Virus genome (UHGV): UHGV-1440165
Strand: one strand, 5' to 3'
DNA length: 64,000 nt
Source of the DNA: a virus
In this document: positions 1 to 64,000 of the stretch, piece after piece
How the letters are laid out: the number at the start of each line of letters is the position of its first letter
Numbering within the stretch: the stretch's first letter is position 1
The notes under the pieces: model-generated
Told to the model about the DNA's origin: nothing
Database searches by the model: none
What the model saw: the letters and a program-made list of their open reading frames with translations, nothing else
Translations under genes and position numbers: made by a program

Positions 1-1481
1 TCAACGATCTCATCAGCCTGTTTGCGCATGGCGTCCAGTTCAGCATCCAACACAGCAATGTCCGCAACCAGCTTGTCGTCCTGAGCCTTATGGTCATCAA
101 TCAGGGCAGTGACTTCGGCGGTGACTTTATCCAACTGGTTTAACTTCGATTGCAGTTCCTGGATCTGAGGATTGTACTCGCTCTCAATGCGCGCTTTGGT
201 ATCGTCGGACACCAGCTGGGTACACGTCGGGCAAGTCCCCATGTCGTGGAAGCGCTTGATGGCTGACTGATGGCCGTCCATTTCTGTTTGGAAACGGATG
301 CGGAAGTTCTCACCCTGTTGGCGGCGCTGGATAGCAGCGTTCAGGGCGTCCAGGTTTGTGTTGCGCTCGGTGAGCAGAGTGTTTTTGCTTTCGGCTACTG
401 TAAAGGCGCGGTCACGCAGGACCTGAAGATCATGCTCAGCAGCAGAAACCTCGATGCGTTCATAATCGTCGGCCTTTTCCTGGGCGACATCCTTCACCGC
501 CTGGATCTTGGCATCAAAGTCTTTCTTGACAGCCTCGATCTCCACCATGGATTCATCATGCAGGCGGCTTTCTACCGTCTTCATTTCCTGGGTGGCTTCA
601 AACTCAACCGCAGTGAGGCGGGTGCGCTCCTCATTCTGTGCGGCGATGTCAGCGTCCAAGGACTTCAGGGCTTCCTGTTGCTGTAAAAGGATATCAGCCG
701 ACTGCTGCTGGATCAGGGCGTTGGATTGCTCAATCTGCTGCAGCTGCGTTTTCTTGTTCGTGTGGTCAACAACCTTCAGGGCGCACTCATTGGCGATCGT
801 GTCCAGCTTTTCGTTCGCTTTCTTGATGGACGCCTTGACATCTTCATTCATCAGGCTGAAGAAGCCCAAGTCCCAGATAGTCTCCACCATGGCGCGGCGG
901 TCGGCGGTGTACATCTCGGTGAACGGAATGAACTTCTCTTTACCCAGCACCAGAGAGTTCTCAAACATCTTCTGGTCCACTCCGATGAGGTTCACGATGT
1001 ACTTGTTCATGTCGGCTTTGGCTGCTTCGTTATCGATCTGCATCCATTTGCCGTCCACCATCTGATGGACTTCAACAAAGTCAGGCTTGATGCCACGACG
1101 AACCTTCCATTCGCTGCCACGGCAGGCAAACTCCACCTCACCCACACATTCCTTGCGGCTCTGTGAGTTCACCAGGCCTGCCTTCTTCTCCTTCTTGCTG
1201 TACGTGTCGTTGTACAGTACGAAGAACAACAGCCATACCAGCATCGTGGATTTACCCGCGCCGTTATCGTCAGACGTGACGAGGGTGGCCGGGTTGCGCT
1301 GGTAATCGATCTCCATGAACTGATTGCCGATGGAGCGGAAGTTCTTGGCGCGGCCTTTGCGGAAGGTCAGTTTGTGCGTAATGTTGTCACACACTTCAAA
1401 TGGGACTTCGACCTCAACCGGAGTGTCGGCTACCTTCAAAAGATTGCCAAATTTGGCCAGGATATCTGTGCTCTGAGTCAT
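1..1481 (-). CDS. SbcC/Rad50-like recombination ATPase (T4 gp46-like), partial; C-terminus lies beyond the window
   Basis: Minus-strand translation from ATG at 1481 gives MTQSTDILAKFGNLL... with Walker A NGAGKST; the rest encodes a Q/L/E-rich coiled coil. Start sits 1 nt after the SbcD-like stop. Absent from ORF track because truncated at the window edge. Confidence 0.8.
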   Translation of the reverse strand, partial: MTQSTDILAKFGNLLKVADTPVEVEVPFEVCDNITHKLTFRKGRAKNFRSIGNQFMEIDYQRNPATLVTSDDNGAGKSTMLVWLLFFVLYNDTYSKKEKKAGLVNSQSRKECVGEVEFACRGSEWKVRRGIKPDFVEVHQMVDGKWMQIDNEAAKADMNKYIVNLIGVDQKMFENSLVLGKEKFIPFTEMYTADRRAMVETIWDLGFFSLMNEDVKASIKKANEKLDTIANECALKVVDHTNKKTQLQQIEQSNALIQQQSADILLQQQEALKSLDADIAAQNEERTRLTAVEFEATQEMKTVESRLHDESMVEIEAVKKDFDAKIQAVKDVAQEKADDYERIEVSAAEHDLQVLRDRAFTVAESKNTLLTERNTNLDALNAAIQRRQQGENFRIRFQTEMDGHQSAIKRFHDMGTCPTCTQLVSDDTKARIESEYNPQIQELQSKLNQLDKVTAEVTALIDDHKAQDDKLVADIAVLDAELDAMRKQADEIV

Positions 1482-1482
1482 G

Positions 1483-2598
1483 TTATGCGTCCAATTTGTT
1501 CAGGCGTTGTTGGGCAGCATTGTAGAAATGCTCTGCCAGTTTACAGACGTTGTCAGGGCGCTGGATGTTGTTCCCGGCGCGGATATCCTTCTTCAGGACT
1601 TCCACCGCATCGGTCGCCACCATCTCTTCGGTGACCTCAACCTTCTCAGCCGCCACTGTAATCGTCCGGTCTATGAAGTTGTAGTCAATGCACTTGCAGC
1701 GCTTCATTGCATCACAGAACTTTTCATAATGCTTGGCGTTGTCACGGTTCTGTACGATAACCTTAACGATTTGCCCTTCAATACCCAAGCCTGTGTTCAG
1801 CCATTCCGGGTCGATCCAGTTGCCTTCTTCATCGGAGGACAACTTGGTGTAGTCATACTCCACGAACCGGAAGAGCGTCTGGTGCTCGGCGTTCGGGATA
1901 AAGATCTCGCCACCGCGCATGTCGTCTACATAGAAGCCCCGGTTGGTGCCGTCTTTGTAGTCTTCCCAGTTCAGGTGATACGGAGTCCCAATATACTGAA
2001 TGTTACCTTCCATCGAACGGGTATGGAAATGCCCTGTGTCGACCCGGTCAAACTTGGAAAGCAATGCAACGTCGATCTGACCGTGATCACAAGTAGAGGA
2101 CTGGTACATTTTGAACCCTGCCAGCTCCAGATGCGCAAAACAGTACTTGGCGTCTGTATCTTGTATCGCCTTAATAGACGCATCATAGTTCTCCTTGTTG
2201 ATCCACGGTAGGAGCAGGGTCTTAACGCCCTCGATCATTACTTCAGTCGGTTCACTGTAATAGTGATAGACATCTGGGTCGAGTTCGTTCAGGTAGGACG
2301 GCCAGTTGATGCGGTTGGACTCTTCCAGGGTGATGTCATGGTTGCCCACGATGCCATTCCACTTGATACCAGCAGCTTTCAGCGCAGGAGTGAGTTCGTC
2401 CTTCAGCCAGTCTTTGTCGCGCCCGTACATGAATTTGCGGACATCAAAGGTGTCACCAAACTGCCAGATCTCTTTGATGTCAGAGTCAACAAGCTCAGGG
2501 ATGAAGTAATTGATGAGATAGTTCTTTATGAAGTCGCGAACGTAACGGGAACCATTACGGCTCCCGATATGCAGATCGCCGATTTTAGCAATCGCCAT
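1483..2598 (-). CDS. SbcD/Mre11-like metallophosphoesterase nuclease (T4 gp47-like)
   Basis: 371 aa; calcineurin-like phosphoesterase motifs (GDLHIG, GNHD); directly upstream of the SbcC-like gene. Confidence 0.85.
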   Translation of the reverse strand: MAIAKIGDLHIGSRNGSRYVRDFIKNYLINYFIPELVDSDIKEIWQFGDTFDVRKFMYGRDKDWLKDELTPALKAAGIKWNGIVGNHDITLEESNRINWPSYLNELDPDVYHYYSEPTEVMIEGVKTLLLPWINKENYDASIKAIQDTDAKYCFAHLELAGFKMYQSSTCDHGQIDVALLSKFDRVDTGHFHTRSMEGNIQYIGTPYHLNWEDYKDGTNRGFYVDDMRGGEIFIPNAEHQTLFRFVEYDYTKLSSDEEGNWIDPEWLNTGLGIEGQIVKVIVQNRDNAKHYEKFCDAMKRCKCIDYNFIDRTITVAAEKVEVTEEMVATDAVEVLKKDIRAGNNIQRPDNVCKLAEHFYNAAQQRLNKLDA

Positions 2599-3326
2599 TA
2601 TTCTGTTTCTCCTTCGTTTTCGTCCAGATCGAATTGGGTGTTGCCGAAGTCTTGATCTGAATTGTCTTCGGCCTGCGCTGTTACCGTATTCTTACCTTGT
2701 GACATGTATTGAAGTATGCCTTTCGCGATCTTTTTGTTCGATTCGGCGGCTCGGGCGTTCTCTACCTTCTCCCGCTCCTTCTGTCTTTGGGCATCCTTCT
2801 TGTTTTCGAAGTTTCCGATGCGCTCGCGGAAGTCCATGCCAATCCCAGTGGCATCAACAAAGATCTCTTGTTGGAAGTCAGGATCATCGGCCAGGCCTGC
2901 AAATCCACCTGCCTCTTCAAAGGAACGCAGCTTGATGTATGTGTGCTCTTCTTCTATGTTCAGCTTGCGGGCAAATGAGCGGTCAGCGCACATGGTCACC
3001 CAGGAGAAGAAGTTGATCTTGCCTTTGCGCCCGACGTGACCAACATCGAAGGTGTGGAGATAGCGAAGGATGTTGACTACAGCTTCAGACACCATGTCAT
3101 CGCGGTACGGATAATCGCGGTAATTGTAGCGGGTGCTCATCTTGCTGATGATGCGCTGGACCTGGACTGCAACGTAGTTGGGGATCTTGGGGAGCGGTGT
3201 GCCTTCAGTTAATGCCTTCTTGCGAGCGGGGATCCAATCACGAAGGATACTGATGACACGCTCGTTATCTTCGTCCGTAAAATATTTGACGACATTCTCG
3301 CCACGATCAACATAATTCATACCCAT
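2598..3326 (-). CDS. gp55-like late-transcription sigma factor (putative)
   Basis: 242 aa, ATG start; N-terminal half resembles T4 gp55 in pattern and sits next to the gp47/gp46-like genes as in T4; acidic C-terminal tail. Confidence 0.45.
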   Translation of the reverse strand: MGMNYVDRGENVVKYFTDEDNERVISILRDWIPARKKALTEGTPLPKIPNYVAVQVQRIISKMSTRYNYRDYPYRDDMVSEAVVNILRYLHTFDVGHVGRKGKINFFSWVTMCADRSFARKLNIEEEHTYIKLRSFEEAGGFAGLADDPDFQQEIFVDATGIGMDFRERIGNFENKKDAQRQKEREKVENARAAESNKKIAKGILQYMSQGKNTVTAQAEDNSDQDFGNTQFDLDENEGETE

Positions 3327-3337
3327 TGTGGGAACCC

Positions 3338-3865
3338 TCAGATACCGATAAATTCATCAAAAGATCCAACAACCTTCTTCACAGAGATCTTGTCGTTCTC
3401 AATCAGGAAGTTGCTGTCGTTCTTGGCTGCGGTAGCCCATGTGTCCGCGAGTTCATTGCCTTCAACACCCGCATGACCTTTGACCCATTTTAGTTCAACT
3501 TCACAAATTGAACTAACGAGATCATATATTCTGAACAGATCTTTTATGAGTTCAACATTCTTTTCCGGGAACCCCTGATACTCCCACTTGGCTCGCCATT
3601 CGGTGACGCTCTTGATGGTGTATTGACTGTCAGACCAAATTGTTGCCTTTGGTATCCTGCGCTCACCCTTTCCCGAGAATGCCCACAGTAGCTTCAATGC
3701 GTTGGTCACACCCAACAACTCGGCGATGTTGTTGGTGGACGGAGGAGGTAGGTGGCCGAAGAACACCTTCCATTGCATACCCGATATCGGCCTGATGGCA
3801 AAAGCCCACCCTGCAGCCTGATTTGTCCGAGGGTTAGAACCCCCGTCAGAAAAGATTTCAATCAT
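3338..3865 (-). CDS. Ribonuclease H (type 1)
   Basis: RNase H motifs IFSDGGS, TNNIAELLGVTNAL, DSQY, KGHAGVEGNELAD. ORF track extends to 3961 via a non-ATG start; first ATG is at 3865 (MIEIFSDGG...). Confidence 0.8.
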   Translation of the reverse strand: MIEIFSDGGSNPRTNQAAGWAFAIRPISGMQWKVFFGHLPPPSTNNIAELLGVTNALKLLWAFSGKGERRIPKATIWSDSQYTIKSVTEWRAKWEYQGFPEKNVELIKDLFRIYDLVSSICEVELKWVKGHAGVEGNELADTWATAAKNDSNFLIENDKISVKKVVGSFDEFIGI

Positions 3866-3867
3866 GA

Positions 3868-3875
3868 TATAAATA
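3868..3875 (+). promoter_or_regulatory. T4-type late promoter box TATAAATA (plus strand)
   Basis: Exact TATAAATA about 36 nt upstream of the ATG at 3911; RBS AGAGGAA lies between. Confidence 0.5.
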
Positions 3876-3910
3876 TCCCAAACTGGTTTTATAGAAAGAG
3901 GAATGAAACT

Positions 3911-4678
3911 ATGGCACCCCGCGCATATCGTTTCAGTCTCACCGCCCCGCAGATTGAGCAATTGCTCCTTTCTATCAATGATGCTATCAAGTCAGAAGAT
4001 ATCATCTATGATTATGCTACAGGTGGGACTGTTGGGCAAGTCGCAGCAGCGTCTGCCGTCAAGAACATGTGGCTCAAGCTCAATGAGATGGTGACAGGCC
4101 AAGGCCTCAAAGACGCCATCAACAGTGCTGGCGACAGCAACGTGTTCACCGACTATTATAAGTCTCTTCTGGATCGCGAAGGCTGGAAATTTATTGGCTC
4201 CCCAGCAGATATCCTGGCTCGAGACGATATCGACACCACGAACTTCACGGGCGGCGAAGTCATTCTACTTCAGAAGAACGCCTCAGGCAACCCTGAGTTC
4301 CAATACTGGAAGCGAACTCCCGTCGCGGGTGGTGACCCTACCTTCGCCTGGGCTTCGGTCTATGAAGGGAACTCCAACGACTCAACAATCGAAATCCCGG
4401 TGATCGGCACGAGCGTCCTCAAAGACATTCCCAAGGCTCTCTTCCATATGGTGGAGTTCCGAGTTCATGTCTATGACGAAACGCTGGGGCACTGGCAGGA
4501 TACAGACGGCAAGGTCGGTTATCGTGGTGAGGATCTGTTCTACAGCACGTACAATCATGTGCAGACCAAACCGCTCGCCACCATTGACTTCAGCCAAGAC
4601 ACAGACAGCATGAAGATCTCCGTGACTTCCCTGGAGCCGAATGTCAAATGCCATCTGTCGTTTATCGCTGGTTACTAA
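3911..4678 (+). CDS. Hypothetical late protein on plus strand
   Basis: ATG at 3911 with AGAGGAA RBS and upstream TATAAATA; 255 aa with protein-like composition. ORF track (3752..4678) begins at a non-ATG codon. Confidence 0.55.
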   Translation: MAPRAYRFSLTAPQIEQLLLSINDAIKSEDIIYDYATGGTVGQVAAASAVKNMWLKLNEMVTGQGLKDAINSAGDSNVFTDYYKSLLDREGWKFIGSPADILARDDIDTTNFTGGEVILLQKNASGNPEFQYWKRTPVAGGDPTFAWASVYEGNSNDSTIEIPVIGTSVLKDIPKALFHMVEFRVHVYDETLGHWQDTDGKVGYRGEDLFYSTYNHVQTKPLATIDFSQDTDSMKISVTSLEPNVKCHLSFIAGY

Positions 4679-6393
4679 ACCTCAAACACGGCATCGGTAA
4701 ACCAGGCGGGGAAGAACTCTGGGTTGCGCATCATCAATGATTCAAAAGACGAATCAAGGATGTATGTCGCAGCCCAGTCATTCACACCCCTGACCGAACG
4801 CCCGCACATCTGAACGATACGCAGCACCGCCATCCTGAAGTACGCCGAAGGGTCTACACTGTTGACATGAGCTACAAGCGGGTCACCCAGGTAGTCATAA
4901 GGCACTTTGATCAGGATTTGGAAGCGGCTGTAATCGCCTTTGAAGTCATACCCCTCTTCCATAGCCGGACTGGCAATCACACAAGGCTGCTTGGTCCGGA
5001 ACGCATGTTCCATGATATCCATCAGGGCTTTGCGAGTACGAGGCACATGAATGATGTTCCGGTACTTGCTGAACTTCTGTAGAGCCAGGGCACGGTCATA
5101 GCTAACGGTGTGGATGATACCGGACTGGCCGGGATGAAATGCGATGATCTCGTCCACGTACTCAGCCAGCTTCTTCATCTCGTAGTCGCCCATGTTCGCC
5201 GTCATCTTCATGACGGGCATGTAGTTGACCTTGCGATTCTCAATCGGGATAGGGTTGCCGATCTGAATCTTGTGGTACTCGCCATCACGGATGCCCAGTG
5301 ACCGGGCGTACGAGTCGATCCCGCAGATGGTCGCCGACATATGAACATGGTAATCGCCCTTGCGAAACAGGCCGAACTGGGACACATCAGACGCGATGAC
5401 AGGCTTGAACTGAATCATGCCCTTGTCCTTCTCCTGAACGATGAAGGTGCTGGCGTTGGTCTGTCCCATGATGCCGCAGTAGTCGCTGAGGTTGTGAAGG
5501 GTGTCTATGATGTCCGACAGCTTCATCACCTGGGCTTCCGTCAGGCGCTCGTCCTCGACCAGTTCCTCAAGAGTTTCCAGCAGGGCTTCAACCTTATCAT
5601 GCAGGTCGTCAAAGATTGCATGCATCTCACCTGTCAGCGAGTACAGCTTGCCCAACTCATAGTTCTCTGTGCGGATTACGATATCTTTGATGATCTCCAC
5701 GATAGGCACTCCCTCGGGGATCGTAAGCAACCCTTCCACAGCCTTTATGCTGTATTCCATGATCGTGTGCTCTAGGAGCGTAGAGGGCATCTTATGGCAC
5801 TCGTCAAGGATCAACATATCGGCACGGTTTTCTGGCTTCATACAGATCGTCGTACACATCTCCACCATCATGGCGGCGTTGGTGCAGCGCAGGGAGGAGA
5901 CGTCTGTCCACTGACGTCGCGCCTGAACATATGGGCAACGATTCTTGCTGCAGTGGCCATCCCGGCATGCCATACGGCACTGGATGGCGTTGTAGTACAG
6001 GTCAGGGCTGATATGGCAACGATAGTTCTTCTTGCCTTTCAGGATGTCTATCACCACTGCCCTTTCAGCCGCATACTGATCTTGCAGCCCTTTGGTCGGT
6101 GTCGTAATAGACGTGCGGAACTGACCATATGGGTTGCGCTCAAGAACCAGGTGGCGAAGCACATTATGAATAGTAGTACCGATCAGGGATTTACCCACAC
6201 CAGTTGGAGCCTCAATGATCACGTGTTTGACCTTCTTGTTCACGAGGGCATCAACGGCTTCAACGATGCATTCCATCTGGCCGGGGTTGGCGGTGTCGTA
6301 TGGGAAGAACTCAGTAGCAAGAGACTTGATGCGGTCTATGCTGACTGGTCCGACGCCATCGAGCGCCTTGGTGTATTGGTTGAATGCTGTCAC
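4675..6393 (-). CDS. Rad3/XPD/DinG-family DNA helicase with Fe-S cluster motif
   Basis: 572 aa; Walker A APTGVGKS, DECH box (ILDECH), four-cysteine cluster CRMACRDGHCSKNRC; GTG start preceded by AGGAG. Confidence 0.7.
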   Translation of the reverse strand: MTAFNQYTKALDGVGPVSIDRIKSLATEFFPYDTANPGQMECIVEAVDALVNKKVKHVIIEAPTGVGKSLIGTTIHNVLRHLVLERNPYGQFRTSITTPTKGLQDQYAAERAVVIDILKGKKNYRCHISPDLYYNAIQCRMACRDGHCSKNRCPYVQARRQWTDVSSLRCTNAAMMVEMCTTICMKPENRADMLILDECHKMPSTLLEHTIMEYSIKAVEGLLTIPEGVPIVEIIKDIVIRTENYELGKLYSLTGEMHAIFDDLHDKVEALLETLEELVEDERLTEAQVMKLSDIIDTLHNLSDYCGIMGQTNASTFIVQEKDKGMIQFKPVIASDVSQFGLFRKGDYHVHMSATICGIDSYARSLGIRDGEYHKIQIGNPIPIENRKVNYMPVMKMTANMGDYEMKKLAEYVDEIIAFHPGQSGIIHTVSYDRALALQKFSKYRNIIHVPRTRKALMDIMEHAFRTKQPCVIASPAMEEGYDFKGDYSRFQILIKVPYDYLGDPLVAHVNSVDPSAYFRMAVLRIVQMCGRSVRGVNDWAATYILDSSFESLMMRNPEFFPAWFTDAVFEV

Positions 6394-6443
6394 TTGCTTC
6401 CTCCTATGGGATTCGCCTTTAGTTTAACCGATTCCCAAGAACG

Positions 6444-6476
6444 AAAAAGCCGGAGCGTTTGCCCCGGCTTTCTCTT
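6444..6476 (-). terminator. Putative intrinsic terminator downstream of the HU-like gene
   Basis: GC hairpin (AGCCGG...CCGGCT) followed on the minus strand by a T-run. Confidence 0.45.
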
Positions 6477-6521
6477 TTGCCATGCCCTGCGTTGCAGAGC
6501 CAGGCCGCGCGTCAGATAGAA

Positions 6522-6800
6522 TTACTTGCCGTTGGCAGCGTTCTTCAGACCTTCGCCCACTTTGAATTTCACAACGTTTTTCGCCGCGATCTGAATGGTC
6601 TGGCCGTTCAGAGGATTGCGACCTTCACGAGCTTCTTGTGCTTTAACTTCGAACGCGCCGAAGCCGACCAGCTGTACAGACGCGCCTGCAGCAACTGCAG
6701 TTTTAACGCCGTCGATAAAGGATGCCACTACTTTCTCCGCTTCGCCTTTGGTGATGTTCTGGGTCGAAGCAATGTGGGCAACAAATTCAGTACGATTCAT
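6522..6800 (-). CDS. HU/IHF-family histone-like DNA-binding protein
   Basis: Strong HU-like sequence (VQLVGFGAFEV...REGRNPLNGQTIQIAAKNV). ATG at 6800 (MNRTEF...) with GGAGA RBS; track start 6842 is an upstream extension. Confidence 0.85.
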   Translation of the reverse strand: MNRTEFVAHIASTQNITKGEAEKVVASFIDGVKTAVAAGASVQLVGFGAFEVKAQEAREGRNPLNGQTIQIAAKNVVKFKVGEGLKNAANGK

Positions 6801-6894
6801 CTGGATTTCTCCGTTTGGGTTAATGTTTACTTTCATGTTCACTACAAGAGGACTACAGCTTACCTAACAAAACATATTGAATAAAGCGAAATTA

Positions 6895-7143
6895 TTAGTT
6901 TTCCGCCATGACTTCATTCGTCATCGTTCCCCTGCACCTACAGTGTTCACAGACCACGGCAACGCAAGGCTTAAACTTCTGAACACTGGCGACGGGGACA
7001 TTCACCGCATTTGGAAAAACTGGAATCTCTCTGGCTTCAATCCGTTGCTCAGAGAGACGGTCTTCATCCAAGAAGGTGACTGTCTTGTGCGGACAACGCA
7101 TTGACGCTTCACCTTCCCAGGTGATTACTGTGTTTGAGGTCAT
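6895..7143 (-). CDS. Small Cys-rich protein (possible zinc ribbon)
   Basis: 82 aa, ATG start; CPH...C...CEHCRC cysteine pattern. Confidence 0.4.
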   Translation of the reverse strand: MTSNTVITWEGEASMRCPHKTVTFLDEDRLSEQRIEAREIPVFPNAVNVPVASVQKFKPCVAVVCEHCRCRGTMTNEVMAEN

Positions 7144-7427
7144 GATTCTACCTCCGATTTGGAGATGAATGATTCCATGTCTGACCGGGAAATAATCGTT
7201 TCTACACGATCTTCATCGATCAACATTTCGTTCAGAAGGTCATAGCCCAGCACTTGCACACCACGAACACCCCAAGACCTTTTCTTCAGCTCTGCCTCAA
7301 TACTCAGAACTCTCTGAACCGTTAGACCGCCGGAAGAGAATGGAACCGGATAGAAGGTGGAGCACATTTGCGCGCTGCCATTTAATCTATAGCGAACCAG
7401 CAGAACATCACACCATACACCAGCCAT
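7140..7427 (-). CDS. Hypothetical protein
   Basis: 95 aa ORF, ATG start; overlaps neighbours by 4 nt in operon style. Confidence 0.4.
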   Translation of the reverse strand: MAGVWCDVLLVRYRLNGSAQMCSTFYPVPFSSGGLTVQRVLSIEAELKKRSWGVRGVQVLGYDLLNEMLIDEDRVETIISRSDMESFISKSEVES

Positions 7428-7428
7428 G

Positions 7429-8091
7429 TTACACCTCCACCGCGTGGGACTTCAGGAGTTCGTCAATCGCTTTCTGTCCCATGTAGGAGAACGGGGTGCG
7501 CTGGTAGAACGCCCACAGTACCAGCTGAACAACGGCACGGGAACGGGTTTCAGCCGTCATCACCAGGTCACTGAAATGAGGAGACTCGGCTGTCCATTGG
7601 ATCACTTCGCCGAAGTCCTGATTGCAAGTCACAGAGATGCGGAACTTGTTGCACAGATCGTCGACTTCTTTGTAGGCATCGGTGGACACTCGGAGTTGTT
7701 CCGCATGCATCCAAGGGGTTGTGACGATCCTTTCACCCAATGTCTTGTCCGAAATGAACCATTCGACCGTTTTGTCAGATTTGGAGAATCCGTTGATGCG
7801 GTAGATACCGCCTTGTGACTCCATACTGCGCATGGCGTGATAGCGAGCATCGATTTCGTTGTTATGCATGGCATTGAAGTCAATGAACACGCGCCGCGCC
7901 AACACATCGTCCTCCGGCTGAAGAGCCAGGAAATCGTTCAGGCGGCTATAATGGAGGACATTGGAACCGTCGTGGCCATGTGTGCAATATGCGTAATAGC
8001 TGCCGATACGGGCGTGGGCAACATAAGACAACGGGGCGAAGAATAATCCGTCAGGATCAGGTCCGACGATGATAGAATAAAGTTTTTCCAT
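7429..8091 (-). CDS. Hypothetical protein
   Basis: First ATG at 8091 (MEKLYSII...); track start 8106 is a TTG codon. Upstream GC hairpin plus TTTCATTTGAGAGACTATATC leader. Confidence 0.5.
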   Translation of the reverse strand: MEKLYSIIVGPDPDGLFFAPLSYVAHARIGSYYAYCTHGHDGSNVLHYSRLNDFLALQPEDDVLARRVFIDFNAMHNNEIDARYHAMRSMESQGGIYRINGFSKSDKTVEWFISDKTLGERIVTTPWMHAEQLRVSTDAYKEVDDLCNKFRISVTCNQDFGEVIQWTAESPHFSDLVMTAETRSRAVVQLVLWAFYQRTPFSYMGQKAIDELLKSHAVEV

Positions 8092-8146
8092 GATATAGTC
8101 TCTCAAATGAAAGGCGGCCTTATGATAAGCCGCCCGAGATTATTGA

Positions 8147-9061
8147 TTATTGGAAATCGCCAACATACATGTTCAGCTTGTCATCCCACTCCACGACGAC
8201 GCGGATCGTTCCGGAATCTTCAGGGAAGGTCAGCTTAGAGCACATGGCGCGGTTGACATAAGTCCCGCTCTGGTTGACGTTGTAGTCCTTCCCAGCACAG
8301 ACACCGAAACGTTTGAAGTCACGGGTCACCATCATGTTCAGAGTTGTCCAAGGGAGTGCATCGCGCAGGGCTTTACACAGGATGATCTTTCCATCCGGTC
8401 TGAAGGAGACAAACATCTCATTGGCAACCCGGCGGCGAGCAGGCGGTTCAAGTTCGCGCAGGGAGATGAATTCAGAGGGATCATCCAAGGCACCCAAGGC
8501 ACCCAGGGCGACCATGTCTTCGCGAACTTTACTGACAACTTCAGTTACTGCGGACACGACTTCAACAGCCGGATTCGCCTTAAATGGTTCAACAGTCTTG
8601 GACATCTTGGATACAGACATCCCATCACCCTTGCGCTTCTCCGCATATTGCTCGACGGACTTGTCGCTCACCGGAGGCAGTTTGGTGGCAGGGGTTATAA
8701 CCGGGCTTGCATCTGGTTTCGACTTCGGGGTGCTACGAGCCAGGCGAAGATTTTCTTGGGCTTGCAGAATACGCTCTTGTCGTGTCTGTGGAGCCTTTGG
8801 TGAGATCTTCGTACTGAAGTCAGAAACACCGACCCAGTCACCCTGGTCATTGCGCTTGGCAACCAATGTCAGTTTGTGGATGATGCCCTGCAGCTTGCTT
8901 TCACGCAAATTGTCGGCATACCAGAACCTGGCGCCCATCTCGAACTTCTCGGCGAAGATGACACGAGCGTCTTCATGTACGAGCATCACTCGAGCCGCGT
9001 TGGGAGCGAACGTTTTGTTCTTTTCAATGATCGCCGCAGCGATAGTTTTCGTCAGGAGCAT
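8147..9061 (-). CDS. Hypothetical protein with low-complexity linker
   Basis: About 304 aa; ATG at 9061; central P/S/K-rich linker between two domains. Confidence 0.5.
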   Translation of the reverse strand: MLLTKTIAAAIIEKNKTFAPNAARVMLVHEDARVIFAEKFEMGARFWYADNLRESKLQGIIHKLTLVAKRNDQGDWVGVSDFSTKISPKAPQTRQERILQAQENLRLARSTPKSKPDASPVITPATKLPPVSDKSVEQYAEKRKGDGMSVSKMSKTVEPFKANPAVEVVSAVTEVVSKVREDMVALGALGALDDPSEFISLRELEPPARRRVANEMFVSFRPDGKIILCKALRDALPWTTLNMMVTRDFKRFGVCAGKDYNVNQSGTYVNRAMCSKLTFPEDSGTIRVVVEWDDKLNMYVGDFQ

Positions 9062-9111
9062 CACGATGTATTCCTATCGGTTCAATTGGAGGTTAAATTT
9101 TACCCTGAAAT

Positions 9112-9444
9112 CTATTTTGAAACGCCGACAAAGTCCTGGGCAATTCCCCGACAATACATCAGGTCGGTCTTCGTTTGTGGGCTGTTTTCTGCCGCCGACA
9201 TCATCATTGGCAGGTCCAGCGCATTCTCTATCTGGTCAACGCTGAACAGGTCAAGGCGCTTCAGCTCTCCCTCGAAGTCGGACAGGAGAATAGACGTGTC
9301 TTTGTCGTCCGGATGGAATTGCTGATACGTCTCCATCCAGGCAGCGCATGTATTCAGTTTGGACGGCGGGGCGGCATGTACCCCGCCGATATAGGCAACC
9401 ACGACAGCCAGGATTAACAAGAGGATGATTTTACGAGTCATCAT
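9112..9444 (-). CDS. Small secreted or membrane-anchored protein
   Basis: 110 aa; N-terminal MMTRKIILLLILAVVVAYIGGVHA reads as a signal peptide or signal anchor. Confidence 0.5.
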   Translation of the reverse strand: MMTRKIILLLILAVVVAYIGGVHAAPPSKLNTCAAWMETYQQFHPDDKDTSILLSDFEGELKRLDLFSVDQIENALDLPMMMSAAENSPQTKTDLMYCRGIAQDFVGVSK

Positions 9445-10127
9445 TCGTTCTCCTTCATCATGTTATCACAGTCGACACGAGTCTGTTGCAGCTCACGCGA
9501 CATACGAGGATCGTCGAGGTTCACACTCAGATTCGTGGCCAGATCTTTCAGGCCGTTCTGAACACGATCCTCATAATAGTGGTCGTTCTCAACCAGCCAG
9601 GCTCTGAGGCCAAGAGCGCGGGTACGCCATTGTTTCTTCAGAACACGGTCGGTTGTTTGTTCGGCACTGTACTCAAAGACCTTGATGCACTGGTTGCCAT
9701 CGTCGATAAGGTTCAGGTGACGGCGGCCAATCTGCACACCCTTCTGTAATGCCGGAGAAGGGAGCGAACGGCACTGTCTGACGGTCATGCGTCCTTGGGT
9801 GCCCATACGCCCAGTCATGATCAGATCGCTGGCCTCCATGCCTCCACGGTTAAATTCGTCGTCATTGAGGTAGCCCTTGAGGTTATAGGCTCCCTGTTTG
9901 TATCGGTTGAACTCAATCCCGGCATTGACAACAGCGGTGGAGACGTTGCCTGTGTTCCAGAGTTCAGCAAAGTTCTCTATGGATCCAGACTTATCGATTG
10001 CGACTGCCTGGGAGAACCCAGCGCAGTAGGAAAGATCAGACCACAGTTTGTCACCTGTGGTGTTCAGCTTGGCAGCGGCAGGGAGTGCCAGACCTGCAAG
10101 CACAACCCCAAGGATTAAACGTTTCAT
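9441..10127 (-). CDS. Secreted protein (signal peptide)
   Basis: ATG at 10127 preceded by AAGGAG; MKRLILGVVLAGLALPAAA is a signal peptide; mature part contains Cys residues. Track start 10193 is an upstream extension. Confidence 0.55.
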   Translation of the reverse strand: MKRLILGVVLAGLALPAAAKLNTTGDKLWSDLSYCAGFSQAVAIDKSGSIENFAELWNTGNVSTAVVNAGIEFNRYKQGAYNLKGYLNDDEFNRGGMEASDLIMTGRMGTQGRMTVRQCRSLPSPALQKGVQIGRRHLNLIDDGNQCIKVFEYSAEQTTDRVLKKQWRTRALGLRAWLVENDHYYEDRVQNGLKDLATNLSVNLDDPRMSRELQQTRVDCDNMMKENE

Positions 10128-10211
10128 GGTGATTCTCCTTATTTCATTGGATGAAATGATAGGCGGCTCACCATGCTGAGTAAAGGGTTTCAATAAACTA
10201 TCGTATTCAGA

Positions 10212-10661
10212 TTAGTACCGACTATCACTGACCGTCCGGTACTTCACACCCTTGAACTGCTTGGCAACCTTGACGAACTCCATCGCAGGCATGTCCACTT
10301 TGTAGACCTTGATGCGCTGACGGTCATCCATGTTCAGAGCAGCCACATAGCGGTGGGAGCCGTCGACCACATAGTTATCAGAAGACACCCAAACCCGACC
10401 CATGGGCTTCTTGTTTCTGATGTTCTTCATGATCTTCCAGACCTTCATCTTGTTGATTTCGTTCTGGGTGAGACGGAGCGATTTGATAGGAACCTGGCCA
10501 GCATCGATAGTGATGCCGAGTTCCTCCAGGTAGTCATGGAAGGCATCCTGTTTGTCATCGTCGATTTGTGGCATAGAAGAACGCGAAAGCCCGAGGTTTC
10601 CAACAGGAATCCTCAGGCCGTTGATAATGTTCAACCAGTCTATGAAGGAAGACATGAACAT
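10212..10661 (-). CDS. ParB-like nuclease domain protein (putative)
   Basis: Contains VVDGSHRYVAAL, resembling the ParB/sulfiredoxin-fold DGxHR motif; ATG at 10661 with GAGGTGA RBS (track start is GTG at 10670). Confidence 0.4.
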   Translation of the reverse strand: MFMSSFIDWLNIINGLRIPVGNLGLSRSSMPQIDDDKQDAFHDYLEELGITIDAGQVPIKSLRLTQNEINKMKVWKIMKNIRNKKPMGRVWVSSDNYVVDGSHRYVAALNMDDRQRIKVYKVDMPAMEFVKVAKQFKGVKYRTVSDSRY

Positions 10662-10804
10662 GAGATTCACCTCGGGATATGAATTATCCCTTAGTTAGTC
10701 GTGAAATGTCTTGGCGAGAAACCTCCCGACATATTCACAAAAGGCAATGATCACTAAACCCAATCCGCAACCAATAAGCCAACCCCAAAATTCAATGTCC
10801 ACCA

Positions 10805-11092
10805 TCACACCTCGTCTTCTTCAGGTCCACCGTCAATCAGGATACGAGCGGTGTCGAAAGTTTCCCCGCCCGTGTTCAGCAGCTTGGTCAGATCGTCAAG
10901 ATATCGGACCGTGCCAAGATCAGATGACCGCGTTATAAATTCCAGCATACCATACAGGGCTGATTTGAATCGGCTGTTGTCGATATCGTTCTTGATTTCC
11001 ATCAGGCGCAAGATGTTCTCTGACTGAGTATGGCCAACACACGCCTTGTCTCTGATCATCTCCTTGATAGAACTTCTCTCTGTTGGTGTCAT
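10805..11092 (-). CDS. Hypothetical protein
   Basis: 95 aa ORF, ATG start. Confidence 0.4.
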   Translation of the reverse strand: MTPTERSSIKEMIRDKACVGHTQSENILRLMEIKNDIDNSRFKSALYGMLEFITRSSDLGTVRYLDDLTKLLNTGGETFDTARILIDGGPEEDEV

Positions 11093-11466
11093 AACGAACC
11101 ACCCCCGACAGAGATCAAGAACTCTTCTTCAATGGTCGTGACCGGGCGGCGGTTGCGGGTTTCGATCATGAAGCCCCAGCCGCCGTCGGCGACGTTGCCA
11201 AAGGTCTTGACGCCAAAGGTCTTCTTCCCGTTGGAGCAGGCATAGAAGTCCAGGATGAACGGGCTACCCTGATTGTCGATCCCACGGTTTACGCCGTCCG
11301 CTACACAGCGCTCAATCATCTTCCCGTTCTTATACAGAACGAGGTCTTGGCCATACGCCTTGAAAGCATAAACGCCGTTGGTAGACACTCCGGTGATGAC
11401 AGGAGGAGCGGAAACAGCAGAGAAGGAAGCGCCCAGCAGGGCAACGGCGAGGATTAACTTTTTCAT
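11089..11466 (-). CDS. Secreted protein (signal peptide)
   Basis: ATG at 11466; MKKLILAVALLGASFSAVSA signal peptide; two Cys in mature part. Confidence 0.55.
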   Translation of the reverse strand: MKKLILAVALLGASFSAVSAPPVITGVSTNGVYAFKAYGQDLVLYKNGKMIERCVADGVNRGIDNQGSPFILDFYACSNGKKTFGVKTFGNVADGGWGFMIETRNRRPVTTIEEEFLISVGGGSL

Positions 11467-11490
11467 GATATAGTCTCTTGGTTTCAAATG

Positions 11491-11512
11491 GGCGGGGTAT
11501 GATTACCCCGCC
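11491..11512 (-). other. GC-rich hairpin (GGCGGGGTA-loop-TACCCCGCC) of a recurring intergenic element
   Basis: Perfect 9-bp stem; followed on the minus strand by CATTTGAAACC and the RBS/start of the 11466 gene. Confidence 0.5.
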
Positions 11513-11518
11513 GTGGGT

Positions 11519-12025
11519 TTATAGGGTAACAAGTGATACGGTAAAAACCATCGTCCCGTCAGTTGCCATTTTTCTTGAAACTGGTATGACGCGAGGCTGG
11601 CAGAATATCCATTCTTTCTCCATGGACGCCAAGTCCAGCATATCCATTTCTGATTCATCGCCTTTGTTCACAAATTTTTCTAGAGAACCATAGACATTAA
11701 GCCCCTCCGGGAGTCCGTTTCGATGTTTGTAACATATGCGGGCGACAGCTCTGGTTCCATACGATTTAGAAAATTGTTTGGCCACATGCTTCAGTTCACT
11801 GAAGCTAAGACAAGAATCCCATGTCTGAAACATGTCTCCTCGTTCAAACATCATCTCCAAACGCGCAACGTCCTCTTTAGGCAACCCGCGATAAAGTGTG
11901 GTCATCTGCGGTTCGCGTAATTCTCGCACCAGACCACGGATGGCAGGGGAAACAGTGCCAGGGCGCATGATGTGGGACTTATCATGGACGAGGTAAAATA
12001 AATCTTGAATTTGTTGATCGGTCAT
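11519..12025 (-). CDS. Hypothetical protein; possible ADP-ribosyltransferase-like
   Basis: 168 aa; ATG with GAAGGA RBS; candidate R / S-x-S / E-x-E triad (LYRG, DSCLSFS, EKE) is suggestive only. Confidence 0.35.
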   Translation of the reverse strand: MTDQQIQDLFYLVHDKSHIMRPGTVSPAIRGLVRELREPQMTTLYRGLPKEDVARLEMMFERGDMFQTWDSCLSFSELKHVAKQFSKSYGTRAVARICYKHRNGLPEGLNVYGSLEKFVNKGDESEMDMLDLASMEKEWIFCQPRVIPVSRKMATDGTMVFTVSLVTL

Positions 12026-12084
12026 GATGTATTTCCTTCATTTCAAATAGGCGGGGTAATCATACCCCACCCTAAGTTATAGAA

Positions 12085-12324
12085 TTAACTGATGTGCTTC
12101 AGAAGAGCGAAGAGGATCGCGGCCTTGGCTTTCACCTTTCCGACGACGCCTGTTTCGACATCGACTTCTTCGGCAACCCAATCTTTTCCCTTCTTGCTGA
12201 TGATAACATCGCGGCGCTGGGCATATACTTCTTTGGTCGCATACACACGGCGGAACCCTTTAGCGCGGAGCAAGCCCCAATTGCGATCAATCTCTACTGA
12301 AGTTTCGACCATTTTGTTCTTCAT
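12085..12324 (-). CDS. Hypothetical small basic protein
   Basis: 79 aa, ATG start, downstream of an early-type promoter. Confidence 0.4.
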   Translation of the reverse strand: MKNKMVETSVEIDRNWGLLRAKGFRRVYATKEVYAQRRDVIISKKGKDWVAEEVDVETGVVGKVKAKAAILFALLKHIS

Positions 12325-12375
12325 GATATAATCTTACCTTTCAACCTGGTGAACCCATCGTTCGCCAGTTATTGA

Positions 12376-12405
12376 ATAATAGGACATTCTTTAGAGGAAG
12401 TAAAC
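12376..12405 (-). promoter_or_regulatory. Sigma70-type early promoter (-35 GTTTAC, 18-nt spacer, -10 TATTAT)
   Basis: Minus-strand GTTTAC-N18-TATTAT immediately after a terminator hairpin; resembles the T4 early-promoter -35 consensus. Confidence 0.5.
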
Positions 12406-12415
12406 CCCTAAAAGT

Positions 12416-12440
12416 AAAAATCCCCAACAAACGTTGGGGA
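12416..12440 (-). terminator. Intrinsic terminator (TCCCCAAC-loop-GTTGGGGA + T-run)
   Basis: 8-bp GC stem followed on the minus strand by TTTTTA; lies downstream of the 12458..12682 gene. Confidence 0.6.
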
Positions 12441-12457
12441 TTTAATAAAAGTTATGC

Positions 12458-12682
12458 CTATTTAATTTCTCGGCTTGAATTTTCCAGTTCTAATTTTCTT
12501 ATAGCGGAAATTCTACCTTCATCAGTTGCGGGAAACTCCCAAACAGCACGACGTCCGTTGTGAGTATCACAACTTGCCAGCCAGAAGAAATTAGAGGGAT
12601 CTTTAAACAAGACCAATTTAGGGTTAGCAATATTGTTCAGGCAAAATGGGGCGAGGTCAACAACGCGTGATACAGCAGACAT
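12458..12682 (-). CDS. Hypothetical small protein
   Basis: 74 aa ORF, ATG start. Confidence 0.4.
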   Translation of the reverse strand: MSAVSRVVDLAPFCLNNIANPKLVLFKDPSNFFWLASCDTHNGRRAVWEFPATDEGRISAIRKLELENSSREIK

Positions 12683-12731
12683 AATATATACCTTCTTTCA
12701 ACGGACGGGAACGCCCCGCCCTATGAATTCA

Positions 12732-12761
12732 ATAATACGTATTTGCCTTATAGAAGTAAAC
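12732..12761 (-). promoter_or_regulatory. Sigma70-type early promoter (second copy of the GTTTAC-N18-TATTAT cassette)
   Basis: Near-identical copy of the 12376..12405 promoter. Confidence 0.5.
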
Positions 12762-12771
12762 CCCTAAAAGT

Positions 12772-12796
12772 AAAAATCCCCAACGTTTGTTGGGGA
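12772..12796 (-). terminator. Intrinsic terminator (second copy, loop inverted)
   Basis: Same TCCCCAAC/GTTGGGGA stem as at 12416..12440 with the loop sequence reverse-complemented; T-run on the minus strand; downstream of the ACP-like gene. Confidence 0.6.
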
Positions 12797-12802
12797 CTTC
12801 TG

Positions 12803-13126
12803 TTATTTGCGCAGGGCAACCACGAATTCAGCGAGTTCACCCATGGTCGGGTCATCGCCTTTACTGCCCAGCCAGCCGTCGTCTATTTCGACCTGAAACT
12901 CTTCTTCTAGTTCCATTACGATTTCGATAGCATCCAGTTCATCGCCGCCGAGGTCTTTCTTGGTGCGGAGGCCAGCCAGTTTGTCCAGGGCGTCTTCGTT
13001 TTGAGATGCCACGTCGTCCAGCAGTTTGCGCTTGTCATCGTCGCGCCACAGATCCATATTCAGATTCTCTGTAGCGTACTGAGCCAGGTGTCGCATCACC
13101 TCAACATATGTCGGTTTACTGCTCAT
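12803..13126 (-). CDS. Acyl carrier protein-like protein lacking the phosphopantetheine-attachment serine
   Basis: 107 aa; DLGGDELDAIEIVMELEEEFQVEIDD closely matches the ACP helix-II region [20 protein letters not shown], but the DSL serine codon is GAA (Glu); ATG with GGAGA RBS. Confidence 0.6.
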   Translation of the reverse strand: MSSKPTYVEVMRHLAQYATENLNMDLWRDDDKRKLLDDVASQNEDALDKLAGLRTKKDLGGDELDAIEIVMELEEEFQVEIDDGWLGSKGDDPTMGELAEFVVALRK

Positions 13127-13144
13127 GTCACTTCTCCCAAAGAA

Positions 13145-13162
13145 GGGCGGGTTGCCCCGCCC
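13145..13162 (-). other. GC-rich hairpin (GGGCGGG-loop-CCCGCCC) between vWA and ACP-like genes
   Basis: 7-bp perfect stem immediately after the vWA stop; terminator-like but weak T-run. Confidence 0.4.
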
Positions 13163-13168
13163 GTTGGA

Positions 13169-15370
13169 TTAGATTTTGATCTCTTTCTCTGCCAGTTCGG
13201 CAGTGACCTTGTACTTCACGCCATCCACTTCAACTTCCATGGTTGACTCTTCCAGGTCGAGGTCGGTGAACCAGCCATGGCCAGCAACGATACCATACAC
13301 CACTTTAGACAGCGTCTTGTTCAGGGCGCGGACTTCAGTGATGGCCGCCTTGGCAGCAGCGTCGATCCAGTTTTCGATCAGCTGTTTCTGTACGGCTTCA
13401 GGCACAGCAGTAATAGCCGGGGACTTCACGAATGCGTCGTATTCTTTCAGTGCATTGGCGATGAACATATCACCCGCATTGAGAGCCTTTTTATCAGCAA
13501 TCTTCTTCTGTACCGCAGCGATGGACGGCAGAGAAGACGCCCCGGCGATCTTAACGTTCAGCTCACGGCTCATGTAGACGTCCGTGGAGTCCTTCAGCTC
13601 GGTCTTCGGTGAGAAGCCATAATCGCGGATACCAACACTAGACAGGTATTCTGCGGCCGCAGCGCCGTACTGAATAGCCAGACCTTTGGCATTACCCTTA
13701 CCAACCAGGGCGTCGCGATAGAACTTCAGTACCTTCTGCTTGCCTTTCAGGGCTTCCAGGCGAACGTTGTCGGCAAAGAACTGTGCAGCACTGATGTTCT
13801 TGACCATCGCACGGTTGACCAGCGGTACGCTTTCCAGGTTCAGAATGAACACTTCCGGACCAACGAACACGTGGACGCCCATTTCGATCAACTTCTGCAC
13901 AACTTCGATATCAGCCTTGAACGGCAGGGTCTTCACATTGATGATGCCGTCTTTGACGATGGTGTAGTTGCGCCACTGGAATGTGTCCAATTCTTCGGGT
14001 AGACCGAACTTCTTCTGAGCGAATTCGGGCACCGCCACAGTTCCATGCTGGATTGTACGCACACTGATGTTCGGGCGCTCAGAGTTATAGACCAGGTCGC
14101 TGATTGAGATCACGCCCAGATCGTTAGCAGGTTCAAACGACGGTGTCCACTCTTCGTGCTCAGCCAGCTTGAGAGCGAGGGCTTTACGCTCTTCTTTGGA
14201 CTTGGCGTTCGCGATTTCTTCCGCCAGCTTGTCTTCGGTATCATCGGCTTTCTGCACAGTACCGCGACCAATGCTCTTGTAGGAGAACATCGGGTGCTTG
14301 GTGGCAACAGACACGCCAGCTTCGGCCAGGTACGTCAGCACATCAACGACAGTGGTCGCATCTTCAGCCGGAACCATATTGTAGTCGATACCGTCCACGC
14401 CGCGCAGCTGATCATCAACGATGGCCTGGGTCAGATCAACTTTGATGTTGGAGTAGTCCTGCTTGGTGAAGCAGTTGCTGTACTGTTTGATGAAGCGGAC
14501 GTCGCCCGTTTTCTTCAGCGCAGCCCACACCAGGTCGGCGTCCATGATGTGTACGCCGTAGAACGCCAGCACGTATGCTGCCTGGATGTCCGTCAGCGCA
14601 TCAAGCTGGTCGATCATGTTAGGGTTGACGACCCACAGCTTCGTGACGCTCTCAGGGATGCTCACGTGGCCGATAGGATGGTCTTCATCCGGCTGTACCG
14701 CCAGCACGGTTGCTACGCCGTTTTCAACGTAGATGGCGTGAGTGTACACCACAGGAACGTCAACACGAACCTTCGGCACCGAGGACTTCAACACGTTTTC
14801 CAGCTCAGTCTGATATTCAGTCTGTCCTTCGGCGAACACGTGAGTCGCGCCGGAACGCTCGGACATCTGGGCCAGGAGTTCGCGGTTACAGTACCAGCCG
14901 TATTCGATAAAGGTGATGTTATCGAAAACAAATGGCAAGGTTTCGGCGACGGCCAGGATTTCATTGGAGCGCCAGCAGTTGTCATAACCATCGGTCATGA
15001 ACGCCAGGTTGTTGACGTAGCCGGGTTTCTTCAGGCTACGCGCAGTATCTACCGCGAGACCCAGGGGTTCGACGAAGCCAGTGCAACCGGATGGTTGCAG
15101 GAAGCGGTCGATCAGTTTGTTCAGCTCGCTCAGGTCAGACGCAGCACTGACCTGGCGGCCAGCGAACACAGTACCAAAGTCGCCACGGGATGAGAAGTAC
15201 AGGAGGCTCACTGTGTCTTCCGGTTTCACCAGGGAAGGCAGGTTCTCCTTCAGGTGCTTACGGACTTCAGGGAGCGCCCGGTACATGGAACCGGAAATGT
15301 CCACAACGATTACATGGTTGGACGGGGCAGCAGTCGCAACCGCATTCTTAAACTCCAGGGATTCAATCAT
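13169..15370 (-). CDS. von Willebrand factor A (vWA) domain protein
   Basis: MIDAS-type motif VVDISGSM near the N-terminus and later TDGYDN; about 733 aa from ATG at 15370 (MIESLEF...). Track start 15433 overlaps a small upstream ORF. Confidence 0.65.
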   Translation of the reverse strand: MIESLEFKNAVATAAPSNHVIVVDISGSMYRALPEVRKHLKENLPSLVKPEDTVSLLYFSSRGDFGTVFAGRQVSAASDLSELNKLIDRFLQPSGCTGFVEPLGLAVDTARSLKKPGYVNNLAFMTDGYDNCWRSNEILAVAETLPFVFDNITFIEYGWYCNRELLAQMSERSGATHVFAEGQTEYQTELENVLKSSVPKVRVDVPVVYTHAIYVENGVATVLAVQPDEDHPIGHVSIPESVTKLWVVNPNMIDQLDALTDIQAAYVLAFYGVHIMDADLVWAALKKTGDVRFIKQYSNCFTKQDYSNIKVDLTQAIVDDQLRGVDGIDYNMVPAEDATTVVDVLTYLAEAGVSVATKHPMFSYKSIGRGTVQKADDTEDKLAEEIANAKSKEERKALALKLAEHEEWTPSFEPANDLGVISISDLVYNSERPNISVRTIQHGTVAVPEFAQKKFGLPEELDTFQWRNYTIVKDGIINVKTLPFKADIEVVQKLIEMGVHVFVGPEVFILNLESVPLVNRAMVKNISAAQFFADNVRLEALKGKQKVLKFYRDALVGKGNAKGLAIQYGAAAAEYLSSVGIRDYGFSPKTELKDSTDVYMSRELNVKIAGASSLPSIAAVQKKIADKKALNAGDMFIANALKEYDAFVKSPAITAVPEAVQKQLIENWIDAAAKAAITEVRALNKTLSKVVYGIVAGHGWFTDLDLEESTMEVEVDGVKYKVTAELAEKEIKI

Positions 15371-15533
15371 CGTTATTGCCTTCTTCAGGGTTGTCATCGG
15401 CCTCACCTTCCGGATTGACCAGCATGTGTTCAACGAATTCGCGATTCAGCTCAATCTGGCTCATCAGCGCATCCGTCGGAGTAAAGCGGCGGTCGAGGTT
15501 ATCGACACCCGCACGTTTAAATGGTTTGGACAT
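15363..15533 (-). CDS. Small hypothetical ORF (56 aa) between NAMPT-like and vWA genes
   Basis: ATG at 15533 with GAGG RBS; its TGA stop overlaps the vWA start (ATGATTGA); acidic C-terminus. Not in ORF track (under 60 aa). Confidence 0.4.
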   Translation of the reverse strand: MSKPFKRAGVDNLDRRFTPTDALMSQIELNREFVEHMLVNPEGEADDNPEEGNNDD

Positions 15534-15543
15534 TCCTCGACCT

Positions 15544-15567
15544 CAAAACAGGGGAGTTTCCTCCCCT
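15544..15567 (-). terminator. Putative intrinsic terminator after the NAMPT-like gene
   Basis: AGGGGAG-TTTC-CTCCCCT hairpin followed on the minus strand by GTTTTG. Confidence 0.5.
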
Positions 15568-15574
15568 TCAGTTA

Positions 15575-17239
15575 TTAGATTTGTGAGGCCAGTTCTGCCA
15601 CCAGAGGAGCAGCACGAACACGCGCATCTTCCAGAGTCTGAGTGTTGAAGAACTTGCCATCACGGTACACCAGTTGGTGTTGGTTGTCGGCGTCTTGCAC
15701 CTGATCAAAGGTGATGCCGTCAACCAACACTAGTTTACCCTGAGAGTCTTTAATGACTTTAAGGAAACCACGCGCAGACTTTTTAGTCCCGCCTTTGTCG
15801 GTCTTCGGCTCTTTGAAGATCTCGCGGAATTCACCGTTCACCTTACCAGCCGTCGCTTTCACTGCCGTTCCAGTACTGTCACGGGTGTTCATCTGGTAGG
15901 TGTAGGAACCAATACCGAAGACCACGTTAATGGAAGCGAAGTTCCGGCCAGCCAGACGACCAAAGATCTGGTCTTCACGTGCCAATGTGATAGAGTCACC
16001 GTAGATCAGACCGATGTGATCGTCCAACAGGAAGTGGCCAGTCTCAGTTTGAGTACCGCCAAAGATCTCCCACAGGCGCTGAATAGAGCCGACTGCTTCA
16101 GAACGGCTGATGATATTACTGTCGTCTGCCATCAGAGAGTTGATCGTACCTTCGCCTGTGATCAGGTGATAGGTGTTCGTCTCTTCGATGTGGATGACTT
16201 CGGTGCTGCTGGACACGCCGCTGATGTTCAGCATAGCGCGGTCTTTGAACCCCTCGATGCGGTAGCCGCCGACGATGTGAACTGGGTCGCCAGAGTCAGG
16301 GCGGATCACGACTTTGCCGTTGCGTGCCATGATAATGTCTTTCAGGCGAGGGAGATAGTCGTCGATGACCTGCCAATAGTCCCACGCATCCGACACAATG
16401 CTGACGATGCCATCAGGATACACGTCCTGCACCAGGCGACGGAAGGTTTCGAATTCTCCATTCTTCGTACCCATGCACATCACGGCGTGTTCGGTGGCTG
16501 CAACGGAGCCAGCAACGACATAGTCTTCATCGATATCCGCGCCGTAATACTCTTCAACGAAGTCCAGGGCAGGGTTGGTGTCAGTGCCTTTGAAGAACAC
16601 CAGATGGCCAGAACCGGAAGACGCCGCGTCATGCCATCCGCTCATACCACGGAAGGAGAAGTCGTGGCCTTGGTAATCGATGAACCAATGGTCCGGTGAC
16701 ACGCCTGTGGCGATAGCGGCTTTCACCATCAGTGCCTTGTAATGCAGGGCGATGGTGGCGTTCGTCATGGGCTTCCAGATCTCAGAGCTGAACACAGTCT
16801 CCAGATAGTTGGTCAGCCAGTAGAACTCCGGCAAGGTGTTGAACATCACATACACCGGAACGCCATACGGGCACATGGTGCCTTCGGGTAGAGCACGGAC
16901 TTCGATAGGCAGATAACCGAGGTCATGCAGGGCTTCGATATGCTCTGTGCCAACACGACCTGGACCCAGTACTTTGTTCATGCGACGGGCATACTTCTTC
17001 AACACCTTGGCCTTCGGGCGCTGGAAGAACGCTTCGTCAAACAGTTCGTGGAACCAGGTCATGAAACCCTGGATGCCCCAGACCACCACGCCGTTCTTCG
17101 GCAGGTGAGAGTTGAATAATTTGTTGGAACGCGGAGTCCCGTTGGAGAACACCAGCTCACTACCTTCAGGGAACTGATAGATGTGCCCTGATTTGTAGAA
17201 GTCGATTGCATGAATTGGGTCTAAGTGGCGCATGCTCAT
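15575..17239 (-). CDS. nadV: Nicotinamide phosphoribosyltransferase-family protein (NadV/NAMPT-like)
   Basis: 554 aa; NAMPT-type N-terminus with the DFYKSGH motif; ATG start overlaps the stop of the upstream Prs-like gene by 4 nt. Confidence 0.8.
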   Translation of the reverse strand: MSMRHLDPIHAIDFYKSGHIYQFPEGSELVFSNGTPRSNKLFNSHLPKNGVVVWGIQGFMTWFHELFDEAFFQRPKAKVLKKYARRMNKVLGPGRVGTEHIEALHDLGYLPIEVRALPEGTMCPYGVPVYVMFNTLPEFYWLTNYLETVFSSEIWKPMTNATIALHYKALMVKAAIATGVSPDHWFIDYQGHDFSFRGMSGWHDAASSGSGHLVFFKGTDTNPALDFVEEYYGADIDEDYVVAGSVAATEHAVMCMGTKNGEFETFRRLVQDVYPDGIVSIVSDAWDYWQVIDDYLPRLKDIIMARNGKVVIRPDSGDPVHIVGGYRIEGFKDRAMLNISGVSSSTEVIHIEETNTYHLITGEGTINSLMADDSNIISRSEAVGSIQRLWEIFGGTQTETGHFLLDDHIGLIYGDSITLAREDQIFGRLAGRNFASINVVFGIGSYTYQMNTRDSTGTAVKATAGKVNGEFREIFKEPKTDKGGTKKSARGFLKVIKDSQGKLVLVDGITFDQVQDADNQHQLVYRDGKFFNTQTLEDARVRAAPLVAELASQI

Positions 17240-18090
17240 TTTACACGTCCTGTATTTTCAGTTTTGAAAGGAAGACCGTCGGCGGTGATGTTCTCCCACC
17301 AGACAGTGTCGGCATACACAGCATCGTAGATCCCGTCGAAAACAGAGAGACCTTTGCTGAAGATGCCATGGGTAACGAAGAGCGTCATGTGCTTAGGCTT
17401 GTGCTTCTGAAGCTCTTTACCCAGCTCAACAAACGTGCGCCCACCGTCGCAGATATCATCAACCACAACCAGATAGCGGTCTTTGATCAGTTCAGGGTTT
17501 GTAATACTCACCCCAATGATTTCACCAGTCTTGGTGTCACGGTTCTTGTGTCCGTAGACAACAGGAACGCCATCCAATGACAGGCTGAGGGTTTCGGTCT
17601 TCTTCGCCGCGCCGCCGTCAGGGGCTACCAGCACAGCATTGTTCCCACGGATGAACCAGCCCAGATACTGGCGCACGATGTGATCTTGTGGGACCACATG
17701 GACGTTGTTGATCAGGGAAGACACAACATGGCTGTGAGGGTCTTTGATCGCCACGCGGTCAAAGTTCATGTTGTTGATGAACTCAGCCGCCCACTTCACG
17801 GACAGAGGCTCGCCGAAGTCGCAATGGCGGTCCTGGCGAGCATACGGGAAGTAAGGGATATACGCATGGAAGGTAGTCAGACGGTCCACGTTACCCAGGC
17901 CGCGCACGGCGTTTACCAGAAGCGCCAGCTCAATGAAGTCGGCTGATGATTTGATGTGAGCATCAATCACCACGTTCTGGACGTGACCGACAGGGATGCC
18001 AGCCTTTTGGATCTTGATATGTTCCTCACCACCTGGGAAGGTGAAGTGCTTGTAGAACACATCTTGGTCGTTCAATTTCAAACGAAACAT
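17236..18090 (-). CDS. Ribose-phosphate pyrophosphokinase-family protein (Prs-like)
   Basis: 284 aa; type I phosphoribosyltransferase/PRPP-binding motif VVVDDICDGGRT; ATG start with GAGG RBS. Confidence 0.75.
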   Translation of the reverse strand: MFRLKLNDQDVFYKHFTFPGGEEHIKIQKAGIPVGHVQNVVIDAHIKSSADFIELALLVNAVRGLGNVDRLTTFHAYIPYFPYARQDRHCDFGEPLSVKWAAEFINNMNFDRVAIKDPHSHVVSSLINNVHVVPQDHIVRQYLGWFIRGNNAVLVAPDGGAAKKTETLSLSLDGVPVVYGHKNRDTKTGEIIGVSITNPELIKDRYLVVVDDICDGGRTFVELGKELQKHKPKHMTLFVTHGIFSKGLSVFDGIYDAVYADTVWWENITADGLPFKTENTGRVK

Positions 18091-18200
18091 AATGTAGCCT
18101 CATGGTGTATTGTACAGCCGTATTATACTGTGATGCACAAATTGAAACGCCCAGCAAATATACCGGGCGTTATTGTTATTGAAGGAGTTTGCTGATTCAG

Positions 18201-18995
18201 TTATTTGTAGGAATCGACGATGGCCTTGAACAGCGCGTCCTTCTGATCAGTTGGGATATAATTCGCCGGAGCCAGCAAGAGTCGCCTTATGTGTTCACAG
18301 CAGTCTTTCTGTTCTTCAGCGCTCATCTTATCCCAGGTGACAGCATTGAAGTAGATCCCGCCCTTGTAAGCCGCCATGCACGTCTTGGCCAGGCGAACAA
18401 CGAGTTCGGAATACAGCTCATCGGGATGCATGTATGAACGCAAATATGCTTCCACTCCAGCTTGGGCTGTGCTGTTGTGTAGATCGTTGTATCGTTCATT
18501 GTCGGTGCGAACCAAGCCAGCAACGAACCCTCGACTCGGATCTCGTGGATGTCGGAACACGAAAGACTGGCCGTGGCCTTGTAGGAATTCCGCCCCAGCC
18601 ATCTGATTTATCGTCCCTCTTTCGGAGACATACTGGAAGATGTCTATCTTCGCATCGGCGGTAGCCACCTCCAGCATCTGCTTCTCTACGACGGCGCGGT
18701 AGGCTTCCAGTTCCCACAGCTGGGAAAAGGTCTTGTCATAGGCCAGCTTCTTACCCAACTCTTCATCAAAGTTGGCGGGGTCGATAGAGGTGGAGCTATT
18801 CTTACCCCAAACGACAAAGCCGTTGTCCATCTTGAAGTGGCAGGTTATAACGCGATGGCCGCCGACTTCACGGTCTTCATAGATGACTTCGGCAATGTGG
18901 GACTTCAGAAGATCTGGGGACAGCCTCAGACCTTCTCGAACAGATTTACCCTTCAGTTCCACACCTTTGGGTTCATTACGATTGATGGTTGCCAT
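18201..18995 (-). CDS. Hypothetical protein
   Basis: 264 aa ORF, ATG start; no recognisable motif. Confidence 0.5.
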   Translation of the reverse strand: MATINRNEPKGVELKGKSVREGLRLSPDLLKSHIAEVIYEDREVGGHRVITCHFKMDNGFVVWGKNSSTSIDPANFDEELGKKLAYDKTFSQLWELEAYRAVVEKQMLEVATADAKIDIFQYVSERGTINQMAGAEFLQGHGQSFVFRHPRDPSRGFVAGLVRTDNERYNDLHNSTAQAGVEAYLRSYMHPDELYSELVVRLAKTCMAAYKGGIYFNAVTWDKMSAEEQKDCCEHIRRLLLAPANYIPTDQKDALFKAIVDSYK

Positions 18996-19001
18996 AATAG
19001 T

Positions 19002-19026
19002 TTCCTCAGATAAAAGAAACCCCGCA
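19002..19026 (-). terminator. Intrinsic terminator
   Basis: CCCCGC-ACAAG-GCGGGG hairpin followed on the minus strand by TTTCTTTTA; downstream of the 19060..19431 gene. Confidence 0.6.
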
Positions 19027-19059
19027 CAAGGCGGGGTTACTCAGGCCGGAGCCGACAGA

Positions 19060-19431
19060 TTATTTCAGCAGCGCTTCCAGTTCTTCAACAGATTTGCCTT
19101 CCAACTCCTGCTGTTTCTTACGCTGGATCAGCTCCAGGATAACCTGGTTGTTCGCCTTACGCTCTGCCGCGTCTTTGCTGTCATCACGCTCTTTCAGCTT
19201 GACGCCGATGATGTGCTTGACAACGTCGAAGCGCAGCTGCAGTTCGGAGTCAACGTTGCTTTTGGTGCCGATGAAATCTTCTTCATCGGTTTCCGCTGCC
19301 TTCACCTGACGGCTCAGGCTTTTCGCCATTTCGTTCAGGGCAGTCAGGCTCAGGTCCCAAACCTGCTCAACAGACAGCAGACCTTTGTTAGACTCGAAGC
19401 GCAGTTTCAGACGGGTTACTTTATCAAACAT
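19060..19431 (-). CDS. Hypothetical charged/coiled-coil protein
   Basis: 123 aa, ATG start, E/K-rich C-terminal half. Confidence 0.45.
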   Translation of the reverse strand: MFDKVTRLKLRFESNKGLLSVEQVWDLSLTALNEMAKSLSRQVKAAETDEEDFIGTKSNVDSELQLRFDVVKHIIGVKLKERDDSKDAAERKANNQVILELIQRKKQQELEGKSVEELEALLK

Positions 19432-19477
19432 TTTACTATCCTCAATGATGAATGGGTTACAGTTTCAAATCAGGGTT

Positions 19478-21496
19478 TTAGAACACAACTTTCACAGTAC
19501 GGTTGAACGAGCCGCTCACCTTCACGAACACGTGGTTGCGTTGGGTGGTAGAGAAGCCCAGTCCGGACAGCTGCTCAGTGCTTGGCTGTACCTTAATCTT
19601 ACTACCTAACATTTCAAAAACCTTACGGTGTTTATCCAGTTCCGGCTTCAGATATTCGTTGTAGAAGCCACGGGTGCCGACCGGGTTGGCACAACCTTCC
19701 AGGATGAAGAACACGTGCTTGTTGCCCGTCTGCTCGCCGTCCCAATGGTTTGGTGAGTTCAGAACCAGTTGCACCTTCTGGAAGACTGAGGTCTTGATAC
19801 CCCAGATTTCCTGGGAGCGAGCGTCGTCTTTCAGGGTCGAACTGATGCCTGTCAATTGTCCAGCGCGGACGTGGAGCACAACAGCCAGGGTGCGGTCTTT
19901 ATGCTTCAGACCGGGATGTGAGAAGCGCTTGGTCTGCCCTTTGTATTCGACTTCAATTTCAAAGCCCATATCGCAGGTTTCACGCTGGCTGAAGTTGGTG
20001 ACATAGAACTCATAGTCGCCATCGCGCAGCTTGCGCTCATCGCTGAAGAAGATGTTCTCGACCGGGCGACGATTTGGATCAATACCGTCCATGCCGTTCA
20101 TGTCGATGTCCAGGGTTGCGCCAGTTGCTGAACGACGGTTGTGGTAATACACATGGTTGTGCAGCGGATCGTTCATGCTCAGGTCCAGGTCATCGTTGTT
20201 GTGCCAAGCCAGGGACACCCGGAGGAAGCTGTCAACGTTGCCACCAGCGGTCTTCACGCGCTCTTTGATGGAGTCAGCCACTTCACCGTTGTATGACCAG
20301 CTGAAGCCGTTGTTCCACTTGAACAGGTTAGGAGCGCCAGCGGTAGCCGGAGCAATCAGAGACATCAGGTTGCCAGTGTGGGAGTTCTCAACCAGCACTT
20401 CCAGGGAATGCGCCTTTGGCAGCACGTTCGTCAGGAAGTCATCGATAGTGATCTCTTCAACCTTATCCAGGGACTTGGTTGGAGTCTTCACTTCAGACGC
20501 CAGCTGAGCAAACGGGTCCATCTTCTTCTGAGCCGCCAGGTCGGCGAACAGAACGTTGTTGATGGTCAGATCGTCATACACGGCATAACGGCGACCCAGT
20601 GAATCGGTCAGACCCAGCGCTTCAACTTCTTTCTGCGCGTTTTCGATCATCGACTTGGTCACCAGCGCAGTTGGGCGCTTGTAGTTCGTCGGAGCTACTT
20701 TGGCTTCGAAAGACTTGACGGCGGTTTCCAGGTCGCGGCCTTCGTTGAGGTCTACCAACAGAGAGCCAATCACGGTATTACGAATGCCGTGAGGGGTATG
20801 ACCGTTCGCACGATAGCCAGTGCGCCAAGCCCACAGAGCGCGTTTCTCTTCTGCAGTCTGTTCGTACAGGGTCTTGTTCACCACGAACGCCTGCACTGCC
20901 GCCTTGTGCTCTTCACCGCGATACAGAGAATTCTGATCAATCAGTTCCAGGACGATTTCGGCCGATTCCAGAGACAGCTCACGCAGACCGCGCTCAAACA
21001 CTTCGATCGCCTGGCGGATTTCACCCTTCTTAGAAGCGATGCCATCAGCGCGCAGAACATAGCTGCCCAGCAGATCGGCATGGAAGTGGTTATAAGTGCG
21101 CACGTTGCCGTCTTTCATTTCGTGATTCGACTCAACGCCGACTTTCTTGGTGTCGTTGAAGTATACGTCGACGATTGCGTGCTGTTTAACATACGCCGAC
21201 AGCGCCGCCGCAACAACATCGTATTCGTTACCCAGCTGAATGCCGTCCCAGATAGTAATCATTTCGTAATCAGGGGTGATGGTGACCACGCCGCCGATGT
21301 TACGGATGAATTGTTTGCAGCAGGTGCAGTCGTGCTCGGTGCGCTCACGGTAAAGCGGGTTAGTGCCCGCAGGGAAAGAAGACAGATACAGATCCCACAG
21401 AGCATCTTTATCGGTGTTGGTCATGAACAGACCAGTTGCTGACATGGCCAGCACGTTGTTGTTTACGGCTACTGCGAAGGGCTTGAATTGTGACAT
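19478..21496 (-). CDS. Large hypothetical protein (672 aa)
   Basis: ATG start; long ORF with protein-like composition; contains HDCTCC and MKDGNVR segments but no confidently recognisable domain. Confidence 0.55.
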   Translation of the reverse strand: MSQFKPFAVAVNNNVLAMSATGLFMTNTDKDALWDLYLSSFPAGTNPLYRERTEHDCTCCKQFIRNIGGVVTITPDYEMITIWDGIQLGNEYDVVAAALSAYVKQHAIVDVYFNDTKKVGVESNHEMKDGNVRTYNHFHADLLGSYVLRADGIASKKGEIRQAIEVFERGLRELSLESAEIVLELIDQNSLYRGEEHKAAVQAFVVNKTLYEQTAEEKRALWAWRTGYRANGHTPHGIRNTVIGSLLVDLNEGRDLETAVKSFEAKVAPTNYKRPTALVTKSMIENAQKEVEALGLTDSLGRRYAVYDDLTINNVLFADLAAQKKMDPFAQLASEVKTPTKSLDKVEEITIDDFLTNVLPKAHSLEVLVENSHTGNLMSLIAPATAGAPNLFKWNNGFSWSYNGEVADSIKERVKTAGGNVDSFLRVSLAWHNNDDLDLSMNDPLHNHVYYHNRRSATGATLDIDMNGMDGIDPNRRPVENIFFSDERKLRDGDYEFYVTNFSQRETCDMGFEIEVEYKGQTKRFSHPGLKHKDRTLAVVLHVRAGQLTGISSTLKDDARSQEIWGIKTSVFQKVQLVLNSPNHWDGEQTGNKHVFFILEGCANPVGTRGFYNEYLKPELDKHRKVFEMLGSKIKVQPSTEQLSGLGFSTTQRNHVFVKVSGSFNRTVKVVF

Positions 21497-21611
21497 GATG
21501 TAGTCTTCCTGTTTCAGTTCAAATGTGCGCCCCGTTTGCCAGGGCGCTTCGTTTAAGTGAGGTCAATAATACGTTGAAAAGAGTTATTGAAGAATGAAGT
21601 AAAGGGAATCT

Positions 21612-22865
21612 TTATTCAGGTTTCTTCAAACGATCAAGGAGATTGACAGAGCTGCGACCGAGCACAACTTCATCACAGCGCTTCTTGTAAGCACCACTTC
21701 CGTCATAACCGACCTTACCCCGAGGCTTATCTCCCCGTTGAACGGCTTCTACGCAGCGGGTGTACTTGCTCAGTTCACAGAACATGTTCTCCAGCTGCAT
21801 GACGTTCATACACTGATCTTCCGGGGCTTCAGCCGACCAGAACTGCTCCCGGACATAACCATAGTCCCCGTAAATCGAATCCTGGTGGTCACGCAGCCAG
21901 AAGATACATTCTTCATGCGTCATGCCGTCCTTGTTCAGGAACAACAGGTCGATCCCAGCGCGGCAACCCGGTCCAGCGATAGTGAAATGGTTCTCACTGA
22001 ACGGATACTCAGGAATGTACGTGAAGTCCACCCAGATCTGATAGGCCAGGAATGGACCCAAGCCTTCGATTTCGTCGTACATGGCCTGGTAGACTTCATC
22101 CGGAGATTCGCATTCCAGCAGCCGCTCGAAGTAATCAGGGTGCTTGTTGACGAATGCCCTCAGAGAACGGATGACGCGCATCGGCATGTACGGTTCCCAA
22201 CCCTCAATGGTGTAGAAGTCCGGCTCTGCTTCAGCAATTGCCTTCGCTTCTTTATAATCCATATTCTGGGTTGAACCGTCTTTGCAGATCAGATTCACCA
22301 TCATCCCACCGAAGCGCTGCTCCTTGTGGTTGACAACCAGCTCAGGGAAAGCCAGGCATTGCTTCAGGCCGCCCGTGTTGAAAGCATTGGTGAAGACTTT
22401 GCCGCCGTTGGCCTCGAACTTCTGTAAACGTTCGCGGGTCGCGTCAAGGTTGATCTTGGCGAAGTCGGAGATCGTCATCGCGCCGCCGATAGCCTGGATC
22501 GGATCCCAGAGGTTAAACATGCGGAACAACACGCAGTTGAACATCTTATCCGGCATAGACAGCGCATCGTTGTTAACGATGTTGTTGATTAGGTTGAGAG
22601 ACTGCCTGTCGTGCTCTCTCCGGACGTTGCAGAACTTGACCTGCCGTAGTATGGCATTATCCGTCCAAGGAGCAGGAAGACGCTGGACGTCCTTCTTAAC
22701 GTGGATCTTGTATCGCTCGCTCATCCATTCGTAAGAAAGACGACGATGAAACGGACTGAGCACGGGCTTGGCGGACTTGATTTTATCTTCGCGGACACCA
22801 CAATAAGGGATGTCACGGGCTTTATCTTTCATGGTATCCTCACAGAATACGAAAACAGAGGCCAT
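21612..22865 (-). CDS. Hypothetical protein (417 aa)
   Basis: ATG at 22865 (alternative ATG at 22832 with GAGGA RBS); no recognisable motif. Confidence 0.5.
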   Translation of the reverse strand: MASVFVFCEDTMKDKARDIPYCGVREDKIKSAKPVLSPFHRRLSYEWMSERYKIHVKKDVQRLPAPWTDNAILRQVKFCNVRREHDRQSLNLINNIVNNDALSMPDKMFNCVLFRMFNLWDPIQAIGGAMTISDFAKINLDATRERLQKFEANGGKVFTNAFNTGGLKQCLAFPELVVNHKEQRFGGMMVNLICKDGSTQNMDYKEAKAIAEAEPDFYTIEGWEPYMPMRVIRSLRAFVNKHPDYFERLLECESPDEVYQAMYDEIEGLGPFLAYQIWVDFTYIPEYPFSENHFTIAGPGCRAGIDLLFLNKDGMTHEECIFWLRDHQDSIYGDYGYVREQFWSAEAPEDQCMNVMQLENMFCELSKYTRCVEAVQRGDKPRGKVGYDGSGAYKKRCDEVVLGRSSVNLLDRLKKPE

Positions 22866-22901
22866 TATAAGCCTCTGCTGTTTAGTGAATAACTGGTTGT
22901 C

Positions 22902-23774
22902 TTAATCGATACGGGTCAGCTGGGTGATCGATGGAGTGATCGGAGTAGCGACGAACACGCGGACGTTAGCTTTCCATTTACCCCAGATCAGTGGCACGTC
23001 TGGCATGTTCTCTTTGTCAAACACAAACACCGGAACATAGCTTTCCATCGCTGTATCAGCATGCGCCTGGAAGCCAGGTTCCATGTACTGCATGATAGAA
23101 CGGACGAAGTCGAATGGGGCGAACCCGACACCAGCTTGTTCGTTGAAGCCGATCTGACCAGAATCGGCAGTGGCGGTCAGGATGATCTCAGTGATCTGAT
23201 GCTTAGGGGTAGCCGTCAGCATATCGGAGAAGTCAGGCTCTTTGAAGGTGGCCATGTTCTTCAGGAACTTCCCAGCCGGGTACTCTTTACCGTCGACGGT
23301 GATGGTGTCAACCACCTTGATGCAAGCCTGAGGGAATTCGCCTTCGATGCGCAGACTTTCACGTGGGAAGCCTTTATCGTAATAGTAGTCCAGCGCTGGC
23401 ACAACTTCATCCATGCTGCGGACGAACTTGCTCATGTTAGAGGCATACACGCGCTGTAAGCATTCATCGCCGTCGAAACCAGCAATGTGCGCCACGCCGT
23501 CGTTGACAGTTGTGATGTCGCCCTGGGCATCCATGATCTGGCGCATGATGTCTTTGGTGTCTACGATGGCAGGGGCGTCGCTCGGCTTAGGATTGACCGT
23601 CAGAGTCAAAGTCACATCGTGGTCAAAGAACGCCGCTTCCAGCAGTTCACGAGTTTCTTCCAGCACCAGTTTGGCCTGGTTGCGGATCTTTGCGAAGTTG
23701 GGCGACGTCACATCGCCCTTTGCATTACCGAAAGCCAGATTCAGTTTCACGTTCTTGTCAAATGTAGTTGTCAT
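22902..23774 (-). CDS. Hypothetical protein
   Basis: ATG at 23774 (MTTTFDKNV...) with GGAG RBS; track start 23861 is an upstream extension. Confidence 0.5.
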   Translation of the reverse strand: MTTTFDKNVKLNLAFGNAKGDVTSPNFAKIRNQAKLVLEETRELLEAAFFDHDVTLTLTVNPKPSDAPAIVDTKDIMRQIMDAQGDITTVNDGVAHIAGFDGDECLQRVYASNMSKFVRSMDEVVPALDYYYDKGFPRESLRIEGEFPQACIKVVDTITVDGKEYPAGKFLKNMATFKEPDFSDMLTATPKHQITEIILTATADSGQIGFNEQAGVGFAPFDFVRSIMQYMEPGFQAHADTAMESYVPVFVFDKENMPDVPLIWGKWKANVRVFVATPITPSITQLTRID

Positions 23775-23790
23775 AATATAGCGACTCCAG

Positions 23791-24255
23791 TTATTCGCTT
23801 TTGGCCTTCGTAGGCCGGATGATGTATTTTGGAACCAGCTTCCATTCAGGAACCTGATCATGTTTGACCACTTTGATGCGAGACATATCGGCGGCCTCAG
23901 TGATCTGCTCAGGGTTCAGAACCTTCAACATGTTCCACTGCTCCAGCAGCTTGATGATGCGGTTCATTCGCAGGATGTCCTCACGGTTGAAGCCGTTGTA
24001 GTGGCCATCCAGCATGAACAGATGCTTGAAGTGAACGATATAATACTTGCCATACTTATGAAGAATATGACAAGTCTGGTACAGAGTATTCGGCTCTTGG
24101 CGCGTGTTTACCCCAATTCGGCTCAGTGTTTCCTTGATCCCCAGGAAGATCCCTGGCCGATCTTGGTTCAATTGAACTTCAACCATACAATCAACGATGC
24201 TGGCCTCATCGTTGACGGCTGAAATGTTCAATATGTCTAGCGTATTGCGCGCCAT
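23791..24255 (-). CDS. regA: RegA-like translational repressor
   Basis: 154 aa; KETLSRIGV...LYQTCHILHKYGKYYIVHFK and EWKLVPKY match T4 RegA; sits next to the clamp-loader genes as in T4. Confidence 0.7.
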   Translation of the reverse strand: MARNTLDILNISAVNDEASIVDCMVEVQLNQDRPGIFLGIKETLSRIGVNTRQEPNTLYQTCHILHKYGKYYIVHFKHLFMLDGHYNGFNREDILRMNRIIKLLEQWNMLKVLNPEQITEAADMSRIKVVKHDQVPEWKLVPKYIIRPTKAKSE

Positions 24256-24284
24256 GACTTATTCCCCTTTTACAATAGTTTGAA

Positions 24285-24707
24285 CTACTTAGCCTTGCGC
24301 GGTTTCGCTTTGGCGTTCAACTCAGTACGTCCCATCTTCTCGCGTATCTCGGCCAGGACTTCCTGCGGCAAGAAACGGACGTACTCGGATGCCTTCTCCA
24401 TACTGATGTAGAAGTATTCGGACAGCATCTTCACATCAGGGTCTACAGCGCCCTTCTTAGACCATTTGTCATAACGTTTACGCGCCGGAATGGAATGAAA
24501 GGCGTATGACCATTGCATCCATGGAGTGATAGCATGCAGCTTATTCATCTGCTGTGCAAACACCAGAGTATCTTTGCTCTGGGCGAGACCACGCCGCGTC
24601 ATGAACGGGTCGAACCCCTTCTGCACTTCCGGATCATCGGTTTGCAGAAGGTTCTCTTTGCTGCTGTTCAGGGCAGACAGATAATCGAACAATCCAGGTG
24701 CGGCCAT
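24285..24707 (-). CDS. Clamp loader small subunit (gp62-like)
   Basis: 140 aa immediately downstream of the gp44-like gene; IPARKRYDKWSKK resembles T4 gp62 VPRGKRYGKWAKL. Confidence 0.55.
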   Translation of the reverse strand: MAAPGLFDYLSALNSSKENLLQTDDPEVQKGFDPFMTRRGLAQSKDTLVFAQQMNKLHAITPWMQWSYAFHSIPARKRYDKWSKKGAVDPDVKMLSEYFYISMEKASEYVRFLPQEVLAEIREKMGRTELNAKAKPRKAK

Positions 24708-24711
24708 AGTA

Positions 24712-25701
24712 TCACTTCCACTTGATGTTGAGCATGATGTTGGTCAGGAAGTACACGGCATGCAGCCATACGTCCCCAACCTGACGGTGCTCAATTTGAG
24801 ACTGACCGCAGACACAGACAAGGTCAGGGATAGACTCAGTCTGTACAGACATCGGCTTCTCTTTGTCCTGTGGTACACAGAACTGGAAGAAGCGGGAATA
24901 GAAGTCTTCGGTGATGTAGTTCTGATTGTCAGTCACCCACTGCTTCATGCCAGCCCAGTCATTGGCTTTCAGCATGCCGACCAGAGTGCCGAGGTCAGCC
25001 GCTTTCAACACAGCCAGGGCGCGTTCGTCAATCTTACCGAACGTGGTGACGTTGTCCTGCAGCGTACCCATGATGCGGCGGTTGTCGGGGAAATGGCGCT
25101 TAACGATAGCAGCCAGAACCTGTGGAACGAATTCAACGTTTTCGGCTCTGAGGATTTCAACGCAGCGCAGACAGAATTTACCCTGAACTTCCAGCGCTTC
25201 CTGCTCGTTCCAGATGAAGTCGATCTCACGGCAACGCGAGCGCAGAGGTTCGTTGACACGCTGCTTGGCGTTCGTGGTCAGGATAAAGGAGCAGTTCTTT
25301 GAGACCTTCTCTACGATACCCTTCAGGGATTCCTGCGCCGACATAGACAGGCGCTCAACTTCGTCGAGGATAACGACTTTGCGGCCGCCGAAGACGCTCA
25401 CGCCCGTAGAATACTGAATGACGCGATCACGGATAACATCGATGCTGTTGTCCAGGGATGCGTTGATAAACAGAGGTTGCTTACAACCGATCTCATTACA
25501 CACGGCCAGAGCAGTAGTGGTCTTGCCCGTACCCGGCTGAGGGGAGTAGAACAGCATGGACGGGATGTTGCCGCTGCCGCTGGTAATGTACCCATGGATT
25601 TTAGCGCGGACGTCCTGAGGGATGATGATCTCATCGAGGTTGTCAGGTCTGTACTTGTTCTCCCACGCATATTGGTCGGACACGATAGTGATATTGGACA
25701 T
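24712..25701 (-). CDS. Clamp loader large subunit (gp44-like, RFC-type AAA+ ATPase)
   Basis: Walker A PQPGTGKTT, Walker B VVILDEVE, SRC motif (RSRC); ATG overlaps the upstream stop (TAATG). Confidence 0.85.
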   Translation of the reverse strand: MSNITIVSDQYAWENKYRPDNLDEIIIPQDVRAKIHGYITSGSGNIPSMLFYSPQPGTGKTTTALAVCNEIGCKQPLFINASLDNSIDVIRDRVIQYSTGVSVFGGRKVVILDEVERLSMSAQESLKGIVEKVSKNCSFILTTNAKQRVNEPLRSRCREIDFIWNEQEALEVQGKFCLRCVEILRAENVEFVPQVLAAIVKRHFPDNRRIMGTLQDNVTTFGKIDERALAVLKAADLGTLVGMLKANDWAGMKQWVTDNQNYITEDFYSRFFQFCVPQDKEKPMSVQTESIPDLVCVCGQSQIEHRQVGDVWLHAVYFLTNIMLNIKWK

Positions 25702-26357
25702 TATGAATTCCCATGATATAGTTTACAGAATAGAACCCAAGCACTGTCATTATATGGGTTCCAACCTTCTTTGAATTTGTTTATCATACTCATTGCAGTG
25801 TTCTCTTTTATTGAGAACAAACGAGCAATTTTACGACAACCATCTCCGGTTTTCAACCAATGTAAGTAAACATCGCCCGATTTCAACCACATTGGTCTAG
25901 TGTTATGCAACAACGCAGCCCCTGTGTCCCAAGGGTTTATACCGAACACCGGATGAGAAGAACCTTTCCTACCGTTCATCGGATGTTCTTTCCCTTTCTT
26001 TCCTTTTAGCCAACCAGGCTTTCCCCTTCTGTGATGGTTTGGTCCTGCTGCTCTTCCGTTAGCCACAGAACACCCTTCCGGTTGAAACATCAAGTTTAAA
26101 CAGAGAGGATTTTGTGAATGTTCTGAAATGAGTTTCTGTTCTTTCCAATATGCATCTTCTGGAGAGTCGAACAATTCTACAAATATCACATCAAAGAAAT
26201 CAGAACCTTTCTTAGATATGATTTCCTTGACCGTTTGTGAAGAAGTGAAATACGAAGTGAACAATTGTAAAGGATGCGCACCCAATTTCGTTCTAGAACC
26301 AAAATAGAAAGAACCATCCTTTCCTAACAAATGATATACAAACGGTTGGTTCCTCAT
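25701..26357 (-). CDS. Putative GIY-YIG-type homing endonuclease (freestanding)
   Basis: VYHLLGKDGSFYFGS (GIY...YIG-like), downstream conserved E and N, basic C-terminal region; ATG at 26357 with AGAGG RBS; inserted between gp45 and gp44. Confidence 0.45.
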   Translation of the reverse strand: MRNQPFVYHLLGKDGSFYFGSRTKLGAHPLQLFTSYFTSSQTVKEIISKKGSDFFDVIFVELFDSPEDAYWKEQKLISEHSQNPLCLNLMFQPEGCSVANGRAAGPNHHRRGKPGWLKGKKGKEHPMNGRKGSSHPVFGINPWDTGAALLHNTRPMWLKSGDVYLHWLKTGDGCRKIARLFSIKENTAMSMINKFKEGWNPYNDSAWVLFCKLYHGNS

Positions 26358-26388
26358 TTCAGCCTCTTGTAGAAGAATCATTTCAAAT

Positions 26389-26407
26389 GGGCGGGAAAGC
26401 CCCGCCC
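26389..26407 (-). other. GC-rich hairpin (GGGCGGG-AAAG-CCCGCCC) of the recurring element
   Basis: Perfect 7-bp stem followed on the minus strand by ATTTGAAATG; a TATAAT hexamer lies just upstream. Confidence 0.45.
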
Positions 26408-26436
26408 ACACATTATAGCATCAGGCTGGAGATTGA

Positions 26437-27105
26437 TTACTCAATCTGCGCGCCGACGAAGTAATTGATCGTCGCGTCGGAGGACTGGAAGTTAACCATC
26501 TGCAGTTCAGCACAGGCACGGAGCGTGTAGTTGCCTTCGATCATCTTCAGGTTGGCAACGTCCAGAGGCATAACAAAGTCGCTCATGGCGGTTTCGCCCA
26601 GCTCTACGGTGTAGTTGTTGGAGTTGTCCAGGCCAGTAGTAGTCGCCACCATGCGGGTTTTGCCACCCTGAGCAACCAGGCGAACTGTTTTGTGGCCGAG
26701 GGTAGAACACGCACGAGTCAGTTCTTTCATCTTCTCTGGAGTGATGATCGCTTCAAAGTCGACGGAAGGCAGTTCGATGGTGTCAGCCGGGACCACAGTC
26801 AGTTCTTTGGCGGAACGCCAGAACTGCAGTTGAGAGCTTTCGCCTTTCAGCAGGATGTAGTCCTGATGGAATTCGGCTTTCGCGCCTTTAAAGGAAGGCA
26901 GACGCTGAATGGCCAGCAGCTTGGTCAGGTCCAGAATAGGGAATTCAAACGGGAAGTCTTCTTCGATCTGCGCAACGGCGATCACAGTAGAAGAATCGTT
27001 GATGCTGCGCAGCATTTTACCCGGTGTCAGAACGATAGAAGGGTTGATGGTCTCAAAGTTGGCCAGCAACTGAAGTGTACGTTCGGAGAGAGTGATCTCT
27101 TGCAT
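26437..27105 (-). CDS. Sliding clamp (gp45-like)
   Basis: 222 aa; N-terminus LQLLANFETINPSIVL resembles T4 gp45 ALLKNFATINSGIML; position upstream of clamp loader. Confidence 0.7.
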   Translation of the reverse strand: MQEITLSERTLQLLANFETINPSIVLTPGKMLRSINDSSTVIAVAQIEEDFPFEFPILDLTKLLAIQRLPSFKGAKAEFHQDYILLKGESSQLQFWRSAKELTVVPADTIELPSVDFEAIITPEKMKELTRACSTLGHKTVRLVAQGGKTRMVATTTGLDNSNNYTVELGETAMSDFVMPLDVANLKMIEGNYTLRACAELQMVNFQSSDATINYFVGAQIE

Positions 27106-27447
27106 TTATGTATCCTCAAAATATAGTGGGGGTTCAAGTCATGTTCGACGCAATCTAGTATCGCTGTGTTGTGCTTATAGAACAAGTGGCAAATTGCGCT
27201 ACGCGTTATAATAAATGCCTTCGGCATTTATGGACTTTATTAAAGATAATAACCTTTATTATTCCTATTCGCTTCGCTCATAAAACAAATACTCGTTGCT
27301 CGTTAACACTCACAACTCGTATAATACCACGCCAGATGTTCAACAAGAAAGCAGTTTTTATTCAACAGCAAAATTAATTTAATTTGGTCTAAACATGTAC
27401 GCGAAATAATATGTATGTCAGGTTAACCCAACACACGAGAGTAATAT
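27106..27447. promoter_or_regulatory. AT-rich divergent regulatory region with sigma70-like promoter elements and a stem-loop
   Basis: 342 nt without convincing ORF; plus-strand TTGCTC-N18-TATAAT near 27296..27325; second TATAAT near 27207; AAATGCC-TTC-GGCATTT hairpin near 27213..27229. Confidence 0.45.
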
Positions 27448-27825
27448 ATGAAACAGTTCGTAGGATTGTACGCAGTGGGATGCAGCAAGCCAGATGCTAT
27501 CCTCACCGCAGGGGAATTTGTTACAGGAACACCAGTGTATCTGTCACAGCTGGCGTCTGATAAGAACTTACCATCGGAACCGCGCTTTGTGCCACTTGGC
27601 CTGATGACAGGCATGAAAGTTGGCTTGTACATTGGTGTCGTTACCTTCAACGATGGTATCGAAGCGAAGGTGCTGCCATTCCAACTCAACAGTGAGCAAA
27701 CACTGAAAGAAACGATTGCTGAGCATCTGAATCCTCAGTGCCTGGCTTCCCTCGATAAATTGTTCGGCGCGGCGGGAGATGAAGGCGAGGCCACCCCCGC
27801 CTATGTGAATCAAGATCAATCGTGA
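27448..27825 (+). CDS. Hypothetical protein on plus strand
   Basis: 125 aa, ATG start, protein-like composition; the overlapping minus-strand ORF 27423..27689 looks non-coding. Confidence 0.45.
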   Translation: MKQFVGLYAVGCSKPDAILTAGEFVTGTPVYLSQLASDKNLPSEPRFVPLGLMTGMKVGLYIGVVTFNDGIEAKVLPFQLNSEQTLKETIAEHLNPQCLASLDKLFGAAGDEGEATPAYVNQDQS

Positions 27826-29324
27826 TTCCCGAGCGCCACCTTCATGAATTCCACGGGGTGACGCTCTGTTAGATAGAATTTGTATCGCTCTTGAGAATGC
27901 CTCACAGCGTGGTTCTGGGATCCTTTGTACGATGCATTGTCGACTAAGTCCCAGATCCATGCAACATCCTTAGAGGAGTGCTGGCGCATCAGACGGCCTA
28001 ATGTCTGTATGACACGGATGTATGACTTGCTCGGGTGAGCCAGTACCAGGTGATGTAGCTTTTTGATAGACACGCCCTGCTGCATTGTGCCATACGATGC
28101 CAACAGCGTGATATCCTCGCCATCTTCCATCGCTTTCTGAATACGCCGACGATCCTCGATCTTCACTTCACCGTTGATGACGAACACGTTGGGTTTCACC
28201 GCGCTCAACATCTCGTACACCACCATCATGTGGGCATCAATACGCTCAAACATGACAGCCACGTTCCCATTGAGGTTCAGTGCCATCTTCGCAATCACTT
28301 CGTTTCGTGACTGATGGGTGATGAGGTATTCAATTTCCTTGCTGTATTCCCCGTCCAGTGTCATTGCGTCGGCGATGGTATGCCTCAGCTCAATCATCTT
28401 GACTTTGATGTCAGTGGCGTAGCCCAGATTAATGAGGTCGCGAGCCGTGATGATCTTGTGATAGGTGCCGAAGTGAGCGACAACCTGCAGCCCAGCAACC
28501 TTCGTGTTCGCAAGCGTACCTGTCACGCCCAGACGCTGGTCGGCATAGATGCAGTTGTTGAGGATGTAGGACAGCTTCTCCGACTTGGAGGTGTGAACTT
28601 CGTCCACCACGATATCACCGAACTGATGGAACCATTCCTTCGGCTGATCTTGTATGCCCTGCCAGGTGCTGATTACAATCGGCTTGGTGATGTTTTTAGT
28701 CGCGCCCTCAAAGATCAGCTGAGTGTTGACAACAGGCTTCCAATCAGTCCCGTGGGAGTATTCTTCGAAGTTGTCATACAGCTGCGTAACCAGGTGGATT
28801 GACGGCACCACGATAAGCGTCCTCAGATTGCTTTCCAGAGCTTCTCTGCGTTGCCTGTAGTACCGCGCCATGACATACAGAACAAAGGACTTCCCGGCAC
28901 TCGTAGCCAGCTCACAGACGCATCTGGTCTGACGCATCGCCTTGGCTATCGTGTCAAACTGGTAATCACGGGTGATCGCATCGATGTACTCATGATTCTC
29001 TGTCCGGACTTTGGCATGCAGGCTGTTGATGAATTCGTGTATCTCTTCATCAGGAATGTTCTGAACGTATTTCAGCGCCGGGTCCAGCTCAATAGTGTAG
29101 CCGTTCTGTTTGCAGAACTTGAACACCTCGAACAACAGGCCGATGTCGATAAGGCCGGAAGATTTGGTGAACAGACGGACAATCCCATCCCATTTAGAGA
29201 ACGGGTTCGGAGTGTAGTTTGGGTCTTCGAATTTGAAGTAATCGTTCAGCTCTTCCCTGATAGAAAGATCTGCGATGCATCGCATGCGGACTTCGTTAAC
29301 CTTAACAATCTGAACGTCTGCCAT
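27816..29324 (-). CDS. uvsW: UvsW-like SF2 DNA helicase
   Basis: N-terminus FKFEDPNYTPNPFSKWDGIVRLF resembles T4 UvsW; Walker A TSAGKS, DEVH box. ATG at 29324 (MADVQ...); track start 29417 is an extension. Confidence 0.8.
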   Translation of the reverse strand: MADVQIVKVNEVRMRCIADLSIREELNDYFKFEDPNYTPNPFSKWDGIVRLFTKSSGLIDIGLLFEVFKFCKQNGYTIELDPALKYVQNIPDEEIHEFINSLHAKVRTENHEYIDAITRDYQFDTIAKAMRQTRCVCELATSAGKSFVLYVMARYYRQRREALESNLRTLIVVPSIHLVTQLYDNFEEYSHGTDWKPVVNTQLIFEGATKNITKPIVISTWQGIQDQPKEWFHQFGDIVVDEVHTSKSEKLSYILNNCIYADQRLGVTGTLANTKVAGLQVVAHFGTYHKIITARDLINLGYATDIKVKMIELRHTIADAMTLDGEYSKEIEYLITHQSRNEVIAKMALNLNGNVAVMFERIDAHMMVVYEMLSAVKPNVFVINGEVKIEDRRRIQKAMEDGEDITLLASYGTMQQGVSIKKLHHLVLAHPSKSYIRVIQTLGRLMRQHSSKDVAWIWDLVDNASYKGSQNHAVRHSQERYKFYLTERHPVEFMKVALGNHD

Positions 29325-29349
29325 ACAAAATCTCCCAAGATATATGGGA

Positions 29350-29356
29350 TATTTAG
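29350..29356 (-). promoter_or_regulatory. Late-promoter-like motif (minus strand CTAAATAT)
   Basis: CACTAAATATCCC about 26 nt upstream of the UvsW ATG. Confidence 0.4.
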
Positions 29357-30099
29357 TGGTTCGGCCATACTCCGTTCTGTTCTTTGTCCATACGATGGTA
29401 CAGGCGGACACGCTCAAACATCTTGCTCAGGATGTCATCACGGTGGAACTCGATGATGGTTGGGTTCAAAGAGGATTCGTTGGCGATGACGTTTATCAAC
29501 CGGGTGATCTTTACGCCAAACATCTGCTGGAACATGACCGAGTACAGGCAAAGCTGAATGCTGTAGTCCTCGATCATTCCGCGAGTCTTGATGGTATTGG
29601 AAGTCTTGAAGTCAATGATGGCTGGTTTACCCTCATACACCCCGATGAGGTCTACGCGCCCAGCGAGGCCAAGGACTTCGCTATATAATGGGATCTCCTG
29701 AGCATAGATCTTGCTCATCTTGTTCAGGTAAGGGAAGAGTTGCTTGAACATGAACATGTATTCGCCAGCCGCCTCAAGCACTTCTTTCATCGGGCGATTC
29801 TTCAAATACAGTTCACAGGCGAGGTGCAACTTCTCACCACGGTCGGCACACCGCATGGTCTCTAAATCGGCGGCCTCGTGTCCTAGCTTGTCCCTCCAGG
29901 CTTCTAGCCATTCATGGTCCCCAGTACGCCCAAGCATCGTCGTGACCGAAGTCAGTTTGACGCCAGTTGGTGAGACGTAGTGGCGACCATTCTCCGTCGT
30001 GACACATTCCAGTTCTTTGTATGGGAGTTCATACTGCTGGAATGTGTGGTGACGATTTTCGAAGTCGTTCAGCTTACGAAGAGCCTGGAGGGATGCCAT
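29353..30099 (-). CDS. PD-(D/E)XK family nuclease (RecB/Cas4-like fold)
   Basis: 248 aa; motif RVDLIGVYEGKPAIIDFKTS fits D...(D/E)xK nuclease core. Confidence 0.55.
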   Translation of the reverse strand: MASLQALRKLNDFENRHHTFQQYELPYKELECVTTENGRHYVSPTGVKLTSVTTMLGRTGDHEWLEAWRDKLGHEAADLETMRCADRGEKLHLACELYLKNRPMKEVLEAAGEYMFMFKQLFPYLNKMSKIYAQEIPLYSEVLGLAGRVDLIGVYEGKPAIIDFKTSNTIKTRGMIEDYSIQLCLYSVMFQQMFGVKITRLINVIANESSLNPTIIEFHRDDILSKMFERVRLYHRMDKEQNGVWPNH

Positions 30100-30114
30100 T
30101 ATATATGATCCTTG

Positions 30115-30567
30115 TTATGCACCATCAAGATATTTTCTCCATTCAATAGCGTTCTTCACTTCGTAGCCCAGCTTGTTCAGGCGGTCCAAACAGCTTTCGA
30201 TAAATTTCACTTTGGCTTTCTGTTCCTGAAGCAGGATAGACAGTTCGACGTAATCTTCGTCGGCCTTGATCCACACATCGATCTCTGACTTCAGAGGACG
30301 GACTTTCAATGGACGCTCGGCATAGATGTTGGGTGGTAACTCCCCGGCGTAATAGCGACGCAGGTAAAGATCAATCTGTCGGAAGCGCCCATTGAGGAAT
30401 TCCAGATAGCGCCCTTCACGCAGGTAATGGCGCTGCACGACCATCCATGAGCGCCCGACCTTCAGTGAGATCTGATCGAGGTTCATGTCTTCTGGGTTCA
30501 CCGCAACCAGCGGCTCCAGCTCATCCATGATGTCCTCGGTCTTCATTGTTTGTAGTTGCTCTGTCAT
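30115..30567 (-). CDS. UvsY-like recombination mediator (putative)
   Basis: 150 aa; similar size, YYAG segment (compare UvsY YYSG) and genomic position near UvsW as in T4. Confidence 0.4.
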   Translation of the reverse strand: MTEQLQTMKTEDIMDELEPLVAVNPEDMNLDQISLKVGRSWMVVQRHYLREGRYLEFLNGRFRQIDLYLRRYYAGELPPNIYAERPLKVRPLKSEIDVWIKADEDYVELSILLQEQKAKVKFIESCLDRLNKLGYEVKNAIEWRKYLDGA

Positions 30568-30609
30568 AACATATCCCAGCTTGTCAATGTCATAAAATTA
30601 TACCGCACA

Positions 30610-31110
30610 TCACGGATTAGAATCTATCTCACGGCCCACAATGGTGGGGACCATCTCCTGGAACTTGAACGTCACAGTTGAAACCAGCTGAGGAACAGCA
30701 GCGTCCACGTCGACCAACACGTTGTCAAGAGCCGTCGGGCGGGAGTCTTGTAACACCAGAGTCAGGCCAATCGGGCGGTTCAGGTTGTCCAGCAGGTCAA
30801 TGGTGATATCCTTGCTCACAGGCAGATCCTTCCCGACGTTGGAGCGAATCCAGTTGTGTAACATCAGCCACGTTTTCCAGTCCTCATCGATTACGAAAGT
30901 AAATACGACGGGGTCATATGTGATACGTTCCGACGGGATGGAAACGAGAACGTCACCAGGTGATGGACCGTCGATGCCCTCGGAATACAAGCCTGGAATG
31001 CTGAAGTCATGGATGTTACGGGATACAAGTACAAGGTCTCCGATAGATAAACGCCACTTATCGGACGCCGCAAAATTAGGGTTTTCGTTTTTGAATTGTA
31101 CATCAGACAT
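30610..31110 (-). CDS. Hypothetical protein
   Basis: 166 aa ORF, ATG start. Confidence 0.45.
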   Translation of the reverse strand: MSDVQFKNENPNFAASDKWRLSIGDLVLVSRNIHDFSIPGLYSEGIDGPSPGDVLVSIPSERITYDPVVFTFVIDEDWKTWLMLHNWIRSNVGKDLPVSKDITIDLLDNLNRPIGLTLVLQDSRPTALDNVLVDVDAAVPQLVSTVTFKFQEMVPTIVGREIDSNP

Positions 31111-31139
31111 AATAGCACCTTTTGCTGTGGAGATATTTT

Positions 31140-31790
31140 GTGACCCTGATGCGCGGGATCAGTAGATTGATGTTGGCATGTGCGATGCTCTTACTCACGA
31201 GCTGTCGCATCTTTGTCACGCCGATCATTTCTGTTTCCGAATTGTGGAACCCGGAAGTGCGCACCCTACCAGTCACCATATCGGCTAATGTCCAGACTTG
31301 CAACAAAGGAATCTTGGACGGCATCGTCCAAGAGTTCCAGAACTTCCAGAAGCTCGTGCCCCTGGGTTGCTTCGAGGAGAACACCAACACCCTCAAACCG
31401 TATTGGAAGACAACCATTCCACTTCTGCGCCGGGGCGATGAAGGGAAGATACCTTACCTGTCTGCCAGTATTTATTACTCCCAGAACAACAGCATCATCA
31501 TCACATTCAATCCATCATTCTATAAAAAACTGAAGCAGCACACTGTGGGGCGTGTTGATGTTGGATCAGAAGTGATTGTTACATTCAAGATCGTGAACGA
31601 CACAGGCAAGCCCGTCCGGATCGCAACTCAGGGCGTGTTCGTCAACAATGATGCCGTTGGGAATGAGATGAACATCTTTGAAGTGAAGCCAGAGGGAACG
31701 ATCTGGGTCAGACTGAGCAATGTGGGAGTGAACTCCCTACTGTTGGATGGCATCGAACCAGTGGGAGTTCTTCCGGCGCGGGAGCGCTGA
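31140..31790 (+). CDS. Putative lipoprotein on plus strand
   Basis: GTG at 31140 preceded by GGAGA (ATG at 31149 also in frame); basic n-region, hydrophobic LMLACAMLLL, lipobox LTSC; convergent with 31791..32519. Confidence 0.5.
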   Translation: MTLMRGISRLMLACAMLLLTSCRIFVTPIISVSELWNPEVRTLPVTISANVQTCNKGILDGIVQEFQNFQKLVPLGCFEENTNTLKPYWKTTIPLLRRGDEGKIPYLSASIYYSQNNSIIITFNPSFYKKLKQHTVGRVDVGSEVIVTFKIVNDTGKPVRIATQGVFVNNDAVGNEMNIFEVKPEGTIWVRLSNVGVNSLLLDGIEPVGVLPARER

Positions 31791-32519
31791 TTACTTCAGG
31801 GCGCTCTTCAGATTATCGGAACCGATGTTGTTGATGACGCCTCCGGCACACAGATCTTTAGCCCACTCGGACAGAACATTGGCAAACGAGAAGTTCAGAC
31901 ACTTGCTGACCATGTCTTGGATGTGGGCTAACTCTGCAGCAATACCATTGGCGATGTCTTGACCGATTTGTGCCACCTGAGCAATAGCAGTATTGATGTA
32001 CCCGGTAACTTCGGCGGCCAGTGCCTGGATCTTTGCCAGGCCAGCGCTCACGCCCTGCGCAACTAACTCAGCCAATTCGGCCATCTTGGCAGTAACAGTG
32101 CTGAGAGCGCTCTCCATAGCCCCGATCCACTGGCGGCCAAGAGTCTGTATGACACCGAAGGCATTGTTGATCAGATCACAGTTAGTCGGCTCTCGCTGGA
32201 TCGACTTCAGGCCGGATTTATACGACACGGAAGTCCCGATGCGGGAATAAGCCTCATTGACGGTCTGGTCGCCGTAATTGTTCAGAGTGGTGAGGCTGGT
32301 GTCGGCAGAGGTGAACATCGTGTTTGTTTCGTTGAGTTTGGCCGTGGTTAGCCCACCTGCCGTCAGAGCGCCCTGGATTTGCGTATCGCCAGTGTTAGCC
32401 AATGAGGCTGTAGTCGCCTTGCCACTGGTGATTAAACCATGAGACGTGCTGCTGAGGGACGGGAGAGGATTGTTAAATGCGTTACCCTGCTCAAGGGCGT
32501 CATAGATCTGTGCGTTCAT
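31791..32519 (-). CDS. Hypothetical late protein (Ala/Thr-rich)
   Basis: 242 aa, ATG start; preceded by a late-promoter-like motif. Confidence 0.5.
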   Translation of the reverse strand: MNAQIYDALEQGNAFNNPLPSLSSTSHGLITSGKATTASLANTGDTQIQGALTAGGLTTAKLNETNTMFTSADTSLTTLNNYGDQTVNEAYSRIGTSVSYKSGLKSIQREPTNCDLINNAFGVIQTLGRQWIGAMESALSTVTAKMAELAELVAQGVSAGLAKIQALAAEVTGYINTAIAQVAQIGQDIANGIAAELAHIQDMVSKCLNFSFANVLSEWAKDLCAGGVINNIGSDNLKSALK

Positions 32520-32547
32520 AAGAAAATACCCCCATGGATGATGGGGG

Positions 32548-32554
32548 TATTTAG
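32548..32554 (-). promoter_or_regulatory. Late-promoter-like motif (CCCTAAATACCCCC)
   Basis: About 29 nt upstream of the 32519 start; embedded in a CCCCCA...TGGGGG inverted repeat. Confidence 0.45.
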
Positions 32555-32766
32555 GGATCAGGGTAGTTTGTAAACGAAGTTGGACCAGAACTTCTGAGCG
32601 AACTTCTTGGCATAGACCTTCCGGCTGACGTACTCGCCATCCTTCAGATCGTTGTATGTCTCGTGCGCTACTGCGGCAAGGAAGTACGCCGTGAAGATAT
32701 AGCAGAACAGATTGATGACAAACATGATGTATCTCCGCTGTGTGGACTCAAATTATTTATGACAGG

Positions 32767-33189
32767 TTACAAAAGGCGCTTGGTTTTGGGTTTACCCATT
32801 AGAGTGATATCCACAGGGAGACCTGCCTTCTTCAGCCTGTTTATCATGTCCAGGGTGCCAGTGGACGAACCATCCCACATCGCAATCGGATACACTTCCA
32901 GCTTGGTCTGCCTGGCGAGTTCCAATGCCTTGTCTAACATGTCCTGATTGCGTTTGTTGCCCATCCCTTTGCCATATTTCTCATAATAGCCGTCCGGGAT
33001 TGGCATAGGAGTGACATCAACATAATTGATTTCAGCCCAATCACGACAAATCGTGTCGACGCCCGTGGCTTCGCCCTCGATCAACGTATAGACTTCATGA
33101 GGATCGAGGAGTTCATCCAGCTTGGCGAAGACCTTATCCCGCTCGGTAATTGAGCGGGAACCAGTGATGACAACGATATACTTCTTCAT
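32767..33189 (-). CDS. Rossmann-like SLOG/DUF2493-type protein (putative)
   Basis: KKYIVVITGSRS near the N-terminus resembles the SLOG/DprA-like GSR motif; first ATG at 33189, RBS weak (track start 33234). Confidence 0.35.
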   Translation of the reverse strand: MKKYIVVITGSRSITERDKVFAKLDELLDPHEVYTLIEGEATGVDTICRDWAEINYVDVTPMPIPDGYYEKYGKGMGNKRNQDMLDKALELARQTKLEVYPIAMWDGSSTGTLDMINRLKKAGLPVDITLMGKPKTKRLL

Positions 33190-33194
33190 AGAAC

Positions 33195-33539
33195 TCACAG
33201 CACCCCAAGATTGCCGATGACATACAGGGAGCACAGGGGAGCCCCTGACGAACGGGGTTCGATTGTCATCCCGCTCAGGCGGATCAGTTCCAGCAAGCCG
33301 TCGGTGGTCTGATACCCGCGTGTCGAACCGTTCGGACGGTATAGCTCCAGCTCGGTTCGCCCTTCCTTTAATGCGTTACGGATGCGAGTGAACACACTGT
33401 GGCCGCCGAACTTCTGTTTCAGAAGATCCAGCTTGGTGACCAGGCGGCGCGTTTTGCGTGGCTTACGCTCGCTCGGCTTTTCGAATTTGACGATGTGGGG
33501 GATCTCCACGGATTTGTTCAGTTTGGTGTCTACTGCCAT
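33195..33539 (-). CDS. Hypothetical basic protein
   Basis: 114 aa ORF, ATG start. Confidence 0.4.
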   Translation of the reverse strand: MAVDTKLNKSVEIPHIVKFEKPSERKPRKTRRLVTKLDLLKQKFGGHSVFTRIRNALKEGRTELELYRPNGSTRGYQTTDGLLELIRLSGMTIEPRSSGAPLCSLYVIGNLGVL

Positions 33540-33608
33540 GGTAAAGTCCTCTATTTGTAGGGGATAGGGTATGAGTTTAACATACCCCGTTCAAAGGTTT
33601 AGAACAAA

Positions 33609-33905
33609 TCAAGCACCAAGCAATTGGGTGACATAACCCTTTTCACCACGTTTGTACGGCTTGCCCGCATTGATGCGACCCAGAATGTCAGTCGCGAATT
33701 TGGTAGCATCAGCGATAGCCTGCTTTTTGGTATAGCGCTCGTTCACGCCGTGCTCGTTCTTGGAGCCGTCGATGCCGAGGCAAGAAACATAAGTGTCACC
33801 GACATAAAGGGAATACACATATGAGTTTTGGCTGTTGGCCCATGCTTCAACGATAAAGCGAGAATCGATTACCAGAGCAGTTTTGGTGGTTGGCATATTG
33901 TTCAT
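33609..33905 (-). CDS. Hypothetical protein
   Basis: 98 aa ORF, ATG start; preceded by an early promoter embedded in a hairpin. Confidence 0.45.
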   Translation of the reverse strand: MNNMPTTKTALVIDSRFIVEAWANSQNSYVYSLYVGDTYVSCLGIDGSKNEHGVNERYTKKQAIADATKFATDILGRINAGKPYKRGEKGYVTQLLGA

Positions 33906-33954
33906 GGTGTAGTTCCTTCATTTCAGAGTCAGTGTTGTGCTGCTTATGGAATGA

Positions 33955-33986
33955 AGTATACGGGGTTTATTGAAGAAGTAAACCCC
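33955..33986 (-). promoter_or_regulatory. Early promoter (GTTTAC-N17-TATACT) overlapping a terminator-type hairpin
   Basis: Hairpin GGGGTTTA-loop-TAAACCCC (about 33962..33986); the -35 GTTTAC is part of the stem; -10 TATACT at about 33955..33960 on the minus strand. Confidence 0.5.
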
Positions 33987-34007
33987 GTTTATTGAATTAT
34001 TTTAAGA

Positions 34008-34244
34008 TTATTTGAATCGGTCAGGAAGGGTGTCGTGCAGTTCAGCTGACATGACTAAGAACTTGCCGTCTTTGGTCGGAAAGCAATAGTCTTTCTTCAC
34101 GATCTTCAGGTGCTCTGCGGTGGCCCGAACACACTCATCGGTGATGTCGGTCTTATTACCAACCCACATGGACTTGACCGTGTCTAGAGTGCCCTGGTAA
34201 ATGGTTCCACCCAATGGGCTTGCGCCGATAGTTTTGATTCTCAT
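34008..34244 (-). CDS. Hypothetical protein
   Basis: 78 aa ORF. Confidence 0.4.
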   Translation of the reverse strand: MRIKTIGASPLGGTIYQGTLDTVKSMWVGNKTDITDECVRATAEHLKIVKKDYCFPTKDGKFLVMSAELHDTLPDRFK

Positions 34245-34252
34245 GGTTGACC

Positions 34253-34690
34253 TCAGTTAATACGGAACAAATGTGGATAACCGCCAGGATGACCTTCCCC
34301 GGTGACAAATACTTCGAACTTCGAACCCTTGATTAGGCCAGGCAGATTGCCAGAGTCCAGCAGTTCTCGGATCTGATCCATCGCCAGCATCCAGTTCTTG
34401 GCAGGTTCGGCCTCTGCCTCCCCACGGTTGATTTTGATCACACCCTCTGAATAATACTTCCCGCTGTCTTTCATGTAGTACAGCTTGATGTGGATATACT
34501 GAGGGGAAGGGACCAAGCGCCAGCCTTCATCAATCAGATCCTGACGATCATTGTCCAGCGACTGGTAATCGATATCACCGGATGCCAGGCCGTAGCTGCG
34601 CATGTAGCGGAACTTCTCGACGCGGTCTTTCACATCGGAGATAAAGAACTCCTTCGTGGCCGGACTGATGAAGATGTATTTCTCTGCCAT
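34253..34690 (-). CDS. Hypothetical protein
   Basis: 145 aa ORF. Confidence 0.45.
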   Translation of the reverse strand: MAEKYIFISPATKEFFISDVKDRVEKFRYMRSYGLASGDIDYQSLDNDRQDLIDEGWRLVPSPQYIHIKLYYMKDSGKYYSEGVIKINRGEAEAEPAKNWMLAMDQIRELLDSGNLPGLIKGSKFEVFVTGEGHPGGYPHLFRIN

Positions 34691-34702
34691 AATATAGATC
34701 CT

Positions 34703-34960
34703 TCAGTTCAAAATGGGATGTTCGTCGATGTCGGACTGTGTTGCAATCTCCCAGCGGACGATATTTTCGGGTGTGATGAAATCACGGTTCAGGTGAGAGG
34801 ATGGCACATACACCATTGTGTTGACCATGAAGTAACGCTGCTCGTTGTTCCAGGAGTCAACATAAGCCTCAATAAGGCATACTTCGATCACTTCGCCTTT
34901 CGGCTTCTTCACAATCTTTTTCAGGTACATGACACAGCCCTCGGATAGTAGACGGGGCAA
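34703..34960 (-). CDS. Hypothetical protein
   Basis: 85 aa ORF. Confidence 0.4.
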   Translation of the reverse strand: MPRLLSEGCVMYLKKIVKKPKGEVIEVCLIEAYVDSWNNEQRYFMVNTMVYVPSSHLNRDFITPENIVRWEIATQSDIDEHPILN

Positions 34961-34990
34961 TAATACCTCTCGCCCCGTTATTGAAAACTG

Positions 34991-35302
34991 TTAGTCTTTA
35001 GCAGGATCTTCGCAGTCTGGATGATAGAAGCTACCCAGCTTGCTGTGGATAACGTTCAGATGGTTGGTGATAGCTTCAATGATATCGTCCTGGGAGGACT
35101 GGATATCAATGATGGCACCGATCAGACCCGGCATAGGCTGTTGTGACAATTTGTCTGGATTCGCTGTCGGGAAATCACCGTCCAGTTGAACGCGGATACC
35201 CTTGATGTCGGCGAGGACATCGTACAGCCGCTCTTTCTGGGTACGAGCGTTTTTCAGGATTTGGGATACAGACTGCTCTGTTGATACGAGGTTACTTGAC
35301 AT
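34991..35302 (-). CDS. Hypothetical protein
   Basis: 103 aa; ATG at 35302 with AGGAG RBS that lies inside an 11-bp-stem hairpin. Confidence 0.45.
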   Translation of the reverse strand: MSSNLVSTEQSVSQILKNARTQKERLYDVLADIKGIRVQLDGDFPTANPDKLSQQPMPGLIGAIIDIQSSQDDIIEAITNHLNVIHSKLGSFYHPDCEDPAKD

Positions 35303-35310
35303 GATTTATA

Positions 35311-35348
35311 CTCCTGTTGTATGGTTGACTGTATAAGCATACAACAGG
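35311..35348 (-). other. Strong hairpin (CCTGTTGTATG...CATACAACAGG) that includes the RBS of the downstream gene
   Basis: 11-bp perfect inverted repeat with a 14-nt loop; one arm contains the AGGAG of the 35302 gene. Confidence 0.5.
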
Positions 35349-35402
35349 TGGGTGTATTGAACAACGCGGGTATTAAATCGACACGATAAAGGAATTAACT
35401 CG

Positions 35403-36875
35403 TCAGACCAAGACGTATTTTATCAGGCCACAGTTCCAAATCCTGACCAGACCTGCTTCAGATGCCAGTTGACTCTCCGTTTTACCTTCGACGTCATACC
35501 CCATGCGAGCAAATGAACCTTTTCTGAAACCGAATTTGTGCTCACGCATAAATGTCCCTGGTTTGTGGTATTTGTAGTCTGGCTTCTGCACTTCCTCTTC
35601 TACGAATCCGTGGGATAGGTAAATGTTGGACAATCTGCTTACAACACACCTATCCCCAAAGGAATAGATTGTGGTGTCGATAAATTTTCTTCTGAAGTGT
35701 GAAAGAAGTTTACTGAATGCCCCGTGACAGTCATGGGAAGCAAATCTGACCAATTCCAGGCCATCTTTCCTTTTAGTGAACAGCATCACGGCTTGTATGA
35801 CCCCACTCTTGTCAATTAACGACAAATGGTAGGTGGAAGAAACGGAACCTTGTATGTGGTGTTTGTCTAAAAACTCCCTCAAGCCATTTATATTTCCCCA
35901 AACGACTTTGTGTTGGCGAGCATATGACGCAGGCGTTTTAATGCCAAGTTTAGCTTTCAGAAGAGATTCGACCACTTCCTGTTTCTCAACCCATTCATCT
36001 TCCCAGATGTGGATCAACTGGATACCCTGAGTTTCACATATTTCAGTCTTTTCCAGGTGATAATGTTTCTCTTTAAAAACTTCTGAATGCCAGTACAGGC
36101 CATTAAATTCAATCGCCAATTTATGTTCATGGCAATAGATATCTAGTTGTTTACCGGATAATATGCTGTAATCAGAAACAGTGTTCACAACTCCCATTGA
36201 GGTGAGAAACTCAGATATTTCCTTTTCATAAGAAGATTTCTTGTTCCTGATAGAACCATTGCTGAACAACGCACGTTTTAGTATGGTCGAGTTTTTCATA
36301 GGGTTGTCAACACCGTAACGTTCTTGTAACGTTGCCAACGCCTTCTCCCTCACACCAGGTAATTGTAGTGTGGAGCAGCTTCCGTATTTGGATATATTCG
36401 AAGTCTCTATGGCTTTACGACCAATCCCACCTTTACACATAGAAACCTGATAACATTCTTCAGAACAATATGTTCTGTAATCTTTATCATTGATGTAAAA
36501 GTTGGTTTCCTTGGAACACACCGGGCATATTTTCACGGTCCTATTGTGTAGCCAAGCTGTGACTTTACAAGCCAAATCTTGTAGGGTGTTGTGGGCATTG
36601 GCGAACACTAAAAGGTCTACATTGATGTGCTTCATAAGCAGTTCAGATTTGCATTTTTGGATATCCAATTTGTTGTTCTTGGTAAACATATTTTTATAGA
36701 AAAATTGGCGATATGATTCCTCATCAGACAATGTCTTCACTGCTTCAAGGAAACCTTCCGGGAGGTTCTTTAGGGTGTTCGATGCGAAGGTCTTGCAAGC
36801 ATCTGAACAAAATTTCTTGTCTTTCCTGGCAGATTTAAATTGTTCATGGCAGATACCACAGATTACCTGATACAT
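35403..36875 (-). CDS. Putative freestanding homing endonuclease (zinc-finger + PD-(D/E)XK-like nuclease domain)
   Basis: 490 aa; N-terminal Cys clusters (CGICHEQF...C..C; CPVCSKE); DIYCHEHKLAIEFNGLYWH fits a D...E-x-K nuclease motif; inserted just downstream of the major capsid gene. Confidence 0.4.
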   Translation of the reverse strand: MYQVICGICHEQFKSARKDKKFCSDACKTFASNTLKNLPEGFLEAVKTLSDEESYRQFFYKNMFTKNNKLDIQKCKSELLMKHINVDLLVFANAHNTLQDLACKVTAWLHNRTVKICPVCSKETNFYINDKDYRTYCSEECYQVSMCKGGIGRKAIETSNISKYGSCSTLQLPGVREKALATLQERYGVDNPMKNSTILKRALFSNGSIRNKKSSYEKEISEFLTSMGVVNTVSDYSILSGKQLDIYCHEHKLAIEFNGLYWHSEVFKEKHYHLEKTEICETQGIQLIHIWEDEWVEKQEVVESLLKAKLGIKTPASYARQHKVVWGNINGLREFLDKHHIQGSVSSTYHLSLIDKSGVIQAVMLFTKRKDGLELVRFASHDCHGAFSKLLSHFRRKFIDTTIYSFGDRCVVSRLSNIYLSHGFVEEEVQKPDYKYHKPGTFMREHKFGFRKGSFARMGYDVEGKTESQLASEAGLVRIWNCGLIKYVLV

Positions 36876-36930
36876 AATTATTCTCCTCTATATGGTATCT
36901 AGTATAACCCATTTGATAATATGAACAAAT

Positions 36931-36956
36931 AAAAACCCCGCCGAAGCGGGGTTTTA
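36931..36956. terminator. Strong intrinsic terminator (bidirectional architecture) after the major capsid gene
   Basis: AAAAA-CCCCGC-CGAA-GCGGGG-TTTT. Confidence 0.7.
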
Positions 36957-36980
36957 ATACGTAAGATGTTGTTTTAATTA

Positions 36981-38312
36981 TTAAAACAAACCTTTTATTA
37001 ACCCTTTACGGAAATACACGTTGCTGTCCTGGGCGATACCATCTGCAGTCACATAGACCTGCGGATCCTGGTTCGCTGGGATCTGAACGAATGGGTTAGC
37101 GCACAGGCCGTAGCGGGTCTTGAACGCCATACGTGGGCTGAAGGTGGTTTCACCCTGGGTGCGGTACATTTCCAGCGGCACATACGGCGCGAAGAAGATA
37201 CCAGCATCCAGCGCGGTCGCGCCTTTATATGCCAGGGTGATGTACTCTGCTACTGCATACGGGTCGATGTAAACGCGCATGCCGTTAGACAGAACACCAG
37301 CGAAGGTCTGGCCAGTTGGGTCGATCGCCAGCTTGGTGTTTTCCTGCAGCGCTGGAGCATAATCCAGCATACCGGACATTGCCAGAGCAGATGCTACGTT
37401 CGGAGAACACAGAACACGGTTGCCTTTACCACGACGGGTGTCAACACCGATGCCGTTCGCTTCGACTTCCAGCATGAAGGTCATGTACTTCCATTTTTCC
37501 AGCGCCCAACGACCGGAGATATCGGTAGAGATATCCACGATGCCGTTTGCACCGAATTTTTTGAAGCGTACTGCGCTGAAGTTCATGGTGCGGATAAACT
37601 CACGGTTCATCTCGGCCTGAATCTCAGTGACCATTACGTCAGACAGGATGCTGTCCACGTCTTCGCCGTGAATCGCCATCATGTCCTGACGCAGCTCATG
37701 GCTGTAGTCAGCGTACAGGCCGCGAGACTTCGCAGTCACGGTGGCTTTCTGCACGGTGATACCAACACGCGCCCATGGGTTTGCGGAAGTACCCAGCAGT
37801 TCAGCGTCGGTGCTTGGCATACCTTTACCGATGGTGGTCACGCCAGCGCCGGAACCTTCGATCTCAGCCTGGGTAAAGCCAGATGGGTCACCAGCCTGTA
37901 CAGTACCGTCACCGGAGTAGCCAGAATCAGCTTCCTGCATGAACAGTTCTTTACGAGACTGTGCGGTGTTGGAGCCGTCTGCAACGCCCTGGCGAGCACG
38001 CAGTGCGAAGATCTGACCGTCAGGACCAGACAGCGGCTGAACGCCGAAGAAGTCCATAGCGATGTTGATCGGCGCCAGACGTTTAGCCATGTCGATCAGA
38101 ACTGGCTGCCATTTACCAACAGTGTTGTTCAGAGAGCCAGGGGCTTCGGATTCGCCCAGGTTTTTGGCGTTCCATTCAGCCTGGTTTTGCAGCAGGCGGA
38201 CGGCAACGTTTTCGGCAGACAGCGGCTGAATCTGTTTGGACTCTTCAGAGAGTACTGGCAGCCACTCTTTGCGCATTTCTTCGGTAACAAGTTTCTTAGC
38301 CATGGTGGTCAT
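36981..38312 (-). CDS. Major capsid protein (putative, T4 gp23/gp24-like position)
   Basis: 443 aa; follows prohead protease and scaffold genes in canonical order; followed by a strong terminator. No motif-level confirmation. Confidence 0.65.
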   Translation of the reverse strand: MTTMAKKLVTEEMRKEWLPVLSEESKQIQPLSAENVAVRLLQNQAEWNAKNLGESEAPGSLNNTVGKWQPVLIDMAKRLAPINIAMDFFGVQPLSGPDGQIFALRARQGVADGSNTAQSRKELFMQEADSGYSGDGTVQAGDPSGFTQAEIEGSGAGVTTIGKGMPSTDAELLGTSANPWARVGITVQKATVTAKSRGLYADYSHELRQDMMAIHGEDVDSILSDVMVTEIQAEMNREFIRTMNFSAVRFKKFGANGIVDISTDISGRWALEKWKYMTFMLEVEANGIGVDTRRGKGNRVLCSPNVASALAMSGMLDYAPALQENTKLAIDPTGQTFAGVLSNGMRVYIDPYAVAEYITLAYKGATALDAGIFFAPYVPLEMYRTQGETTFSPRMAFKTRYGLCANPFVQIPANQDPQVYVTADGIAQDSNVYFRKGLIKGLF

Positions 38313-38394
38313 TCCTTACATTGATATTCAGTTAAGTTGAAATTACTTAGTAGTTCAAAATCAAGCCCCCTTTCGAGGGCTGTGGCTGCTAAAA

Positions 38395-39273
38395 TTAGCC
38401 GTTGATGCCGTACTTCGCACGATAAGCTGCAGTCTGACGACGGATCGATTCTTTCAGCTCTTTGTCTGTTTCATCTTCGTCATCGTCGTTATCGTTGTCG
38501 TCATCACCTTCTTTTTTCGGTTTCTTGCCTTCGTCGACTTTGTCTTTGTCGCCTTTGCCTTTACCGTCGTTGTCATCATCGCCGTCTTTACCGCCGACTT
38601 TGTCCTGGAAGTCATCGTCGTCACCTTCTTTCTTGGTGGACTTACCTTCTACCAGGTTACGGAAGGTGTGAACACGAGAAGCGAATTCGCTTTCGGTGGT
38701 GAACTGAACCGCTTCCAGCAGACCAACGACGGTCGCTTTCTTGGTGTCCACCATACCTTCACAGATACGAGCAATGACAGAATCACGCAGAGTTGCATTC
38801 GCAGCTTCTTTGATCTGACGGTTTTCACTTTCAGCCGCAGCAGCGCGTTGTTCTGCTTCAGTCAGGCGAGCAGTCAGCGCAGCGATCTGGCCGTTTTCGT
38901 CGGTAGCAAAGTTGATGCCAGCTTCTTTCAGAACGCCAGTCAGGCCAGTCAGCAGGTTTTCAGCCGCTTCGCGCTTGATCTGAGCATCGATCGCAGGAGC
39001 GTTCTTGTTAGCCCACTCTTCTACAACCGCGTTCAGGAAGCCGTCGACTTTGACAGCCAGCTCTTGCATGTGAGACTCTTTCAGCTGAGCAATTTCAGCC
39101 TGGTGAGACTCAACGAGGCGCAGGCGCTCAACGTTGGCAGCGTTTTCGGTTTCTTGGATAGCAGTCAGGCGAGCGGCTTCTACTTTAGACTCCAGCAGGC
39201 CGGACACTTTATCCAGGAAGTCAGTGTTGAGGCCGTTAACGCCCTCAAACAGTTTTTGCAATTCAGGTTTCAT
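38395..39273 (-). CDS. Prohead scaffold protein (gp22-like)
   Basis: 292 aa, coiled-coil A/E/Q-rich, highly acidic D/E/K-rich C-terminal third; position between protease and capsid genes. Confidence 0.65.
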   Translation of the reverse strand: MKPELQKLFEGVNGLNTDFLDKVSGLLESKVEAARLTAIQETENAANVERLRLVESHQAEIAQLKESHMQELAVKVDGFLNAVVEEWANKNAPAIDAQIKREAAENLLTGLTGVLKEAGINFATDENGQIAALTARLTEAEQRAAAAESENRQIKEAANATLRDSVIARICEGMVDTKKATVVGLLEAVQFTTESEFASRVHTFRNLVEGKSTKKEGDDDDFQDKVGGKDGDDDNDGKGKGDKDKVDEGKKPKKEGDDDNDNDDDEDETDKELKESIRRQTAAYRAKYGING

Positions 39274-39300
39274 GATTATTTCCTTCTGAACGATTTTCAG

Positions 39301-39307
39301 TATTTAG
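39301..39307 (-). promoter_or_regulatory. Late-promoter-like motif (CACTAAATACTG)
   Basis: About 28 nt upstream of the scaffold gene start. Confidence 0.45.
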
Positions 39308-39318
39308 TGAGGCTGAAT

Positions 39319-39987
39319 TCAGCCCAGATGTTTCAATGCGATATCAAGGCGGCGCAGGAAGTCGTCTTCGAATTGAATATTGGTTTTCACCAATGAATCG
39401 ACCACCTGCCCCTTAATGTCTTTAGGAACCCAAATTCCTGAAGATTCATCAAGCTGCCATTCCACAGATTCGCTCACAGCCTTTACATAACAAACTTGTC
39501 CAGAAGGACGGTCGACTGCATCAACAGCAGTGAGCATGAAGCCAGGTTGAACGTCATCATAACCATTCACTGACTTGGTCTCACCAAGGCCACGTGTAGA
39601 CACGGCCAGGTTGAAGTCTGCTTCAGCCAGAGCACGAATGATCTGACCTTTCGGTGTATTTAGGATCCGCGCTCGACCGATAGCGTTGGTGCCTTCCCAG
39701 CGCATGGATTCGGTTTTGAGCGCAGCGTGTTCGATATCGGGGAAAGGATAATCCGGATGCTTGAGTTCACCGATTGCGCGACGATCCTGGATATACTCTT
39801 TGTCGTATGCTTCGACAGCAGGGATACCCACTTTCTGGAGATCGTAGTTGCGGCCATTACGGTTCACCTGGTTACACATCACGAATGGACCTTCGATGTA
39901 CATGGCTTTGCCGCCAGTAGCCGTGGCCGCTTCACCAATCTGAAGGTCTTTCCCTATCGCAGTGATCTCACGCAACAGTTTCATCAT
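39319..39987 (-). CDS. Prohead core protein/protease (gp21-like)
   Basis: 222 aa; position upstream of scaffold and capsid as in T4. Confidence 0.6.
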   Translation of the reverse strand: MMKLLREITAIGKDLQIGEAATATGGKAMYIEGPFVMCNQVNRNGRNYDLQKVGIPAVEAYDKEYIQDRRAIGELKHPDYPFPDIEHAALKTESMRWEGTNAIGRARILNTPKGQIIRALAEADFNLAVSTRGLGETKSVNGYDDVQPGFMLTAVDAVDRPSGQVCYVKAVSESVEWQLDESSGIWVPKDIKGQVVDSLVKTNIQFEDDFLRRLDIALKHLG

Positions 39988-39994
39988 TCGCTCC

Positions 39995-40300
39995 TTAACT
40001 CAGCCCCATCATACGACGGAACTTCATCGCTTTCTTCTTACGACGCTCGATTTTCCGCTGGTAGCCCATGCCCATGCGTTTCTTGGCTCGGATTGCCTTG
40101 CGGTTGCCCAGCTTGCGAGTACGGCGCTCACTGGCGACCATTACCTCACAACGAGAACCATCCGCAGACAGTTTGAAACCAGGAGCACACTGCAGGCGGC
40201 GACGGCGTTTGCCTCTTGCGTTCACCTTGTCAATGACTTTCTGCTCGTCCATGCGGGAAGCCAGGAAATCAGCGAACGTTGCAACTTCTTCGATTTCCAT
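39995..40300 (-). CDS. Basic prohead core/internal protein (putative)
   Basis: 101 aa, extremely R/K-rich C-terminal half; between portal and protease genes. Confidence 0.45.
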   Translation of the reverse strand: MEIEEVATFADFLASRMDEQKVIDKVNARGKRRRRLQCAPGFKLSADGSRCEVMVASERRTRKLGNRKAIRAKKRMGMGYQRKIERRKKKAMKFRRMMGLS

Positions 40301-40312
40301 GATACATTCCTC

Positions 40313-40483
40313 TTACTGGTCGTCGTCAACAGGACCCATGTCTTGGCTCAGGGAGTCCAAGACATATGCAGTACCCTGCTGCACCAGTTCTTGGGCGCGA
40401 GCAGACAGTTCAGTTTCACACTCAGCTACAGCAGCATCGGTGTCACCAGCGATGATTGCCTTTACCAGATCGATTGCGGCCAT
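40313..40483 (-). CDS. Small acidic protein (56 aa), possible prohead core component
   Basis: ATG at 40483 with AGAGGA RBS; MAAIDLVKAIIAGDTDAAV...; not in ORF track (under 60 aa). Confidence 0.35.
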   Translation of the reverse strand: MAAIDLVKAIIAGDTDAAVAECETELSARAQELVQQGTAYVLDSLSQDMGPVDDDQ

Positions 40484-40521
40484 GTTCGTATCCTCTAAAA
40501 TGTTTTCTATACTTAGTTGAA

Positions 40522-42219
40522 TTATTCTTCACCACCAGGCGGGGTAGGCGCTGGGATGACGTTAGGTCTGAATTTCAGTGGGCTGACTTCCCCGCCGCCG
40601 CCGAAGCCGCCGGATTCATCTGCCTGCACTTCAGGATATTTGCCTTCTTTCTTCTCTTTCGCGATCTTCTCTTGCTGATCTTTGATGTCTTCGTCAGACA
40701 TGCGCAGCAGATTGCGTTGAGCATAATCGATAGAGAAGAGAGTGCCGATGTACGGTTCAATCTGACCAAGAGCCGCCATACGCTGTGACAAGATTTCATT
40801 CTCTTGTTGTTCACGGATGAAGCTGTCTGAAGTGAATTCGAACTTGACAAACGGCTTGATCTTTTCGTTCCAGTCGGCCTGATCTGTAATGCCTTTCAGT
40901 ATCAGCTGGCGACGCAGAAGTTCCAGGAAGATACCAGAAGAATAACGGCGGCGCAGGCTGGCGCAGAACTTGTTGAAGCGCAGTTCTTCCTGAGTAATCT
41001 CAGCCAGATTGGAGCCACCAATGTTGATGGAACCTTCCTCTTGTAGACGCCCTTTCGGGATCATCAGGGACTCGTACAGCTTCTCACGGAAGTAGTTCAC
41101 GTGATCCATCTGGCCAAGCTGATCACCGCCGCCGACGTTGGAGATCTCGGTTGCGTTCTGCCCTTCACGACGCGGCAGCCAGTAGTCTTCAGCGATACCC
41201 ATGAGATGGGTGTTGCCAGCAACCTTACCTGTTGTGCGGTCATATGCCAGACGGTTTTTGAATTTACCCATCATGGCTTGCATGTATTCTTCTGCCGACT
41301 TCTTACCCAGCGTACCCACGTCGAGGTAGAACGCTCGCTTCTCAGGAGCACGCGTGATCGCATAGATGACCGTTGCATCCTCGGTTGTAACAAGGTTGTT
41401 CAGGGGACGGATAGCCGGGTTCAGCAGGCCTGGTACAACCCCATTTGCCAGAGGCTCTTCGCCGCTGTCCAGGTACACAATACTCTCATCGTCGAACACC
41501 AGTTCTTGTTGTGACGGCTGGAAGTTCTGAGACGTACCGGACTGACCAGTGAACTGGTTGCGGTTGTAGTTCGGGTTGTAATAGTATTGGAGTTTGACTT
41601 CGCTGATGACTTCGATGCCGTCACGCATTTCCTTTTGTACGATGTACACAGGACGGATACAGCGTGAGTCCATCATGATGAGTTTGGCGATACCCGCTTT
41701 CTTGTTCTTCGGGTCCACCACGACGTGATAAGCCTGGCGACCTTCAACATACCATTTGCGGATCTTCTGATACGCAGTGTTGTCGAAGTCAAGGAGATGC
41801 ATGATCTCTTTGAATGCGTCAGTGATCTTCTCTTTGACTTCGTCTGTGACGCCCTCTACCTTCTCCAGGTTGATGGATACAGGAGTCTCGTCCTCTTCAC
41901 AGGTGACGACGTCGTTGACAATGATATCCACAGCCTTACGAATCTCAGGCTGCTGGGCCATGGACTGGTACTCTTCGACCAGCTGTTTGACGTTGAGCAA
42001 CTCACTCTCAACACCAACGAAATTGAATGTGTTCGCGCCGCCCTGGAGGATGATGGAACCATCCTGAGCATCGTCCAGCGCAACAACAGTCGCTTTTGAA
42101 AGCAACTTCTCTTCTTGGTTCGTGACCAACTTGTCGGTATCAATCGGCGCTTCTACTTTGCCGCCGCTACCGAACAGGCCGAAGAACCCGTTTCCGAATG
42201 CACCATTACCGAATGCCAT
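40522..42219 (-). CDS. Portal protein (gp20-like)
   Basis: 565 aa, ATG start, glycine-rich N- and C-termini; lies between tail tube and prohead core genes as in T4. Confidence 0.7.
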   Translation of the reverse strand: MAFGNGAFGNGFFGLFGSGGKVEAPIDTDKLVTNQEEKLLSKATVVALDDAQDGSIILQGGANTFNFVGVESELLNVKQLVEEYQSMAQQPEIRKAVDIIVNDVVTCEEDETPVSINLEKVEGVTDEVKEKITDAFKEIMHLLDFDNTAYQKIRKWYVEGRQAYHVVVDPKNKKAGIAKLIMMDSRCIRPVYIVQKEMRDGIEVISEVKLQYYYNPNYNRNQFTGQSGTSQNFQPSQQELVFDDESIVYLDSGEEPLANGVVPGLLNPAIRPLNNLVTTEDATVIYAITRAPEKRAFYLDVGTLGKKSAEEYMQAMMGKFKNRLAYDRTTGKVAGNTHLMGIAEDYWLPRREGQNATEISNVGGGDQLGQMDHVNYFREKLYESLMIPKGRLQEEGSINIGGSNLAEITQEELRFNKFCASLRRRYSSGIFLELLRRQLILKGITDQADWNEKIKPFVKFEFTSDSFIREQQENEILSQRMAALGQIEPYIGTLFSIDYAQRNLLRMSDEDIKDQQEKIAKEKKEGKYPEVQADESGGFGGGGEVSPLKFRPNVIPAPTPPGGEE

Positions 42220-42286
42220 GATTAAGTCCTCAACATTTTCTTGTAATTAGTGAGGGGGAATAAAGATTCCCCCAGCACCGAGGACA

Positions 42287-42820
42287 TTAGAGAGACTTGT
42301 CGGAGATGGCCTGGAAGTAACGCAGGTCAACAGTGAACTGAGTATAAGAGTCCATTGCAGACATGTCCAGTTCCAGCTGGCCGAGGTTCTGTGGCCAGGT
42401 GCCCTGAAGGGTCCAGGTCTTGGTGACGTTATCGTTCGCATCCAGAAGTTCCATGATCACGTCACGGAAGTAATCGTCCGGATTTGCAGACGCACGGTTG
42501 TTGTTGCTACCGTTAATGTACTGCTGCCAGACTTCGAATGCGTTGTAAGGGGCGTTGTCCACGACGTTGATGAACGTCACAGGCAGAGCCTCAAAACGAC
42601 GGTCACCAGGGAATGGAAGTTCACGTCCACCCCATGGGACAAGGATCTCACCCAGCTGGCCAGTCGGGGTGTTGGTTGTTACAGCCAACAGAGACACATC
42701 ACGAATGGTGTCTGAACCCGCCACGAAAGCTGGGAATGGAATGGTTACACGCCAGCGGTGTTGACGTTGTACGCCACCACCACGGGACATGGCACCACGG
42801 AATTCGTTTACTGTAGCCAT
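42287..42820 (-). CDS. Tail tube protein (gp19-like)
   Basis: 177 aa; follows the sheath gene. Confidence 0.65.
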   Translation of the reverse strand: MATVNEFRGAMSRGGGVQRQHRWRVTIPFPAFVAGSDTIRDVSLLAVTTNTPTGQLGEILVPWGGRELPFPGDRRFEALPVTFINVVDNAPYNAFEVWQQYINGSNNNRASANPDDYFRDVIMELLDANDNVTKTWTLQGTWPQNLGQLELDMSAMDSYTQFTVDLRYFQAISDKSL

Positions 42821-42840
42821 TATAGATTCTCCAGAAAGAG

Positions 42841-43554
42841 TTACACAATTCTATTTAGCTGCCAACCAGTCGTATTCAAACGTTCAATGGTCGCAGTTTT
42901 CCTATGATACACAGACGGCGGTGGAACTGGAATACCCTTGTCGATATAGTCATACAATGCTGAATATTTAAGCCCGAGTGTTTCTACATACTCGCGGCAA
43001 TTGCCATGGATGAAGTATTCTTCACCTGATGGAGAAATCAACTTGAACTTCTTGGCGTGTCCGTTGTTTTTGCCCTTCCGAATGCCAGTCTCCACACAAG
43101 TTTTACTGAATAAAGATTTGTCTTCATCTGACCATACTATGCCTGTACGGCAACTAACAATCTCGCCAGTCTTCCAACGCGGGTCATCACAACTGACAAG
43201 ACCCAAACTTTTCCCGGTGATGGGGTCTTTAGCTCCATGTTTCCCTATGAAAGCGGCTCCGTCTCCGCCTGTGGTCTTGTTGTACCCTTTCTGTAGTGAC
43301 ATATGGGTGCCATGTTGCTCGATTAGGATGATTTCTAAATCTTTGAGGTCTTCGGGGGTTTTGGTCTGGGCTATGACCTGGAATGAGAAAGACTCTTCAC
43401 CATATTTGCGTATAGCCTGATGAATGAAGAAATCAGAACCATTCTTGGCACTGTTACAGTGCTCCCACCAGCGATGGTTTGGGTCTCTGGCTGTTATCCC
43501 GATGTACGCTTTCTGATTTACGAGATTCGTGATTTTGTATACGCTTCCGATCAT
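42841..43554 (-). CDS. GIY-YIG homing endonuclease (freestanding)
   Basis: N-terminus VYKITNLVNQKAYIGIT...R...WEH with downstream conserved E/N is a classic GIY-YIG signature; inserted between sheath and tube genes. Confidence 0.7.
   Translation of the reverse strand: MIGSVYKITNLVNQKAYIGITARDPNHRWWEHCNSAKNGSDFFIHQAIRKYGEESFSFQVIAQTKTPEDLKDLEIILIEQHGTHMSLQKGYNKTTGGDGAAFIGKHGAKDPITGKSLGLVSCDDPRWKTGEIVSCRTGIVWSDEDKSLFSKTCVETGIRKGKNNGHAKKFKLISPSGEEYFIHGNCREYVETLGLKYSALYDYIDKGIPVPPPSVYHRKTATIERLNTTGWQLNRIV
42852..42858 (-). promoter_or_regulatory. Late-promoter-like motif (GCTAAATAGAA)
   Basis: About 32 nt upstream of the tail tube ATG, inside the 3-prime end of the GIY-YIG gene. Confidence 0.4.
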
Positions 43555-43634
43555 TTCGATGCTCTCTTAGTGAAATCGATCTATTGTAACTCGCAAGAGA
43601 TCATTGAAATGCCCTCCGGAGAGGGCATGTGTAT

Positions 43635-45530
43635 TTAAGATGCTGCGACGATACCGCCGCCAGTTTCGATCTCGGAGAACTCCATGTCCGGTCGAACGGA
43701 AGCAAAGTCAAGATACACCCAATTTATGCTGTACTCTGGCTTCAACCAGATACCCGCAACCATCTGGTTGGCAGCGATGACGTCGGCGGTGTTGTTGTCA
43801 GCATCACACTTGACTTTACCGTCATAGATCGCACCCATGTTCGCCAGCTGGCGGATGTATGGGCGTACAGCGTTGCTGAACAGGCTGCGAGTGAACTCAT
43901 CGTTGTTCTCACCAAGGTAGTATTTGGCGATGGCAGCGATGTTCTGCTCGGCCATGATGAACAGGCCACGAACGTTGATGCGGTCAAACGCAGATGGACG
44001 AGTCAGGCCAGTCTTGTCGCCGTACAGCACGATGCCTTCGTTGGAGAAGGTAACGATGCTGTTGACCTGATTGCGATAGAGTACAGCACGCTCATCAGAA
44101 GACGCAGACCAGGCCATGCGATTGTAGTTGTTGTATTTGCCACGGTTGTGGAACGCTGGAGACTTGTAGATACCAGCCAGCTCAATGCTGCGTGCCCAAA
44201 CACCTGCCGTACCACCACACGCCGGGATCCAGCGCATCTTGTCGTTGTACTTGTCGTACACATACGCCCAGTTGTCGTCCATGAAGAAGTAGGAGGAGTC
44301 GCGCACCAGGCTTTCGCGCCAGGCAACAACATCATCCATCTCACGCCCACGGTTGCCAACGACATTGTCACGCAGTGGAGATACGAAAGACACGGTGTCT
44401 TTACGCTCGGTAGACAGATCAATCAGCGCCTGTTGCTCGATGAGTTCTTCACAGAAACCGAACACTGGCTTGGCGTCATACGCTTCAGCGTTGTTCAGCG
44501 CCTGGATAGCCGCCACGCGGTTCCCAGTGTAATCGTCCACACCACCTTCGAGTTCAGTAACACCAGCGGCCAGGGTGGTGGCGAAGGTGTACACCCAATT
44601 GGAGGTGTCGTTGATCACATCTTTGAAGTACGCGTTGGAGCCATCGGATTTCTTAGAACCCTGAGTGGTCTGCATCAGTTCATACTTCTCGATGATCGTA
44701 CCGGAAGCGCCGACAGTGGTGATGACAGCGGTAGCAGTCAGACCATTGGCGTCTGGAACAATCGCAGTCACAGCCTGAGGACCGATGGCTTTATGGGTAA
44801 CGATGACGGTGTTGGACTTCACAACAACAGAAGAATACACGTCAGTCAGAGCCGTCAGCGCAGTGCCGATCTTGGTCGCCAGAGTCGCCGGAGTATCAGT
44901 GTCGGTGTACGCCACGTCTTCACCAGCAACAGAGATGGAGCCAGCAGCTGTTGCAGTACCGGAAACAGAGATACGGTCAACCTGACCAACAGCACCAGAA
45001 GAGTCGGTGATGCGACCCACTTTGTCAACGATGACGATGTGGTATTCACCCGGCTGTGGAGCATATGCGAAGTTGTTGCGGAATTCCCAAGTCGGGAACA
45101 GCGCAGCATCACAGATGTTCACAGCGATATCGTTACCCAGGGTGCCAGCATAGCGGCCAGTCCAGGTAATAGACGCAGACGGGGTTGCCGCTTCGAAGTC
45201 CAGCTTGTTGCGGATCAGGATGGCGGTCTGGCCTTTGGTGACGGAGTTACGCGCCGCCGGACCAACCACACGAGTTACCCAAGCCACAGAGCTGTAGGAC
45301 AGGAAGTCAGCAACAACCAGAAAGTCGGTTGCAGTTGCGTCGTTCGGTTTGAAGAATTTCTTCACAAGGCCAGTTTCACCACCAGTAACAAGCACTGGGA
45401 GTTCAGCTTCACCCCATTGGAATTTACCAACGGCTGCACCCTGTACAACAACGGATGGAGACGTCTGAAGCGTGGCATCACGCTCCGTCCACTGTACGGA
45501 CGGCGCGACGCTGAAGCTTTGAGTTGCCAT
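43635..45530 (-). CDS. Tail sheath protein (gp18-like)
   Basis: About 631 aa from ATG at 45530 (MATQSF...) with GAAGGA RBS; immediately downstream of the large terminase gene as in T4. Confidence 0.7.
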   Translation of the reverse strand: MATQSFSVAPSVQWTERDATLQTSPSVVVQGAAVGKFQWGEAELPVLVTGGETGLVKKFFKPNDATATDFLVVADFLSYSSVAWVTRVVGPAARNSVTKGQTAILIRNKLDFEAATPSASITWTGRYAGTLGNDIAVNICDAALFPTWEFRNNFAYAPQPGEYHIVIVDKVGRITDSSGAVGQVDRISVSGTATAAGSISVAGEDVAYTDTDTPATLATKIGTALTALTDVYSSVVVKSNTVIVTHKAIGPQAVTAIVPDANGLTATAVITTVGASGTIIEKYELMQTTQGSKKSDGSNAYFKDVINDTSNWVYTFATTLAAGVTELEGGVDDYTGNRVAAIQALNNAEAYDAKPVFGFCEELIEQQALIDLSTERKDTVSFVSPLRDNVVGNRGREMDDVVAWRESLVRDSSYFFMDDNWAYVYDKYNDKMRWIPACGGTAGVWARSIELAGIYKSPAFHNRGKYNNYNRMAWSASSDERAVLYRNQVNSIVTFSNEGIVLYGDKTGLTRPSAFDRINVRGLFIMAEQNIAAIAKYYLGENNDEFTRSLFSNAVRPYIRQLANMGAIYDGKVKCDADNNTADVIAANQMVAGIWLKPEYSINWVYLDFASVRPDMEFSEIETGGGIVAAS

Positions 45531-45572
45531 AATATTATTCCTTCTCGGTAGAGTTTCGCTCAATTTGAAAGA

Positions 45573-45579
45573 TATTTAG
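45573..45579 (-). promoter_or_regulatory. Late-promoter-like motif (CACTAAATATCTT)
   Basis: Between the terminase stop and the sheath gene, about 43 nt upstream of the sheath ATG. Confidence 0.45.
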
Positions 45580-45582
45580 TGA

Positions 45583-47793
45583 TCACCGTCTCAACCATTC
45601 TTCCATAGACATGCCGGAACGTTCGTCATAAACCTGGATTCCACCAAAGCCTGGCACGTTCTCTATGGAGTGTGGATCAGGGGCAGACAGCACTCCCCCG
45701 AATGGCATCATCTGTGATTCTTCCATCGCAGACAAACGTCCCCTCATGTCCACTGAGATGCTTGAGTTGGTGAGATCACTAAACCATTCTTGTTTCACCG
45801 CCCATGCATAGAGCACGAGAGGCATTACACAGTCATCATGACAACCATCGTCGGCTTCATACCTTGTCCCAGTCCATACGAATGTACTGAGTTCATCGAT
45901 TGTGTCCTGATCGTCGATAACCAACATCTCACGTTCGATGAGAGCCTTGAGGTTGGCACAACCATTCGAACGCACTTTCTTGTTGGTGTTGATACCAGGT
46001 TCAGGGCGGCGGCCACCAATTCGTTTACCAGTGCCCTTCGCATCTGTCGTGGTGAAGATGATCTCTGGATATTCAATTTCCTGATATAGAATTGTGATTA
46101 CCTGGCCACCCACGTCGTTGTTGGTTTCAACCAGCATCGGGCACGTGCCATACTTCTCGCCCATATCGGCGATAGTGTATGCATACATCATTGGAGGTAT
46201 CGTGTTGTTTCGATACTTGGCCGCAATCTTGTGAGGATAATCTGTGATGTCCAAGATGGTCAGAACAGAGTAATCCCCCTCCACTCCCTTGCCTGTATCG
46301 GCGATACCCATGTAGATGCGCTTCGGATCGTAATCGTGATAGATCTTGGTGAACTCGTTTGGCTCCTGATAGAGCTTCGAGGTCATCTTGTCTAAACACT
46401 TCGCCGGGATCAATGAGCCGACAGAACCACGGAACTTGATACCGAATTCCTGATCGAAACGTGCATCGCCCAGCTTCGCCCTCTGTTTGGATTCCCAGTT
46501 TGGATCTTTGGTGTACGTTGGAACGCGATACCATGGGACCTCTGTGAGTTTGAAGTCGTTGTACTGAGGATGCTCTGGGTTCGCCTTGGTGACGATGTCG
46601 TAGAACAACCCGCGCTGGCCTTTCGGTGTACTGGTCAGGATACAACGTGAAGTCTCTGCAGATGCAATCGCGGGGAATGTAGACTCCCAGAATTCAAAGT
46701 CGTTTTCAATGAACGCCACTTCGTCCACATATAGGAGCGATACAGATCGACCACGGATGGAGTCGGATGATGTCGCATAGGCGTAGATCTTCGAACCGTT
46801 TTCGAACTCGATAAGCGTGGAGCCGAACTTCTCACAACCCTGTTGGAGGAAGAATGGCAGATCCTGATACGCCTTGCGGATACGGTCCAGGATTTCAATC
46901 GCCTGCTTCTCTTTGTTCGCCAGTACCGCGATCTCTTTGTCGGAGTGGAACATCGCATACCAGAGGAGGAACGCTGCCACGACTGTCGTGTTATGGCTGA
47001 GGAACCCACCTGTGTAATAACGCTGATCACTCGACTTGACTTGCAGGTCGAACATGTGATGCATTTCACCAGTCTGCCAGACCTCGGCCACTTCTTCTAA
47101 ACCATCTTCGGTCTGAAGGTAAGACCCGGCCTCCAGGTCTTTGGCGAACACTTCCTTCATGTTGCTATTGAAGAACATGTGATCGTCGGCAACGTGAATG
47201 CGTCGACCTGTGGTGGTGACAACCACATACTCCTGATACTGCTTCGTCTTGTGCGCTGCAATAACCGGAACCCAGCCTTTGTCGCAACGAACAAAATAAC
47301 GCTTGCCGAAGCGGCTGTCTACGAACTTATCGTGCTTGCCAAAGGCATTCAGTGGCTCAGCGTGATTCGGTCCCTCGAAGCGGCTGTGAAGCTCCTCGAT
47401 GGTGATGCTGAACTCTTCCTGGCTGACAGTGTCATACACAGTGATGTAAGTGTCGCCCTTCACACACTTACCAGACTGACGCGCCTGCACGACTGCATTG
47501 AAGCGGTGATCCTGAAAGTCGTGGAACAATTGCTTCTGATAATCGTGCATATCGAAGAGGATGAAGCCCTTATCGATTGTCGTGATCTTGTAGTAGTTGG
47601 CAGCGAAGTAATGGGCGTCCATCGCACACTCGACGAACTCAGATTCCTGTTCATCAGTCAGCATCAACTCTACACGAGGAGCACGCACAGACGGCTTGCG
47701 CATGAACGTCTGGTCCATACGCAATCTGACGTCTTCGATTTTGAACCCCGTCTTTATCGGGGCGTATTCGATATCACGCTTCTGATACGCCAT
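45583..47793 (-). CDS. Terminase large subunit (gp17-like) interrupted by a mini-intein
   Basis: ATG at 47793 with GAAGGTGA RBS (track start 47802 is GTG). Removing the insert restores the Walker A motif ARQSGK-TT. Confidence 0.8.
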   Translation of the reverse strand: MAYQKRDIEYAPIKTGFKIEDVRLRMDQTFMRKPSVRAPRVELMLTDEQESEFVECAMDAHYFAANYYKITTIDKGFILFDMHDYQKQLFHDFQDHRFNAVVQARQSGKCVKGDTYITVYDTVSQEEFSITIEELHSRFEGPNHAEPLNAFGKHDKFVDSRFGKRYFVRCDKGWVPVIAAHKTKQYQEYVVVTTTGRRIHVADDHMFFNSNMKEVFAKDLEAGSYLQTEDGLEEVAEVWQTGEMHHMFDLQVKSSDQRYYTGGFLSHNTTVVAAFLLWYAMFHSDKEIAVLANKEKQAIEILDRIRKAYQDLPFFLQQGCEKFGSTLIEFENGSKIYAYATSSDSIRGRSVSLLYVDEVAFIENDFEFWESTFPAIASAETSRCILTSTPKGQRGLFYDIVTKANPEHPQYNDFKLTEVPWYRVPTYTKDPNWESKQRAKLGDARFDQEFGIKFRGSVGSLIPAKCLDKMTSKLYQEPNEFTKIYHDYDPKRIYMGIADTGKGVEGDYSVLTILDITDYPHKIAAKYRNNTIPPMMYAYTIADMGEKYGTCPMLVETNNDVGGQVITILYQEIEYPEIIFTTTDAKGTGKRIGGRRPEPGINTNKKVRSNGCANLKALIEREMLVIDDQDTIDELSTFVWTGTRYEADDGCHDDCVMPLVLYAWAVKQEWFSDLTNSSISVDMRGRLSAMEESQMMPFGGVLSAPDPHSIENVPGFGGIQVYDERSGMSMEEWLRR
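46990..47466 (-). mobile_element. Mini-intein inserted in the terminase P-loop
   Basis: 159 aa insert beginning with Cys (GK|CVKGDTYI...) and ending ...GGFLSHN|T (His-Asn then Thr). Confidence 0.65.
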
Positions 47794-48481
47794 TGTCTTC
47801 ACCTTCTTCCTTCGGCTGCGGCTCCGCCTGAACGTCGATTACATCTTCTTCAGGAGCAGGTTCTTTGGCCGCAGATTTCGCAGCAGCACGCTCGTCAGCC
47901 CGTCTTTTAGCATCTTCAATAGTCTTCAGCAGATCACGCGAAGACCTGGCCTGTTTGCCGACGTTGACTGTTGTTGTGCCATCAGGAGATGTCGTGACTT
48001 CAACAGTCGTTTCATCACCAGGAGGCGGCTCTCTGTCCCCTGTGACAGCCTTGATGGTTTTTTGGTTCTCCATCAGGTCTTTGTTCAGGCCGCGCATGAG
48101 TTCACCCAGCTCTTTGAAGACTGTGAACGCGCGGGGCGCTTCTGTCGTCGTCGCGAGTTTGGCCGCCTGTCCCATCATGAACATGGTGGCCTCTTGCATC
48201 GCATAGGTCGTGTCACGGATGCGTTTGTAGTCGGTGGTGGCATCAGTGTCTTCGAAGTCTGGAACTTTAGACTCCTTGGACTTCAACTCTTCCGGGTCCA
48301 GGGATGGCGGGAACACCACAGGCTCGTACCCTGCAGGCTTTTCACCCAGCCACTCACCTGTATCTGGATCGTAATCCACACCAGCCTTTGGAGTTGTTTT
48401 CTCCATGACCTCTTGAGCGACTTCATCCCTTGCATGGATAGCATCAAGAGTGCTCAGCAAACGTTCCGACATGTTACTCAT
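47774..48481 (-). CDS. Putative terminase small subunit (by position)
   Basis: ATG at 48481 with GGAGA RBS; 3-prime end overlaps the terminase large subunit start; charged, low-complexity C-terminus. Confidence 0.4.
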   Translation of the reverse strand: MSNMSERLLSTLDAIHARDEVAQEVMEKTTPKAGVDYDPDTGEWLGEKPAGYEPVVFPPSLDPEELKSKESKVPDFEDTDATTDYKRIRDTTYAMQEATMFMMGQAAKLATTTEAPRAFTVFKELGELMRGLNKDLMENQKTIKAVTGDREPPPGDETTVEVTTSPDGTTTVNVGKQARSSRDLLKTIEDAKRRADERAAAKSAAKEPAPEEDVIDVQAEPQPKEEGEDNGVSEA

Positions 48482-48483
48482 AA

Positions 48484-49179
48484 TCAATCTCCAGGATGAT
48501 GTACACCGTCTTTGTCAACACGGAACCACTCAGGCAGTTCCGACCACGGCGTTTTCAAATCATTAGACATTTCAATAATTATCTCTTTGATTCCGTTCGG
48601 ATCTCCGCCGCCACCCTGGTCCACCCAATAATCGTAGCCATAGATGAACCCACTGAGCACGAAGGTGAACGTGCAGTCGACGTGTGGAGATTCGCTGGCA
48701 TCCCCTTCCCAGTTGTCGGACATCTGGTGCCCGGTCAGCTGGATCTTGATCTTCTGATCTTGCTGAAGAGTGTCGTTGTCCTTGATGGCACAATCCAGAG
48801 AAGGAGTGTACACAGAATAAATCTGCTCCAGCACCTGCAACATCTCCACCAGTTTCTTGGTCCGGATATTGTACTCGAAATCGATGTTGACTGGGATTCG
48901 CTGTTTTGCCCCCGCCGTCTGTGTTGTTTGACGGTTGTGGAAGGACTTGGTCACGCTCTTATTCGGTTCGAATTGCCCAAAGCTGAAGGTTGCGAACGGC
49001 AGCATATTGGACGGCACGTTCCTGTTGAGGTCATTGCGCCGCCCGATTGCCATATGCAGGGGGACTTCCATCAGGCCACGTTCTGTGTTCACCTTCAGGT
49101 CCGACATGATGGTGGCAAACAGATTGATGTACTTCAGGAACGACTCGTGATAGAAGTATTTTTCAAATGGTCTGGCCAT
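48484..49179 (-). CDS. Putative tail completion/sheath stabiliser protein (gp15-like by position)
   Basis: 231 aa ORF, ATG start, in the slot that T4 gp15 occupies. Confidence 0.35.
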   Translation of the reverse strand: MARPFEKYFYHESFLKYINLFATIMSDLKVNTERGLMEVPLHMAIGRRNDLNRNVPSNMLPFATFSFGQFEPNKSVTKSFHNRQTTQTAGAKQRIPVNIDFEYNIRTKKLVEMLQVLEQIYSVYTPSLDCAIKDNDTLQQDQKIKIQLTGHQMSDNWEGDASESPHVDCTFTFVLSGFIYGYDYWVDQGGGGDPNGIKEIIIEMSNDLKTPWSELPEWFRVDKDGVHHPGD

Positions 49180-49181
49180 GG

Positions 49182-49832
49182 TTAGTCTCCGAAGTCAATC
49201 TTCAGTTTGTCTAGCGCGAGGTCTTGTTCTAACACATCGGCCTGCGCATTATCAGTCTGAAGAGACGAATCTTTGTACACACCCGGATCCCCTTCTTCGT
49301 CCAGGATAGACAGACGCTTATCAATGTCGTCGATCTCTGGTACGCCAGTGTCGAAGTTCTCGTTGCCGTACTGGAACAACGTGCATGGCAGGGAATAGGT
49401 GTGCCACTTGCCGAACTGCATGAAGTCTTCGTCATTGTTCGGGTTGTTCACTTTGAAGATCTTGTTCGCCAGCGGCAGGTAAATCAAATCACCTTCCTGT
49501 GGCTGTTGTTCGAGGCCGACACCGTTGCCAATGACCTCTGCGAATCGACGACGAGAAATAGAGAACGTGACCTCGTCCTGCAGCTGGATACCCCCGAACT
49601 TCTCCCACATCTGGGTGTTGAAGCCCTGGTAGTCCTGCATGTACGCTTCGATGTCGAACGCCTGGTCGAATCTGTGGTTGGCATCGTTGGTGATAGGAAA
49701 TTTTTCAACGATGGAACGTGGTATATACTTGATGTCTATCCCACGCAACTCAATCATTTCCTGTACCAGGTCATCAATCAGCTTTTGGGTGCCGTTGTGT
49801 CCGGTGTAGTTGAAATATTTTGAAGTGGCCAT
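49182..49832 (-). CDS. Putative neck protein (gp14-like by position)
   Basis: 216 aa, ATG start; preceded by a late-promoter-like motif. Confidence 0.35.
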   Translation of the reverse strand: MATSKYFNYTGHNGTQKLIDDLVQEMIELRGIDIKYIPRSIVEKFPITNDANHRFDQAFDIEAYMQDYQGFNTQMWEKFGGIQLQDEVTFSISRRRFAEVIGNGVGLEQQPQEGDLIYLPLANKIFKVNNPNNDEDFMQFGKWHTYSLPCTLFQYGNENFDTGVPEIDDIDKRLSILDEEGDPGVYKDSSLQTDNAQADVLEQDLALDKLKIDFGD

Positions 49833-49856
49833 ATCAATACCCTCAATTTTGAAGGT

Positions 49857-49863
49857 ATTTAGT
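49857..49863 (-). promoter_or_regulatory. Late-promoter-like motif (GACTAAATACCTT)
   Basis: About 25 nt upstream of the 49832 start. Confidence 0.45.
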
Positions 49864-49891
49864 CGAAGTTTATTCTTTTGAGGAATAGCTC

Positions 49892-50104
49892 ATGCAAGTG
49901 GAAGACATCAAAGAAACGCGCGATGGTCGCCGGGTTCGTATTATCTGTATTGATGCGAAGATTGGCGGTGGGGTTTACAATACTGTTGGGCTGGTGAAAG
50001 AACCTGATGGCACCGACTTCATTGAGTGGTGGAACATCACTGAAATGACAGAAGACGGTCTTGTGCGAGGCAGTGGGGACGGCAGTTTAGATCTCAAGCT
50101 GTAA
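49892..50104 (+). CDS. Small hypothetical protein on plus strand
   Basis: 70 aa, ATG with GAGGAA RBS; followed directly by a canonical intrinsic terminator. Confidence 0.45.
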   Translation: MQVEDIKETRDGRRVRIICIDAKIGGGVYNTVGLVKEPDGTDFIEWWNITEMTEDGLVRGSGDGSLDLKL

Positions 50105-50131
50105 AAGAAAGCCGGGGAAACCCGGCTTTTT
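50105..50131. terminator. Intrinsic terminator, bidirectional architecture
   Basis: AGCCGGG-GAAA-CCCGGCT followed by TTTTT on the plus strand and by a T-rich run on the minus strand. Confidence 0.65.
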
Positions 50132-50132
50132 G

Positions 50133-50885
50133 TTATCCCATGTAGAAGTCGATAGGGTACTGCTGACCAGTACGCAGTTCTTCCTCCAACCGCTCGATCT
50201 CCGCTTCGGCCTCGCTGAACATAGTATCACCATCCAGCTCGATACCGCCAGGGAGACGGATGCCTCTTGCCTTCTTCAGCACCTCTGCCCAACGGCGTTT
50301 GACCAACGCTGTCGCATATGCCTTCAGCCACATGTCATTCCATGCTTCTTCATTGCCCTCTACCTCTGGGTCAATGTTCTGGAAACATTTGAACGCCAGA
50401 GCCTCGTCCTTCGTCAGGGCGAATTGAGGGTAGAGCCTGCGTTGGAATTTCTTGTACACGAAGGTGCGCTTCACATTCAGCACACTGGTGATGTCAGACA
50501 GGCGCTGCTGCATGGACACGTAGTCAATCAGGCGGATGGAGACCAGAGCCGACTTCGGCACCAACATGGCCTGCGCCATCTGCCACTGAGGGGTTGCCCA
50601 GTTGCCGATAGATTCGATCGGCGGACCAGGAATTACTTCGGTCACGTCATCGATGTCTTTGGGGAATTCGATGTAGCCGTTGGTGATGGTTTCTTCAGTC
50701 ACAACATGGACGAAGAAAGCGTCTTGGCTGCCATCGCGGTGATACTCCCAGAATTTCTGTAGAGCATCATCGACAGCGTCTGACACCTGTGATGGGTCGA
50801 GGTTGATCTGAATTACAGGTGCCCCCAATTTTTTGAGGATGTAATTCATAAACCCCTTGCGGTCTCTGATGGAATTAACGGACAT
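50133..50885 (-). CDS. Putative neck protein (gp13-like by position)
   Basis: ATG at 50885 with AAGGGGA RBS (track start 50903 is GTG). Confidence 0.35.
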   Translation of the reverse strand: MSVNSIRDRKGFMNYILKKLGAPVIQINLDPSQVSDAVDDALQKFWEYHRDGSQDAFFVHVVTEETITNGYIEFPKDIDDVTEVIPGPPIESIGNWATPQWQMAQAMLVPKSALVSIRLIDYVSMQQRLSDITSVLNVKRTFVYKKFQRRLYPQFALTKDEALAFKCFQNIDPEVEGNEEAWNDMWLKAYATALVKRRWAEVLKKARGIRLPGGIELDGDTMFSEAEAEIERLEEELRTGQQYPIDFYMG

Positions 50886-51213
50886 TGGTGTTCCCCTTAC
50901 CACTCTGGAGATCAGATACTGTAATCCGCAGAGTTCGCACGTCGTCGGACAGACTGCTGCTATTGAGTTTTAATTCAGCAACATTCTGCTTGACGTAGTT
51001 GACGTCTGTGTTCAACACAGCGATCTTCTCACTCATATCGTTGACTTTCACAAGGATCTGGTCAACCTTGTTAGAATCTCGCTCAACCACGTCAAGTCGA
51101 TTCTCGAACTTGCCCATCATCCAAACAACAGAGCCGACGGAGACTATCGCCGCCGTCAGCACCCCGGTGAGGATCGCTTTCACATCGATCACGCTGTTAG
51201 TTTGAGTTGTCAT
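50875..51213 (-). CDS. Membrane-anchored coiled-coil protein
   Basis: ATG at 51213 with AGGAGG RBS; N-terminal hydrophobic helix AILTGVLTAAIVSVGSVVWMMG followed by coiled-coil-like sequence. Confidence 0.5.
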   Translation of the reverse strand: MTTQTNSVIDVKAILTGVLTAAIVSVGSVVWMMGKFENRLDVVERDSNKVDQILVKVNDMSEKIAVLNTDVNYVKQNVAELKLNSSSLSDDVRTLRITVSDLQSGKGNTNVR

Positions 51214-51445
51214 CTTGACCTCCTGACGGGAGTTCGATCCCGAGGTGTTCTGCCAACATCTGGACAGTACTGTTAAGACGCTCAATCTGGGCAGCCTGGT
51301 CAACGATGACTTGTTCTCTGGTCTCTTGTTGCTGGCGTGCACGTAAGGCCGCCAACCCCGCCGCATAGTCTGTATTGACGATTGCGCCAGGGCAAGAGTT
51401 GCTTCTCATCATTGATGCGTGCCCCTGAACTTTTACTCCACGCAT
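51197..51445 (-). CDS. Hypothetical protein
   Basis: 82 aa, ATG start; overlaps the downstream gene start by about 17 nt. Confidence 0.4.
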   Translation of the reverse strand: MRGVKVQGHASMMRSNSCPGAIVNTDYAAGLAALRARQQQETREQVIVDQAAQIERLNSTVQMLAEHLGIELPSGGQDDNSN

Positions 51446-51496
51446 AATCTTATCCTCTAGGTTGTGGCGGGGTTGCCCCCGCCTTTACATTTCTAT

Positions 51497-54400
51497 TTAC
51501 GCCAGAGCAATCAGGCGGAAATCCTTGAACGATGGAGGAGCCACACGGTTGCCACGAACCAGCGCTCTCACCTTCACGGCAACGAACGGATTCGTCGCGC
51601 TCACAGTCTTGTCGTACTCGTACTCGAAGAATGTGGATCCATCGTTCACCAGAGGCGACAGAGGTGTCACGGTTTCCCATGCCACGCTATCCATATCTTG
51701 ACCTGCACGGAGCAGTTTGACCTGCACGGCCATGGTTGACTGCGACGGCAGCATTGCACCAAAGTATAGCTTAATGGTCGAACATGGGTTATCAAATCCG
51801 ACGTCTTTGGTGATGTAGCGGAACACGTCTTCAAATGGATCAACCCCGAAGGTGTTGAAGACCACTGTGAAGTCGTCTCCGTCAACCATTGGCGCAACGA
51901 AGTTGTTGGACTCACTGCGCGTCATGGTAGCCCGAACCTGGAAGTCGCCCACCTGACGATAGATGCCCTCTGTTGGGAGGTACACGTTCGTCTCGGATTC
52001 GAACTCAATCCAATCGGACATTGAATTGGAGGTCGCATCACGGTAGCGGTATTCCAGTTTTAGAATTGAACCTTCCAGAGCCGAGTTCGTGGCGCTGCCA
52101 TAGAACATATCGACCAGATAGTTCCCCAGGTACGAAGCGTCATCACCACCAATTTGTCCGCTGGAGGTAGCCGCCGCGCCCACATCGATGGTGAAGTTGC
52201 TGAACGCAGCATCAGTCACGACATGTGTTTTGTTCAGTTGCTCTGGAGTAAACCCACAGCCGCCTGTCAGGCCGGACAGGGTCACACTGTTGCCCGCAAC
52301 CAGACCGTGGCCAATCGCATCGATCACGATTGTTGAAGCGCCCGAGGTGCAGTTCAACTCATTCAGACCCAGAGGGCGAGGCTTCGGACCAGCTTTCACA
52401 TCGAAGGTGACGATGTTTGCACCAGCATTGAAGTTCGCGCGATACACACGGAATTTCAGGTCTGCCATCTGGTTTGGAGACCAGGTGCTTCCGTTTGAAG
52501 ACGTGAAGAACACGCCAGTGTACGGCTGCTTGGCGATATACTCGTTGGACAGAAGGTTCTTCTTGCCCATCTCTGCGATATATGCGTTGTAGTCCTGAGT
52601 GTTCGCCAGCAGAACGATAGCGAATTCAGTACCAGCCTGCAGATACACAGGGTAATCGAACGTGAACTTCGTAGCCGTCTCAGAGTTGTTGGAGACATTC
52701 ACCTGGTCCGGAGTCAGCGTCTTACGAGTGATCACGCTGTTAGACGGCAGACCGTTGGACATCTCGCGGATCTCCAGTGTGATCGGCACATCACGCGATT
52801 TCGTGGACAGGAAGACTTCCACACCTTCGATGTACTCACCACCGACACTGCTCTGCACCATGAAGGACTGAGCAATCGGGTCTTTCCACTTCTTGATCAG
52901 TTCAGTGTTAGAAGTGGTTTCAGTACTGGAAGACGCGGTGTAACCCAGAACACGGGTGTTCAGATAAGTCTTCTGGATACCCTGTTTCTTGCCGAAAGAT
53001 TTGTGAACAATTTCGGCATTGGTCAGAGTGTCATCGGCAGACTTGCTGTCAACCGGGCTATCCGTCAAACGGAACACGTTATCGCCAGTGTTGAAGCGGT
53101 CTGTTTCTGTCACAGGCACACGGAACACACCTTTGACAGTACCGCTGGCATCTGTCATCAGGGGATCGCCGAAGTTACCAGACTCAGGCTTACAGAACGC
53201 ACTGACAGCACGATTTGAGAAGAACGCATACATCTGGGTGAACGGACGCAGGCCGCTGCCTTCAAACGCGATGTCAGACTGACGCATATACGGGATGACC
53301 TGAGTCTCCACAATCTGCTCGCCAGTCATGGTCGTGGTTGTTGTATCAGTGTACGTGTAAGTGATCACATCACGGGTAGACACTGTGGTGCGGTAGCGGT
53401 AGCCCCACTTGCCGACCTGGGTCTGGTATTCGGTTGTAGAAGAAGTCTTCCACGTACCGTAAACGGAACCCGGCTGGATAGCCCCACGAGTGTTGATCGT
53501 TTCGTTGATCACACGCGGTGCGACATAATAGTTCTCAAACCAGTAGTCGGTGGTCGGGTTCAGTTTGATGTAGCCTTCCCAGTTGAACACGGCGTATGGG
53601 TTCACGTTGATGGTGGTAGTCGCATATTCCTGATTCACAGAGATTTCAGGAGTGTAACGACACACAACCATTCCATCCATAACCTTATCCCAGTTCACTG
53701 GAGTCAGGTCAACGGCATTCTGCTGAGTGAACGGGCGTAGACGACCATTGTCGGTATCAACAGAGCCCATCCAGTCGGAAGACAGATCGTCAATCAGACG
53801 GAAGTCTTTGAACGGGTCGGCGGCGATACCATTTTTGAATCGTGGGTTGCCAGTGATAGGGTCGAACACCTGCTGGGTCATGGCTGATGATTCCAGCTGA
53901 GACAGGGAGGTGTAATATTCGACGTTAGAAATACGCGTCTCCAGCTTCCCGATATCACGCATCGTGTAGCGGCGGTTGTCGACAGTGCGAATCTGGATAT
54001 CGTCGATGTCAGCCGTATACGGCGGGATCAGCATCTCATACAAGCGCATGGCGTTGTCTGGGATAGCCGGGGCTGCCAGGTTGTTGGAGCTGATACCACG
54101 AGCGATGTTGAACACGCCGTTTTCTGCCAGGTACACAGCATCAATTCGAGGCAGATAATACTCTGTGTCCAGGATTACAGCCGTGTTCGGGCGCACCATA
54201 TCGGTATCTGAAGTCCCGTTGGCAATCTTCGGACGGAAATCCAAAGAATCTGCCAGGCTGTACACGGTCCCAGAAGTGCGGGATGTGTAGGTCGGGATAT
54301 CCTGGTAGTCGATAGAGGAGTACGAGTCCGCGGAGAAGAAGTCCCCGGCGCTGTGAGCGAAGTATGAGTACACCACTGTGAAAGTGCCTGAGATTGCCCC

Positions 54401-56320
54401 TGCAGCGGAATTCAACGTGGATGGATAGTAACCCGCATCGCGCTGCCCGCCGTCCAGGGTAAATCTGTTGGTCACATCGGCGCCAGTAGAGTCTTTCACA
54501 CTGATAAGTTTGTACCCGTCCAGGTTAGTCAGAGCCACAGACGTGGAAGAAGTGAAGGTCACTGTTTGAGTCACTTCAGTCACTGTCTTGGTTTTGATGT
54601 TTGCCGTCGTGCGCACCATCATCGCCAGAAGGCTGATCGTCTGGTTGGCATAACTCGCACCCAAGGAAATCTGCAGAGCAGAACCCACCGGAGTACCAGT
54701 CAGTGCCAGGCCAGAGGAAATGTCGAACTGAGCTGTCGTGCCGTCTGCTTTTGCTGCAGAGTACAGAGAAAATTCAGGACTGAAGCTGTATCCCAGAGGA
54801 GCAGAAATCGAACCGGAGCCAGTTGCGCCCAGAGTAACCTTGTAGGTGCGCAGAACCGAATAGTTGATGTCGATCACACCGCTCGGAGCAAGGGTCTTAA
54901 CACCGCTCACAGGCAGAGGGAACACCAGATCGATTGAAGAACTCTGAGAGAACTGGTTCGACTCCAGGTCTGCAGAGAACATGGTTGTGCCACTTTCTTC
55001 ATAAGCGATCTTGGTCACAGTGGACATGTCACCAGTCACCGTCAGGTCACGCAGGTAAAGTTTGAATTCTGTACCAGTACGTTCGGCCGAGATACACAGA
55101 GCAGTTGCCTGAAGGACGCTGGAGGCGTTCAGGAGCTTGTAACGGATAGTGCGTGAGATAACCGGGACGCCCTTGGAGTTCTTGGACACCAGATAGTTCC
55201 CGGTTGCCACAGCCACAGGCGTGTTGTTCAGTACTTCAGTGTCACGGGCTTTGTCGACGTTCACCAGGACTTCACCCAGGTTTTCGATACGACGACCACG
55301 AACATAGGAGACCCCCGGCTTCATAACAGCCACGAACTTGCTTGAATCACCACCTTCGGCTGGGGTATACACGCCGCCGTTGTTGTTCTGTTTCAGGTGT
55401 TCGCGCAGGTCGATCTGGTGCGGAGAAACGTTGTAGTCACCTGATTCTTCATAGGTGCGCTGCGCCATCGTGTCTTCGAGGATATTGTAGGTGGACTGTG
55501 TCACCATGGACTGAATACGCCCATCTTTGACCTTAGCCAGTTCCACAAAGTCCGGCACTTGTTCATCGTAGCCGAAAGCCTGGAGAACCATATCGATACG
55601 GAGACGATGCGCGCCCGGCGCTTTGGAGTTCGGAGTACCCTGAGCATTGGAGTACAAACTCTCATCTTCTGCTTCGGTGACGATGGTCTCGGTTACTTTG
55701 AACCCAACTCGATGTGAAGACGTGTTGGATGTCTTGTCCACGATTAGAGTTGCTGGCTCAACGTCCAGGAACATACCACGAACAAAGTACACGCCACGAG
55801 TCATGCGCGCAACAATAGAACCGCCGACAGTGGCAGCAACACCATAACCGATGCGAATAAAGTTATTGTTGACGTCATAGGTGTTGAAGTACAGGTTGTC
55901 ACCAGCTTCGAAGCCGTCAGAGTTCCCGCTTTCGGTCATCTCCAGAATGGCGTACATCGTGTCTGGTTCAGTAACATAGCGCTCCAGGGACAAGACGCGA
56001 GCCTTCGCATTGTTGTCCTTACCCAGGACATACAACTCCGGGATGTTTTCCAGATCAGTGAATTCAGTACCGCCTGCCAGAGTGAACTTCATGGATACCG
56101 CAGAGTTCGTGATCGTCAGGCCGCCGGGGATAACCATTGATCCGTCTTTGAACAGATGATTCCCAAGTTTCTCCAACTGGTCTTGGAAGATGGTCTGCAT
56201 CTGGTTCAGTTCGCGAGTCTGGATTTTGACCGGAGCTGGACGGAATAAGATGCGTGAAAAACGCTTCTCAGGGTTCCAGTCATCCCAGTATGGGCGACGG
56301 TTTAGATTCATTTCTTGCAT
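51497..56320 (-). CDS. Giant virion structural protein (1607 aa), putative tail/baseplate or adhesin component
   Basis: Single uninterrupted ORF with ATG start and upstream late-promoter-like motif; T/S/G/N-rich composition typical of fibre or baseplate proteins; no specific motif recognised. Confidence 0.55.
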   Translation of the reverse strand: MQEMNLNRRPYWDDWNPEKRFSRILFRPAPVKIQTRELNQMQTIFQDQLEKLGNHLFKDGSMVIPGGLTITNSAVSMKFTLAGGTEFTDLENIPELYVLGKDNNAKARVLSLERYVTEPDTMYAILEMTESGNSDGFEAGDNLYFNTYDVNNNFIRIGYGVAATVGGSIVARMTRGVYFVRGMFLDVEPATLIVDKTSNTSSHRVGFKVTETIVTEAEDESLYSNAQGTPNSKAPGAHRLRIDMVLQAFGYDEQVPDFVELAKVKDGRIQSMVTQSTYNILEDTMAQRTYEESGDYNVSPHQIDLREHLKQNNNGGVYTPAEGGDSSKFVAVMKPGVSYVRGRRIENLGEVLVNVDKARDTEVLNNTPVAVATGNYLVSKNSKGVPVISRTIRYKLLNASSVLQATALCISAERTGTEFKLYLRDLTVTGDMSTVTKIAYEESGTTMFSADLESNQFSQSSSIDLVFPLPVSGVKTLAPSGVIDINYSVLRTYKVTLGATGSGSISAPLGYSFSPEFSLYSAAKADGTTAQFDISSGLALTGTPVGSALQISLGASYANQTISLLAMMVRTTANIKTKTVTEVTQTVTFTSSTSVALTNLDGYKLISVKDSTGADVTNRFTLDGGQRDAGYYPSTLNSAAGAISGTFTVVYSYFAHSAGDFFSADSYSSIDYQDIPTYTSRTSGTVYSLADSLDFRPKIANGTSDTDMVRPNTAVILDTEYYLPRIDAVYLAENGVFNIARGISSNNLAAPAIPDNAMRLYEMLIPPYTADIDDIQIRTVDNRRYTMRDIGKLETRISNVEYYTSLSQLESSAMTQQVFDPITGNPRFKNGIAADPFKDFRLIDDLSSDWMGSVDTDNGRLRPFTQQNAVDLTPVNWDKVMDGMVVCRYTPEISVNQEYATTTINVNPYAVFNWEGYIKLNPTTDYWFENYYVAPRVINETINTRGAIQPGSVYGTWKTSSTTEYQTQVGKWGYRYRTTVSTRDVITYTYTDTTTTTMTGEQIVETQVIPYMRQSDIAFEGSGLRPFTQMYAFFSNRAVSAFCKPESGNFGDPLMTDASGTVKGVFRVPVTETDRFNTGDNVFRLTDSPVDSKSADDTLTNAEIVHKSFGKKQGIQKTYLNTRVLGYTASSSTETTSNTELIKKWKDPIAQSFMVQSSVGGEYIEGVEVFLSTKSRDVPITLEIREMSNGLPSNSVITRKTLTPDQVNVSNNSETATKFTFDYPVYLQAGTEFAIVLLANTQDYNAYIAEMGKKNLLSNEYIAKQPYTGVFFTSSNGSTWSPNQMADLKFRVYRANFNAGANIVTFDVKAGPKPRPLGLNELNCTSGASTIVIDAIGHGLVAGNSVTLSGLTGGCGFTPEQLNKTHVVTDAAFSNFTIDVGAAATSSGQIGGDDASYLGNYLVDMFYGSATNSALEGSILKLEYRYRDATSNSMSDWIEFESETNVYLPTEGIYRQVGDFQVRATMTRSESNNFVAPMVDGDDFTVVFNTFGVDPFEDVFRYITKDVGFDNPCSTIKLYFGAMLPSQSTMAVQVKLLRAGQDMDSVAWETVTPLSPLVNDGSTFFEYEYDKTVSATNPFVAVKVRALVRGNRVAPPSFKDFRLIALA

Positions 56321-56353
56321 TTTGATGCTCCATCGATAGGTGCCATTATAGAG

Positions 56354-56360
56354 ATATTTA
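56354..56360 (-). promoter_or_regulatory. Late-promoter-like motif (TACTAAATATCTC)
   Basis: About 34 nt upstream of the giant ORF start. Confidence 0.45.
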
Positions 56361-56416
56361 GTATACAGCCAACCGAGGAATAGAAAGAAATAAGCCCTCC
56401 GAAGAGGGCTTAGTTT

Positions 56417-56896
56417 TCATGTCGTACTCCATTGAGACACCCTGATAAGCCATGCAGACACACCCAAACCTCCGGTGGTGGTGGGCGTTTGTCCTGGGTC
56501 GACTGTCTTTGGAAGTGAGCCGCCCCAACGATATAAAGAAGTTCCGTCGCTGACGACTTCGTTTTTCACGCGAATGGTGAATCCAGAAGTGAAATCTTCA
56601 GTCAGAACCACGAACTCTTCCCGAAGCACGGCGAGTGCTCCGAGATCTATAGTTCCTGCAGAGTGCACAAGAACTCCATCTATCAGGCTGGTGATGGTAG
56701 CGCCAGCGGGCAGGTTAGAAGGCAATGCATAGGAGCGCTGAGACACCTTATCGTAGATCACCTTGTAACCAGTCAGGGTGGATCCTGGTTTAGCATACAG
56801 AACCTCGGACTTCTTGCACCCGAACTTGCGTGCAATAGAGTCCTTGTTGGTCTCTTTCGAGACCGCACCTTTCGGCTGTGAAAATTGCGGATTCAT
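56417..56896 (-). CDS. Hypothetical structural protein
   Basis: 159 aa, ATG start; between tailspike genes and the giant ORF. Confidence 0.4.
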   Translation of the reverse strand: MNPQFSQPKGAVSKETNKDSIARKFGCKKSEVLYAKPGSTLTGYKVIYDKVSQRSYALPSNLPAGATITSLIDGVLVHSAGTIDLGALAVLREEFVVLTEDFTSGFTIRVKNEVVSDGTSLYRWGGSLPKTVDPGQTPTTTGGLGVSAWLIRVSQWSTT

Positions 56897-57058
56897 AACG
56901 AATCTCCTGTTGTTCTCAATATCGTGAATGATAACTCATTAATGTGTAAAACTCAAATGCGAAACGCCGGACTACGGCAGCAACGTGACGCGGCGAATGC
57001 ACAACTGGATTTTATTCTAAGTAAAAGTACAGAGCCGTAGCCCCGTACTTTGAATTGT

Positions 57059-59497
57059 TTACCAAGACCAAAGATTACCATTGGTATCACAGTTTCCAGT
57101 AGCAACAACCTTAGTCAGACCAGAACCACCCCTAGTCTGGAAGATGTTACCAGTAAGGTTAACAAGTGAGGTGTTTCCATAAGATATATTAATATCTTCA
57201 GAATACCCATAAACTATATTAGCTGACACAGTTGCAATTGCACGGCTATCCGAGTTTGTATTATCCAACCTGATACCATACTGACCAGGTGATACTGATG
57301 CATGTACAATCTGGTTGTTACTGATATTAACGTTACCAACGCTGCGAATATTACCAACAGTAAGAGCGGTATATGCCCCAGGAGTTGGTGCAGTAAACAG
57401 CATTTGATTGCCATTAAAGGAAAACCACCGCAAGCCTTGGGTTGTTGTGGTATTGGTAGTTGTTGTAACTTGGATGTTTTCAAACTGGTTATTATCAATC
57501 TTAACAGTTGCACAGGATTTAATGTGCAGAATTGCCTGCTTATTAAATGAAGTAAACTTGTTATTGACAAAGCTAACTGAAGTTAGTACATCTTGGTCTT
57601 GTTCATAATAAATACCACCAATTGATGTATACTCTGATGGGTTATTAAGAACAGCCGTGTTACCATCAAAGATAACACCCTTGCAAAGACCAATAGCAAC
57701 TAAGCAACCATTTAGTGCATCCTTGGTGTTATTACCTACAGCTACAGAATCAGTACAACTCTCAAAGTCAATGCACACATCTTTGCAGCCATCAACAGCG
57801 TTGCCAGTGATAGTAACCCTATCACCCATAGCACCCCAAATGCCACCTACGGCATTACGTACAGTGTTACCAGAGATTGTTACGTCATTACACTTACGAG
57901 GCTTAGTCATGTCATAGCCCTCATCTGCTTTAAGTGCATCTCCACCAACGAACTGGATACCTTCCTTGTGACCATCAATGTAATTACCGCTAATACGCGC
58001 CATCTTTGCATATGCAGTATAGATTGCAGCTGGTCTGAATGGCGCCCCAAGCACACCATCACCACTACCATAAGACTGACAGTTTACAACTTCAATGTTA
58101 GTACAGTAATCTGCATCCGTTGTAATAAGTGGATATGCACTACCAGCACCAAATCCAATATCATGTGCAATCATGGGGTTTGGACACTTACGAGACTTAG
58201 TAGAGAATAGCGCCATTATCACAGAGACACAGTTACGCATTGAAACATTGTTACAGGAGACTAAGTTAACAGCTGGTGCAAGTGATACACTAGATGCGGC
58301 ATCAAACCTAAGACCTTTAAAAACTATGTTAGATTTCTCAATACCTGTAAATACAGCTTGCCCCTCTTTATCAAGCGTCACCTTGATAATGGCATTATTA
58401 CCACTATGTATCTGGTTAGATTCGAGCATAAGTACACCAGAGTCAACAAGATAAGTACCAGCTGGGTAATCTATCTTGCGTGCACCAGATAATATTGCAG
58501 ATTGAAGGGCTGCGGTATCATTTGTAACACCATCACCGATAGCCCCAAAGTCACGAATGCTGATCGTCTCCAGTAGTTTGTCATGAACTGTACGTGAGAC
58601 GGCACTTGCTAACGGCTGTTTCATCCCTATCAGGGCATCACCTAATACAACGTTAGTAGTGTCCACAAGGTCGTCGCGTAGGTTAGGGTCAGTTTGCGGA
58701 ATCCAATCCGCAGTACCGACCGGGTTAGCCCCTGCGGCTATGACGTGCGGCAACGTCCCGGCCCATGAGTACCACGTCTTACTCACAGGGTCATACACTA
58801 CCTTATTACGGTCGTTAACACCGAGTGTACCTCCAGTATAGAATGTAAACCCAGCGTCAGTGTAGCCATTTTCAATCGCCCAATTAAGTTTTAATTTAAC
58901 CAAGTCAGTATCAATATCATTAAGTTCTTCCTGTACAGTTTGACCGGAAGACGTACCAATCAGACTTGCGCCTCCATCGGAAGAGAGCGCCAGGTAATTC
59001 TGCTTAATGGACATTTCTGCCACGACCCAAACTCCAGCCGCAGGCGAACCTGTGAGGAAACTCACAACTCCTGTTGTGCTGTTGTAGCTGTAGTTGACGC
59101 CAGGAACCTGGAACCGCCCATCGACGTACAGGGACTGCACCCCATAAGATGTGAAGTCTGGGGTGAATGAGGTCTCGTTGCCAACGGCCTGGAATTTGTA
59201 GATGCGGATCCCGTTTTCATAATCTTCTGGGGACAGGATCTTGTCAAACAGACAGTACACTACATCATCAGCCTCCAGCGCTCGACCGAGGTTGACTGTG
59301 TTGCCATCGATTTCGTAATTGTCTACGGGAACCTGAACTCCACCATTGATGGTGATGAAGCCTGTAACGGGATAGAACGGGAGGGAGATAAACGTCTCTC
59401 CACCCGTTGCTGTGTAAGTGTATGGAATCTGGTGCGGGGCTGTTACAACCGCTCCAAAGATGCTCTCGACGTTTCTGGTCATTTGAAGATACCCCAT
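57059..59497 (-). CDS. Tailspike protein with pectate-lyase-type right-handed beta-helix (putative depolymerase)
   Basis: 812 aa; IRDFGAIGDGVTNDTAALQSAI (about 58493..58558) is the hallmark N-terminal motif of pectate-lyase-superfamily beta-helices; N/T/G-rich repeats downstream. Confidence 0.7.
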   Translation of the reverse strand: MGYLQMTRNVESIFGAVVTAPHQIPYTYTATGGETFISLPFYPVTGFITINGGVQVPVDNYEIDGNTVNLGRALEADDVVYCLFDKILSPEDYENGIRIYKFQAVGNETSFTPDFTSYGVQSLYVDGRFQVPGVNYSYNSTTGVVSFLTGSPAAGVWVVAEMSIKQNYLALSSDGGASLIGTSSGQTVQEELNDIDTDLVKLKLNWAIENGYTDAGFTFYTGGTLGVNDRNKVVYDPVSKTWYSWAGTLPHVIAAGANPVGTADWIPQTDPNLRDDLVDTTNVVLGDALIGMKQPLASAVSRTVHDKLLETISIRDFGAIGDGVTNDTAALQSAILSGARKIDYPAGTYLVDSGVLMLESNQIHSGNNAIIKVTLDKEGQAVFTGIEKSNIVFKGLRFDAASSVSLAPAVNLVSCNNVSMRNCVSVIMALFSTKSRKCPNPMIAHDIGFGAGSAYPLITTDADYCTNIEVVNCQSYGSGDGVLGAPFRPAAIYTAYAKMARISGNYIDGHKEGIQFVGGDALKADEGYDMTKPRKCNDVTISGNTVRNAVGGIWGAMGDRVTITGNAVDGCKDVCIDFESCTDSVAVGNNTKDALNGCLVAIGLCKGVIFDGNTAVLNNPSEYTSIGGIYYEQDQDVLTSVSFVNNKFTSFNKQAILHIKSCATVKIDNNQFENIQVTTTTNTTTTQGLRWFSFNGNQMLFTAPTPGAYTALTVGNIRSVGNVNISNNQIVHASVSPGQYGIRLDNTNSDSRAIATVSANIVYGYSEDINISYGNTSLVNLTGNIFQTRGGSGLTKVVATGNCDTNGNLWSW

Positions 59498-59518
59498 AGA
59501 GGATTTGCCAATATGGGG

Positions 59519-59525
59519 TATTTAG
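59519..59525 (-). promoter_or_regulatory. Late-promoter-like motif (GACTAAATACCCC)
   Basis: About 22 nt upstream of the 59497 start. Confidence 0.45.
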
Positions 59526-59549
59526 TCTAAAGAACGATTTGTAGATTTA

Positions 59550-62504
59550 TCAAATTATGCAATAACTAATAACCCCAATTGCTGTAGATGCGGCATCATT
59601 TGCATTCATTGCAATCATCACATTAAGTCCAGAACCTACGTTCTCTCGGCTCAGTATTACTTCACCTTCTCGCCCAAAATCGCTTTTTATAACAACAGGC
59701 GAGGATGGGTTATTTACATTGTTGATGGTTATTGAAGCGCTTACTTGTGTGTTTCCTGATGCAGCATTTGTCGGTACGGACACAATGTTATATTTAATGT
59801 AACATTGATGTCCATATGGAACGTTGAAAAAACCAACGTTCTTAGAGACATCACCAGTAACAGCTGTGTTTAATGTAACCTTCCCATCTTCTTTGAAGCC
59901 ATTGTAACCTTTCCAATCTGATTCAATCATACTGAAAGGAACTGGTCCGAGTTTTCCATCAGTACCAGAGTAACAGTTACTGCTAGAGAAGATGAACTGG
60001 CGTGAGTCAAATTCAGCAGGTCCAGTAGGTGCCTGGATATATAGAACCTTATTTTTAGTTTGAGCGAATCCATTACCAGTAATTAACAGTGGGAATGGGA
60101 AACCTCCACTTAGTGCTGTTGTTGATTTCTGCACCCAGATATCATATCCATTGAACAGGAAGCAGTTACCAATAATGGTCTTAGAGCCTTCTGAGGCCGG
60201 ATTGCCCACAGATGCCGGGATAGTGAAGTTAACCCCAATAGGGTTATTTTCAATCTGTGAACCACTCATATAGAAACTGGTATTCCACCCCGCAACAATA
60301 CCCACTGTTGTGTTTTCTGAAATGGTGCAGCCAATAATCGACTGAGAGCCAGCAAAGGAAAACTCGCTGAGTGATAAGCCACGACCGTTAAGAACGAACT
60401 CACACCCAAAGAAACGGTTTTGGTCAGAACCACCTTCGGCAGAGCCATCTACCTTATCGATGTTACAGCCCGTGGAGCACCACAGGGCGTGCACGTTATA
60501 GAAGTTGTTGAGGTAAACAACACCCGCTAACTTAATACCAAAATCAAAATAACGGATATGAAGACCACTGAAGTTGTTCTCACGAACATGGAAAACTCCG
60601 GCATTCACCGTTTCGTCAACAGATACCCCACAGTACCCATTAACGTTAAGATCTGGCCCCTCTAACATCAAATCCTGTATTTTTACACCAGTTATCCCAT
60701 AATCGAATCGATATCCATCTAGCACAGGCACCAGTTTAAAAATGTCATTATGACCCACTGCCTTAAAGCATGGCATCTGTTTACGAGCTACGGTGGATCC
60801 GCCGTCACCAACAATTTTGATTGGCTTGTTGATGGTGATCGCAGATGAAATCTTATACATAGACTTTGGTGTAGGCACGATGAGCGTACCACCCCACGGG
60901 GTAGCATCAACAGCAGCCTGGGTTGCTGCCGTATCATCAGTACTACCATCACCAGTGGCAAACCAACCAAGGTTAACAGCACCAACTGTTTGGCGTTTCC
61001 AACGTAAACCTGTAGTGTCTACTAAGATGGTCCCCCCATTATCAGCAGAAGTCGCATCAGTGGGGTCGGATTCAAAGATACCAAATCCGCCATCGTATTT
61101 ATTAACCTTTCCTAGACTGTAAACTCGACCATTAACTGGATTTGTATTGGCACGAACATCTGCATAATTGGCAGCACCAATCAAACCAAACCCCAATTTT
61201 CCTGCCAGATTTTTTCTCAACTCGGTTGCCGAGTCGGCAACATCCAAAAGAGTGACTGTCGTGTTCGTACTGCCAACGACATATGTCAGCTGATTACCAG
61301 AGACACTCACAATAGATGCCGTGGTTGGGATGCCCGCTGGGAGTCCCCAAGATTTCTGCGCGACCACGTCATAGATGACGGTCTTACCATTCAGCTTGGT
61401 GATCGTATCAGAACTGAGGATCACCTGAGAGACAGGCACGTTAGCTGCCCGAGCAACTTCATTTGGGGTACGGTCAATCTGGTTGTACAGGGTCGGATCA
61501 CCGTTGATGACAACAACCACTTCATCACCCGCATCCAGCTCATCCGCAAGTGTGATCAGCTTCGTCGTGGAATTATACTGGAACCCAAGATTCTTTTGCT
61601 GGCGTGTGCCGTTGATAAAGATCTCAGACACTTCTTCTGCGTCGACGTCCAGTGTAATTGTTGTCTCGCCGCCTACCGCCGAGCCAGAGTTGTACACCCA
61701 AGTGATGACAGTACCGCCGCCGGAACCACTACCGCCTGCTCCGAGTTGGATAGGGACATACTGGATGATCTGCAATTCTGAACCAGAGGTCAGAGCTGGG
61801 CTGAAATTAACATTGTAGCCATCCAGGGAATACTTGGAATCCAGCAGGCGCTTGCCATCGACGTAGACATCAACGATAGATGGCTGGGTCGCCAGCGTCA
61901 CCTGAGTCGTGTCGGTGGCCAGGGTTGTGGTGAAGATTGTACGGCTGTACACGCGCCCTTGCCCCAGACCAACTCCAGCAGTGACGATCCAACCACGAGC
62001 ATCACCAGACCAGGTGAAAGTGGCAGACACGCTATCCGTGGATAATGTCATCGGTTCAGTAGAACCATAGATGGCATAACCGTTCGGATCGATGGTGAGA
62101 GGATAGACGGAGAATTTACCGTACAGGTCGCATACAGTAACAGAGTCGCCAACGCGCGTAGGATCCGGAAACACCACCGTAGAGACGCCGGAAGAGTTAT
62201 CCACCAGATAGCCCCGCCCTTCAGCCAAAGTTGCCGTAGAGGCATGAGGAAGCACTTCCCAGCGGATACCTCCACCACCCAGAGGTAGCCAACCCCCGTT
62301 CTCGTAATAACCTTCGAATTCGTCGGACGCAGAATTGTATCGAACAGCGGAAGGAAGACCATCCACAGCATCACCTTCAGGGACGGTCATCACCGCATCC
62401 GGTCCATGTTCGATGATACCAGTGTTGAGGACACCAGCCAGTTTAGATTGCTCAGCAGTTTCAAGCCCGAGAGGGAAAATCGGCTGTGTTGGTTTGTTAG
62501 CCAT
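59550..62504 (-). CDS. Tailspike protein with pectate-lyase-type beta-helix (second, distinct)
   Basis: 984 aa; VNLGWFATGDGSTDDTAATQAAVDA motif mid-protein; long N-terminal region preceding the beta-helix. Confidence 0.7.
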   Translation of the reverse strand: MANKPTQPIFPLGLETAEQSKLAGVLNTGIIEHGPDAVMTVPEGDAVDGLPSAVRYNSASDEFEGYYENGGWLPLGGGGIRWEVLPHASTATLAEGRGYLVDNSSGVSTVVFPDPTRVGDSVTVCDLYGKFSVYPLTIDPNGYAIYGSTEPMTLSTDSVSATFTWSGDARGWIVTAGVGLGQGRVYSRTIFTTTLATDTTQVTLATQPSIVDVYVDGKRLLDSKYSLDGYNVNFSPALTSGSELQIIQYVPIQLGAGGSGSGGGTVITWVYNSGSAVGGETTITLDVDAEEVSEIFINGTRQQKNLGFQYNSTTKLITLADELDAGDEVVVVINGDPTLYNQIDRTPNEVARAANVPVSQVILSSDTITKLNGKTVIYDVVAQKSWGLPAGIPTTASIVSVSGNQLTYVVGSTNTTVTLLDVADSATELRKNLAGKLGFGLIGAANYADVRANTNPVNGRVYSLGKVNKYDGGFGIFESDPTDATSADNGGTILVDTTGLRWKRQTVGAVNLGWFATGDGSTDDTAATQAAVDATPWGGTLIVPTPKSMYKISSAITINKPIKIVGDGGSTVARKQMPCFKAVGHNDIFKLVPVLDGYRFDYGITGVKIQDLMLEGPDLNVNGYCGVSVDETVNAGVFHVRENNFSGLHIRYFDFGIKLAGVVYLNNFYNVHALWCSTGCNIDKVDGSAEGGSDQNRFFGCEFVLNGRGLSLSEFSFAGSQSIIGCTISENTTVGIVAGWNTSFYMSGSQIENNPIGVNFTIPASVGNPASEGSKTIIGNCFLFNGYDIWVQKSTTALSGGFPFPLLITGNGFAQTKNKVLYIQAPTGPAEFDSRQFIFSSSNCYSGTDGKLGPVPFSMIESDWKGYNGFKEDGKVTLNTAVTGDVSKNVGFFNVPYGHQCYIKYNIVSVPTNAASGNTQVSASITINNVNNPSSPVVIKSDFGREGEVILSRENVGSGLNVMIAMNANDAASTAIGVISYCII

Positions 62505-62541
62505 TTCAAATACCCCTAAATGTGTTCATGTCATCTAGGGG

Positions 62542-62548
62542 TATTTAG
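62542..62548 (-). promoter_or_regulatory. Late-promoter-like motif (AACTAAATACCCC)
   Basis: About 38 nt upstream of the 62504 start; overlaps an ACCCCTA...TAGGGGT inverted repeat. Confidence 0.45.
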
Positions 62549-62556
62549 TTTTCATT

Positions 62557-63726
62557 TTAGAAAGAAGCGACCAGATTGTAGTCTACTGTGCACGCTGTTG
62601 ATGTGTTCGCATTCGTTATTATCAGACGAAGTTTTGAAGCTACAACCGAACCCGCAAATGTGATTGTTCCAGAAGTTGATTTCTGAATCAGTAACTCAGT
62701 CTTAATAGTTCCGTCTCGAGTGATCGTGACACGATACGTATCGACAACGTTACCAGTGCCCCATTGGGCTGCAACCAATACCTGGCAAAGGTTCACCAGG
62801 TTGAAATCAGGCAATGCCGTGTTACCTGAAGCAGCGATGGTGATACCGCTCGGGTTCGTCTTACCAATCGTCACACGGGCAGCATCAGCCGCATCCAGCG
62901 CCGCCATCTTGGTGTTGTAGGTTGAGGTGTCCACCTTAGCAGCGATGCTGGCATCCAAAGACGTCATCTTCGTATTGTACGTGCTGACATCCACTTTACC
63001 GGAAGTCAGGCTAGCAATACTCGCGTCCAGTGAAGTCATCTTGGTGTTGTAGGTCGATGTGTTGACCTTGGCAGCCAGAGTTGTGTTCACAGTGTTGAAC
63101 TGAGACTGAATATCCAACATATCCGCGTCATAGTCAACAACTTTCACGTAATCATTGAATCTGTTGTCTGCAAACACGGCGTTGAAAAATGCTGTGGTAT
63201 CATACTTGACCGTGTCAACACCACTGGTCATCAACATCTGCGCTGGGGCACCAGAACCGGAATATGATGGCAAGTTGGTCCCATCGATTAAGAGTTTGTT
63301 GTACCCTCCAGGGAGCAATTCGATCCGCAGGCCGGAATTAGATCCAGCAGTGTCTTCGCTAACACCGTGTTTGCGCAGCATTGAAAGGTTGACACCATCG
63401 GTGGAATCAATCGGTTCATCCGTGATGGTCAGTTTCTTCCCCGTGGGGACACTGACACCTCCGAAAGCCCTGATCTCAGCCGCAAAGGTTTTACGACCAT
63501 TGATCGTTTGCTCGCCGCCATCAGTTCTGATAACCTTGGTGCTCAGGGTATCATTGATGGTGTCCACCGCAACCTTGAGCTGATATGTCAGATGCGAAGA
63601 TGCGGGGAATAGAGCATCATCCACCGCGAAATCGTTGGTTATATCGTTCTTGCTCACCTTCTCGTCAACAGACCCAAGAATCTGATCAATCTGCTGACCT
63701 GTGTAACGACTCAGGAAATCGGCCAT
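62557..63726 (-). CDS. Tail fibre-like protein with internal tandem repeats
   Basis: 389 aa; three tandem 21-aa repeats (STYNTKMTSLDASIA...) in the middle; T/S/N-rich. Confidence 0.5.
   Translation of the reverse strand: MADFLSRYTGQQIDQILGSVDEKVSKNDITNDFAVDDALFPASSHLTYQLKVAVDTINDTLSTKVIRTDGGEQTINGRKTFAAEIRAFGGVSVPTGKKLTITDEPIDSTDGVNLSMLRKHGVSEDTAGSNSGLRIELLPGGYNKLLIDGTNLPSYSGSGAPAQMLMTSGVDTVKYDTTAFFNAVFADNRFNDYVKVVDYDADMLDIQSQFNTVNTTLAAKVNTSTYNTKMTSLDASIASLTSGKVDVSTYNTKMTSLDASIAAKVDTSTYNTKMAALDAADAARVTIGKTNPSGITIAASGNTALPDFNLVNLCQVLVAAQWGTGNVVDTYRVTITRDGTIKTELLIQKSTSGTITFAGSVVASKLRLIITNANTSTACTVDYNLVASF
62878..63072 (-). repeat. Three tandem 63-bp in-frame repeats inside the fibre gene
   Basis: Near-identical nucleotide repeats encoding V(N/D)TSTYNTKM(T/A)(S/A)LDA... 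Confidence 0.7.
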
Positions 63727-63728
63727 TT

Positions 63729-63980
63729 TTAGCTCCTCGAACTTTCCAGGAATACAGTAAACCCAGCAGGATGGAAATGCTGACGGAAGACACGCTCAAA
63801 CACGCCTTCAAAATCAGATACTTCGCCAGGAACTCTTATCACGTATGTGAATTCATCATAGTAATAGTCATCGCGCATACCAGTTGCGCCATCACATTCA
63901 AAGTTGTCATCAAGTCCACCGATAACTTCCTTCGGGTAATACACGTTCACTGGGCAACCAAAGTAAATCCAGAAGAACAA
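63729..63980 (-). CDS. Hypothetical protein, possibly N-terminally incomplete at window edge
   Basis: 83 aa ORF ending 2 nt before the fibre gene start; true start may lie beyond 64000. Confidence 0.3.
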   Translation of the reverse strand: MFFWIYFGCPVNVYYPKEVIGGLDDNFECDGATGMRDDYYYDEFTYVIRVPGEVSDFEGVFERVFRQHFHPAGFTVFLESSRS

Positions 63981-64000
63981 CTCTATCGCTTTCTTTGTCC

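Follow-up and report, generated by a model that had tools for sequence, protein, structure and literature searches.

Is CTAAATA, a short sequence that recurs upstream of structural genes in the virus genome UHGV-1440165, a late promoter? The window considered here is a 64,000-nucleotide stretch of this genome. The phage is 97.6% identical to Salmonella phage pSal-SNUABM-02, from which the gene starts in the window were carried over, and it is a ViI/Ag3-like member of the Ackermannviridae, genus Agtrevirus. Nearly all genes in the window are encoded on the minus strand, and 6.0% of the window is noncoding. In phage T4, the late promoter is TATAAATA (positions -13 to -6), which is read by gp55 with gp33 and gp45. 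Late transcription in T4 is activated by the gp45 clamp.

The CTAAATA sequence is found ten times in the window, always on the minus (gene) strand, with matches at 29350, 32548, 39301, 39657, 42852, 45573, 49856, 56355, 59519 and 62542. In 100 dinucleotide shuffles of the window, 3.1 copies are expected, the maximum is 8, and no shuffle reaches 10. The recurrence upstream of genes that the initial annotation described is thus real, and its coordinates are right to within 1 nucleotide. The copy at 39657, inside the gp21 gene, was absent from that list. Seven of the ten copies are wholly intergenic (p = 3e-7 for seven or more by chance) and two fall within the final codons of the preceding gene. 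Extended to CTAAATAYYYY, the motif is present seven times, compared with 0.24 expected, and CTAAATACCCC has three exact copies. Positions 1-24000 of the window, where the early genes lie, carry no copy of the motif on either strand.

Nine of the ten copies end 23 to 42 nucleotides before an ATG, the exception being that at 39657. All nine are on the minus strand, and each is the predicted late promoter of the gene that follows. The hypothetical 984-aa gene (start 62504) is preceded by the motif at 62542..62548, which ends 37 nucleotides before the ATG, and the tailspike gene (start 59482) by the motif at 59519..59525, in a leader that is the same in Ag3, CBA120 and LIMEstone1. The VrlC-like 1607-aa structural gene (start 56320) has its copy at 56355..56361, and neck gp13 (start 49832) has one at 49856..49862. 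The tail sheath gp18 site (45573..45579, gene start 45530) was found in all Ackermannviridae loci examined, including those of Aeromonas and Vibrio phages. The tail tube gp19 site (42852..42858, gene start 42820) is located within a GIY-YIG homing endonuclease gene, at its 3' end. The remaining copies precede scaffold gp22 (39301..39307, gene start 39273), structural gene orf139 (32548..32554, gene start 32519) and uvsW (29350..29356, gene start 29324), where the motif overlaps the exonuclease stop codon.

Variants of the motif occupy comparable positions. Three CTAAGTA copies on the minus strand lie 26 nucleotides before a 56-aa gene (40510..40516, gene start 40483), 40 nucleotides before major capsid gp23 (38344..38350, gene start 38303) and 30 nucleotides before regA (24286..24292, gene start 24255). 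At the place orthologous to the first of these, CTAAATA is found in Kuttervirus, Taipeivirus and Miltonvirus. The gp23 copy is kept as CTAAGTA in four genera, and phiMAM1 and L032 carry CTAAATA there; the regA copy is kept in Ag3, LIMEstone1, CBA120 and KpS110. CTAAGTA is thus conserved upstream of the major capsid gene, regA and gene 124. In T4 the A at -8 occupies a specific pocket, so a conserved G there in front of the gene with the highest expression is unexpected. An ATAAATA variant lies 28 nucleotides before a 55-aa gene (32754..32760, minus strand, gene start 32725), and it corresponds to a late promoter in the LIMEstone1 annotation.

The initial annotation also pointed to one exact TATAAATA before a plus-strand gene, and this copy exists as described: it is single, on the plus strand (3868..3875), and 35 nucleotides before the ATG of a 255-aa gene (start 3911). 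With 0.48 copies expected in the window, the count alone is not significant. Orthologues in five other genera read ATAAATA (Limestonevirus, Taipeivirus and Miltonvirus), ATAAGTA (PhiSH19) and CTAAATA (Vibrio phage K369). The lone TATAAATA, a form of ATAAATA, belongs to the same predicted motif family and is conserved. The copy within the gp21 protease gene (39657..39663, minus strand), which spells Leu-Asn-Thr codons, is of uncertain status. It is present in Ag3, LIMEstone1 and Vibrio phage K369, and absent from CBA120 and KpS110.

A position weight matrix of 14 window sites defines the element. TAAATA or TAAGTA is invariant, position -12 is C in 12 of the 14, -8 is G in three, and -13 is mostly A. 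Positions -5 to -1 are pyrimidines, and the predicted +1 is A at 10 of the 14 sites. Nothing is conserved upstream of -13, and neither a -35-like nor a TG-extended element was found. The consensus is a-(C>A,T)-T-A-A-(A>G)-T-A, then a pyrimidine-rich stretch of about 5 nucleotides, then an A at the predicted start 6 nucleotides past the motif. Among orthologous sites, C, T and A interchange at -12 and A and G at -8, as expected of a degenerate recognition element and not of a coding or repeat artefact. T4 has A at -12 and T at -13, so the C first noticed as a change from T does depart from T4, but it replaces the A at -12. Nor is the C consistent, as had been proposed: C, T or A is found at -12 in orthologous sites, those of orf139 included, so that C is a preference rather than a rule.

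The pattern extends beyond the window. The closest complete genome, that of pSal-SNUABM-02, has 25 CTAARTA sites, and about 19 of them fall 15-55 nucleotides 5' of a start codon that is preceded by a ribosome binding site (RBS), where 0.7 would be expected (p ~6e-25); the observed distances are 24-42 nucleotides, on the same strand. The enrichment proposed as a check by the initial annotation is therefore present in both the window and this genome. Behind these sites, the genes with names mostly encode virion proteins (baseplate gp48 and gp6, tailspikes, neck, sheath, tube, scaffold and capsid), and several others are hypothetical. In the window, too, named downstream genes are mainly virion genes, plus uvsW and regA. 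The early blocks of pSal-SNUABM-02 (1-23 kb, 24.5-59 kb, 112-136 kb and 142-161 kb) contain zero CTAARTA sites. The genes for gp3, portal gp20, gp14, gp15 and terminase are late-type, yet have no recognizable motif copy; they would have to be co-transcribed with neighbors or use weaker variants.

Orthologous sites were compared across Agtrevirus, Limestonevirus, Kuttervirus, Taipeivirus, Miltonvirus, a Vibrio phage and Tedavirus. At orthologous positions in these seven genera, the motif is on the gene strand 69 times and on the opposite strand four times, and it is kept in noncoding spacers while the flanking sequence diverges. Window sites have orthologues in Ag3, CBA120, LIMEstone1, KpS110 and phiMAM1, and the record of Dickeya phage LIMEstone1 (HE600015) marks orthologous sites as putative late promoters. 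In the stretch of HE600015 examined, no late promoter is annotated before gp23, gene 124 or regA. Some promoter features in this record are off register by a few nucleotides.

Related elements have been described in other phages. For Aeromonas phage Aeh1, CTAAATA was proposed as the late promoter from a bioinformatic analysis of regions upstream of late genes, in a register that likewise puts C over the -12 A of T4 (Nolan et al. 2006, PMC1524935). The Aeh1 heptamer is identical to that of the window, although Aeh1 belongs to the Straboviridae. The cyanomyovirus late promoter NATAAATA is likewise a -10-type element of the T4 superfamily with a relaxed first position, but unlike the window sites it keeps A at -12. 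The EspM4VN paper gives CTAAATAcCcc among the motifs of ViI-like phages. The published descriptions of the ViI-like motif that were examined give no mechanism for its "cCcc" and do not list CTAAGTA sites. The idea of a late promoter has thus already been described for ViI-like phages and is ordinary. Modest additions here are the G variant that precedes the capsid gene and, at about one third of the sites, hairpins fused to the motif. A literature search found no experimental work on 5' ends, timing, start sites or transcriptomes in Ackermannviridae.

The window contains homologues of the T4 late transcription proteins. The ORF at 2598..3326 (minus strand), initially annotated as a gp55-like factor, matches PHROG 234, "late sigma transcription factor" (E = 9e-51). 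BLASTP against T4 gp55 was not significant, and no Pfam or PDB sequence match was found; the protein exceeds T4 gp55 in length by 57 aa and shares about 18% identity with it. The gp45 sliding clamp gene (26437..27105, minus strand) encodes a product 100% identical to the annotated clamp of pSal-SNUABM-02, in which a gp33-like Trans_coact protein is annotated outside the window region. In T4 gp55, the pocket residues for the flipped -12, -9 and -8 bases are N13, L54, R57, F86, H95, Y97 and T99. The aligned residues are N, M, R, F, F, W and T in the window; D, I, R, F, F, Y and T in K369; and N, F, H, F, H, Y and S in Aeh1, which keeps the T4-like NPHAYI(S/T) pocket with L54F and R57H. The sigma-region-2-like pocket scaffold is conserved in this alignment of the window, K369, Aeh1 and T4 proteins. 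The comparison of recognition residues suggested in the initial annotation does reveal differences from T4 (L54M, H95F and Y97W), but it does not account for the C: the window and Aeh1 proteins share no pocket substitution, so the promoter-contacting residues leave C at -12 unexplained.

The motif is very probably the late promoter of this Ackermannviridae phage, a -10-like element that has no -35 partner. Strand, distance to start codons, virion genes downstream and orthology all support the T4-like variant put forward in the initial annotation, with its function remaining predicted. The resemblance to T4 comprises the TAAATA core, the lack of a -35 element, virion genes and uvsW downstream, gp55 and gp45 homologues, and a predicted A start 6 nucleotides downstream. 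The differences are the C at -12, the mostly A at -13 and the G tolerated at -8. The motif would be read by host core RNA polymerase with the gp55-like factor of the phage as its sigma subunit, presumably helped, as in T4, by the gp33-like coactivator and the gp45 clamp. The motif would head at least 14 transcription units in the window, including those of the tailspikes, VrlC-like protein, neck, sheath, tube, scaffold, major capsid, uvsW and regA. We infer from the sequence that transcription starts at the motif, late in infection and in dependence on gp55; the one motif-based support for the start site is the A at the predicted +1.

Other readings were weighed. Recurrence could reflect chance, base composition, or codons and stop codons at gene ends, since some copies overlap stop codons (exonuclease/uvsW and gp62/regA) and one forms Leu-Asn codons in gp21. 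The shuffle, intergenic and genome-wide statistics, together with the excess of CTAAATAYYYY and conservation in diverging spacers, leave this reading next to no credence, and these statistics refute it. It is also unlikely, if less extremely so, that recognition falls not to gp55 but to the host sigma-70 holoenzyme, or to another form of that enzyme modified by the phage, which would use the motif as a -10 element with no T4-style late control of the genes. In favor of this, the A/T-rich TAAATA is loosely similar to a -10 hexamer, and the gp55 homologue is very diverged, with different contact residues. However, neither a -35-like nor a TG-extended element is conserved upstream of the motif, and the sigma-70-like promoters of Ackermannviridae are distinct (TTCAAT-N14-TATAAT) and precede early genes. 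The motif is missing from early regions and is mostly at morphogenesis genes, and analysis of late genes in Aeh1, whose gp55 is clear, independently gave the same heptamer.

Slightly less credible is the reading in which the motif serves mainly as upstream A-rich flank and 5' arm to intrinsic terminators, or to hairpins for RNA stability or processing, that separate genes, and in which its likeness to the T4 late promoter is incidental. In favor of this, AAATA and CCCC pair with GGGG and UAUUU at five sites, with a U-rich run after them. A terminator scan picks out the uvsW hairpin, and a terminator is annotated on the orf139-type hairpin in LIMEstone1. Against this, nine of the 14 motif sites have no significant hairpin, and other terminators in the window have no motif. 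The VrlC-like gene and gp23 have a separate terminator-like hairpin upstream of the motif (56391-56412, just upstream, and 38364-38381, respectively). The constant part is also TAAATA at a fixed distance from the start codon, and not the stem.

Alongside the late-promoter reading, a subset of sites does carry hairpins, all on the minus strand. That of the 984-aa gene (62507..62547; -21 kcal/mol, z = -6.6, with 0 of 200 shuffles folding as well) has the 3' part of the motif and CCCCUAGAUG in its 5' arm, and the RBS AGGGG and UAUUU in its 3' arm. The tailspike hairpin, AUACCCCAUA...UAUGGGGUAU (59489..59521; -16.3 kcal/mol, z = -4.0), covers the RBS, and in relatives its stem is constant and its loop variable. 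The gp13 hairpin, AUACCUUCAA-AAUU-GAGGGUAU (49836..49859; -11.5 kcal/mol, z = -4.35), covers the RBS GAGGG. The orf139 hairpin, AAAUACCCCCAU-CAUCC-AUGGGGGUAUUU, then UCUU and AUG (32524..32552; -17.2 kcal/mol, z = -3.6), contains the RBS and is terminator-like; it is followed by UAUUUUCUU, and part of this run pairs with the AAATA of the motif. In 10 relatives, 100% of cells in this hairpin are paired. It is the best sampled, with 10 of 12 pairs invariant and one compensatory change, which is not significant. The uvsW hairpin, UCCCA-N7-UGGGA, then GAUUUUGU (29328..29354), covers the RBS GGGAG and reaches only z = -1.0; in Kuttervirus the pairing is kept as CUCCA/UGGGG.

Thus, four sites have a stable hairpin whose 3' arm contains GGGG or GAGGG (z from -3.6 to -6.6), the uvsW hairpin is weaker, and nine of the 14 leaders have no structure beyond shuffled controls. 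The eight nucleotides after the motif pair better with their own RBS region than with those of other sites (-5.5 compared with -2.9 kcal/mol, permutation p = 0.0002), a signal that is absent in more distant genera. Among motif-embedded hairpins, a terminator scan flagged only that of uvsW; U-runs are weak at the 984-aa gene, tailspike and gp13.

The chances are about even that these hairpins form a second layer of control at four to five sites, with the AAATA of the motif and the C-rich bases after it as 5' arm, and the RBS and UAUUU, directly before the AUG, as 3' arm. Read-through RNA from upstream would carry the whole hairpin and would be terminated, have its RBS occluded, or both. RNA begun at the late promoter would lack the 5' arm and be freely translated; predicted late RNAs, taken from the predicted +1, lose 11-20 kcal/mol of folding at the four strongest sites. 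This arrangement, if true, would also account for the "cCcc" tail of the published motif.

RBS-sequestering hairpins with a late promoter in the 5' strand are known from T4 e, soc, 49 and I-TevI and from Aeh1 mobE (Uzan and Miller 2010, PMC3014915). As in T4 e, soc and 49, the DNA of the 5' arm holds the late promoter and the 3' arm the RBS, and the 5' arm is predicted to be missing from late transcripts. In contrast, the AAATA of the window promoter is itself in the stem and a U-run follows, so that the hairpins also look terminator-like; the proposed control would act at structural genes and uvsW, not at lysis or homing-endonuclease genes. A TTCTAA-N14-TATAAT early-type promoter lies upstream of uvsY-exo, and a cluster of small genes of early type lies upstream of orf139; read-through from upstream into the uvsW and orf139 hairpins is at most plausible. 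The same architecture, with different stems, is found at two non-orthologous sites, the VrlC-like gene of Aeromonas A8-29 and gene 094 of pSal-SNUABM-02.

The CTAAATA motif occurs 10 times in the window, always on the minus strand, where 3.1 copies are expected and none of 100 shuffles reaches 10. Nine of these copies end 23 to 42 nt upstream of an ATG, and the genes behind them encode a 984-aa protein (start at 62504), the tailspike, a VrlC-like protein of 1607 aa, the gp13 neck, gp18 sheath, gp19 tube and gp22 scaffold proteins, the structural protein orf139 (start at 32519), and UvsW. The recurrence upstream of structural genes and uvsW described in the initial annotation is thus confirmed. 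T4 uvsW is a late gene, with which a late promoter at the window's uvsW is consistent. Nearly all genes of the window lie on the minus strand and 6.0% of it is noncoding, and seven of the 10 copies are fully intergenic (p = 3e-7 given this 6% target). The extended form CTAAATAYYYY is found seven times, against 0.24 expected, and the motif is absent from both strands of positions 1-24000.

The window has a G+C content of 50%, and its 5.2-kb stretch from the portal to the major capsid gene is 97.6% identical to that of Salmonella phage pSal-SNUABM-02 (Ackermannviridae, Aglimvirinae, Agtrevirus) and 77-92% identical to those of Ag3, LIMEstone1, CBA120, ViI, and Klebsiella Taipeiviruses. Gene starts in the window were carried over from the pSal-SNUABM-02 annotation by tblastn, and the complete 161,337-bp genome of this closest relative was assembled for a genome-wide test of the motif. 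That genome contains 25 CTAA[A/G]TA sites, about 19 of which are located 24-42 nt before a same-strand start with a ribosome-binding site, where 0.7 are expected (p ~6e-25). Among the targets beyond the window's extent are baseplate genes gp48 and gp6 as well as several hypothetical genes, and large early blocks (nucleotide metabolism, rII, DNA polymerase, topoisomerase, ribonucleotide reductase, and primase) are motif-free. Across eight Ackermannviridae loci, drawn from Agtre-, Limestone-, Kutter-, Taipei-, Milton-, and Tedavirus and a Vibrio phage, CTAAATA is present 69 times on the gene strand versus four times on the opposite strand, with copies at orthologous gene starts. Additional IMG/VR loci have the same orthologous placement. 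The regions upstream of the gp3, portal, and terminase genes, examined for hidden variants, carry no conserved TAARTA.

The motif is wider than the initial annotation saw, as A and G exchange at -8 and position -12 varies among orthologues. A matrix of 14 window sites comprises the nine CTAAATA copies that precede genes, three CTAAGTA copies, ATAAATA at 32754, and one copy of the T4 late promoter sequence, TATAAATA, at 3868 on the plus strand. It has A at -13 in nine sites and C at -12 in 12, followed by invariant T-A-A, A or G at -8, and invariant T-A; pyrimidines occupy -5 to -1, and the predicted +1 is A in 10 of the 14. No conservation extends further upstream of -13. The first-base change had earlier been placed at a T, but alignment to T4 TATAAATA (-13 to -6) puts the C of the window motif in place of A(-12).

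In Agtre-, Limestone-, Kutter-, and Taipeivirus the major capsid gene is preceded by the CTAAGTA form, which in the window lies 40 nt upstream of the ATG (38344-38350, minus strand); phiMAM1 and L032 have CTAAATA at this gene. The 56-aa gene 124, which starts at 40483, is preceded by CTAAGTA at 40510-40516 in the window and by CTAAATA in Kutter-, Taipei-, and Miltonvirus, and gp13 has CTAAATA in most genera and CTAAGTA in phiMAM1. A conserved CTAAGTA also precedes regA (24286-24292, minus strand). At the orf139 site, Aglimvirinae have C as the first base, Taipeivirus has T, Miltonvirus has A, and Kuttervirus has T in some members and A in others. The TATAAATA copy at 3868, which the initial annotation had noted, is indeed present, and as a single copy its count is not significant. 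The same plus-strand gene is preceded by ATAAATA in Limestone-, Taipei-, and Miltonvirus, by ATAAGTA in PhiSH19, and by CTAAATA in Vibrio phage K369; because the site is conserved before one gene across genera, it is a true member of the motif family.

Much of this has precedent. For Aeromonas phage Aeh1, CTAAATA starting at -12 was derived as the late promoter, with C at -12 being rare among other T4-like phages (Nolan et al. 2006, PMC1524935), and its registration there equals that of the window motif, with C in place of T4 A(-12). For LIMEstone1, the published description predicts 33 late promoters, and the GenBank record labels TAAATA as 'putative late promoter' at sites orthologous to those of the window (uvsW, orf129/orf139, orf130/138, gp22, gp18, the neck gene, the VrlC-like gene, and the tailspike). 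Two 'unique regulatory motifs' are given for ViI-like phages in the EspM4VN paper, and CTAAATAcCcc is one of them; it was not identified in the earlier Ag3 and CBA120 papers. A literature search on Ackermannviridae found no mapped start sites and no transcriptome, so in view of the Aeh1, LIMEstone1, and EspM4VN predictions the interpretation amounts to a known prediction. As such, a late-promoter function of the motif is supported, and for this phage family both the literature and database annotation already contain it. The form CTAAATAcCcc is said to originate with Adriaenssens et al. 2012 (Arch Virol, 'Viunalikevirus'). Reading CTAAATA instead as part of a sigma-70-type promoter was rejected, as no -35 element is conserved. 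The degeneracy at -12 and -8, the capsid CTAAGTA, the membership of TATAAATA, and the coupling to hairpins are modest refinements that stay at the level of prediction.

The gp55-like sigma factor that had been proposed to read the motif is recovered: the ORF at 2598-3326 matches the late sigma factor family PHROG 234 (E = 9e-51), and it adjoins gp47 and gp46, which likewise neighbor gene 55 in T4. The protein gave no match to PDB entries with phmmer and no Pfam family, and BLASTP against T4 gp55 was not significant and not alignable. The link to gp55 rests on PHROG 234 and on multiple alignments through intermediate gp55s (those of Aeh1, PX29, KVP40-like phages, cyanophage, Cr30, and Moby), which are anchored by invariant Y10, P33, M71, F86, N93, and F106. 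In the cryo-EM structure of the T4 late transcription complex, nontemplate bases -12, -9, and -8 are flipped into gp55 pockets and A(-12) stacks on Y97; residues N13, L54, R57, F86, H95, Y97, and T99 are needed. The corresponding residues are N, M, R, F, F, W, and T in the window, D, I, R, F, F, Y, and T in Vibrio phage K369, and N, F, H, F, H, Y, and S in Aeh1. The alignment thus indicates a conserved scaffold in which the residue stacking on the -12 base is predicted to be Trp in the window. A substitution common to the C(-12) users, Aeh1 and Ackermannviridae, was sought in the same alignment, and there is none. The comparison with T4 residues that the initial annotation had suggested yields a conserved scaffold and no change shared with Aeh1 that explains C(-12). 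This raises the question of how a very diverged gp55 reads C where T4 gp55 pockets an adenine. The C terminus of the window protein (2598-2700, minus strand) carries an acidic extension of about 30 aa (…DQDFGNTQFDLDENEGETE) past the region that aligns with the T4 clamp-binding tail SLDFLYEAND; the Vibrio phage homologue is without this extension.

Several leaders fold into hairpins when the RNA includes the motif. Relative to shuffles, the leaders of the 984-aa gene (-21 kcal/mol, z = -6.6), gp13 (-11.5 kcal/mol, z = -4.35), the tailspike (-16.3 kcal/mol, z = -4.0), and orf139 (-17.2 kcal/mol, z = -3.6) fold much more stably, that of uvsW is weaker (z = -1.0), and the nine other leaders of the 14 sites are unstructured. 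The 5' arm comprises AAATA of the motif and the C-rich bases after it, and the 3' arm comprises the ribosome-binding site (GGGG, GAGGG, or GGGAG) and UAUUU, 3-9 nt upstream of AUG. RNA that starts at the predicted +1 is without the 5' arm and retains only a minor part of the folding energy. At the 13 minus-strand sites, the 8 nt that follow the motif pair with their own ribosome-binding region at a mean of -5.5 kcal/mol versus -2.9 kcal/mol with those of other sites (permutation p = 0.0002). The result is similar in CBA120 and KpS110, whose sites are orthologous, and not significant in the distant phages phiMAM1, L032, Vibrio K369, and Aeromonas A8-29; the hairpin theme thus stands out most in the enterobacterial genera, which have orthologous sites in common. 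Nonorthologous sites with a like design and another stem precede the VrlC-like gene of Aeromonas phage A8-29 (TTAAATAccctcaaga...tcttgagggtattttt-ATG) and gene 094 of pSal-SNUABM-02 (CTAAATAccccatac...gtgtggggtat).

In orthologues of the tailspike and orf139 leaders, loops differ and stems are constant. Covariation at the orf139 hairpin is weak: all cells pair among 10 distinct relatives, but only one change is compensatory, a result matched by 89 of 500 shuffles, and this speaks neither for nor against the structure. The uvsW hairpin changes from UCCCA/UGGGA to CUCCA/UGGGG in Kuttervirus. A terminator scan of the motif-linked hairpins flagged that of uvsW only. The orf139 and uvsW hairpins mark junctions at which early-type genes give way to a late-type gene: small genes cluster upstream of orf139, and uvsY-exo, behind a TTCTAA-N14-TATAAT promoter, lies upstream of uvsW. 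Sites without a fused hairpin often have a separate terminator-like hairpin directly upstream of the promoter, as before the VrlC-like gene (56391-56412, minus strand) and gp23 (38364-38381, minus strand).

[quoted passage not shown] The hairpins may act by termination, by occlusion of the ribosome-binding site, or by both. Transcripts arriving from upstream would be terminated or have their ribosome-binding site masked, and late transcripts, started inside the hairpin, would remain translatable, making the hairpin a family-wide 'late-only gate' for structural genes and uvsW. Such coupling would also account for the 'cCcc' tail of the published motif. Ackermannviridae gp55 would tolerate C, A, or T at position -12 and either purine at -8, and the conserved CTAAGTA would drive the major capsid gene. 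The full combination, in which the late promoter is fused to a two-way hairpin at about one third of sites, gp55 is tolerant at -12 and -8, and the G-variant drives the capsid gene, is a tentative proposal that we hold at somewhat below even chances.

None of these results overturns current understanding. For annotation of Ackermannviridae, phages of which are in wide therapy and biocontrol use against Salmonella, E. coli O157, Klebsiella, and Dickeya, the predicted late-promoter rule is [C/A/T]TAA[A/G]TA, about five pyrimidine-rich bases, and A at +1, 23-42 nt before ATG. If the hairpins work as proposed, the 'late-only translation' device of T4 e and soc would extend as a general design element to the structural genes and uvsW of another phage family, and promoter-embedded hairpins could be useful for engineering strictly late payload expression.

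The leaders of the capsid gene (38300-38353, minus strand; z = +1.7) and of the 55-aa gene 138 (32722-32763, minus strand; z = +1.4) fold worse than almost all shuffles, which suggests selection for open translation-initiation regions.

The second published motif of ViI-like phages, TTCAAT-N14-TATAAT, has six copies with at most one mismatch on the gene strand of the window (43608, 34985, 26437, 22889, 21591, and 3512, minus strand) versus one on the other strand. Five copies precede early-type or homing-endonuclease genes, and none coincides with CTAARTA. Early-type genes have a module in common, in which a sigma-70-like -10 element is followed, 3-5 nt on, by a G+C-rich hairpin (GGGCGGGG...CCCCGCCC) and then by conserved (A)TTTGAA(A/C) and a ribosome-binding site. 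It lies upstream of minus-strand gene starts at 26357, 21496, 12025, and 11466, with similar arrangements at 12682, 13126, and 8091. The module hairpins could serve to stabilize the 5' ends of early mRNAs or to terminate transcription of the gene before them. Another G+C-rich hairpin, without a U-run (GGCGGGGGCAACCCCGCC; 51446-51500, minus strand), lies between the VrlC-like gene and an 82-aa gene starting at 51445. Its position is kept across genera with quite different stems (GGUGGGCGUAAAGCCCACC, GAGGGGUAUAGAAUUCUAUACCCC, GGGGCGGUACGCUGCCCC), and it is preceded by [A/G]TAA[A/G]TA overlapping the stop codon; it has the appearance of a genuine RNA structure or terminator that has undergone compensatory change.

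The tenth CTAAATA (39657-39663, minus strand) lies within the gp21 protease gene (39319-39987), where it specifies Leu-Asn-Thr, the Leu by the rare codon CTA. This copy is retained in Ag3, LIMEstone1, and Vibrio phage K369 and absent from CBA120 (TTAAATA) and KpS110, and could be an internal late promoter boosting gp22 and gp23 or merely conserved codons. Relatives carry a cassette of one or two small opposite-strand genes inserted between the two neck genes, and the CTAAATA promoter and leader are doubled there, with one copy orphaned (84388 and 85161 in pSal-SNUABM-02; 9431 and 10205 in the reverse complement of LIMEstone1 locus L008). The window's neck region (49833-50132) has one opposite-strand gene (49892-50104) and a single promoter copy.

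ORFs of 554 and 284 aa at 15575-18090 (minus strand) have no counterpart at that place in pSal-SNUABM-02; Ag3 has a nicotinamide phosphoribosyltransferase gene there, and the region is an indel hotspot. Homing-endonuclease-type genes on the minus strand break the conserved order of late and replication genes at three places: a DUF559 gene after the capsid gene (35403-36875), a GIY-YIG-like ORF that adjoins gp44 (25701-26357), and a GIY-YIG gene between sheath and tube (42841-43554), whose 3' end contains the gp19 promoter.

What the first reader, a model, noticed from the sequence alone, without database searches (positions are those of the whole stretch)
3911..4678. Late-promoter-driven plus-strand gene inside the early region
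A 255-aa ORF on the opposite strand, between RNase H and helicase genes, carries an exact TATAAATA box and a good RBS. It is likely expressed late despite its location, so it may be a structural or lysis-timing protein. It has no recognisable motif.
Basis: partly seen in the sequence, partly recalled or inferred. Interest (0 to 1): 0.45.

Follow-up and report, generated by a model that had tools for sequence, protein, structure and literature searches.

The report
Known late virion protein, gp9-like domain
This is a real, conserved gene of ViI-like (Ackermannviridae) phages whose 92%-identical counterpart was already shown by mass spectrometry to be a virion protein with a predicted late promoter, so the finding is correct but ordinary; the one addition is that its last 95 residues are related to the tail-fibre docking domain of phage T4 protein gp9.

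Summary
The window has a 255-codon ORF at 3911-4678 (+), a GAGG ribosome site, and the only exact TATAAATA in 64 kb (3868-3875). It lies in a 45-bp gap between divergent RNase HI and this gene, and its stop overlaps the DinG-like helicase gene.

The window is an Agtrevirus-like Ackermannviridae phage. The ORF is PHROG 3833, present in 357 phage records and under strong purifying selection (dN/dS 0.07). Its Dickeya phage LIMEstone1 ortholog (ORF093, 92% identical) was published in 2012 as an MS-confirmed "unknown structural protein" with an annotated late promoter.

A TAAATA core persists upstream of the gene as far as Vibrio relatives. In this window it also precedes sheath, tube, neck, scaffold and a VriC-like gene. 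Late expression is therefore well supported, but no transcript data exist.

Two fold searches, a PDB-wide profile search (E 7e-5) and hhalign (97%, E 9e-11) tie residues 161-255 to the C-terminal domain of T4 gp9. The N-terminal part is unrelated to gp9 and resembles heads of tail-fibre proteins.

Most likely it is a trimeric tail-periphery adaptor. A short receptor-binding knob is the main rival. A lysis role is rejected. Novelty is low.

The parts
3868..3875 (+). TATAAATA box, a T4-type (gp55-dependent) late promoter -10 element. It begins 2 nt beyond the RNase HI start codon on the other strand.
   Evidence: Sequence. It is the only exact copy in the window. The same box is annotated as a late promoter in LIMEstone1. 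It is conserved as TATAAATA in LIMEstone1, Serratia 3M and Taipeivirus FKP14, as TATAAGTA in CBA120, and as CTAAATA in Vibrio phages. The TAAATA core is enriched upstream of morphogenesis genes in the window.
3896..3902 (+). Shine-Dalgarno sequence AAGAGGA; its GAGG ends 9 nt before the ATG.
   Evidence: Sequence. A GAGG/AGGA element is retained at this position in most orthologous loci examined.
3911..4678 (+). Coding sequence, 255 aa plus stop. It is the orthologue of LIMEstone1 ORF093 (CCD57654.1) and a member of PHROG 3833.
   Evidence: PHROG 3833 E 2e-160, full length. 357 phage records. dN/dS 0.07. Virion presence was shown by MS for the orthologue.
3911..4186 (+). N-terminal helical module (residues 1-92). 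It shows no similarity to the gp9 N-terminal domain. The same module heads longer fibre-like proteins.
   Evidence: AF2 helices at 12-21, 47-60, 63-72 and 81-89. hhalign N part against gp9: E 0.66. Profile matches cover residues 4-140 at the N-termini of P0200 (409 aa), P0216 (430 aa) and P0227 (628 aa).
4133..4174 (+). Motif DSNVFTDYYKSLLD (residues 75-88), the unit that is tandemly repeated in phage tail-fibre proteins.
   Evidence: Profile positions 60-88 match 4-9 repeats in long proteins such as P0205-P0222. P0206 shows repeats 'ATDSNVFTDDEKTKLNDIE' followed by a tail-collar-type end.
4187..4390 (+). Middle beta region (residues 93-160). It is the best conserved part of the protein; its relation to gp9 is not significant.
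   Evidence: AF2 strands. Mean identity 76% in alignment A1. hhalign middle part against gp9: E 0.12.
4391..4675 (+). C-terminal beta-barrel domain (residues 161-255), homologous to the T4 gp9 C-terminal domain (PF23618, T4_gp9_10_C).
4675..4678 (.). Four-base tail-to-tail overlap of this gene's stop codon (TAA 4676-4678) with the helicase gene's stop codon (TAG, complement of 4675-4677). There is no intergenic terminator.
   Evidence: Sequence. The same overlap is present in LIMEstone1, pSal-SNUABM-02 and CBA120. No terminator above chance was found.
2598..3326 (-). gp55-type late sigma factor gene, the trans-acting factor expected to read the box. It lies two genes away.
   Evidence: PHROG 234 'late sigma transcription factor', E 9e-51. 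Orthologues are annotated as gp55.
3338..3865 (-). RNase HI gene, the divergent neighbour. Its start codon and ribosome site share the 45-bp gap with the late promoter.
   Evidence: PF00075 E 2e-23. A 528-nt gene is annotated in LIMEstone1 and pSal-SNUABM-02.

Best explanation
The ORF is the Agtrevirus copy of a virion protein conserved throughout Ackermannviridae and the related PhiW-14-like myoviruses.

Expression (inferred). Late in infection, host RNA polymerase carrying the phage gp55 sigma factor, with gp33 and the gp45 clamp, starts at the TATAAATA box at 3868-3875. This gives an mRNA with a leader of about 30 nt and a strong ribosome site.

Protein. It has three parts:
- residues 1-92: a helical N-terminal module of the kind that heads tail-fibre proteins, including one copy of the fibre repeat motif DSNVFTDxxKxLL;
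- residues 93-160: a conserved beta region;
- residues 161-255: a beta-barrel homologous to the C-terminal domain of T4 gp9, the domain onto which the T4 long tail fibre docks coaxially.

Most likely function (inferred). It assembles as a trimer at the periphery of the tail or baseplate. The N-terminal module anchors it to the virion. The gp9-type domain serves as a conserved protein-protein docking surface for another trimeric appendage, such as the tailspike complex, the prongs or the VriC-like protein.

Shown: the ORF is real and under selection; it is an orthologue of an MS-confirmed virion protein; the promoter-like box is conserved; the C-domain is homologous to gp9.
Inferred: late timing, trimeric state, location on the tail, and adaptor function.
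For: Identity and reality:
- PHROG 3833, E 2e-160.
- 357 phage records, 80-99% identical across Salmonella, Klebsiella, E. coli, Dickeya and Shigella phages, and 25-33% in Vibrio phages.
- 72 representatives among 1.84 billion proteins, nearly all 245-260 aa long.
- dN/dS 0.07.

Virion protein: LIMEstone1 ORF093 was detected with 40.8% coverage and 8 unique peptides, and the authors state a structural counterpart exists in ViI. It is annotated 'confirmed structural protein'.

Late promoter:
- The box is annotated in LIMEstone1.
- It is retained across genera while the flanks diverge.
- The TAAATA core is about 12-fold enriched upstream of starts in this window.
- Six of the seven other such starts are morphogenesis genes: VriC-like 1607-aa protein, 82-aa virion protein, gp14, gp18, gp19, gp22.
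- In LIMEstone1, exact TATAAATA occurs 7 times against 1.5 expected, 5 of them correctly placed.
- gp55 is encoded at 2598-3326. gp33 and gp45 homologues are reported for AG3 (PMC3121705).
- A distant homologue (L011) is again a lone opposite-strand gene with a double CTAAATA upstream.

gp9 C-domain:
- Foldseek PDB top hits are T4 gp9 at 7e-8 and 9f4a at 1.3e-6.
- BFVD hits include Aeromonas phage 65 'Gp9plus10' and Vibrio nt-1 gp9.
- hmmsearch against PDB gives E 6.9e-5 as a unique hit.
- hhalign gives 95% and 97%.
- One GenBank record (Klebsiella phage FKP14) independently labels the orthologue 'baseplate wedge tail fiber protein connector'.

Role of the gp9 C-domain in T4: long tail fibres attach coaxially to it, and the N-domain binds gp7 (PMC3004832).

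Adaptor rather than variable receptor binder: the C-domain stays 76-78% identical between genera with different hosts.
Against: - No transcript mapping exists for any family member. The 2011 CBA120 paper states that the late-promoter sequence of the ViI family was not identified, and CBA120 itself has TATAAGTA.
- Mass spectrometry shows presence in purified virions, not location. Four low-coverage non-structural proteins were also detected in the same experiment, although 40.8% coverage is far above those.
- Only the C-terminal 95 residues are demonstrably gp9-like. The gp9 N-terminal and middle domains (PF07880), which bind the baseplate in T4, are absent. In this family they are found in tailspike TSP4 instead.
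- A 2024 review states that Ackermannviridae lack the gp9-gp11 periphery.
- The gp9 C-domain fold is also used as a distal carbohydrate-binding module in receptor-binding proteins (preprint 10.64898/2026.05.12.724579).
- The trimeric state and any partner are untested.
- Global TM-scores to gp9 are low (0.34), because only domains superpose, not the whole chain.
Confidence: 0.6

Rival explanations
1. It is a short receptor-binding fibre or knob. The N-terminal module fixes it to the baseplate, and the gp9-type C-terminal barrel itself binds a host surface carbohydrate rather than another phage protein.
For: - The N-terminal module and the DSNVFTD..K..L motif are those of tail-fibre proteins.
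- BFVD fold hits include cyanophage tail fibres, a T7-type fibre and an Mtd N-terminal domain protein.
- A 2026 preprint lists 'gp9 C-terminal domain-related' (ECOD 3386.1.1) among recurrent C-terminal receptor-binding modules. It also reports a 'short tail fiber' class in Taipeivirus, an Ackermannviridae genus.
- The C-domain evolves faster than the rest of the protein (61% against 72-76% mean identity).
Against: - The C-domain is still 76-78% identical between Kuttervirus, Taipeivirus and Agtrevirus, which infect hosts with unrelated O and K antigens. True receptor-binding domains of this family (the TSPs) are highly variable.
- dN/dS is 0.07.
- I could not confirm that the preprint's Taipeivirus class is this protein.
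Confidence: 0.25
2. It is a virion protein located elsewhere, for example a head or neck decoration or a packaged protein. In that case the gp9-type barrel is only a reused jelly-roll-like fold.
Against: The best fold and sequence relatives are all tail-periphery proteins: gp9, tailspike N-terminal regions and tail fibres. The N-terminal module is shared with fibre-like proteins. Baseplate genes of this family are also scattered singly among early genes, for example gp48, gp54, gp26, gp5 and gp25, so location in the genome says little.
Confidence: 0.1
3. It is a non-structural late protein, for example a lysis-timing factor, as the first reader offered as an alternative.
For: Only the late-type promoter and the lack of a Pfam hit.
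Against: There is no transmembrane or signal-like segment (maximum 19-residue hydropathy 0.98) and the pI is acidic at 4.8. The orthologue was recovered from purified virions at 40.8% coverage. The fold is that of tail proteins.
Confidence: 0.02
4. It is a chance ORF with a chance TATAAATA, and no gene is present.
For: One TATAAATA in 64 kb is not significant on its own.
Against: Peptides were detected for the orthologue. dN/dS is 0.07. Homologues of conserved length occur in 357 phage records and 72 distant clusters. The AF2 model is confident, with pLDDT 86.7.
Confidence: 0.01

Closest known systems
Dickeya phage LIMEstone1 ORF093 (CCD57654.1), 'unknown structural protein'; PHROG 3833; Vi01 'conserved phage associated protein'
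   Same: 92% identical over all 255 residues. Same position between RNase HI and the helicase, same TATAAATA box (annotated there as a late promoter), and the same 4-nt stop overlap. It is an orthologue.
   Different: Nothing of substance. The window lacks the homing endonuclease that its closest GenBank relative, pSal-SNUABM-02, carries nearby.
Bacteriophage T4 gp9, baseplate wedge tail-fibre connector (PDB 1QEX/1S2E; Pfam PF07880 + PF23618)
   Different: The N-terminal coiled coil and middle XD1 domain (PF07880), which bind gp7 in T4, are not detectable. Here the N-terminus is a different, fibre-type module. Ackermannviridae have no T4-type long tail fibres, so the docking partner, if any, must differ. 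The gene is not in a baseplate cluster.
CBA120 tailspike TSP4 N-terminal region (anchor domain + XD1; PDB 7REJ)
   Different: TSP4 carries the gp9 N-terminal and middle part, whereas this ORF carries only the gp9 C-terminal part. No sequence similarity between the two was tested or seen.
T4 late promoters (TATAAATA read by gp55 with gp33 and gp45)
   Same: Exact consensus octamer, no -35 element needed, placed about 35 nt before the start codon, and a gp55 homologue encoded in the window.
   Different: In this family the usual form is CTAAATA with a TAAATA core. That form precedes the 7 other such starts in the window and most of the 33 sites annotated in LIMEstone1. Function has never been tested experimentally in the family.
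Tail-fibre proteins built from 'DSNVFTDxxKxKLxxIE' repeats (for example P0206, which has a tail-collar end)
   Same: They share the motif at residues 75-88 and the preceding 'GLKxAI' segment.
   Different: Those proteins have 4-9 tandem repeats and are 480-2400 aa long. This ORF has a single copy and no fibre shaft.

Membership tests
Ackermannviridae virion protein family (PHROG 3833 / LIMEstone1 ORF093) | Full-length sequence match to the family profile | tested here: met
   E 2e-160, residues 1-255 on profile positions 1-255. 92% identity to ORF093.
Ackermannviridae virion protein family (PHROG 3833 / LIMEstone1 ORF093) | Conserved position: opposite strand, between RNase HI (next to gp55-gp47-gp46) and the DinG-like helicase | tested here: met
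   Same order in LIMEstone1, pSal-SNUABM-02, CBA120, Serratia 3M, FKP14 and two Vibrio phages.
Ackermannviridae virion protein family (PHROG 3833 / LIMEstone1 ORF093) | Presence in purified virions | not testable with these tools
   Published for the orthologue only: 40.8% coverage, 8 unique peptides (PMC3296691).
T4 gp9 (baseplate wedge tail-fibre connector) | C-terminal domain PF23618 (T4_gp9_10_C; gp9 residues 169-272) | tested here: met
   hhalign of residues 161-255 against gp9 180-280: Prob 97%, E 9e-11. Family profile against all PDB sequences: gp9 is the only hit, E 6.9e-5. Caveat: Pfam's own HMM does not reach E 10 on single sequences.
T4 gp9 (baseplate wedge tail-fibre connector) | N-terminal coiled coil plus middle XD1 domain PF07880 (T4_gp9_10_N; gp9 residues 7-168) | tested here: not met
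   No Pfam hit for any of 29 members. hhalign N part E 0.66, middle part E 0.12. The ORF should therefore not be filed as a gp9 orthologue, only as a protein containing the gp9 C-domain.
T4 gp9 (baseplate wedge tail-fibre connector) | Homotrimer | not testable with these tools
   Only monomer AF2 models could be made.
T4 gp9 (baseplate wedge tail-fibre connector) | Sits on the baseplate periphery (bound to gp7) and carries a fibre coaxially on the C-domain | not testable with these tools
   The T4 arrangement is taken from PMC3004832. No structure of an Ackermannviridae baseplate was found in the PDB sequence search or in the paper library.
T4-type late promoter | TATAAATA (or family variant) -10 element without a -35 element, a short distance upstream of a late gene | tested here: met
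   Exact octamer at 3868-3875, 35 nt before the ATG. Conservation across relatives. TAAATA enrichment upstream of morphogenesis genes.
T4-type late promoter | Phage encodes gp55, gp33 and gp45 | tested here: inconclusive
   gp55 was found in the window (PHROG 234, E 9e-51). gp33 and gp45 were not searched for in the window. They are annotated in LIMEstone1 and reported for AG3.
T4-type late promoter | Replication-dependent transcript starting just downstream of the box | not testable with these tools
   No transcriptome of any Ackermannviridae phage was found in the library.
Holin / lysis-timing proteins | One or more transmembrane segments | tested here: not met
   The maximum 19-residue Kyte-Doolittle mean is 0.98.

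The most novel reading that the evidence does not exclude
Contrary to the published view that Ackermannviridae lack the gp9-gp11 baseplate periphery, they and the PhiW-14-like phages may keep a gp9-type socket in split form. The gp9 N-terminal and XD1 part sits at the head of tailspike TSP4, and the gp9 fibre-docking C-domain sits in this separate 28-kDa protein. That protein would then be the still-unidentified docking point, or the 'prong', for the branched tailspike complex.
Probability: 0.3. Interest if true: 0.45.

Novelty: already known. Interest (0 to 1): 0.2.

Why it matters
Little changes for phage biology in general. The gene, its late-type promoter and its virion status were published in 2012 for an orthologue. 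Single late genes scattered among early genes are normal in T4-related genomes.

The modest value lies in annotation. About 350 deposited Ackermannviridae genomes call this protein 'hypothetical' or 'unknown structural', and a 2024 review states that the family lacks gp9-gp11. The protein nevertheless carries a bona fide gp9 C-terminal domain. That makes it a concrete candidate for the unassigned tail-periphery parts, namely the prongs or the docking of the tailspike complex. These phages are being engineered for host range, so the assignment is relevant there.

The window also gives clean in-silico support for TAAATA, usually as CTAAATA, as the late-promoter core of this family.

Tried and rejected
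- Pfam and NCBIfam scans of the protein and of 29 homologues gave no usable hit.
- Single-sequence and shallow-profile searches of PDB found nothing. hhalign with the shallow alignment A1 was non-significant: Prob 0.7% against the T4 gp9 sequence and 4.8% against the gp9 family alignment. The link appeared only after the alignment was deepened with distant representatives.
- Counting TATAAATA or TATAAAT in the window is not significant on its own.
- The sigma-70 promoter and intrinsic terminator scan of 3000-7000 gave nothing above shuffles. I therefore could not assign the minus-strand promoter of the RNase HI-gp55 block or a terminator for the late transcript.
- Literature searches for an Ackermannviridae cryo-EM virion or baseplate structure and for a transcriptome found none.
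- Pfam hits of the long repeat proteins (DUF2922, Lectin_like) are repeat-driven and uninformative.
- The lysis-timing idea is rejected: no transmembrane segment, and the protein is virion-borne.
- The 308-aa GTG-start reading used in the ChubbyThor record is rejected. It would overlap RNase HI and is not supported by the alignment.

Full report
**What is there**

On the + strand an ATG at 3911 opens a 255-codon frame ending at TAA 4676-4678. It is preceded by AAGAGGA (3896-3902) and, 35 nt upstream of the ATG, by TATAAATA (3868-3875). The minus-strand neighbours are an RNase HI gene (PF00075, E 2e-23) and a DinG/Rad3-type helicase gene (PHROG 2488, E 7e-260). Beyond RNase HI lie a gp55-type late sigma factor gene (PHROG 234, E 9e-51) and the gp47/SbcD gene.

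Two details differ from a purely mechanical reading. RNase HI starts at the ATG at 3865-3863, as annotated in relatives, so the divergent gap is only 45 bp. The longest ORF (GTG 3752, 308 aa) is an over-extension, because all homologues start at the position of ATG 3911. The stop codon overlaps the helicase stop codon by 4 nt, tail to tail.

**Where the window comes from and whether the gene is real**

tblastn finds the protein in 357 phage records. The best is Salmonella phage pSal-SNUABM-02 (Agtrevirus, 99.6%), followed by Shigella phage Ag3 (94.9%). Limestonevirus is at 92%, Kuttervirus and Taipeivirus at about 82%, Serratia 3M at 63.5%, and Vibrio Ackermannviridae at 25-33%. The protein matches PHROG 3833 ('unknown function') end to end, E 2e-160.

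Against LIMEstone1, dN/dS is 0.07. The protein is 28.2 kDa and acidic (pI 4.8), and it has no hydrophobic segment. The gene order gp46-gp47-gp55-RNase HI, then this gene on the opposite strand, then the helicase, holds in every genus checked. The Vibrio phages have the same order with one extra small gene before the helicase.

**It is already described**

In the LIMEstone1 record the orthologue is ORF093, 'unknown structural protein; confirmed structural protein'. A 'putative late promoter' is annotated on the same box. The paper (PMC3296691) lists ORF93 at 28.32 kDa with 40.78% coverage and 8 unique peptides by ESI-MS/MS of virions. It also says that all twelve unknown structural proteins have structural counterparts in ViI.

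Database names elsewhere are 'hypothetical', 'putative structural' or 'conserved phage associated protein'.

**Is the promoter more than a chance octamer?**

By count alone it is not: 1 occurrence against 0.48 expected. Four other lines do support it.

- Conservation. The box is TATAAATA in LIMEstone1, Serratia 3M and Taipeivirus FKP14, TATAAGTA in CBA120, and CTAAATA in two Vibrio phages. In Serratia and Vibrio the surrounding spacer has diverged.
- Placement in this window. TAAATA has 8 of its 23 occurrences inside the -60..-15 zones of Shine-Dalgarno-preceded starts, which make up 2.8% of positions. Other same-composition hexamers give 0-1, and the overlapping AAATAT gives 6. The seven other starts belong to a VriC-like 1607-aa virion protein, an 82-aa virion protein, gp14 (head closure), gp18 sheath, gp19 tube, gp22 scaffold and a UvsW-type helicase.
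- Placement in LIMEstone1. Exact TATAAATA occurs 7 times against 1.5 expected, and five copies sit within 45 nt upstream of a same-strand start. Those starts include gp26, ORF080 and the ORF168/169 pair. The authors' 33 annotated late sites show a (C/T)TAAATA core.
- Machinery. gp55 is in the window, and gp33 and gp45 homologues are reported for the close relative AG3.

No transcript mapping exists for the family. In 2011 the late signal of ViI-like phages was still called unidentified. Late timing is therefore a well-supported inference, not a demonstrated fact.

The strand switch itself is not diagnostic, because late genes of this family lie on both strands among early genes.

**What the protein is**

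Pfam and NCBIfam give nothing. A first AF2 model (29 sequences, pLDDT 74) showed N-terminal helices and a confident C-terminal beta domain.

- Foldseek ranked T4 gp9 (1qex) first at E 7e-8 and 9f4a second at 1.3e-6. A profile search confirmed that 9f4a is a true gp9 homologue.

Sequence support came only after the family was deepened. An exhaustive profile search found 72 representatives, mostly 245-260 aa. A 48-sequence alignment (A3) then gave these results:

- T4 gp9 was the only significant hit among 177,635 PDB sequences, at E 6.9e-5; the next best was E 0.24.
- hhalign against a gp9 family alignment gave Prob 95%, E 2.7e-8.
- The AF2 model improved to pLDDT 86.7.

Slicing the alignment shows where the relation lies. 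Residues 161-255 match gp9 180-280 at Prob 97%, E 9e-11. Residues 1-105 and 89-165 do not match (E 0.66 and 0.12). In Pfam terms, gp9 is PF07880 (N-terminal part, residues 7-168) plus PF23618 (C-terminal part, residues 169-272). This ORF has only the second.

Against predicted viral structures, the fold also matches Aeromonas phage 65 'Gp9plus10', Vibrio nt-1 gp9 and several tail fibres. One 2024 GenBank record, Klebsiella phage FKP14, already labels the orthologue 'baseplate wedge tail fiber protein connector'.

**The N-terminal part**

Profile positions 60-88 (GLKxAI..DSNVFTDxxKxLL) match 4-9 tandem repeats in long proteins. One of these, P0206, is a typical repeat fibre with a tail-collar-type end.

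The first ~140 residues also head longer proteins: P0227 (628 aa, followed by fibre-like repeats), P0200 and P0216. I read this as a fibre-type virion attachment module. This is an inference.

**How it most likely works**

In T4, the gp9 N-domain binds gp7, and the long tail fibre docks coaxially on the gp9 C-domain (PMC3004832). In Ackermannviridae, the gp9 N-terminal and XD1 part is found at the head of tailspike TSP4 (PMC8825819 and PMC8432352). The 2024 family review says the gp9-gp11 periphery is missing and that the prongs are of unknown composition (PMC11721090).

The simplest reading is a trimeric tail-periphery protein. It would be anchored by its own N-terminal module and would offer a gp9-type barrel as a conserved docking surface. 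The C-domain remains 76-78% identical between genera with unrelated host glycans, which favours a phage-protein partner over a variable receptor.

The main rival is a short receptor-binding knob. A 2026 preprint lists 'gp9 C-terminal domain-related' among recurrent distal receptor-binding modules and mentions a short tail fibre class in Taipeivirus. Location, oligomeric state and partner are all untested.

**Wider distribution**

Distant members occur in Delftia phage PhiW-14, Ralstonia RSP15, Pseudomonas Cygsa01 (annotated 'structural protein'), Acinetobacter SH-Ab 15599 and Vibrio YC.

In a metagenomic relative (L011) the gene is again a lone opposite-strand gene. There it sits among thymidine-hypermodification and replication genes, with CTAAATACTAAATA upstream.

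**Verdict**

The feature is ordinary for T4-related genomes and already known.

The refinement is the domain assignment: a gp9 C-terminal domain on a non-gp9 N-terminal module. That makes the protein a candidate for the unassigned baseplate periphery of these phages. The refinement is modest, and one deposited annotation partly anticipates it.

Noticed in passing
window 3866-3910, with 3338-3865(-) and 2598-3326(-): The 45-bp divergent gap holds the late box, both ribosome sites and nothing else. Any minus-strand promoter for the RNase HI-gp55-gp47-gp46 block must therefore lie inside this ORF or upstream of the helicase. Early or middle transcripts would then run antisense through at least part of the late gene. 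The scan found only chance-level sigma-70 matches on the minus strand (4039-4011, 4290-4262).
   Followed up: partly
window 4675-4678: The convergent stop codons of this gene and the helicase gene overlap by 4 nt (CTAA), and no terminator lies between them. The same overlap occurs in LIMEstone1, pSal-SNUABM-02 and CBA120. Late transcripts should run antisense into the helicase gene, which could give late-phase interference with an early gene.
   Followed up: no
window, minus-strand starts at 56320, 51445, 49832, 45530, 42820, 39273, 29324: Seven further starts carry a TAAATA core 15-60 nt upstream; six of them read CTAAATA and one GTAAATA. They precede a VriC-like 1607-aa protein, an 82-aa virion protein, gp14, the gp18 sheath, the gp19 tube, the gp22 scaffold and a UvsW-type helicase. 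The family's late-promoter core is therefore TAAATA (usually CTAAATA). The finding's gene is the only one in the window with the full T4 octamer.
   Followed up: yes
window 3326-3338, compared with L002 4694-5416: The closest GenBank relative, pSal-SNUABM-02, has a GIY-YIG (Seg-like) homing endonuclease gene between gp55 and RNase HI. The window has only an 11-nt gap there. The window is therefore not that phage. The exact protein sequence of the window's ORF is on record only from JGI/IMG and ENA assemblies.
   Followed up: no
window 3752-3910; P0001; L012 2384-3256: Some deposited annotations over-extend the gene upstream: ChubbyThor to 308 aa from the GTG, and FKP14 to 290 aa. These readings run across the late box and into RNase HI.
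   Followed up: partly
L003 (CBA120), about 2960-2970: CBA120, the one Kuttervirus locus examined, carries TATAAGTA instead of TATAAATA at the same place, one mismatch in the core. Either that position is tolerated or the promoter is weaker in that genus.
   Followed up: no
L011 6094-7680 and 8001-8765; L011 9594-10088: A distant homologue (22% identical) sits next to 5-hydroxymethyl-dUMP kinase-like and ADDT genes, which act in thymidine hypermodification. A second lone opposite-strand gene nearby, a gp19-like tail tube gene, has GATAAATA about 31 nt (box end to ATG) upstream of its start. The 'single late gene embedded in early genes' layout therefore extends to PhiW-14-like phages.
   Followed up: partly
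window 6522-6842(-): An HU-like DNA-binding protein gene lies just upstream of the helicase. It is annotated 'DNA-binding protein HU-beta' in relatives.
   Followed up: no

Follow-up and report, generated by a model that had tools for sequence, protein, structure and literature searches.

The GC hairpins followed by ATTTGA that recur upstream of early genes in this phage are, at slightly better than even confidence, composite intergenic regulatory cassettes of three modules, similar to the promoter-early stem-loop (PeSL) elements described as mobile regulatory cassettes in the T4-type phages RB49/phi1, PST, and nt-1 (PMC2839356; Comeau et al. 2014, PMC4122927). The window (the whole 64,000-nt stretch analyzed) is from an Agtrevirus-like Ackermannviridae phage. 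We document the anatomy of the sites, their enrichment, their conservation with stem covariation, and their link to gene presence/absence differences between relatives.

Stable Hairpins and a Shared Tail

A sequence-only reading of this DNA had named four minus-strand sites, and at 4/4 we find a stable GC hairpin followed by the reported tail. A further site, S4, was overlooked there and belongs to the same set.

S1, minus strand: hairpin 8135-8113, GGGCGGCTTATCATAAGGCCGCC, -17.8 kcal/mol, z -3.4; tail TTTCATTTGAGA
S2, minus strand: hairpin 11512-11491, GGCGGGGTAATCATACCCCGCC, -18.3 kcal/mol, z -4.3; tail CATTTGAAA
S3, minus strand: hairpin 12072-12050, GGGTGGGGTATGATTACCCCGCC, -18.8 kcal/mol, z -4.3; tail TATTTGAAA
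S4, minus strand: site 21547-21517, hairpin 21547-21527, GCGCCCTGGCAAACGGGGCGC, -17.6 kcal/mol, z -4.4, 19 nt 3′ of the -10-like hexamer; tail ACATTTGAAC
S5, minus strand: hairpin 26408-26388, TGGGCGGGGCTTTCCCGCCCA, -18.3 kcal/mol, z -3.7, beginning 4 nt past the -10-like hexamer; tail (A)TTTGAAATG

The folding energies of S1–S5 thus run from -17.6 to -18.8 kcal/mol (z -3.4 to -4.4), and 0/200 shuffles reach the same stability. Two extra hairpins reported as tail-less (13145..13162 and 51466..51483) are also both present. The label holds for 51483-51466, where ACAACC comes next, but not for 13162-13145, a borderline member because TTCTTTGGGA comes next there and TTCATTTTGAGA in the Kuttervirus ortholog.

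Borderline site, minus strand, 13134..13162 (hairpin 13162-13145): hairpin GGGCGGGGCAACCCGCCC, then TTCTTTGGGAG, a canonical U tract merging into the Shine–Dalgarno sequence (SD)

The 8-mer ATTTGARA is by itself only mildly enriched (11 observed vs. 6.0 +/- 2.3 expected), and it also occurs 5′ of starts that have no hairpin, for example at window position 19470 and before pSal gene 36019-36507. Hairpins of -15 kcal/mol or better, found at only 0.7% of random positions, directly precede ATTTGA in 6 of 35 cases, far above chance (P ~1e-7). In the closest relative (161-kb genome), the intergenic hairpin-plus-ATTTGA cases are these five sites and one late-promoter hairpin only.

Promoter-Like Motifs Around the Hairpins

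The sequence TTCAAT[N14]TATAAT has been published as a regulatory motif of Viunalikevirus (cited in PMC7283392). S1, S3, S4, and S5 each match it with 1–2 mismatches and exact spacing: S4 reads TTCAAT-N14-TATTAT, S5 aTCAAT-N14-TATAAT, S1 aTCAAT-N14-TATcAT, and S3 TTCtAT-N14-TATgAT. The published form differs in being a consensus alone, lacking hairpin and leader, and S2 has no match.

S1 upstream box, 8140..8147, minus strand: ATCAATAA (TTCAATAA-type), about -33 to -26, as box-N12-TATCAT
S2 degenerate box-like element, 11518..11525, minus strand: CCTATAAA, overlapping the upstream ORF stop codon
S3 box, 12077..12084, minus strand: TTCTATAA, one substitution from the TTCAATAA of the orthologous Serratia phage site
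S4 promoter-like motif, 21566..21591, minus strand: TTCAATAA-N12-TATTAT
S5 promoter-like motif, 26412..26437, minus strand: ATCAATCT-N12-TATAAT, with TG at -15/-14, directly after the gp45 stop codon

In the pSal genome, box-N11-13-(-10) matches number 20, against 3.5 +/- 1.8 in Markov simulations; 15/20, including S1, S3, S4, and S5, have the orientation of a gene whose start is <=150 nt downstream. The window holds 6 such matches (0.95 expected), and TTCAATAA is a top intergenic 8-mer (18 observed vs. 1.4 expected). The seventh nucleotide after the -10 is G in 10/20 matches; S1, S3, and S5 are among these in every clade. The S4 motif is kept in 5/5 clades examined. S1 geometry recurs in Kuttervirus (TTCTATAA-N12-TATTAT) and Taipeivirus (GTCTATAA-N12-TATAAT), where the S5 motifs read ATCAATAA-N13-TATTAT and TTCAATAT-N13-TAATAT, respectively.

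Placement of the -10 relative to the hairpin varies: It lies in the loop at S1 (TATCAT, 8127-8122) and S3 (TATGAT, 12064-12059) and precedes the hairpin by 4 nt at S5 and by 19 nt at S4. In pSal, further promoters of this class at 45833, 48590, 53878, and 100890 have GC hairpins wrapped around the -10, the commonest PeSL layout (Arbiol et al. 2010, PMC2839356). The S2 hairpin and that of pSal/MK-13 are exact reverse complements, the S2 loop being flipped relative to relatives; this flipped form has no match in IMG/VR, and the TATGAT form occurs on 10 contigs there. The S2 box-like element does not match the box pattern of the promoter-motif scans. Since that box is only degenerate and the flip destroys TATGAT in the window, a promoter at S2 appears dispensable.

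The literature searched contained no transcript 5′- or 3′-end data for this phage family, so promoter, terminator, and start-site assignments are sequence inference throughout, as are promoter activity, termination efficiency, and any role in mRNA stability.

Tail and Leader

The tail is better explained as a short, weak U tract joined to the leader TTGA(A/G)A-SD-TAYAYC-ATG.

S1 tail and leader, 8089..8112, minus strand: TTTCATTTGAGAGACTATATCATG, comprising U tract, TTTGAGA, SD GAGAG, TATATC, and ATG at 8091
S2 tail and leader, 11464..11490, minus strand: CATTTGAAACCAAGAGACTATATCATG, ATG at 11466 of a lipoprotein-like ORF
S3 tail and leader, 12023..12049, minus strand: TATTTGAAATGAAGGAAATACATCATG, ATG at 12025
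S4 tail and leader, 21494..21526, minus strand: ACATTTGAACTGAAACAGGAAGACTACATCATG, ATG at 21496
S5 tail and leader, 26355..26388, minus strand: ATTTGAAATGATTCTTCTACAAGAGGCTGAAATG, annotated ATG at 26357

Other genes carry the TTGA(A/G)A-SD leader without a hairpin. Across 222 starts, TGAAA is ~5-fold enriched at -20 to -16, TAYAYY stands immediately 5′ of the ATG in 26/222 genes, and the two tend to occur together (odds ratio 7.9, P 1e-5). Spacing to the start codon, previously described as fixed, is variable: The end of the 8-mer lies 9, 15, 15, 20, and 23 nt from the annotated ATG. That G-A-A strictly follows TTT in all the genera is only loosely explained; neither termination nor generic S1/SD function needs it.

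Two related cassettes place a hairpin and gTTGAAA 3′ of clear TTTACT-N17-TATTAT promoters, with a canonical terminator already upstream.

Cassette A, 12680..12799, minus strand: terminator hairpin 12796-12777; TTTACT (12760-12755)-N17-TATTAT (12737-12732)
Cassette A, 3′ part, minus strand: 5′ UTR hairpin 12721-12703; GTTGAAAG; SD; TATATT; ATG at 12682
Cassette B, 12322..12443, minus strand: terminator hairpin 12443-12418; TTTACT (12404-12399)-N17-TATTAT (12381-12376)
Cassette B, 3′ part, minus strand: 5′ UTR hairpin 12368-12346; GTTGAAAG; SD; TATATC; ATG at 12324

Conservation and Gene Gain and Loss

The hairpin-plus-ATTTGA element is conserved across the whole phage family, with orthologous sites in Agtre-, Limestone-, Kutter-, and Taipeivirus and one further clade. 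From genus to genus, its TTTGA(A/G) core does not change, whereas the stems undergo compensatory substitutions (GGGCGGG/CCCGCCC, GGCGGGG/CCCCGCC, GCAGGGGC/GCCCCTGC, GGGCGG/CCGCCC). Compensatory changes in the S1 stem occur in pSal (GGGCGAC/GTCGCCC) and fGh-Ecl02, and the S5 stem takes four distinct sequences among five clades; the S4 tail and leader show almost no change across genera.

Paired cassettes bracket genes that vary in presence/absence between relatives. S2 and S3 are 57-nt repeats around a 168-aa ORF that is missing in Taipeivirus and has denV in its place in Kutter- and Limestonevirus, where the S3 hairpin and leader sit before denV. A and B are 47-nt repeats around a 74-aa ORF missing in MK-13, fGh-Ecl02, and Ds5CZ, where one chimeric cassette is left. 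The S5 leader precedes gp44 in MK-13, fGh-Ecl02, Kutter-, and Taipeivirus; in the window it precedes an inserted homing-endonuclease-like ORF, which follows S5.

Comparison with Known Systems

Like PeSLs, the cassettes are intergenic and combine a sigma-70-like promoter with a stem-loop of G and C runs; this stem-loop often overlaps the -10 or separates it from the upstream element, and SD and start codon come at the 3′ end. In both systems, repeated copies cluster among small accessory genes, and pairs of copies surround ORFs present or absent between close relatives; RB49 crossovers were mapped to the loop, and loop flips are seen in the present cassettes. PeSLs were described from T4-like phages, whereas the present cassettes are in Ackermannviridae, with the upstream element TTCAATAA at a fixed N12 from the -10 instead of TTGACA-N17, shorter inter-copy sequence conservation (47-57 nt), and, at the S sites, a post-hairpin tail TTTGA(A/G) that is not in the PeSL description. 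Promoter and terminator activity is putative for the present cassettes.

The hairpins themselves are already listed as predicted terminators for a related phage, Shigella phage SboM-AG3, whose Table S2 gives Torf131, Torf138, Torf160, and Torf165 as putative rho-independent terminators (Anany et al. 2011, PMC3121705). The listed hairpins are the orthologs of those described here and share their tails (...catttt, ...cattt, and ...tattt): S1 is Torf131, S3 is near-identical to Torf138, S4 is Torf160, S5 is Torf165, and the borderline 13162-13145 is Torf144. The same table places predicted promoter Porf138 directly 5′ of “terminator” Torf139. The AG3 annotation is in silico only and does not mention the shared GA(A/G)A, the promoter-motif overlap, or cross-genus conservation. 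An overlap, within a short piece of intergenic DNA, between the signals that end one tandem transcription unit and start the next also characterizes promoter-coupled terminators (Fletcher et al. 2026 preprint, 10.64898/2026.08.19.745784). There, the stem-loop lies on the -35, the -10 comes after a T tract, and the start is ~10 bp past the termination site; at the present sites, the -10 is inside the loop or ahead of the hairpin.

5′-terminal stem-loops stabilize mRNA, as in the E. coli ompA 5′ UTR. At S5, cassette A, and Taipeivirus site 6064, the hairpin would begin at or within ~3 nt of the predicted start, which is the geometry needed against 5′-end-dependent RNase E attack. S1–S3 do not fit, with their predicted start inside the 3′ arm.

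Alternative Explanations

We consider it rather unlikely that the sites are plain rho-independent terminators whose short U tract enters the next gene's purine-rich ribosome-binding site and is shared by cassette paralogy. The AG3 predictions, the stability of the GC-rich hairpins, and their position on the coding strand 6-45 nt past stop codons (except S4, at ~75 nt) fit such terminators, as do the clear duplication of S2/S3 and the borderline site, where the U tract merges into the SD as TTTGGGA or TTTGAGA. S1 passes the standard U-tract criterion, but at S2–S5 just 3-4 of the first 8 nt are U and the terminator scan does not call these sites, whereas canonical terminators elsewhere in this genome carry long T runs. 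Promoter-like motifs precede S4, S5, and the second hairpins of A/B, the last also lying downstream of a separate canonical terminator, and the tail occurs without hairpins as well. The earlier view that the sites are not simple terminators had been argued from fixed start-codon spacing; that argument falls, but the view itself stands because only S1 passes the U-tract criterion, TTTGA(A/G) is invariant even where linker and stem change, and a promoter-like motif of the TTCAAT[N14]TATAAT type contains or closely precedes each site.

Two other roles had been proposed. Endonucleolytic processing, in which single-stranded Y|AUUUGA immediately past the hairpin would be the target of RNase E or a phage nuclease, the cut leaving the upstream mRNA a protective 3′ hairpin and the downstream cistron as a separate mRNA, is improbable. 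Its sole basis is resemblance to the classical RNase E substrate 5′-ACAGU|AUUUG (PMC2948425), a match of low specificity since AU-rich stretches are generic RNase E targets. The intercistronic position fits, and the AU-rich strand after the hairpin is predicted to be unpaired at S2–S5 (at S1, a predicted outer helix pairs the tail GAGA); however, the A is not conserved, S5 reading CUUUGA in Kuttervirus and UUUUGA in Taipeivirus, and the TTGAAA leader also occurs at predicted primary transcript 5′ ends and without hairpins. We regard as highly improbable a protein-binding translational operator, for example for a phage RegA homolog controlling a small early regulon that includes the clamp-loader operon. 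A RegA homolog is nearby (23791-24255; Pfam PF01818, E 3e-33), and structure alone leaves TTTGAA invariance unexplained. S5 sits before gene 44 in relatives, and gene 44 is among the classical targets of RegA in T4. The RegA sites of T4 overlap the start codon, whereas the tail lies a variable 9-23 nt upstream, and its distance to the SD varies too; it is not known to resemble the T4 RegA consensus, which also counts against an operator. Hairpin sequences differ between sites and change by compensation, so a protein would recognize only 5-6 nt, and we find no support for a sequence-specific operator. The attenuator role also suggested is compatible with the promoter-hairpin-tail anatomy.

A Proposed Composite Cassette

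In the composite cassette that we favor, module 1 would be a promoter-like motif of the Viunalikevirus form TTCAAT[N14]TATAAT, of sigma-70 type with a -35 region that is not TTGACA-like and a box-N12 geometry unusual for sigma-70. Module 2 would be the GC-rich stem-loop, variably placed relative to the promoter; at S1 and S3 (and S2 in relatives), its 5′ arm lies within the spacer and the -10 hexamer in the loop, and a 3′-arm G stands 7 nt after the -10, at the expected initiation point. Module 3 would be the tail, with ATTT as a short U tract and GA(A/G)A opening the purine-rich leader TTGA(A/G)A, SD, TAYAYC-ATG.

For transcripts reading in from the upstream gene, hairpin and weak U tract could act as a leaky intrinsic terminator or attenuator and 3′-end protector, and the overlapping promoter would reinitiate transcription. 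Because the U tracts of S2–S5 fail the standard terminator criterion, termination may be negligible; if S4 and S5 do terminate, their own promoters would be attenuated too. At S1–S3, the new transcript would begin inside the 3′ arm, its 5′ end a few nucleotides ahead of AUUUGA, whereas at S5, S4, and cassettes A/B the hairpin would be at or near the transcript 5′ end and could stabilize the mRNA. Tail and leader would then drive translation of the next gene.

Being present in repeated copies, the cassettes may also serve as recombination points for gene gain and loss. The hairpin and ATTTGA are best read as one part of ordinary promoter/terminator/ribosome-site cassettes that separate early genes and help to shuffle them.

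Genomic Setting and Phages Compared

Over positions 8000–14000, the window is 94% identical to Salmonella phage pSal-SNUABM-02 (pSal; Agtrevirus, Ackermannviridae). The same interval is matched by 278 phage records, whose hosts are nearly all enterobacterial (Salmonella, Klebsiella, Escherichia, Dickeya), and every matching record inspected belongs to Ackermannviridae. The minus strand carries almost all window genes; those surrounding the sites analyzed here are small accessory genes and the replication genes gp45, gp44, gp62, and regA. For comparison, the homologous 33-kb region was taken from six phages: MK-13 (Agtrevirus), PST-D24 (Kuttervirus), MDA2066 and IME250 (Taipeivirus), Ds5CZ (Limestonevirus), and fGh-Ecl02, which is catalogued as Kuttervirus yet is ~89% identical to the window.

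A Small Local Family of Hairpin–Tail Sites

The sequence-only reading had described, at four places, a GC-rich hairpin followed by a (C/T)ATTTGA(A/G)A tail at a fixed distance from the next start codon. Read on the minus strand, all four (S1, S2, S3, and S5) are exactly as described, and a systematic hairpin scan adds a fifth, S4, absent from that reading.

Hairpin-plus-tail sites in the window
S1, 8135–8113, minus strand: hairpin GGGCGGCttatcataagGCCGCC, tail and leader TTTCATTTGAGAgactatatcATG
S2, 11512–11491, minus strand: hairpin GGCGGGGTAatcaTACCCCGCC, tail and leader CATTTGAAAccaagagactatatcATG
S3, 12072–12050, minus strand: hairpin GGGTGGGGTAtgatTACCCCGCC, tail and leader TATTTGAAAtgaaggaaatacatcATG
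S4, 21547–21527, minus strand: hairpin GCGCCCtggcaaacgGGGCGC, then ACATTTGAACtgaaacaggaagactacatcATG
S5, 26408–26388, minus strand: hairpin TGGGCGGGgctttCCCGCCCA, tail and leader TTTGAAAtgattcttctacaagaggctgaaATG

Fold energies at these sites range from −17.6 to −18.8 kcal/mol (z −3.4 to −4.4), with no shuffle equally stable. The 8-mer by itself is barely enriched (11 versus 6.0 ± 2.3). Hairpins of ≤−15 kcal/mol occur at 0.7% of positions and lie directly 5′ of ATTTGA in 6 of 35 cases (P ~1e-7). The sixth case, at 62546–62504, is a different object, in which the late motif CTAAATAcCcc pairs with an inverted repeat of itself. In the complete pSal genome (161 kb), the intergenic hairpin-plus-ATTTGA cases are these same sites only, which rules out a genome-wide regulatory signal; the sites are a small local family. 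The hairpin–tail observation is therefore real, but the fixed spacing is not: the 8-mer lies 9, 15, 15, 20, and 23 nt from the annotated ATG.

Against Rfam 15 covariance models, no part of the window gave a match at the gathering threshold, nor did 7900–13300 at E ≤ 1. A small ORF or start–stop at ATTTGAAATG was rejected as unconserved: one relative has ATG TAG there, and the reading is in frame at S5 but not at S3. Fold prediction pairs the tail with bases 5′ of the hairpin in an outer helix at S1, in a further repeat cassette (A, described below), and at a borderline hairpin at 13162–13145, and not at S2–S5.

Other hairpins were seen along the way. Hairpin AGGGGAGgaaaCTCCCCT at 15550–15567, followed by gTTTTGAGGtcgaggaATG, adjoins NAMPT/PRPP-synthetase-like genes (15575–18090) that the window has in common with Taipeivirus MDA2066 and MK-13; pSal, fGh-Ecl02, and PST-D24 are without them. 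The late motif followed by its own inverted repeat (GGGGTATTT) is found at at least four late genes (window 62538–62548 with 62502–62516, and 32524–32554; pSal 59596–59622, minus strand, and 145803–145833, plus strand). Only 0–4 nt separate the end of this repeat from the ATG of the late gene that follows, allowing an SD-like GGGG to pair with the CCCC adjoining the late promoter.

Conservation across Relatives

The S sites were found again at orthologous positions in the relatives compared, to which we added 20 IMG/VR loci around gp44; a query with the protein of the S3 gene gave only 2. Stem covariation was read directly from orthologues, the MAFFT alignment of S5 orthologues being out of structural register (RNAalifold). 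At S5, the gp45–gp44 junction, five clades carry four stems (GGGCGGG/CCCGCCC, GGCGGGG/CCCCGCC, GCAGGGGC/GCCCCTGC, and GGGCGG/CCGCCC), and loops and linkers vary too (C, CA, TAT, none). Invariant in all five are TTTGAA and a −10-like hexamer 4–5 nt 5′ of the hairpin. The S1 stem occurs as GGCGGC/GCCGCC and as GGCGAC/GTCGCC. Because stems differ with pairing kept and TTTGAA stays constant, structure rather than stem sequence is under selection, and so, separately, is the short core TTTGA(A/G).

A Promoter-Like Motif Interwoven with the Hairpins

An unbiased k-mer comparison of upstream intergenic regions with the whole pSal genome returned CTAAATA (the late motif), TATAAT, TATTAT, TTTACT, and TTCAATAA as the top intergenic k-mers. 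TTCAATAA was observed 18 times against 1.4 expected in these upstream regions, and a constant 12 nt separates it from a −10-like hexamer. The pattern TC[AT]AT[AC]N-N11-13-TAnn[AT]T has 20 matches in pSal versus 3.5 ± 1.8 in simulated genomes—15 of them ≤150 nt 5′ of a start and in gene orientation—and 6 versus 0.95 in the window. It corresponds to the published Viunalikevirus motif TTCAAT[N14]TATAAT (PMC7283392).

Promoter-like motifs at the sites
S1, minus strand: ATCAATAA-N12-TATCAT
S3, minus strand: TTCTATAA-N12-TATGAT; the Serratia phage orthologue has TTCAATAA
S4, minus strand: TTCAATAA-N12-TATTAT
S5, minus strand: ATCAATCT-N12-TATAAT, with TG in front

At exact N14, the published motif is matched with one mismatch at S4 and S5, with two at S1 and S3, and not at S2; a box-N12/13-TAnnnT arrangement is present at S1, S3, S4, and S5 and degenerate at S2. 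The −10-like hexamer lies inside the hairpin loop at S1 and S3, and the hairpin begins 4 nt past it at S5 and 19 nt past it at S4. At S1 and S3, the C-rich 3′ arm contains a single G, exactly 7 nt past the hexamer, where initiation would be expected; the seventh nucleotide is G in 10 of the 20 matches, and at S1, S3, and S5 in every clade. Predicted pSal promoters of the same class at 45833, 48590, 53878, and 100890 likewise have GC hairpins wrapped around the −10.

TTGAAA/TTGAGA was rejected as a −35 for the next gene, with only 9–23 nt to the ATG and a distance to TAYAYC that varies from 3 to 14 nt. CTATAA, found 4–5 nt before the hairpin at S2, S3, and Kuttervirus S1, was considered as a −10 and reread as TTCTATAA, a variant of TTCAATAA, because it stands exactly N12 from the loop hexamer and the Serratia orthologue has TTCAATAA.

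The Tail and a Shared Translation Leader

Across 222 annotated pSal starts, TGAAA is ~5-fold enriched at −20 to −16, and TAYAYY stands immediately 5′ of the ATG in 26 genes (1.6 expected per bin); the two co-occur (odds ratio 7.9, P 1e-5). A leader consisting of TTGA(A/G)A, an SD, and TAYAYC-ATG follows many predicted early promoters. It is also found without a hairpin, as in ...cccctgaTTTGAGAgactatatcATG before pSal 36019–36507 and at window 19470. Given these occurrences, we read the tail as a fusion in which ATTT supplies the hairpin's short U tract and GA(A/G)A begins the shared leader. This reading does not fully explain the invariance of G-A-A, and ideas of processing and factor binding therefore survive at low probability.

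TAYAYY, present in the window at 8092–8097, 11467–11472, 12026–12031, and 21497–21502 among others, might provide optimal spacing or be recognized by a translational regulator, for instance the encoded RegA. Elsewhere, a hairpin (CAGAGGCttataATGGCCTCTG) at 22856–22877, kept in all Ackermannviridae clades examined, is predicted to sequester the SD and start codon of gene 21612–22865.

Terminators or 5′ UTR Elements

In Table S2 of the genome paper on Shigella phage SboM-AG3 (PMC3121705), these very hairpins appear as putative rho-independent terminators.

Putative terminators of phage SboM-AG3 (PMC3121705, Table S2)
Torf131: gggcgacttatcataaggtcgcccttttcattt
Torf138: ggcgaggtatgattgcctcgcccattt
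Torf160: gcgccctggcaaacggggcgcacattt
Torf165: gggcgggggcgttccccgcctattt

As expected of a terminator, each site has a stable GC-rich stem-loop (−17.6 to −18.8 kcal/mol) 3′ of a stop codon on the coding strand. We nevertheless consider simple intrinsic termination unlikely. With a U tract defined as ≥5 T in 8 nt beginning 0–2 nt past the stem, a standard scan calls S1 alone; S2–S5 have 3–4 T in the first 8 nt, and long T runs follow other intergenic hairpins in the window. The hairpin and gTTGAAA pair also occurs twice more, at 12721–12695 and 12368–12338, in both cases 3′ of a clear predicted TTTACT-N17-TATTAT promoter that is itself preceded by a canonical terminator, a layout that puts these two hairpins in predicted 5′ UTRs. 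A Fletcher-type promoter-coupled terminator, with its −10 past the T tract, was rejected, there being no −10 between tail and ATG. Our literature search found no Term-seq, RNA-seq, transcript-end mapping, or mapped promoters for Ackermannviridae.

Gene Gain and Loss at Repeated Cassettes

A 57-nt direct repeat, its copies 559 nt apart at S2 and S3, flanks a 168-aa Alt-like ORF (11519–12025). The ORF is similar (E 1e-14) to the C-terminal portion of the Alt-like PHROG family "RNA polymerase ADP-ribosylase." In Taipeivirus, which is without it, a single cassette has the upstream surroundings of S3 on one side and the S2 gene on the other; in Kuttervirus and Limestonevirus, the same hairpin with its leader is followed by denV. 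Another repeat pair, cassettes A and B (47 nt, 89% identity), encloses a 74-aa ORF (12458–12682) present in the window and pSal only, and MK-13, fGh-Ecl02, and Ds5CZ have a single chimeric cassette. Each is complete (A, 12680–12799; B, 12322–12443), with terminator, TTTACT-N17-TATTAT promoter, 5′ UTR hairpin, and leader.

In the window, S5 precedes a homing-endonuclease-like ORF, which has taken over the gp44 leader. This ORF (25701–26357; free-standing, PHROG 314) lies between the genes for the sliding clamp gp45 and the clamp loader gp44, and its stop overlaps the gp44 ATG; most relatives are without it, and one IMG/VR locus carries a deletion remnant of it.

Loops are inverted in places. 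The window S2 hairpin (11491–11512) reads, base for base, as the reverse complement of its pSal and MK-13 orthologues; in IMG/VR, the flipped form has 0 matches and the TATGAT form 10. The terminator loops of A (12777–12796) and B (12418–12443), aaac and gttt, are mutually inverted. Such flips would fit recombination inside hairpins, as mapped for the promoter-early stem-loop cassettes (PeSLs) of phage RB49.

PeSLs, known from T4-type phages, have stem-loops, often poly-G then poly-C, that lie mostly between −35 and −10 or over the −10, and an SD and start codon close the element on its 3′ side. Promoter as well as terminator activity has been shown (Arbiol et al., PMC2839356), and mini-circle formation is a further trait of the class. 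The present sites share a sigma-70-like promoter, at sequence level only, at S1, S3, S4, and S5 (degenerate at S2); a stable G-run/C-run stem-loop adjoining or overlapping the −10; and, at the 3′ end, the SD and start codon of the gene that follows. Repeat copies (S2/S3, A/B) likewise flank ORFs inserted, deleted, or replaced between close relatives. Unlike in PeSLs, the upstream element is TTCAATAA rather than TTGACA. By sequence, the sites appear to belong to a PeSL-like class of composite cassettes that join promoter, stem-loop, and leader and are based on the known TTCAAT[N14]TATAAT motif.

Candidate Mechanisms

On balance, we think that the sites probably combine several functions. The hairpin with its weak U tract would act in leaky termination or attenuation and protect the 3′ ends of upstream transcripts, transcription would re-initiate at the overlapping promoter, the shared leader would drive translation of the downstream gene, and the cassette repeats would double as recombination points. 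A distinctly unlikely elaboration is a bifunctional switch, in which the same ~45 bp would, as RNA, terminate or attenuate early transcription coming from upstream and, as DNA, offer the −10 in an extrudable cruciform loop, coupling re-initiation to supercoiling or replication. TTTGAA would then be a recognition or cleavage signal for a phage or host factor, defining a five-gene regulon of the clamp-loader operon, a conserved 672-aa protein, and three accessory genes.

The sequence-only reading had suggested a processing site, attenuator, or operator. RNase E-type processing at the tail is very unlikely. Y-AUUUGA is predicted to be unpaired at S2–S5 and matches the core of the RNase E substrate ACAGU↓AUUUG, in which U stands two nt past the cut, a low-specificity match; the predicted S1 fold pairs the tail GAGA with upstream UCUC, and the A of the AUUUG resemblance is not kept at S5 of Kuttervirus and Taipeivirus. 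In the T4 paradigm, a RegA site overlaps or abuts the initiation codon; here, the tail ends 9–23 nt 5′ of the annotated ATG at S1–S5. RegA or another operator is most improbable.

Implications for ViI-Like Phages

The CBA120 paper describes early and middle promoters of ViI-like phages as not identifiable, with few recognizable, and MotA and AsiA as absent (PMC3184105). Early and middle gene control in these phages is acknowledged as unknown, and the present analysis supplies a concrete map of intergenic signals, in which GC stem-loops and a shared translation leader are physically intertwined with the published TTCAAT[N14]TATAAT motif. For annotation, hairpins called terminators in these genomes may overlap promoters or sit within 5′ UTRs. 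Were the bifunctional switch true, it might supply the "middle-mode" control missing from ViI-like phages, which are without MotA and AsiA. Accessory genes that vary between relatives are bracketed by paired cassettes, which would extend the PeSL idea of modular gene shuffling beyond T4-like phages.
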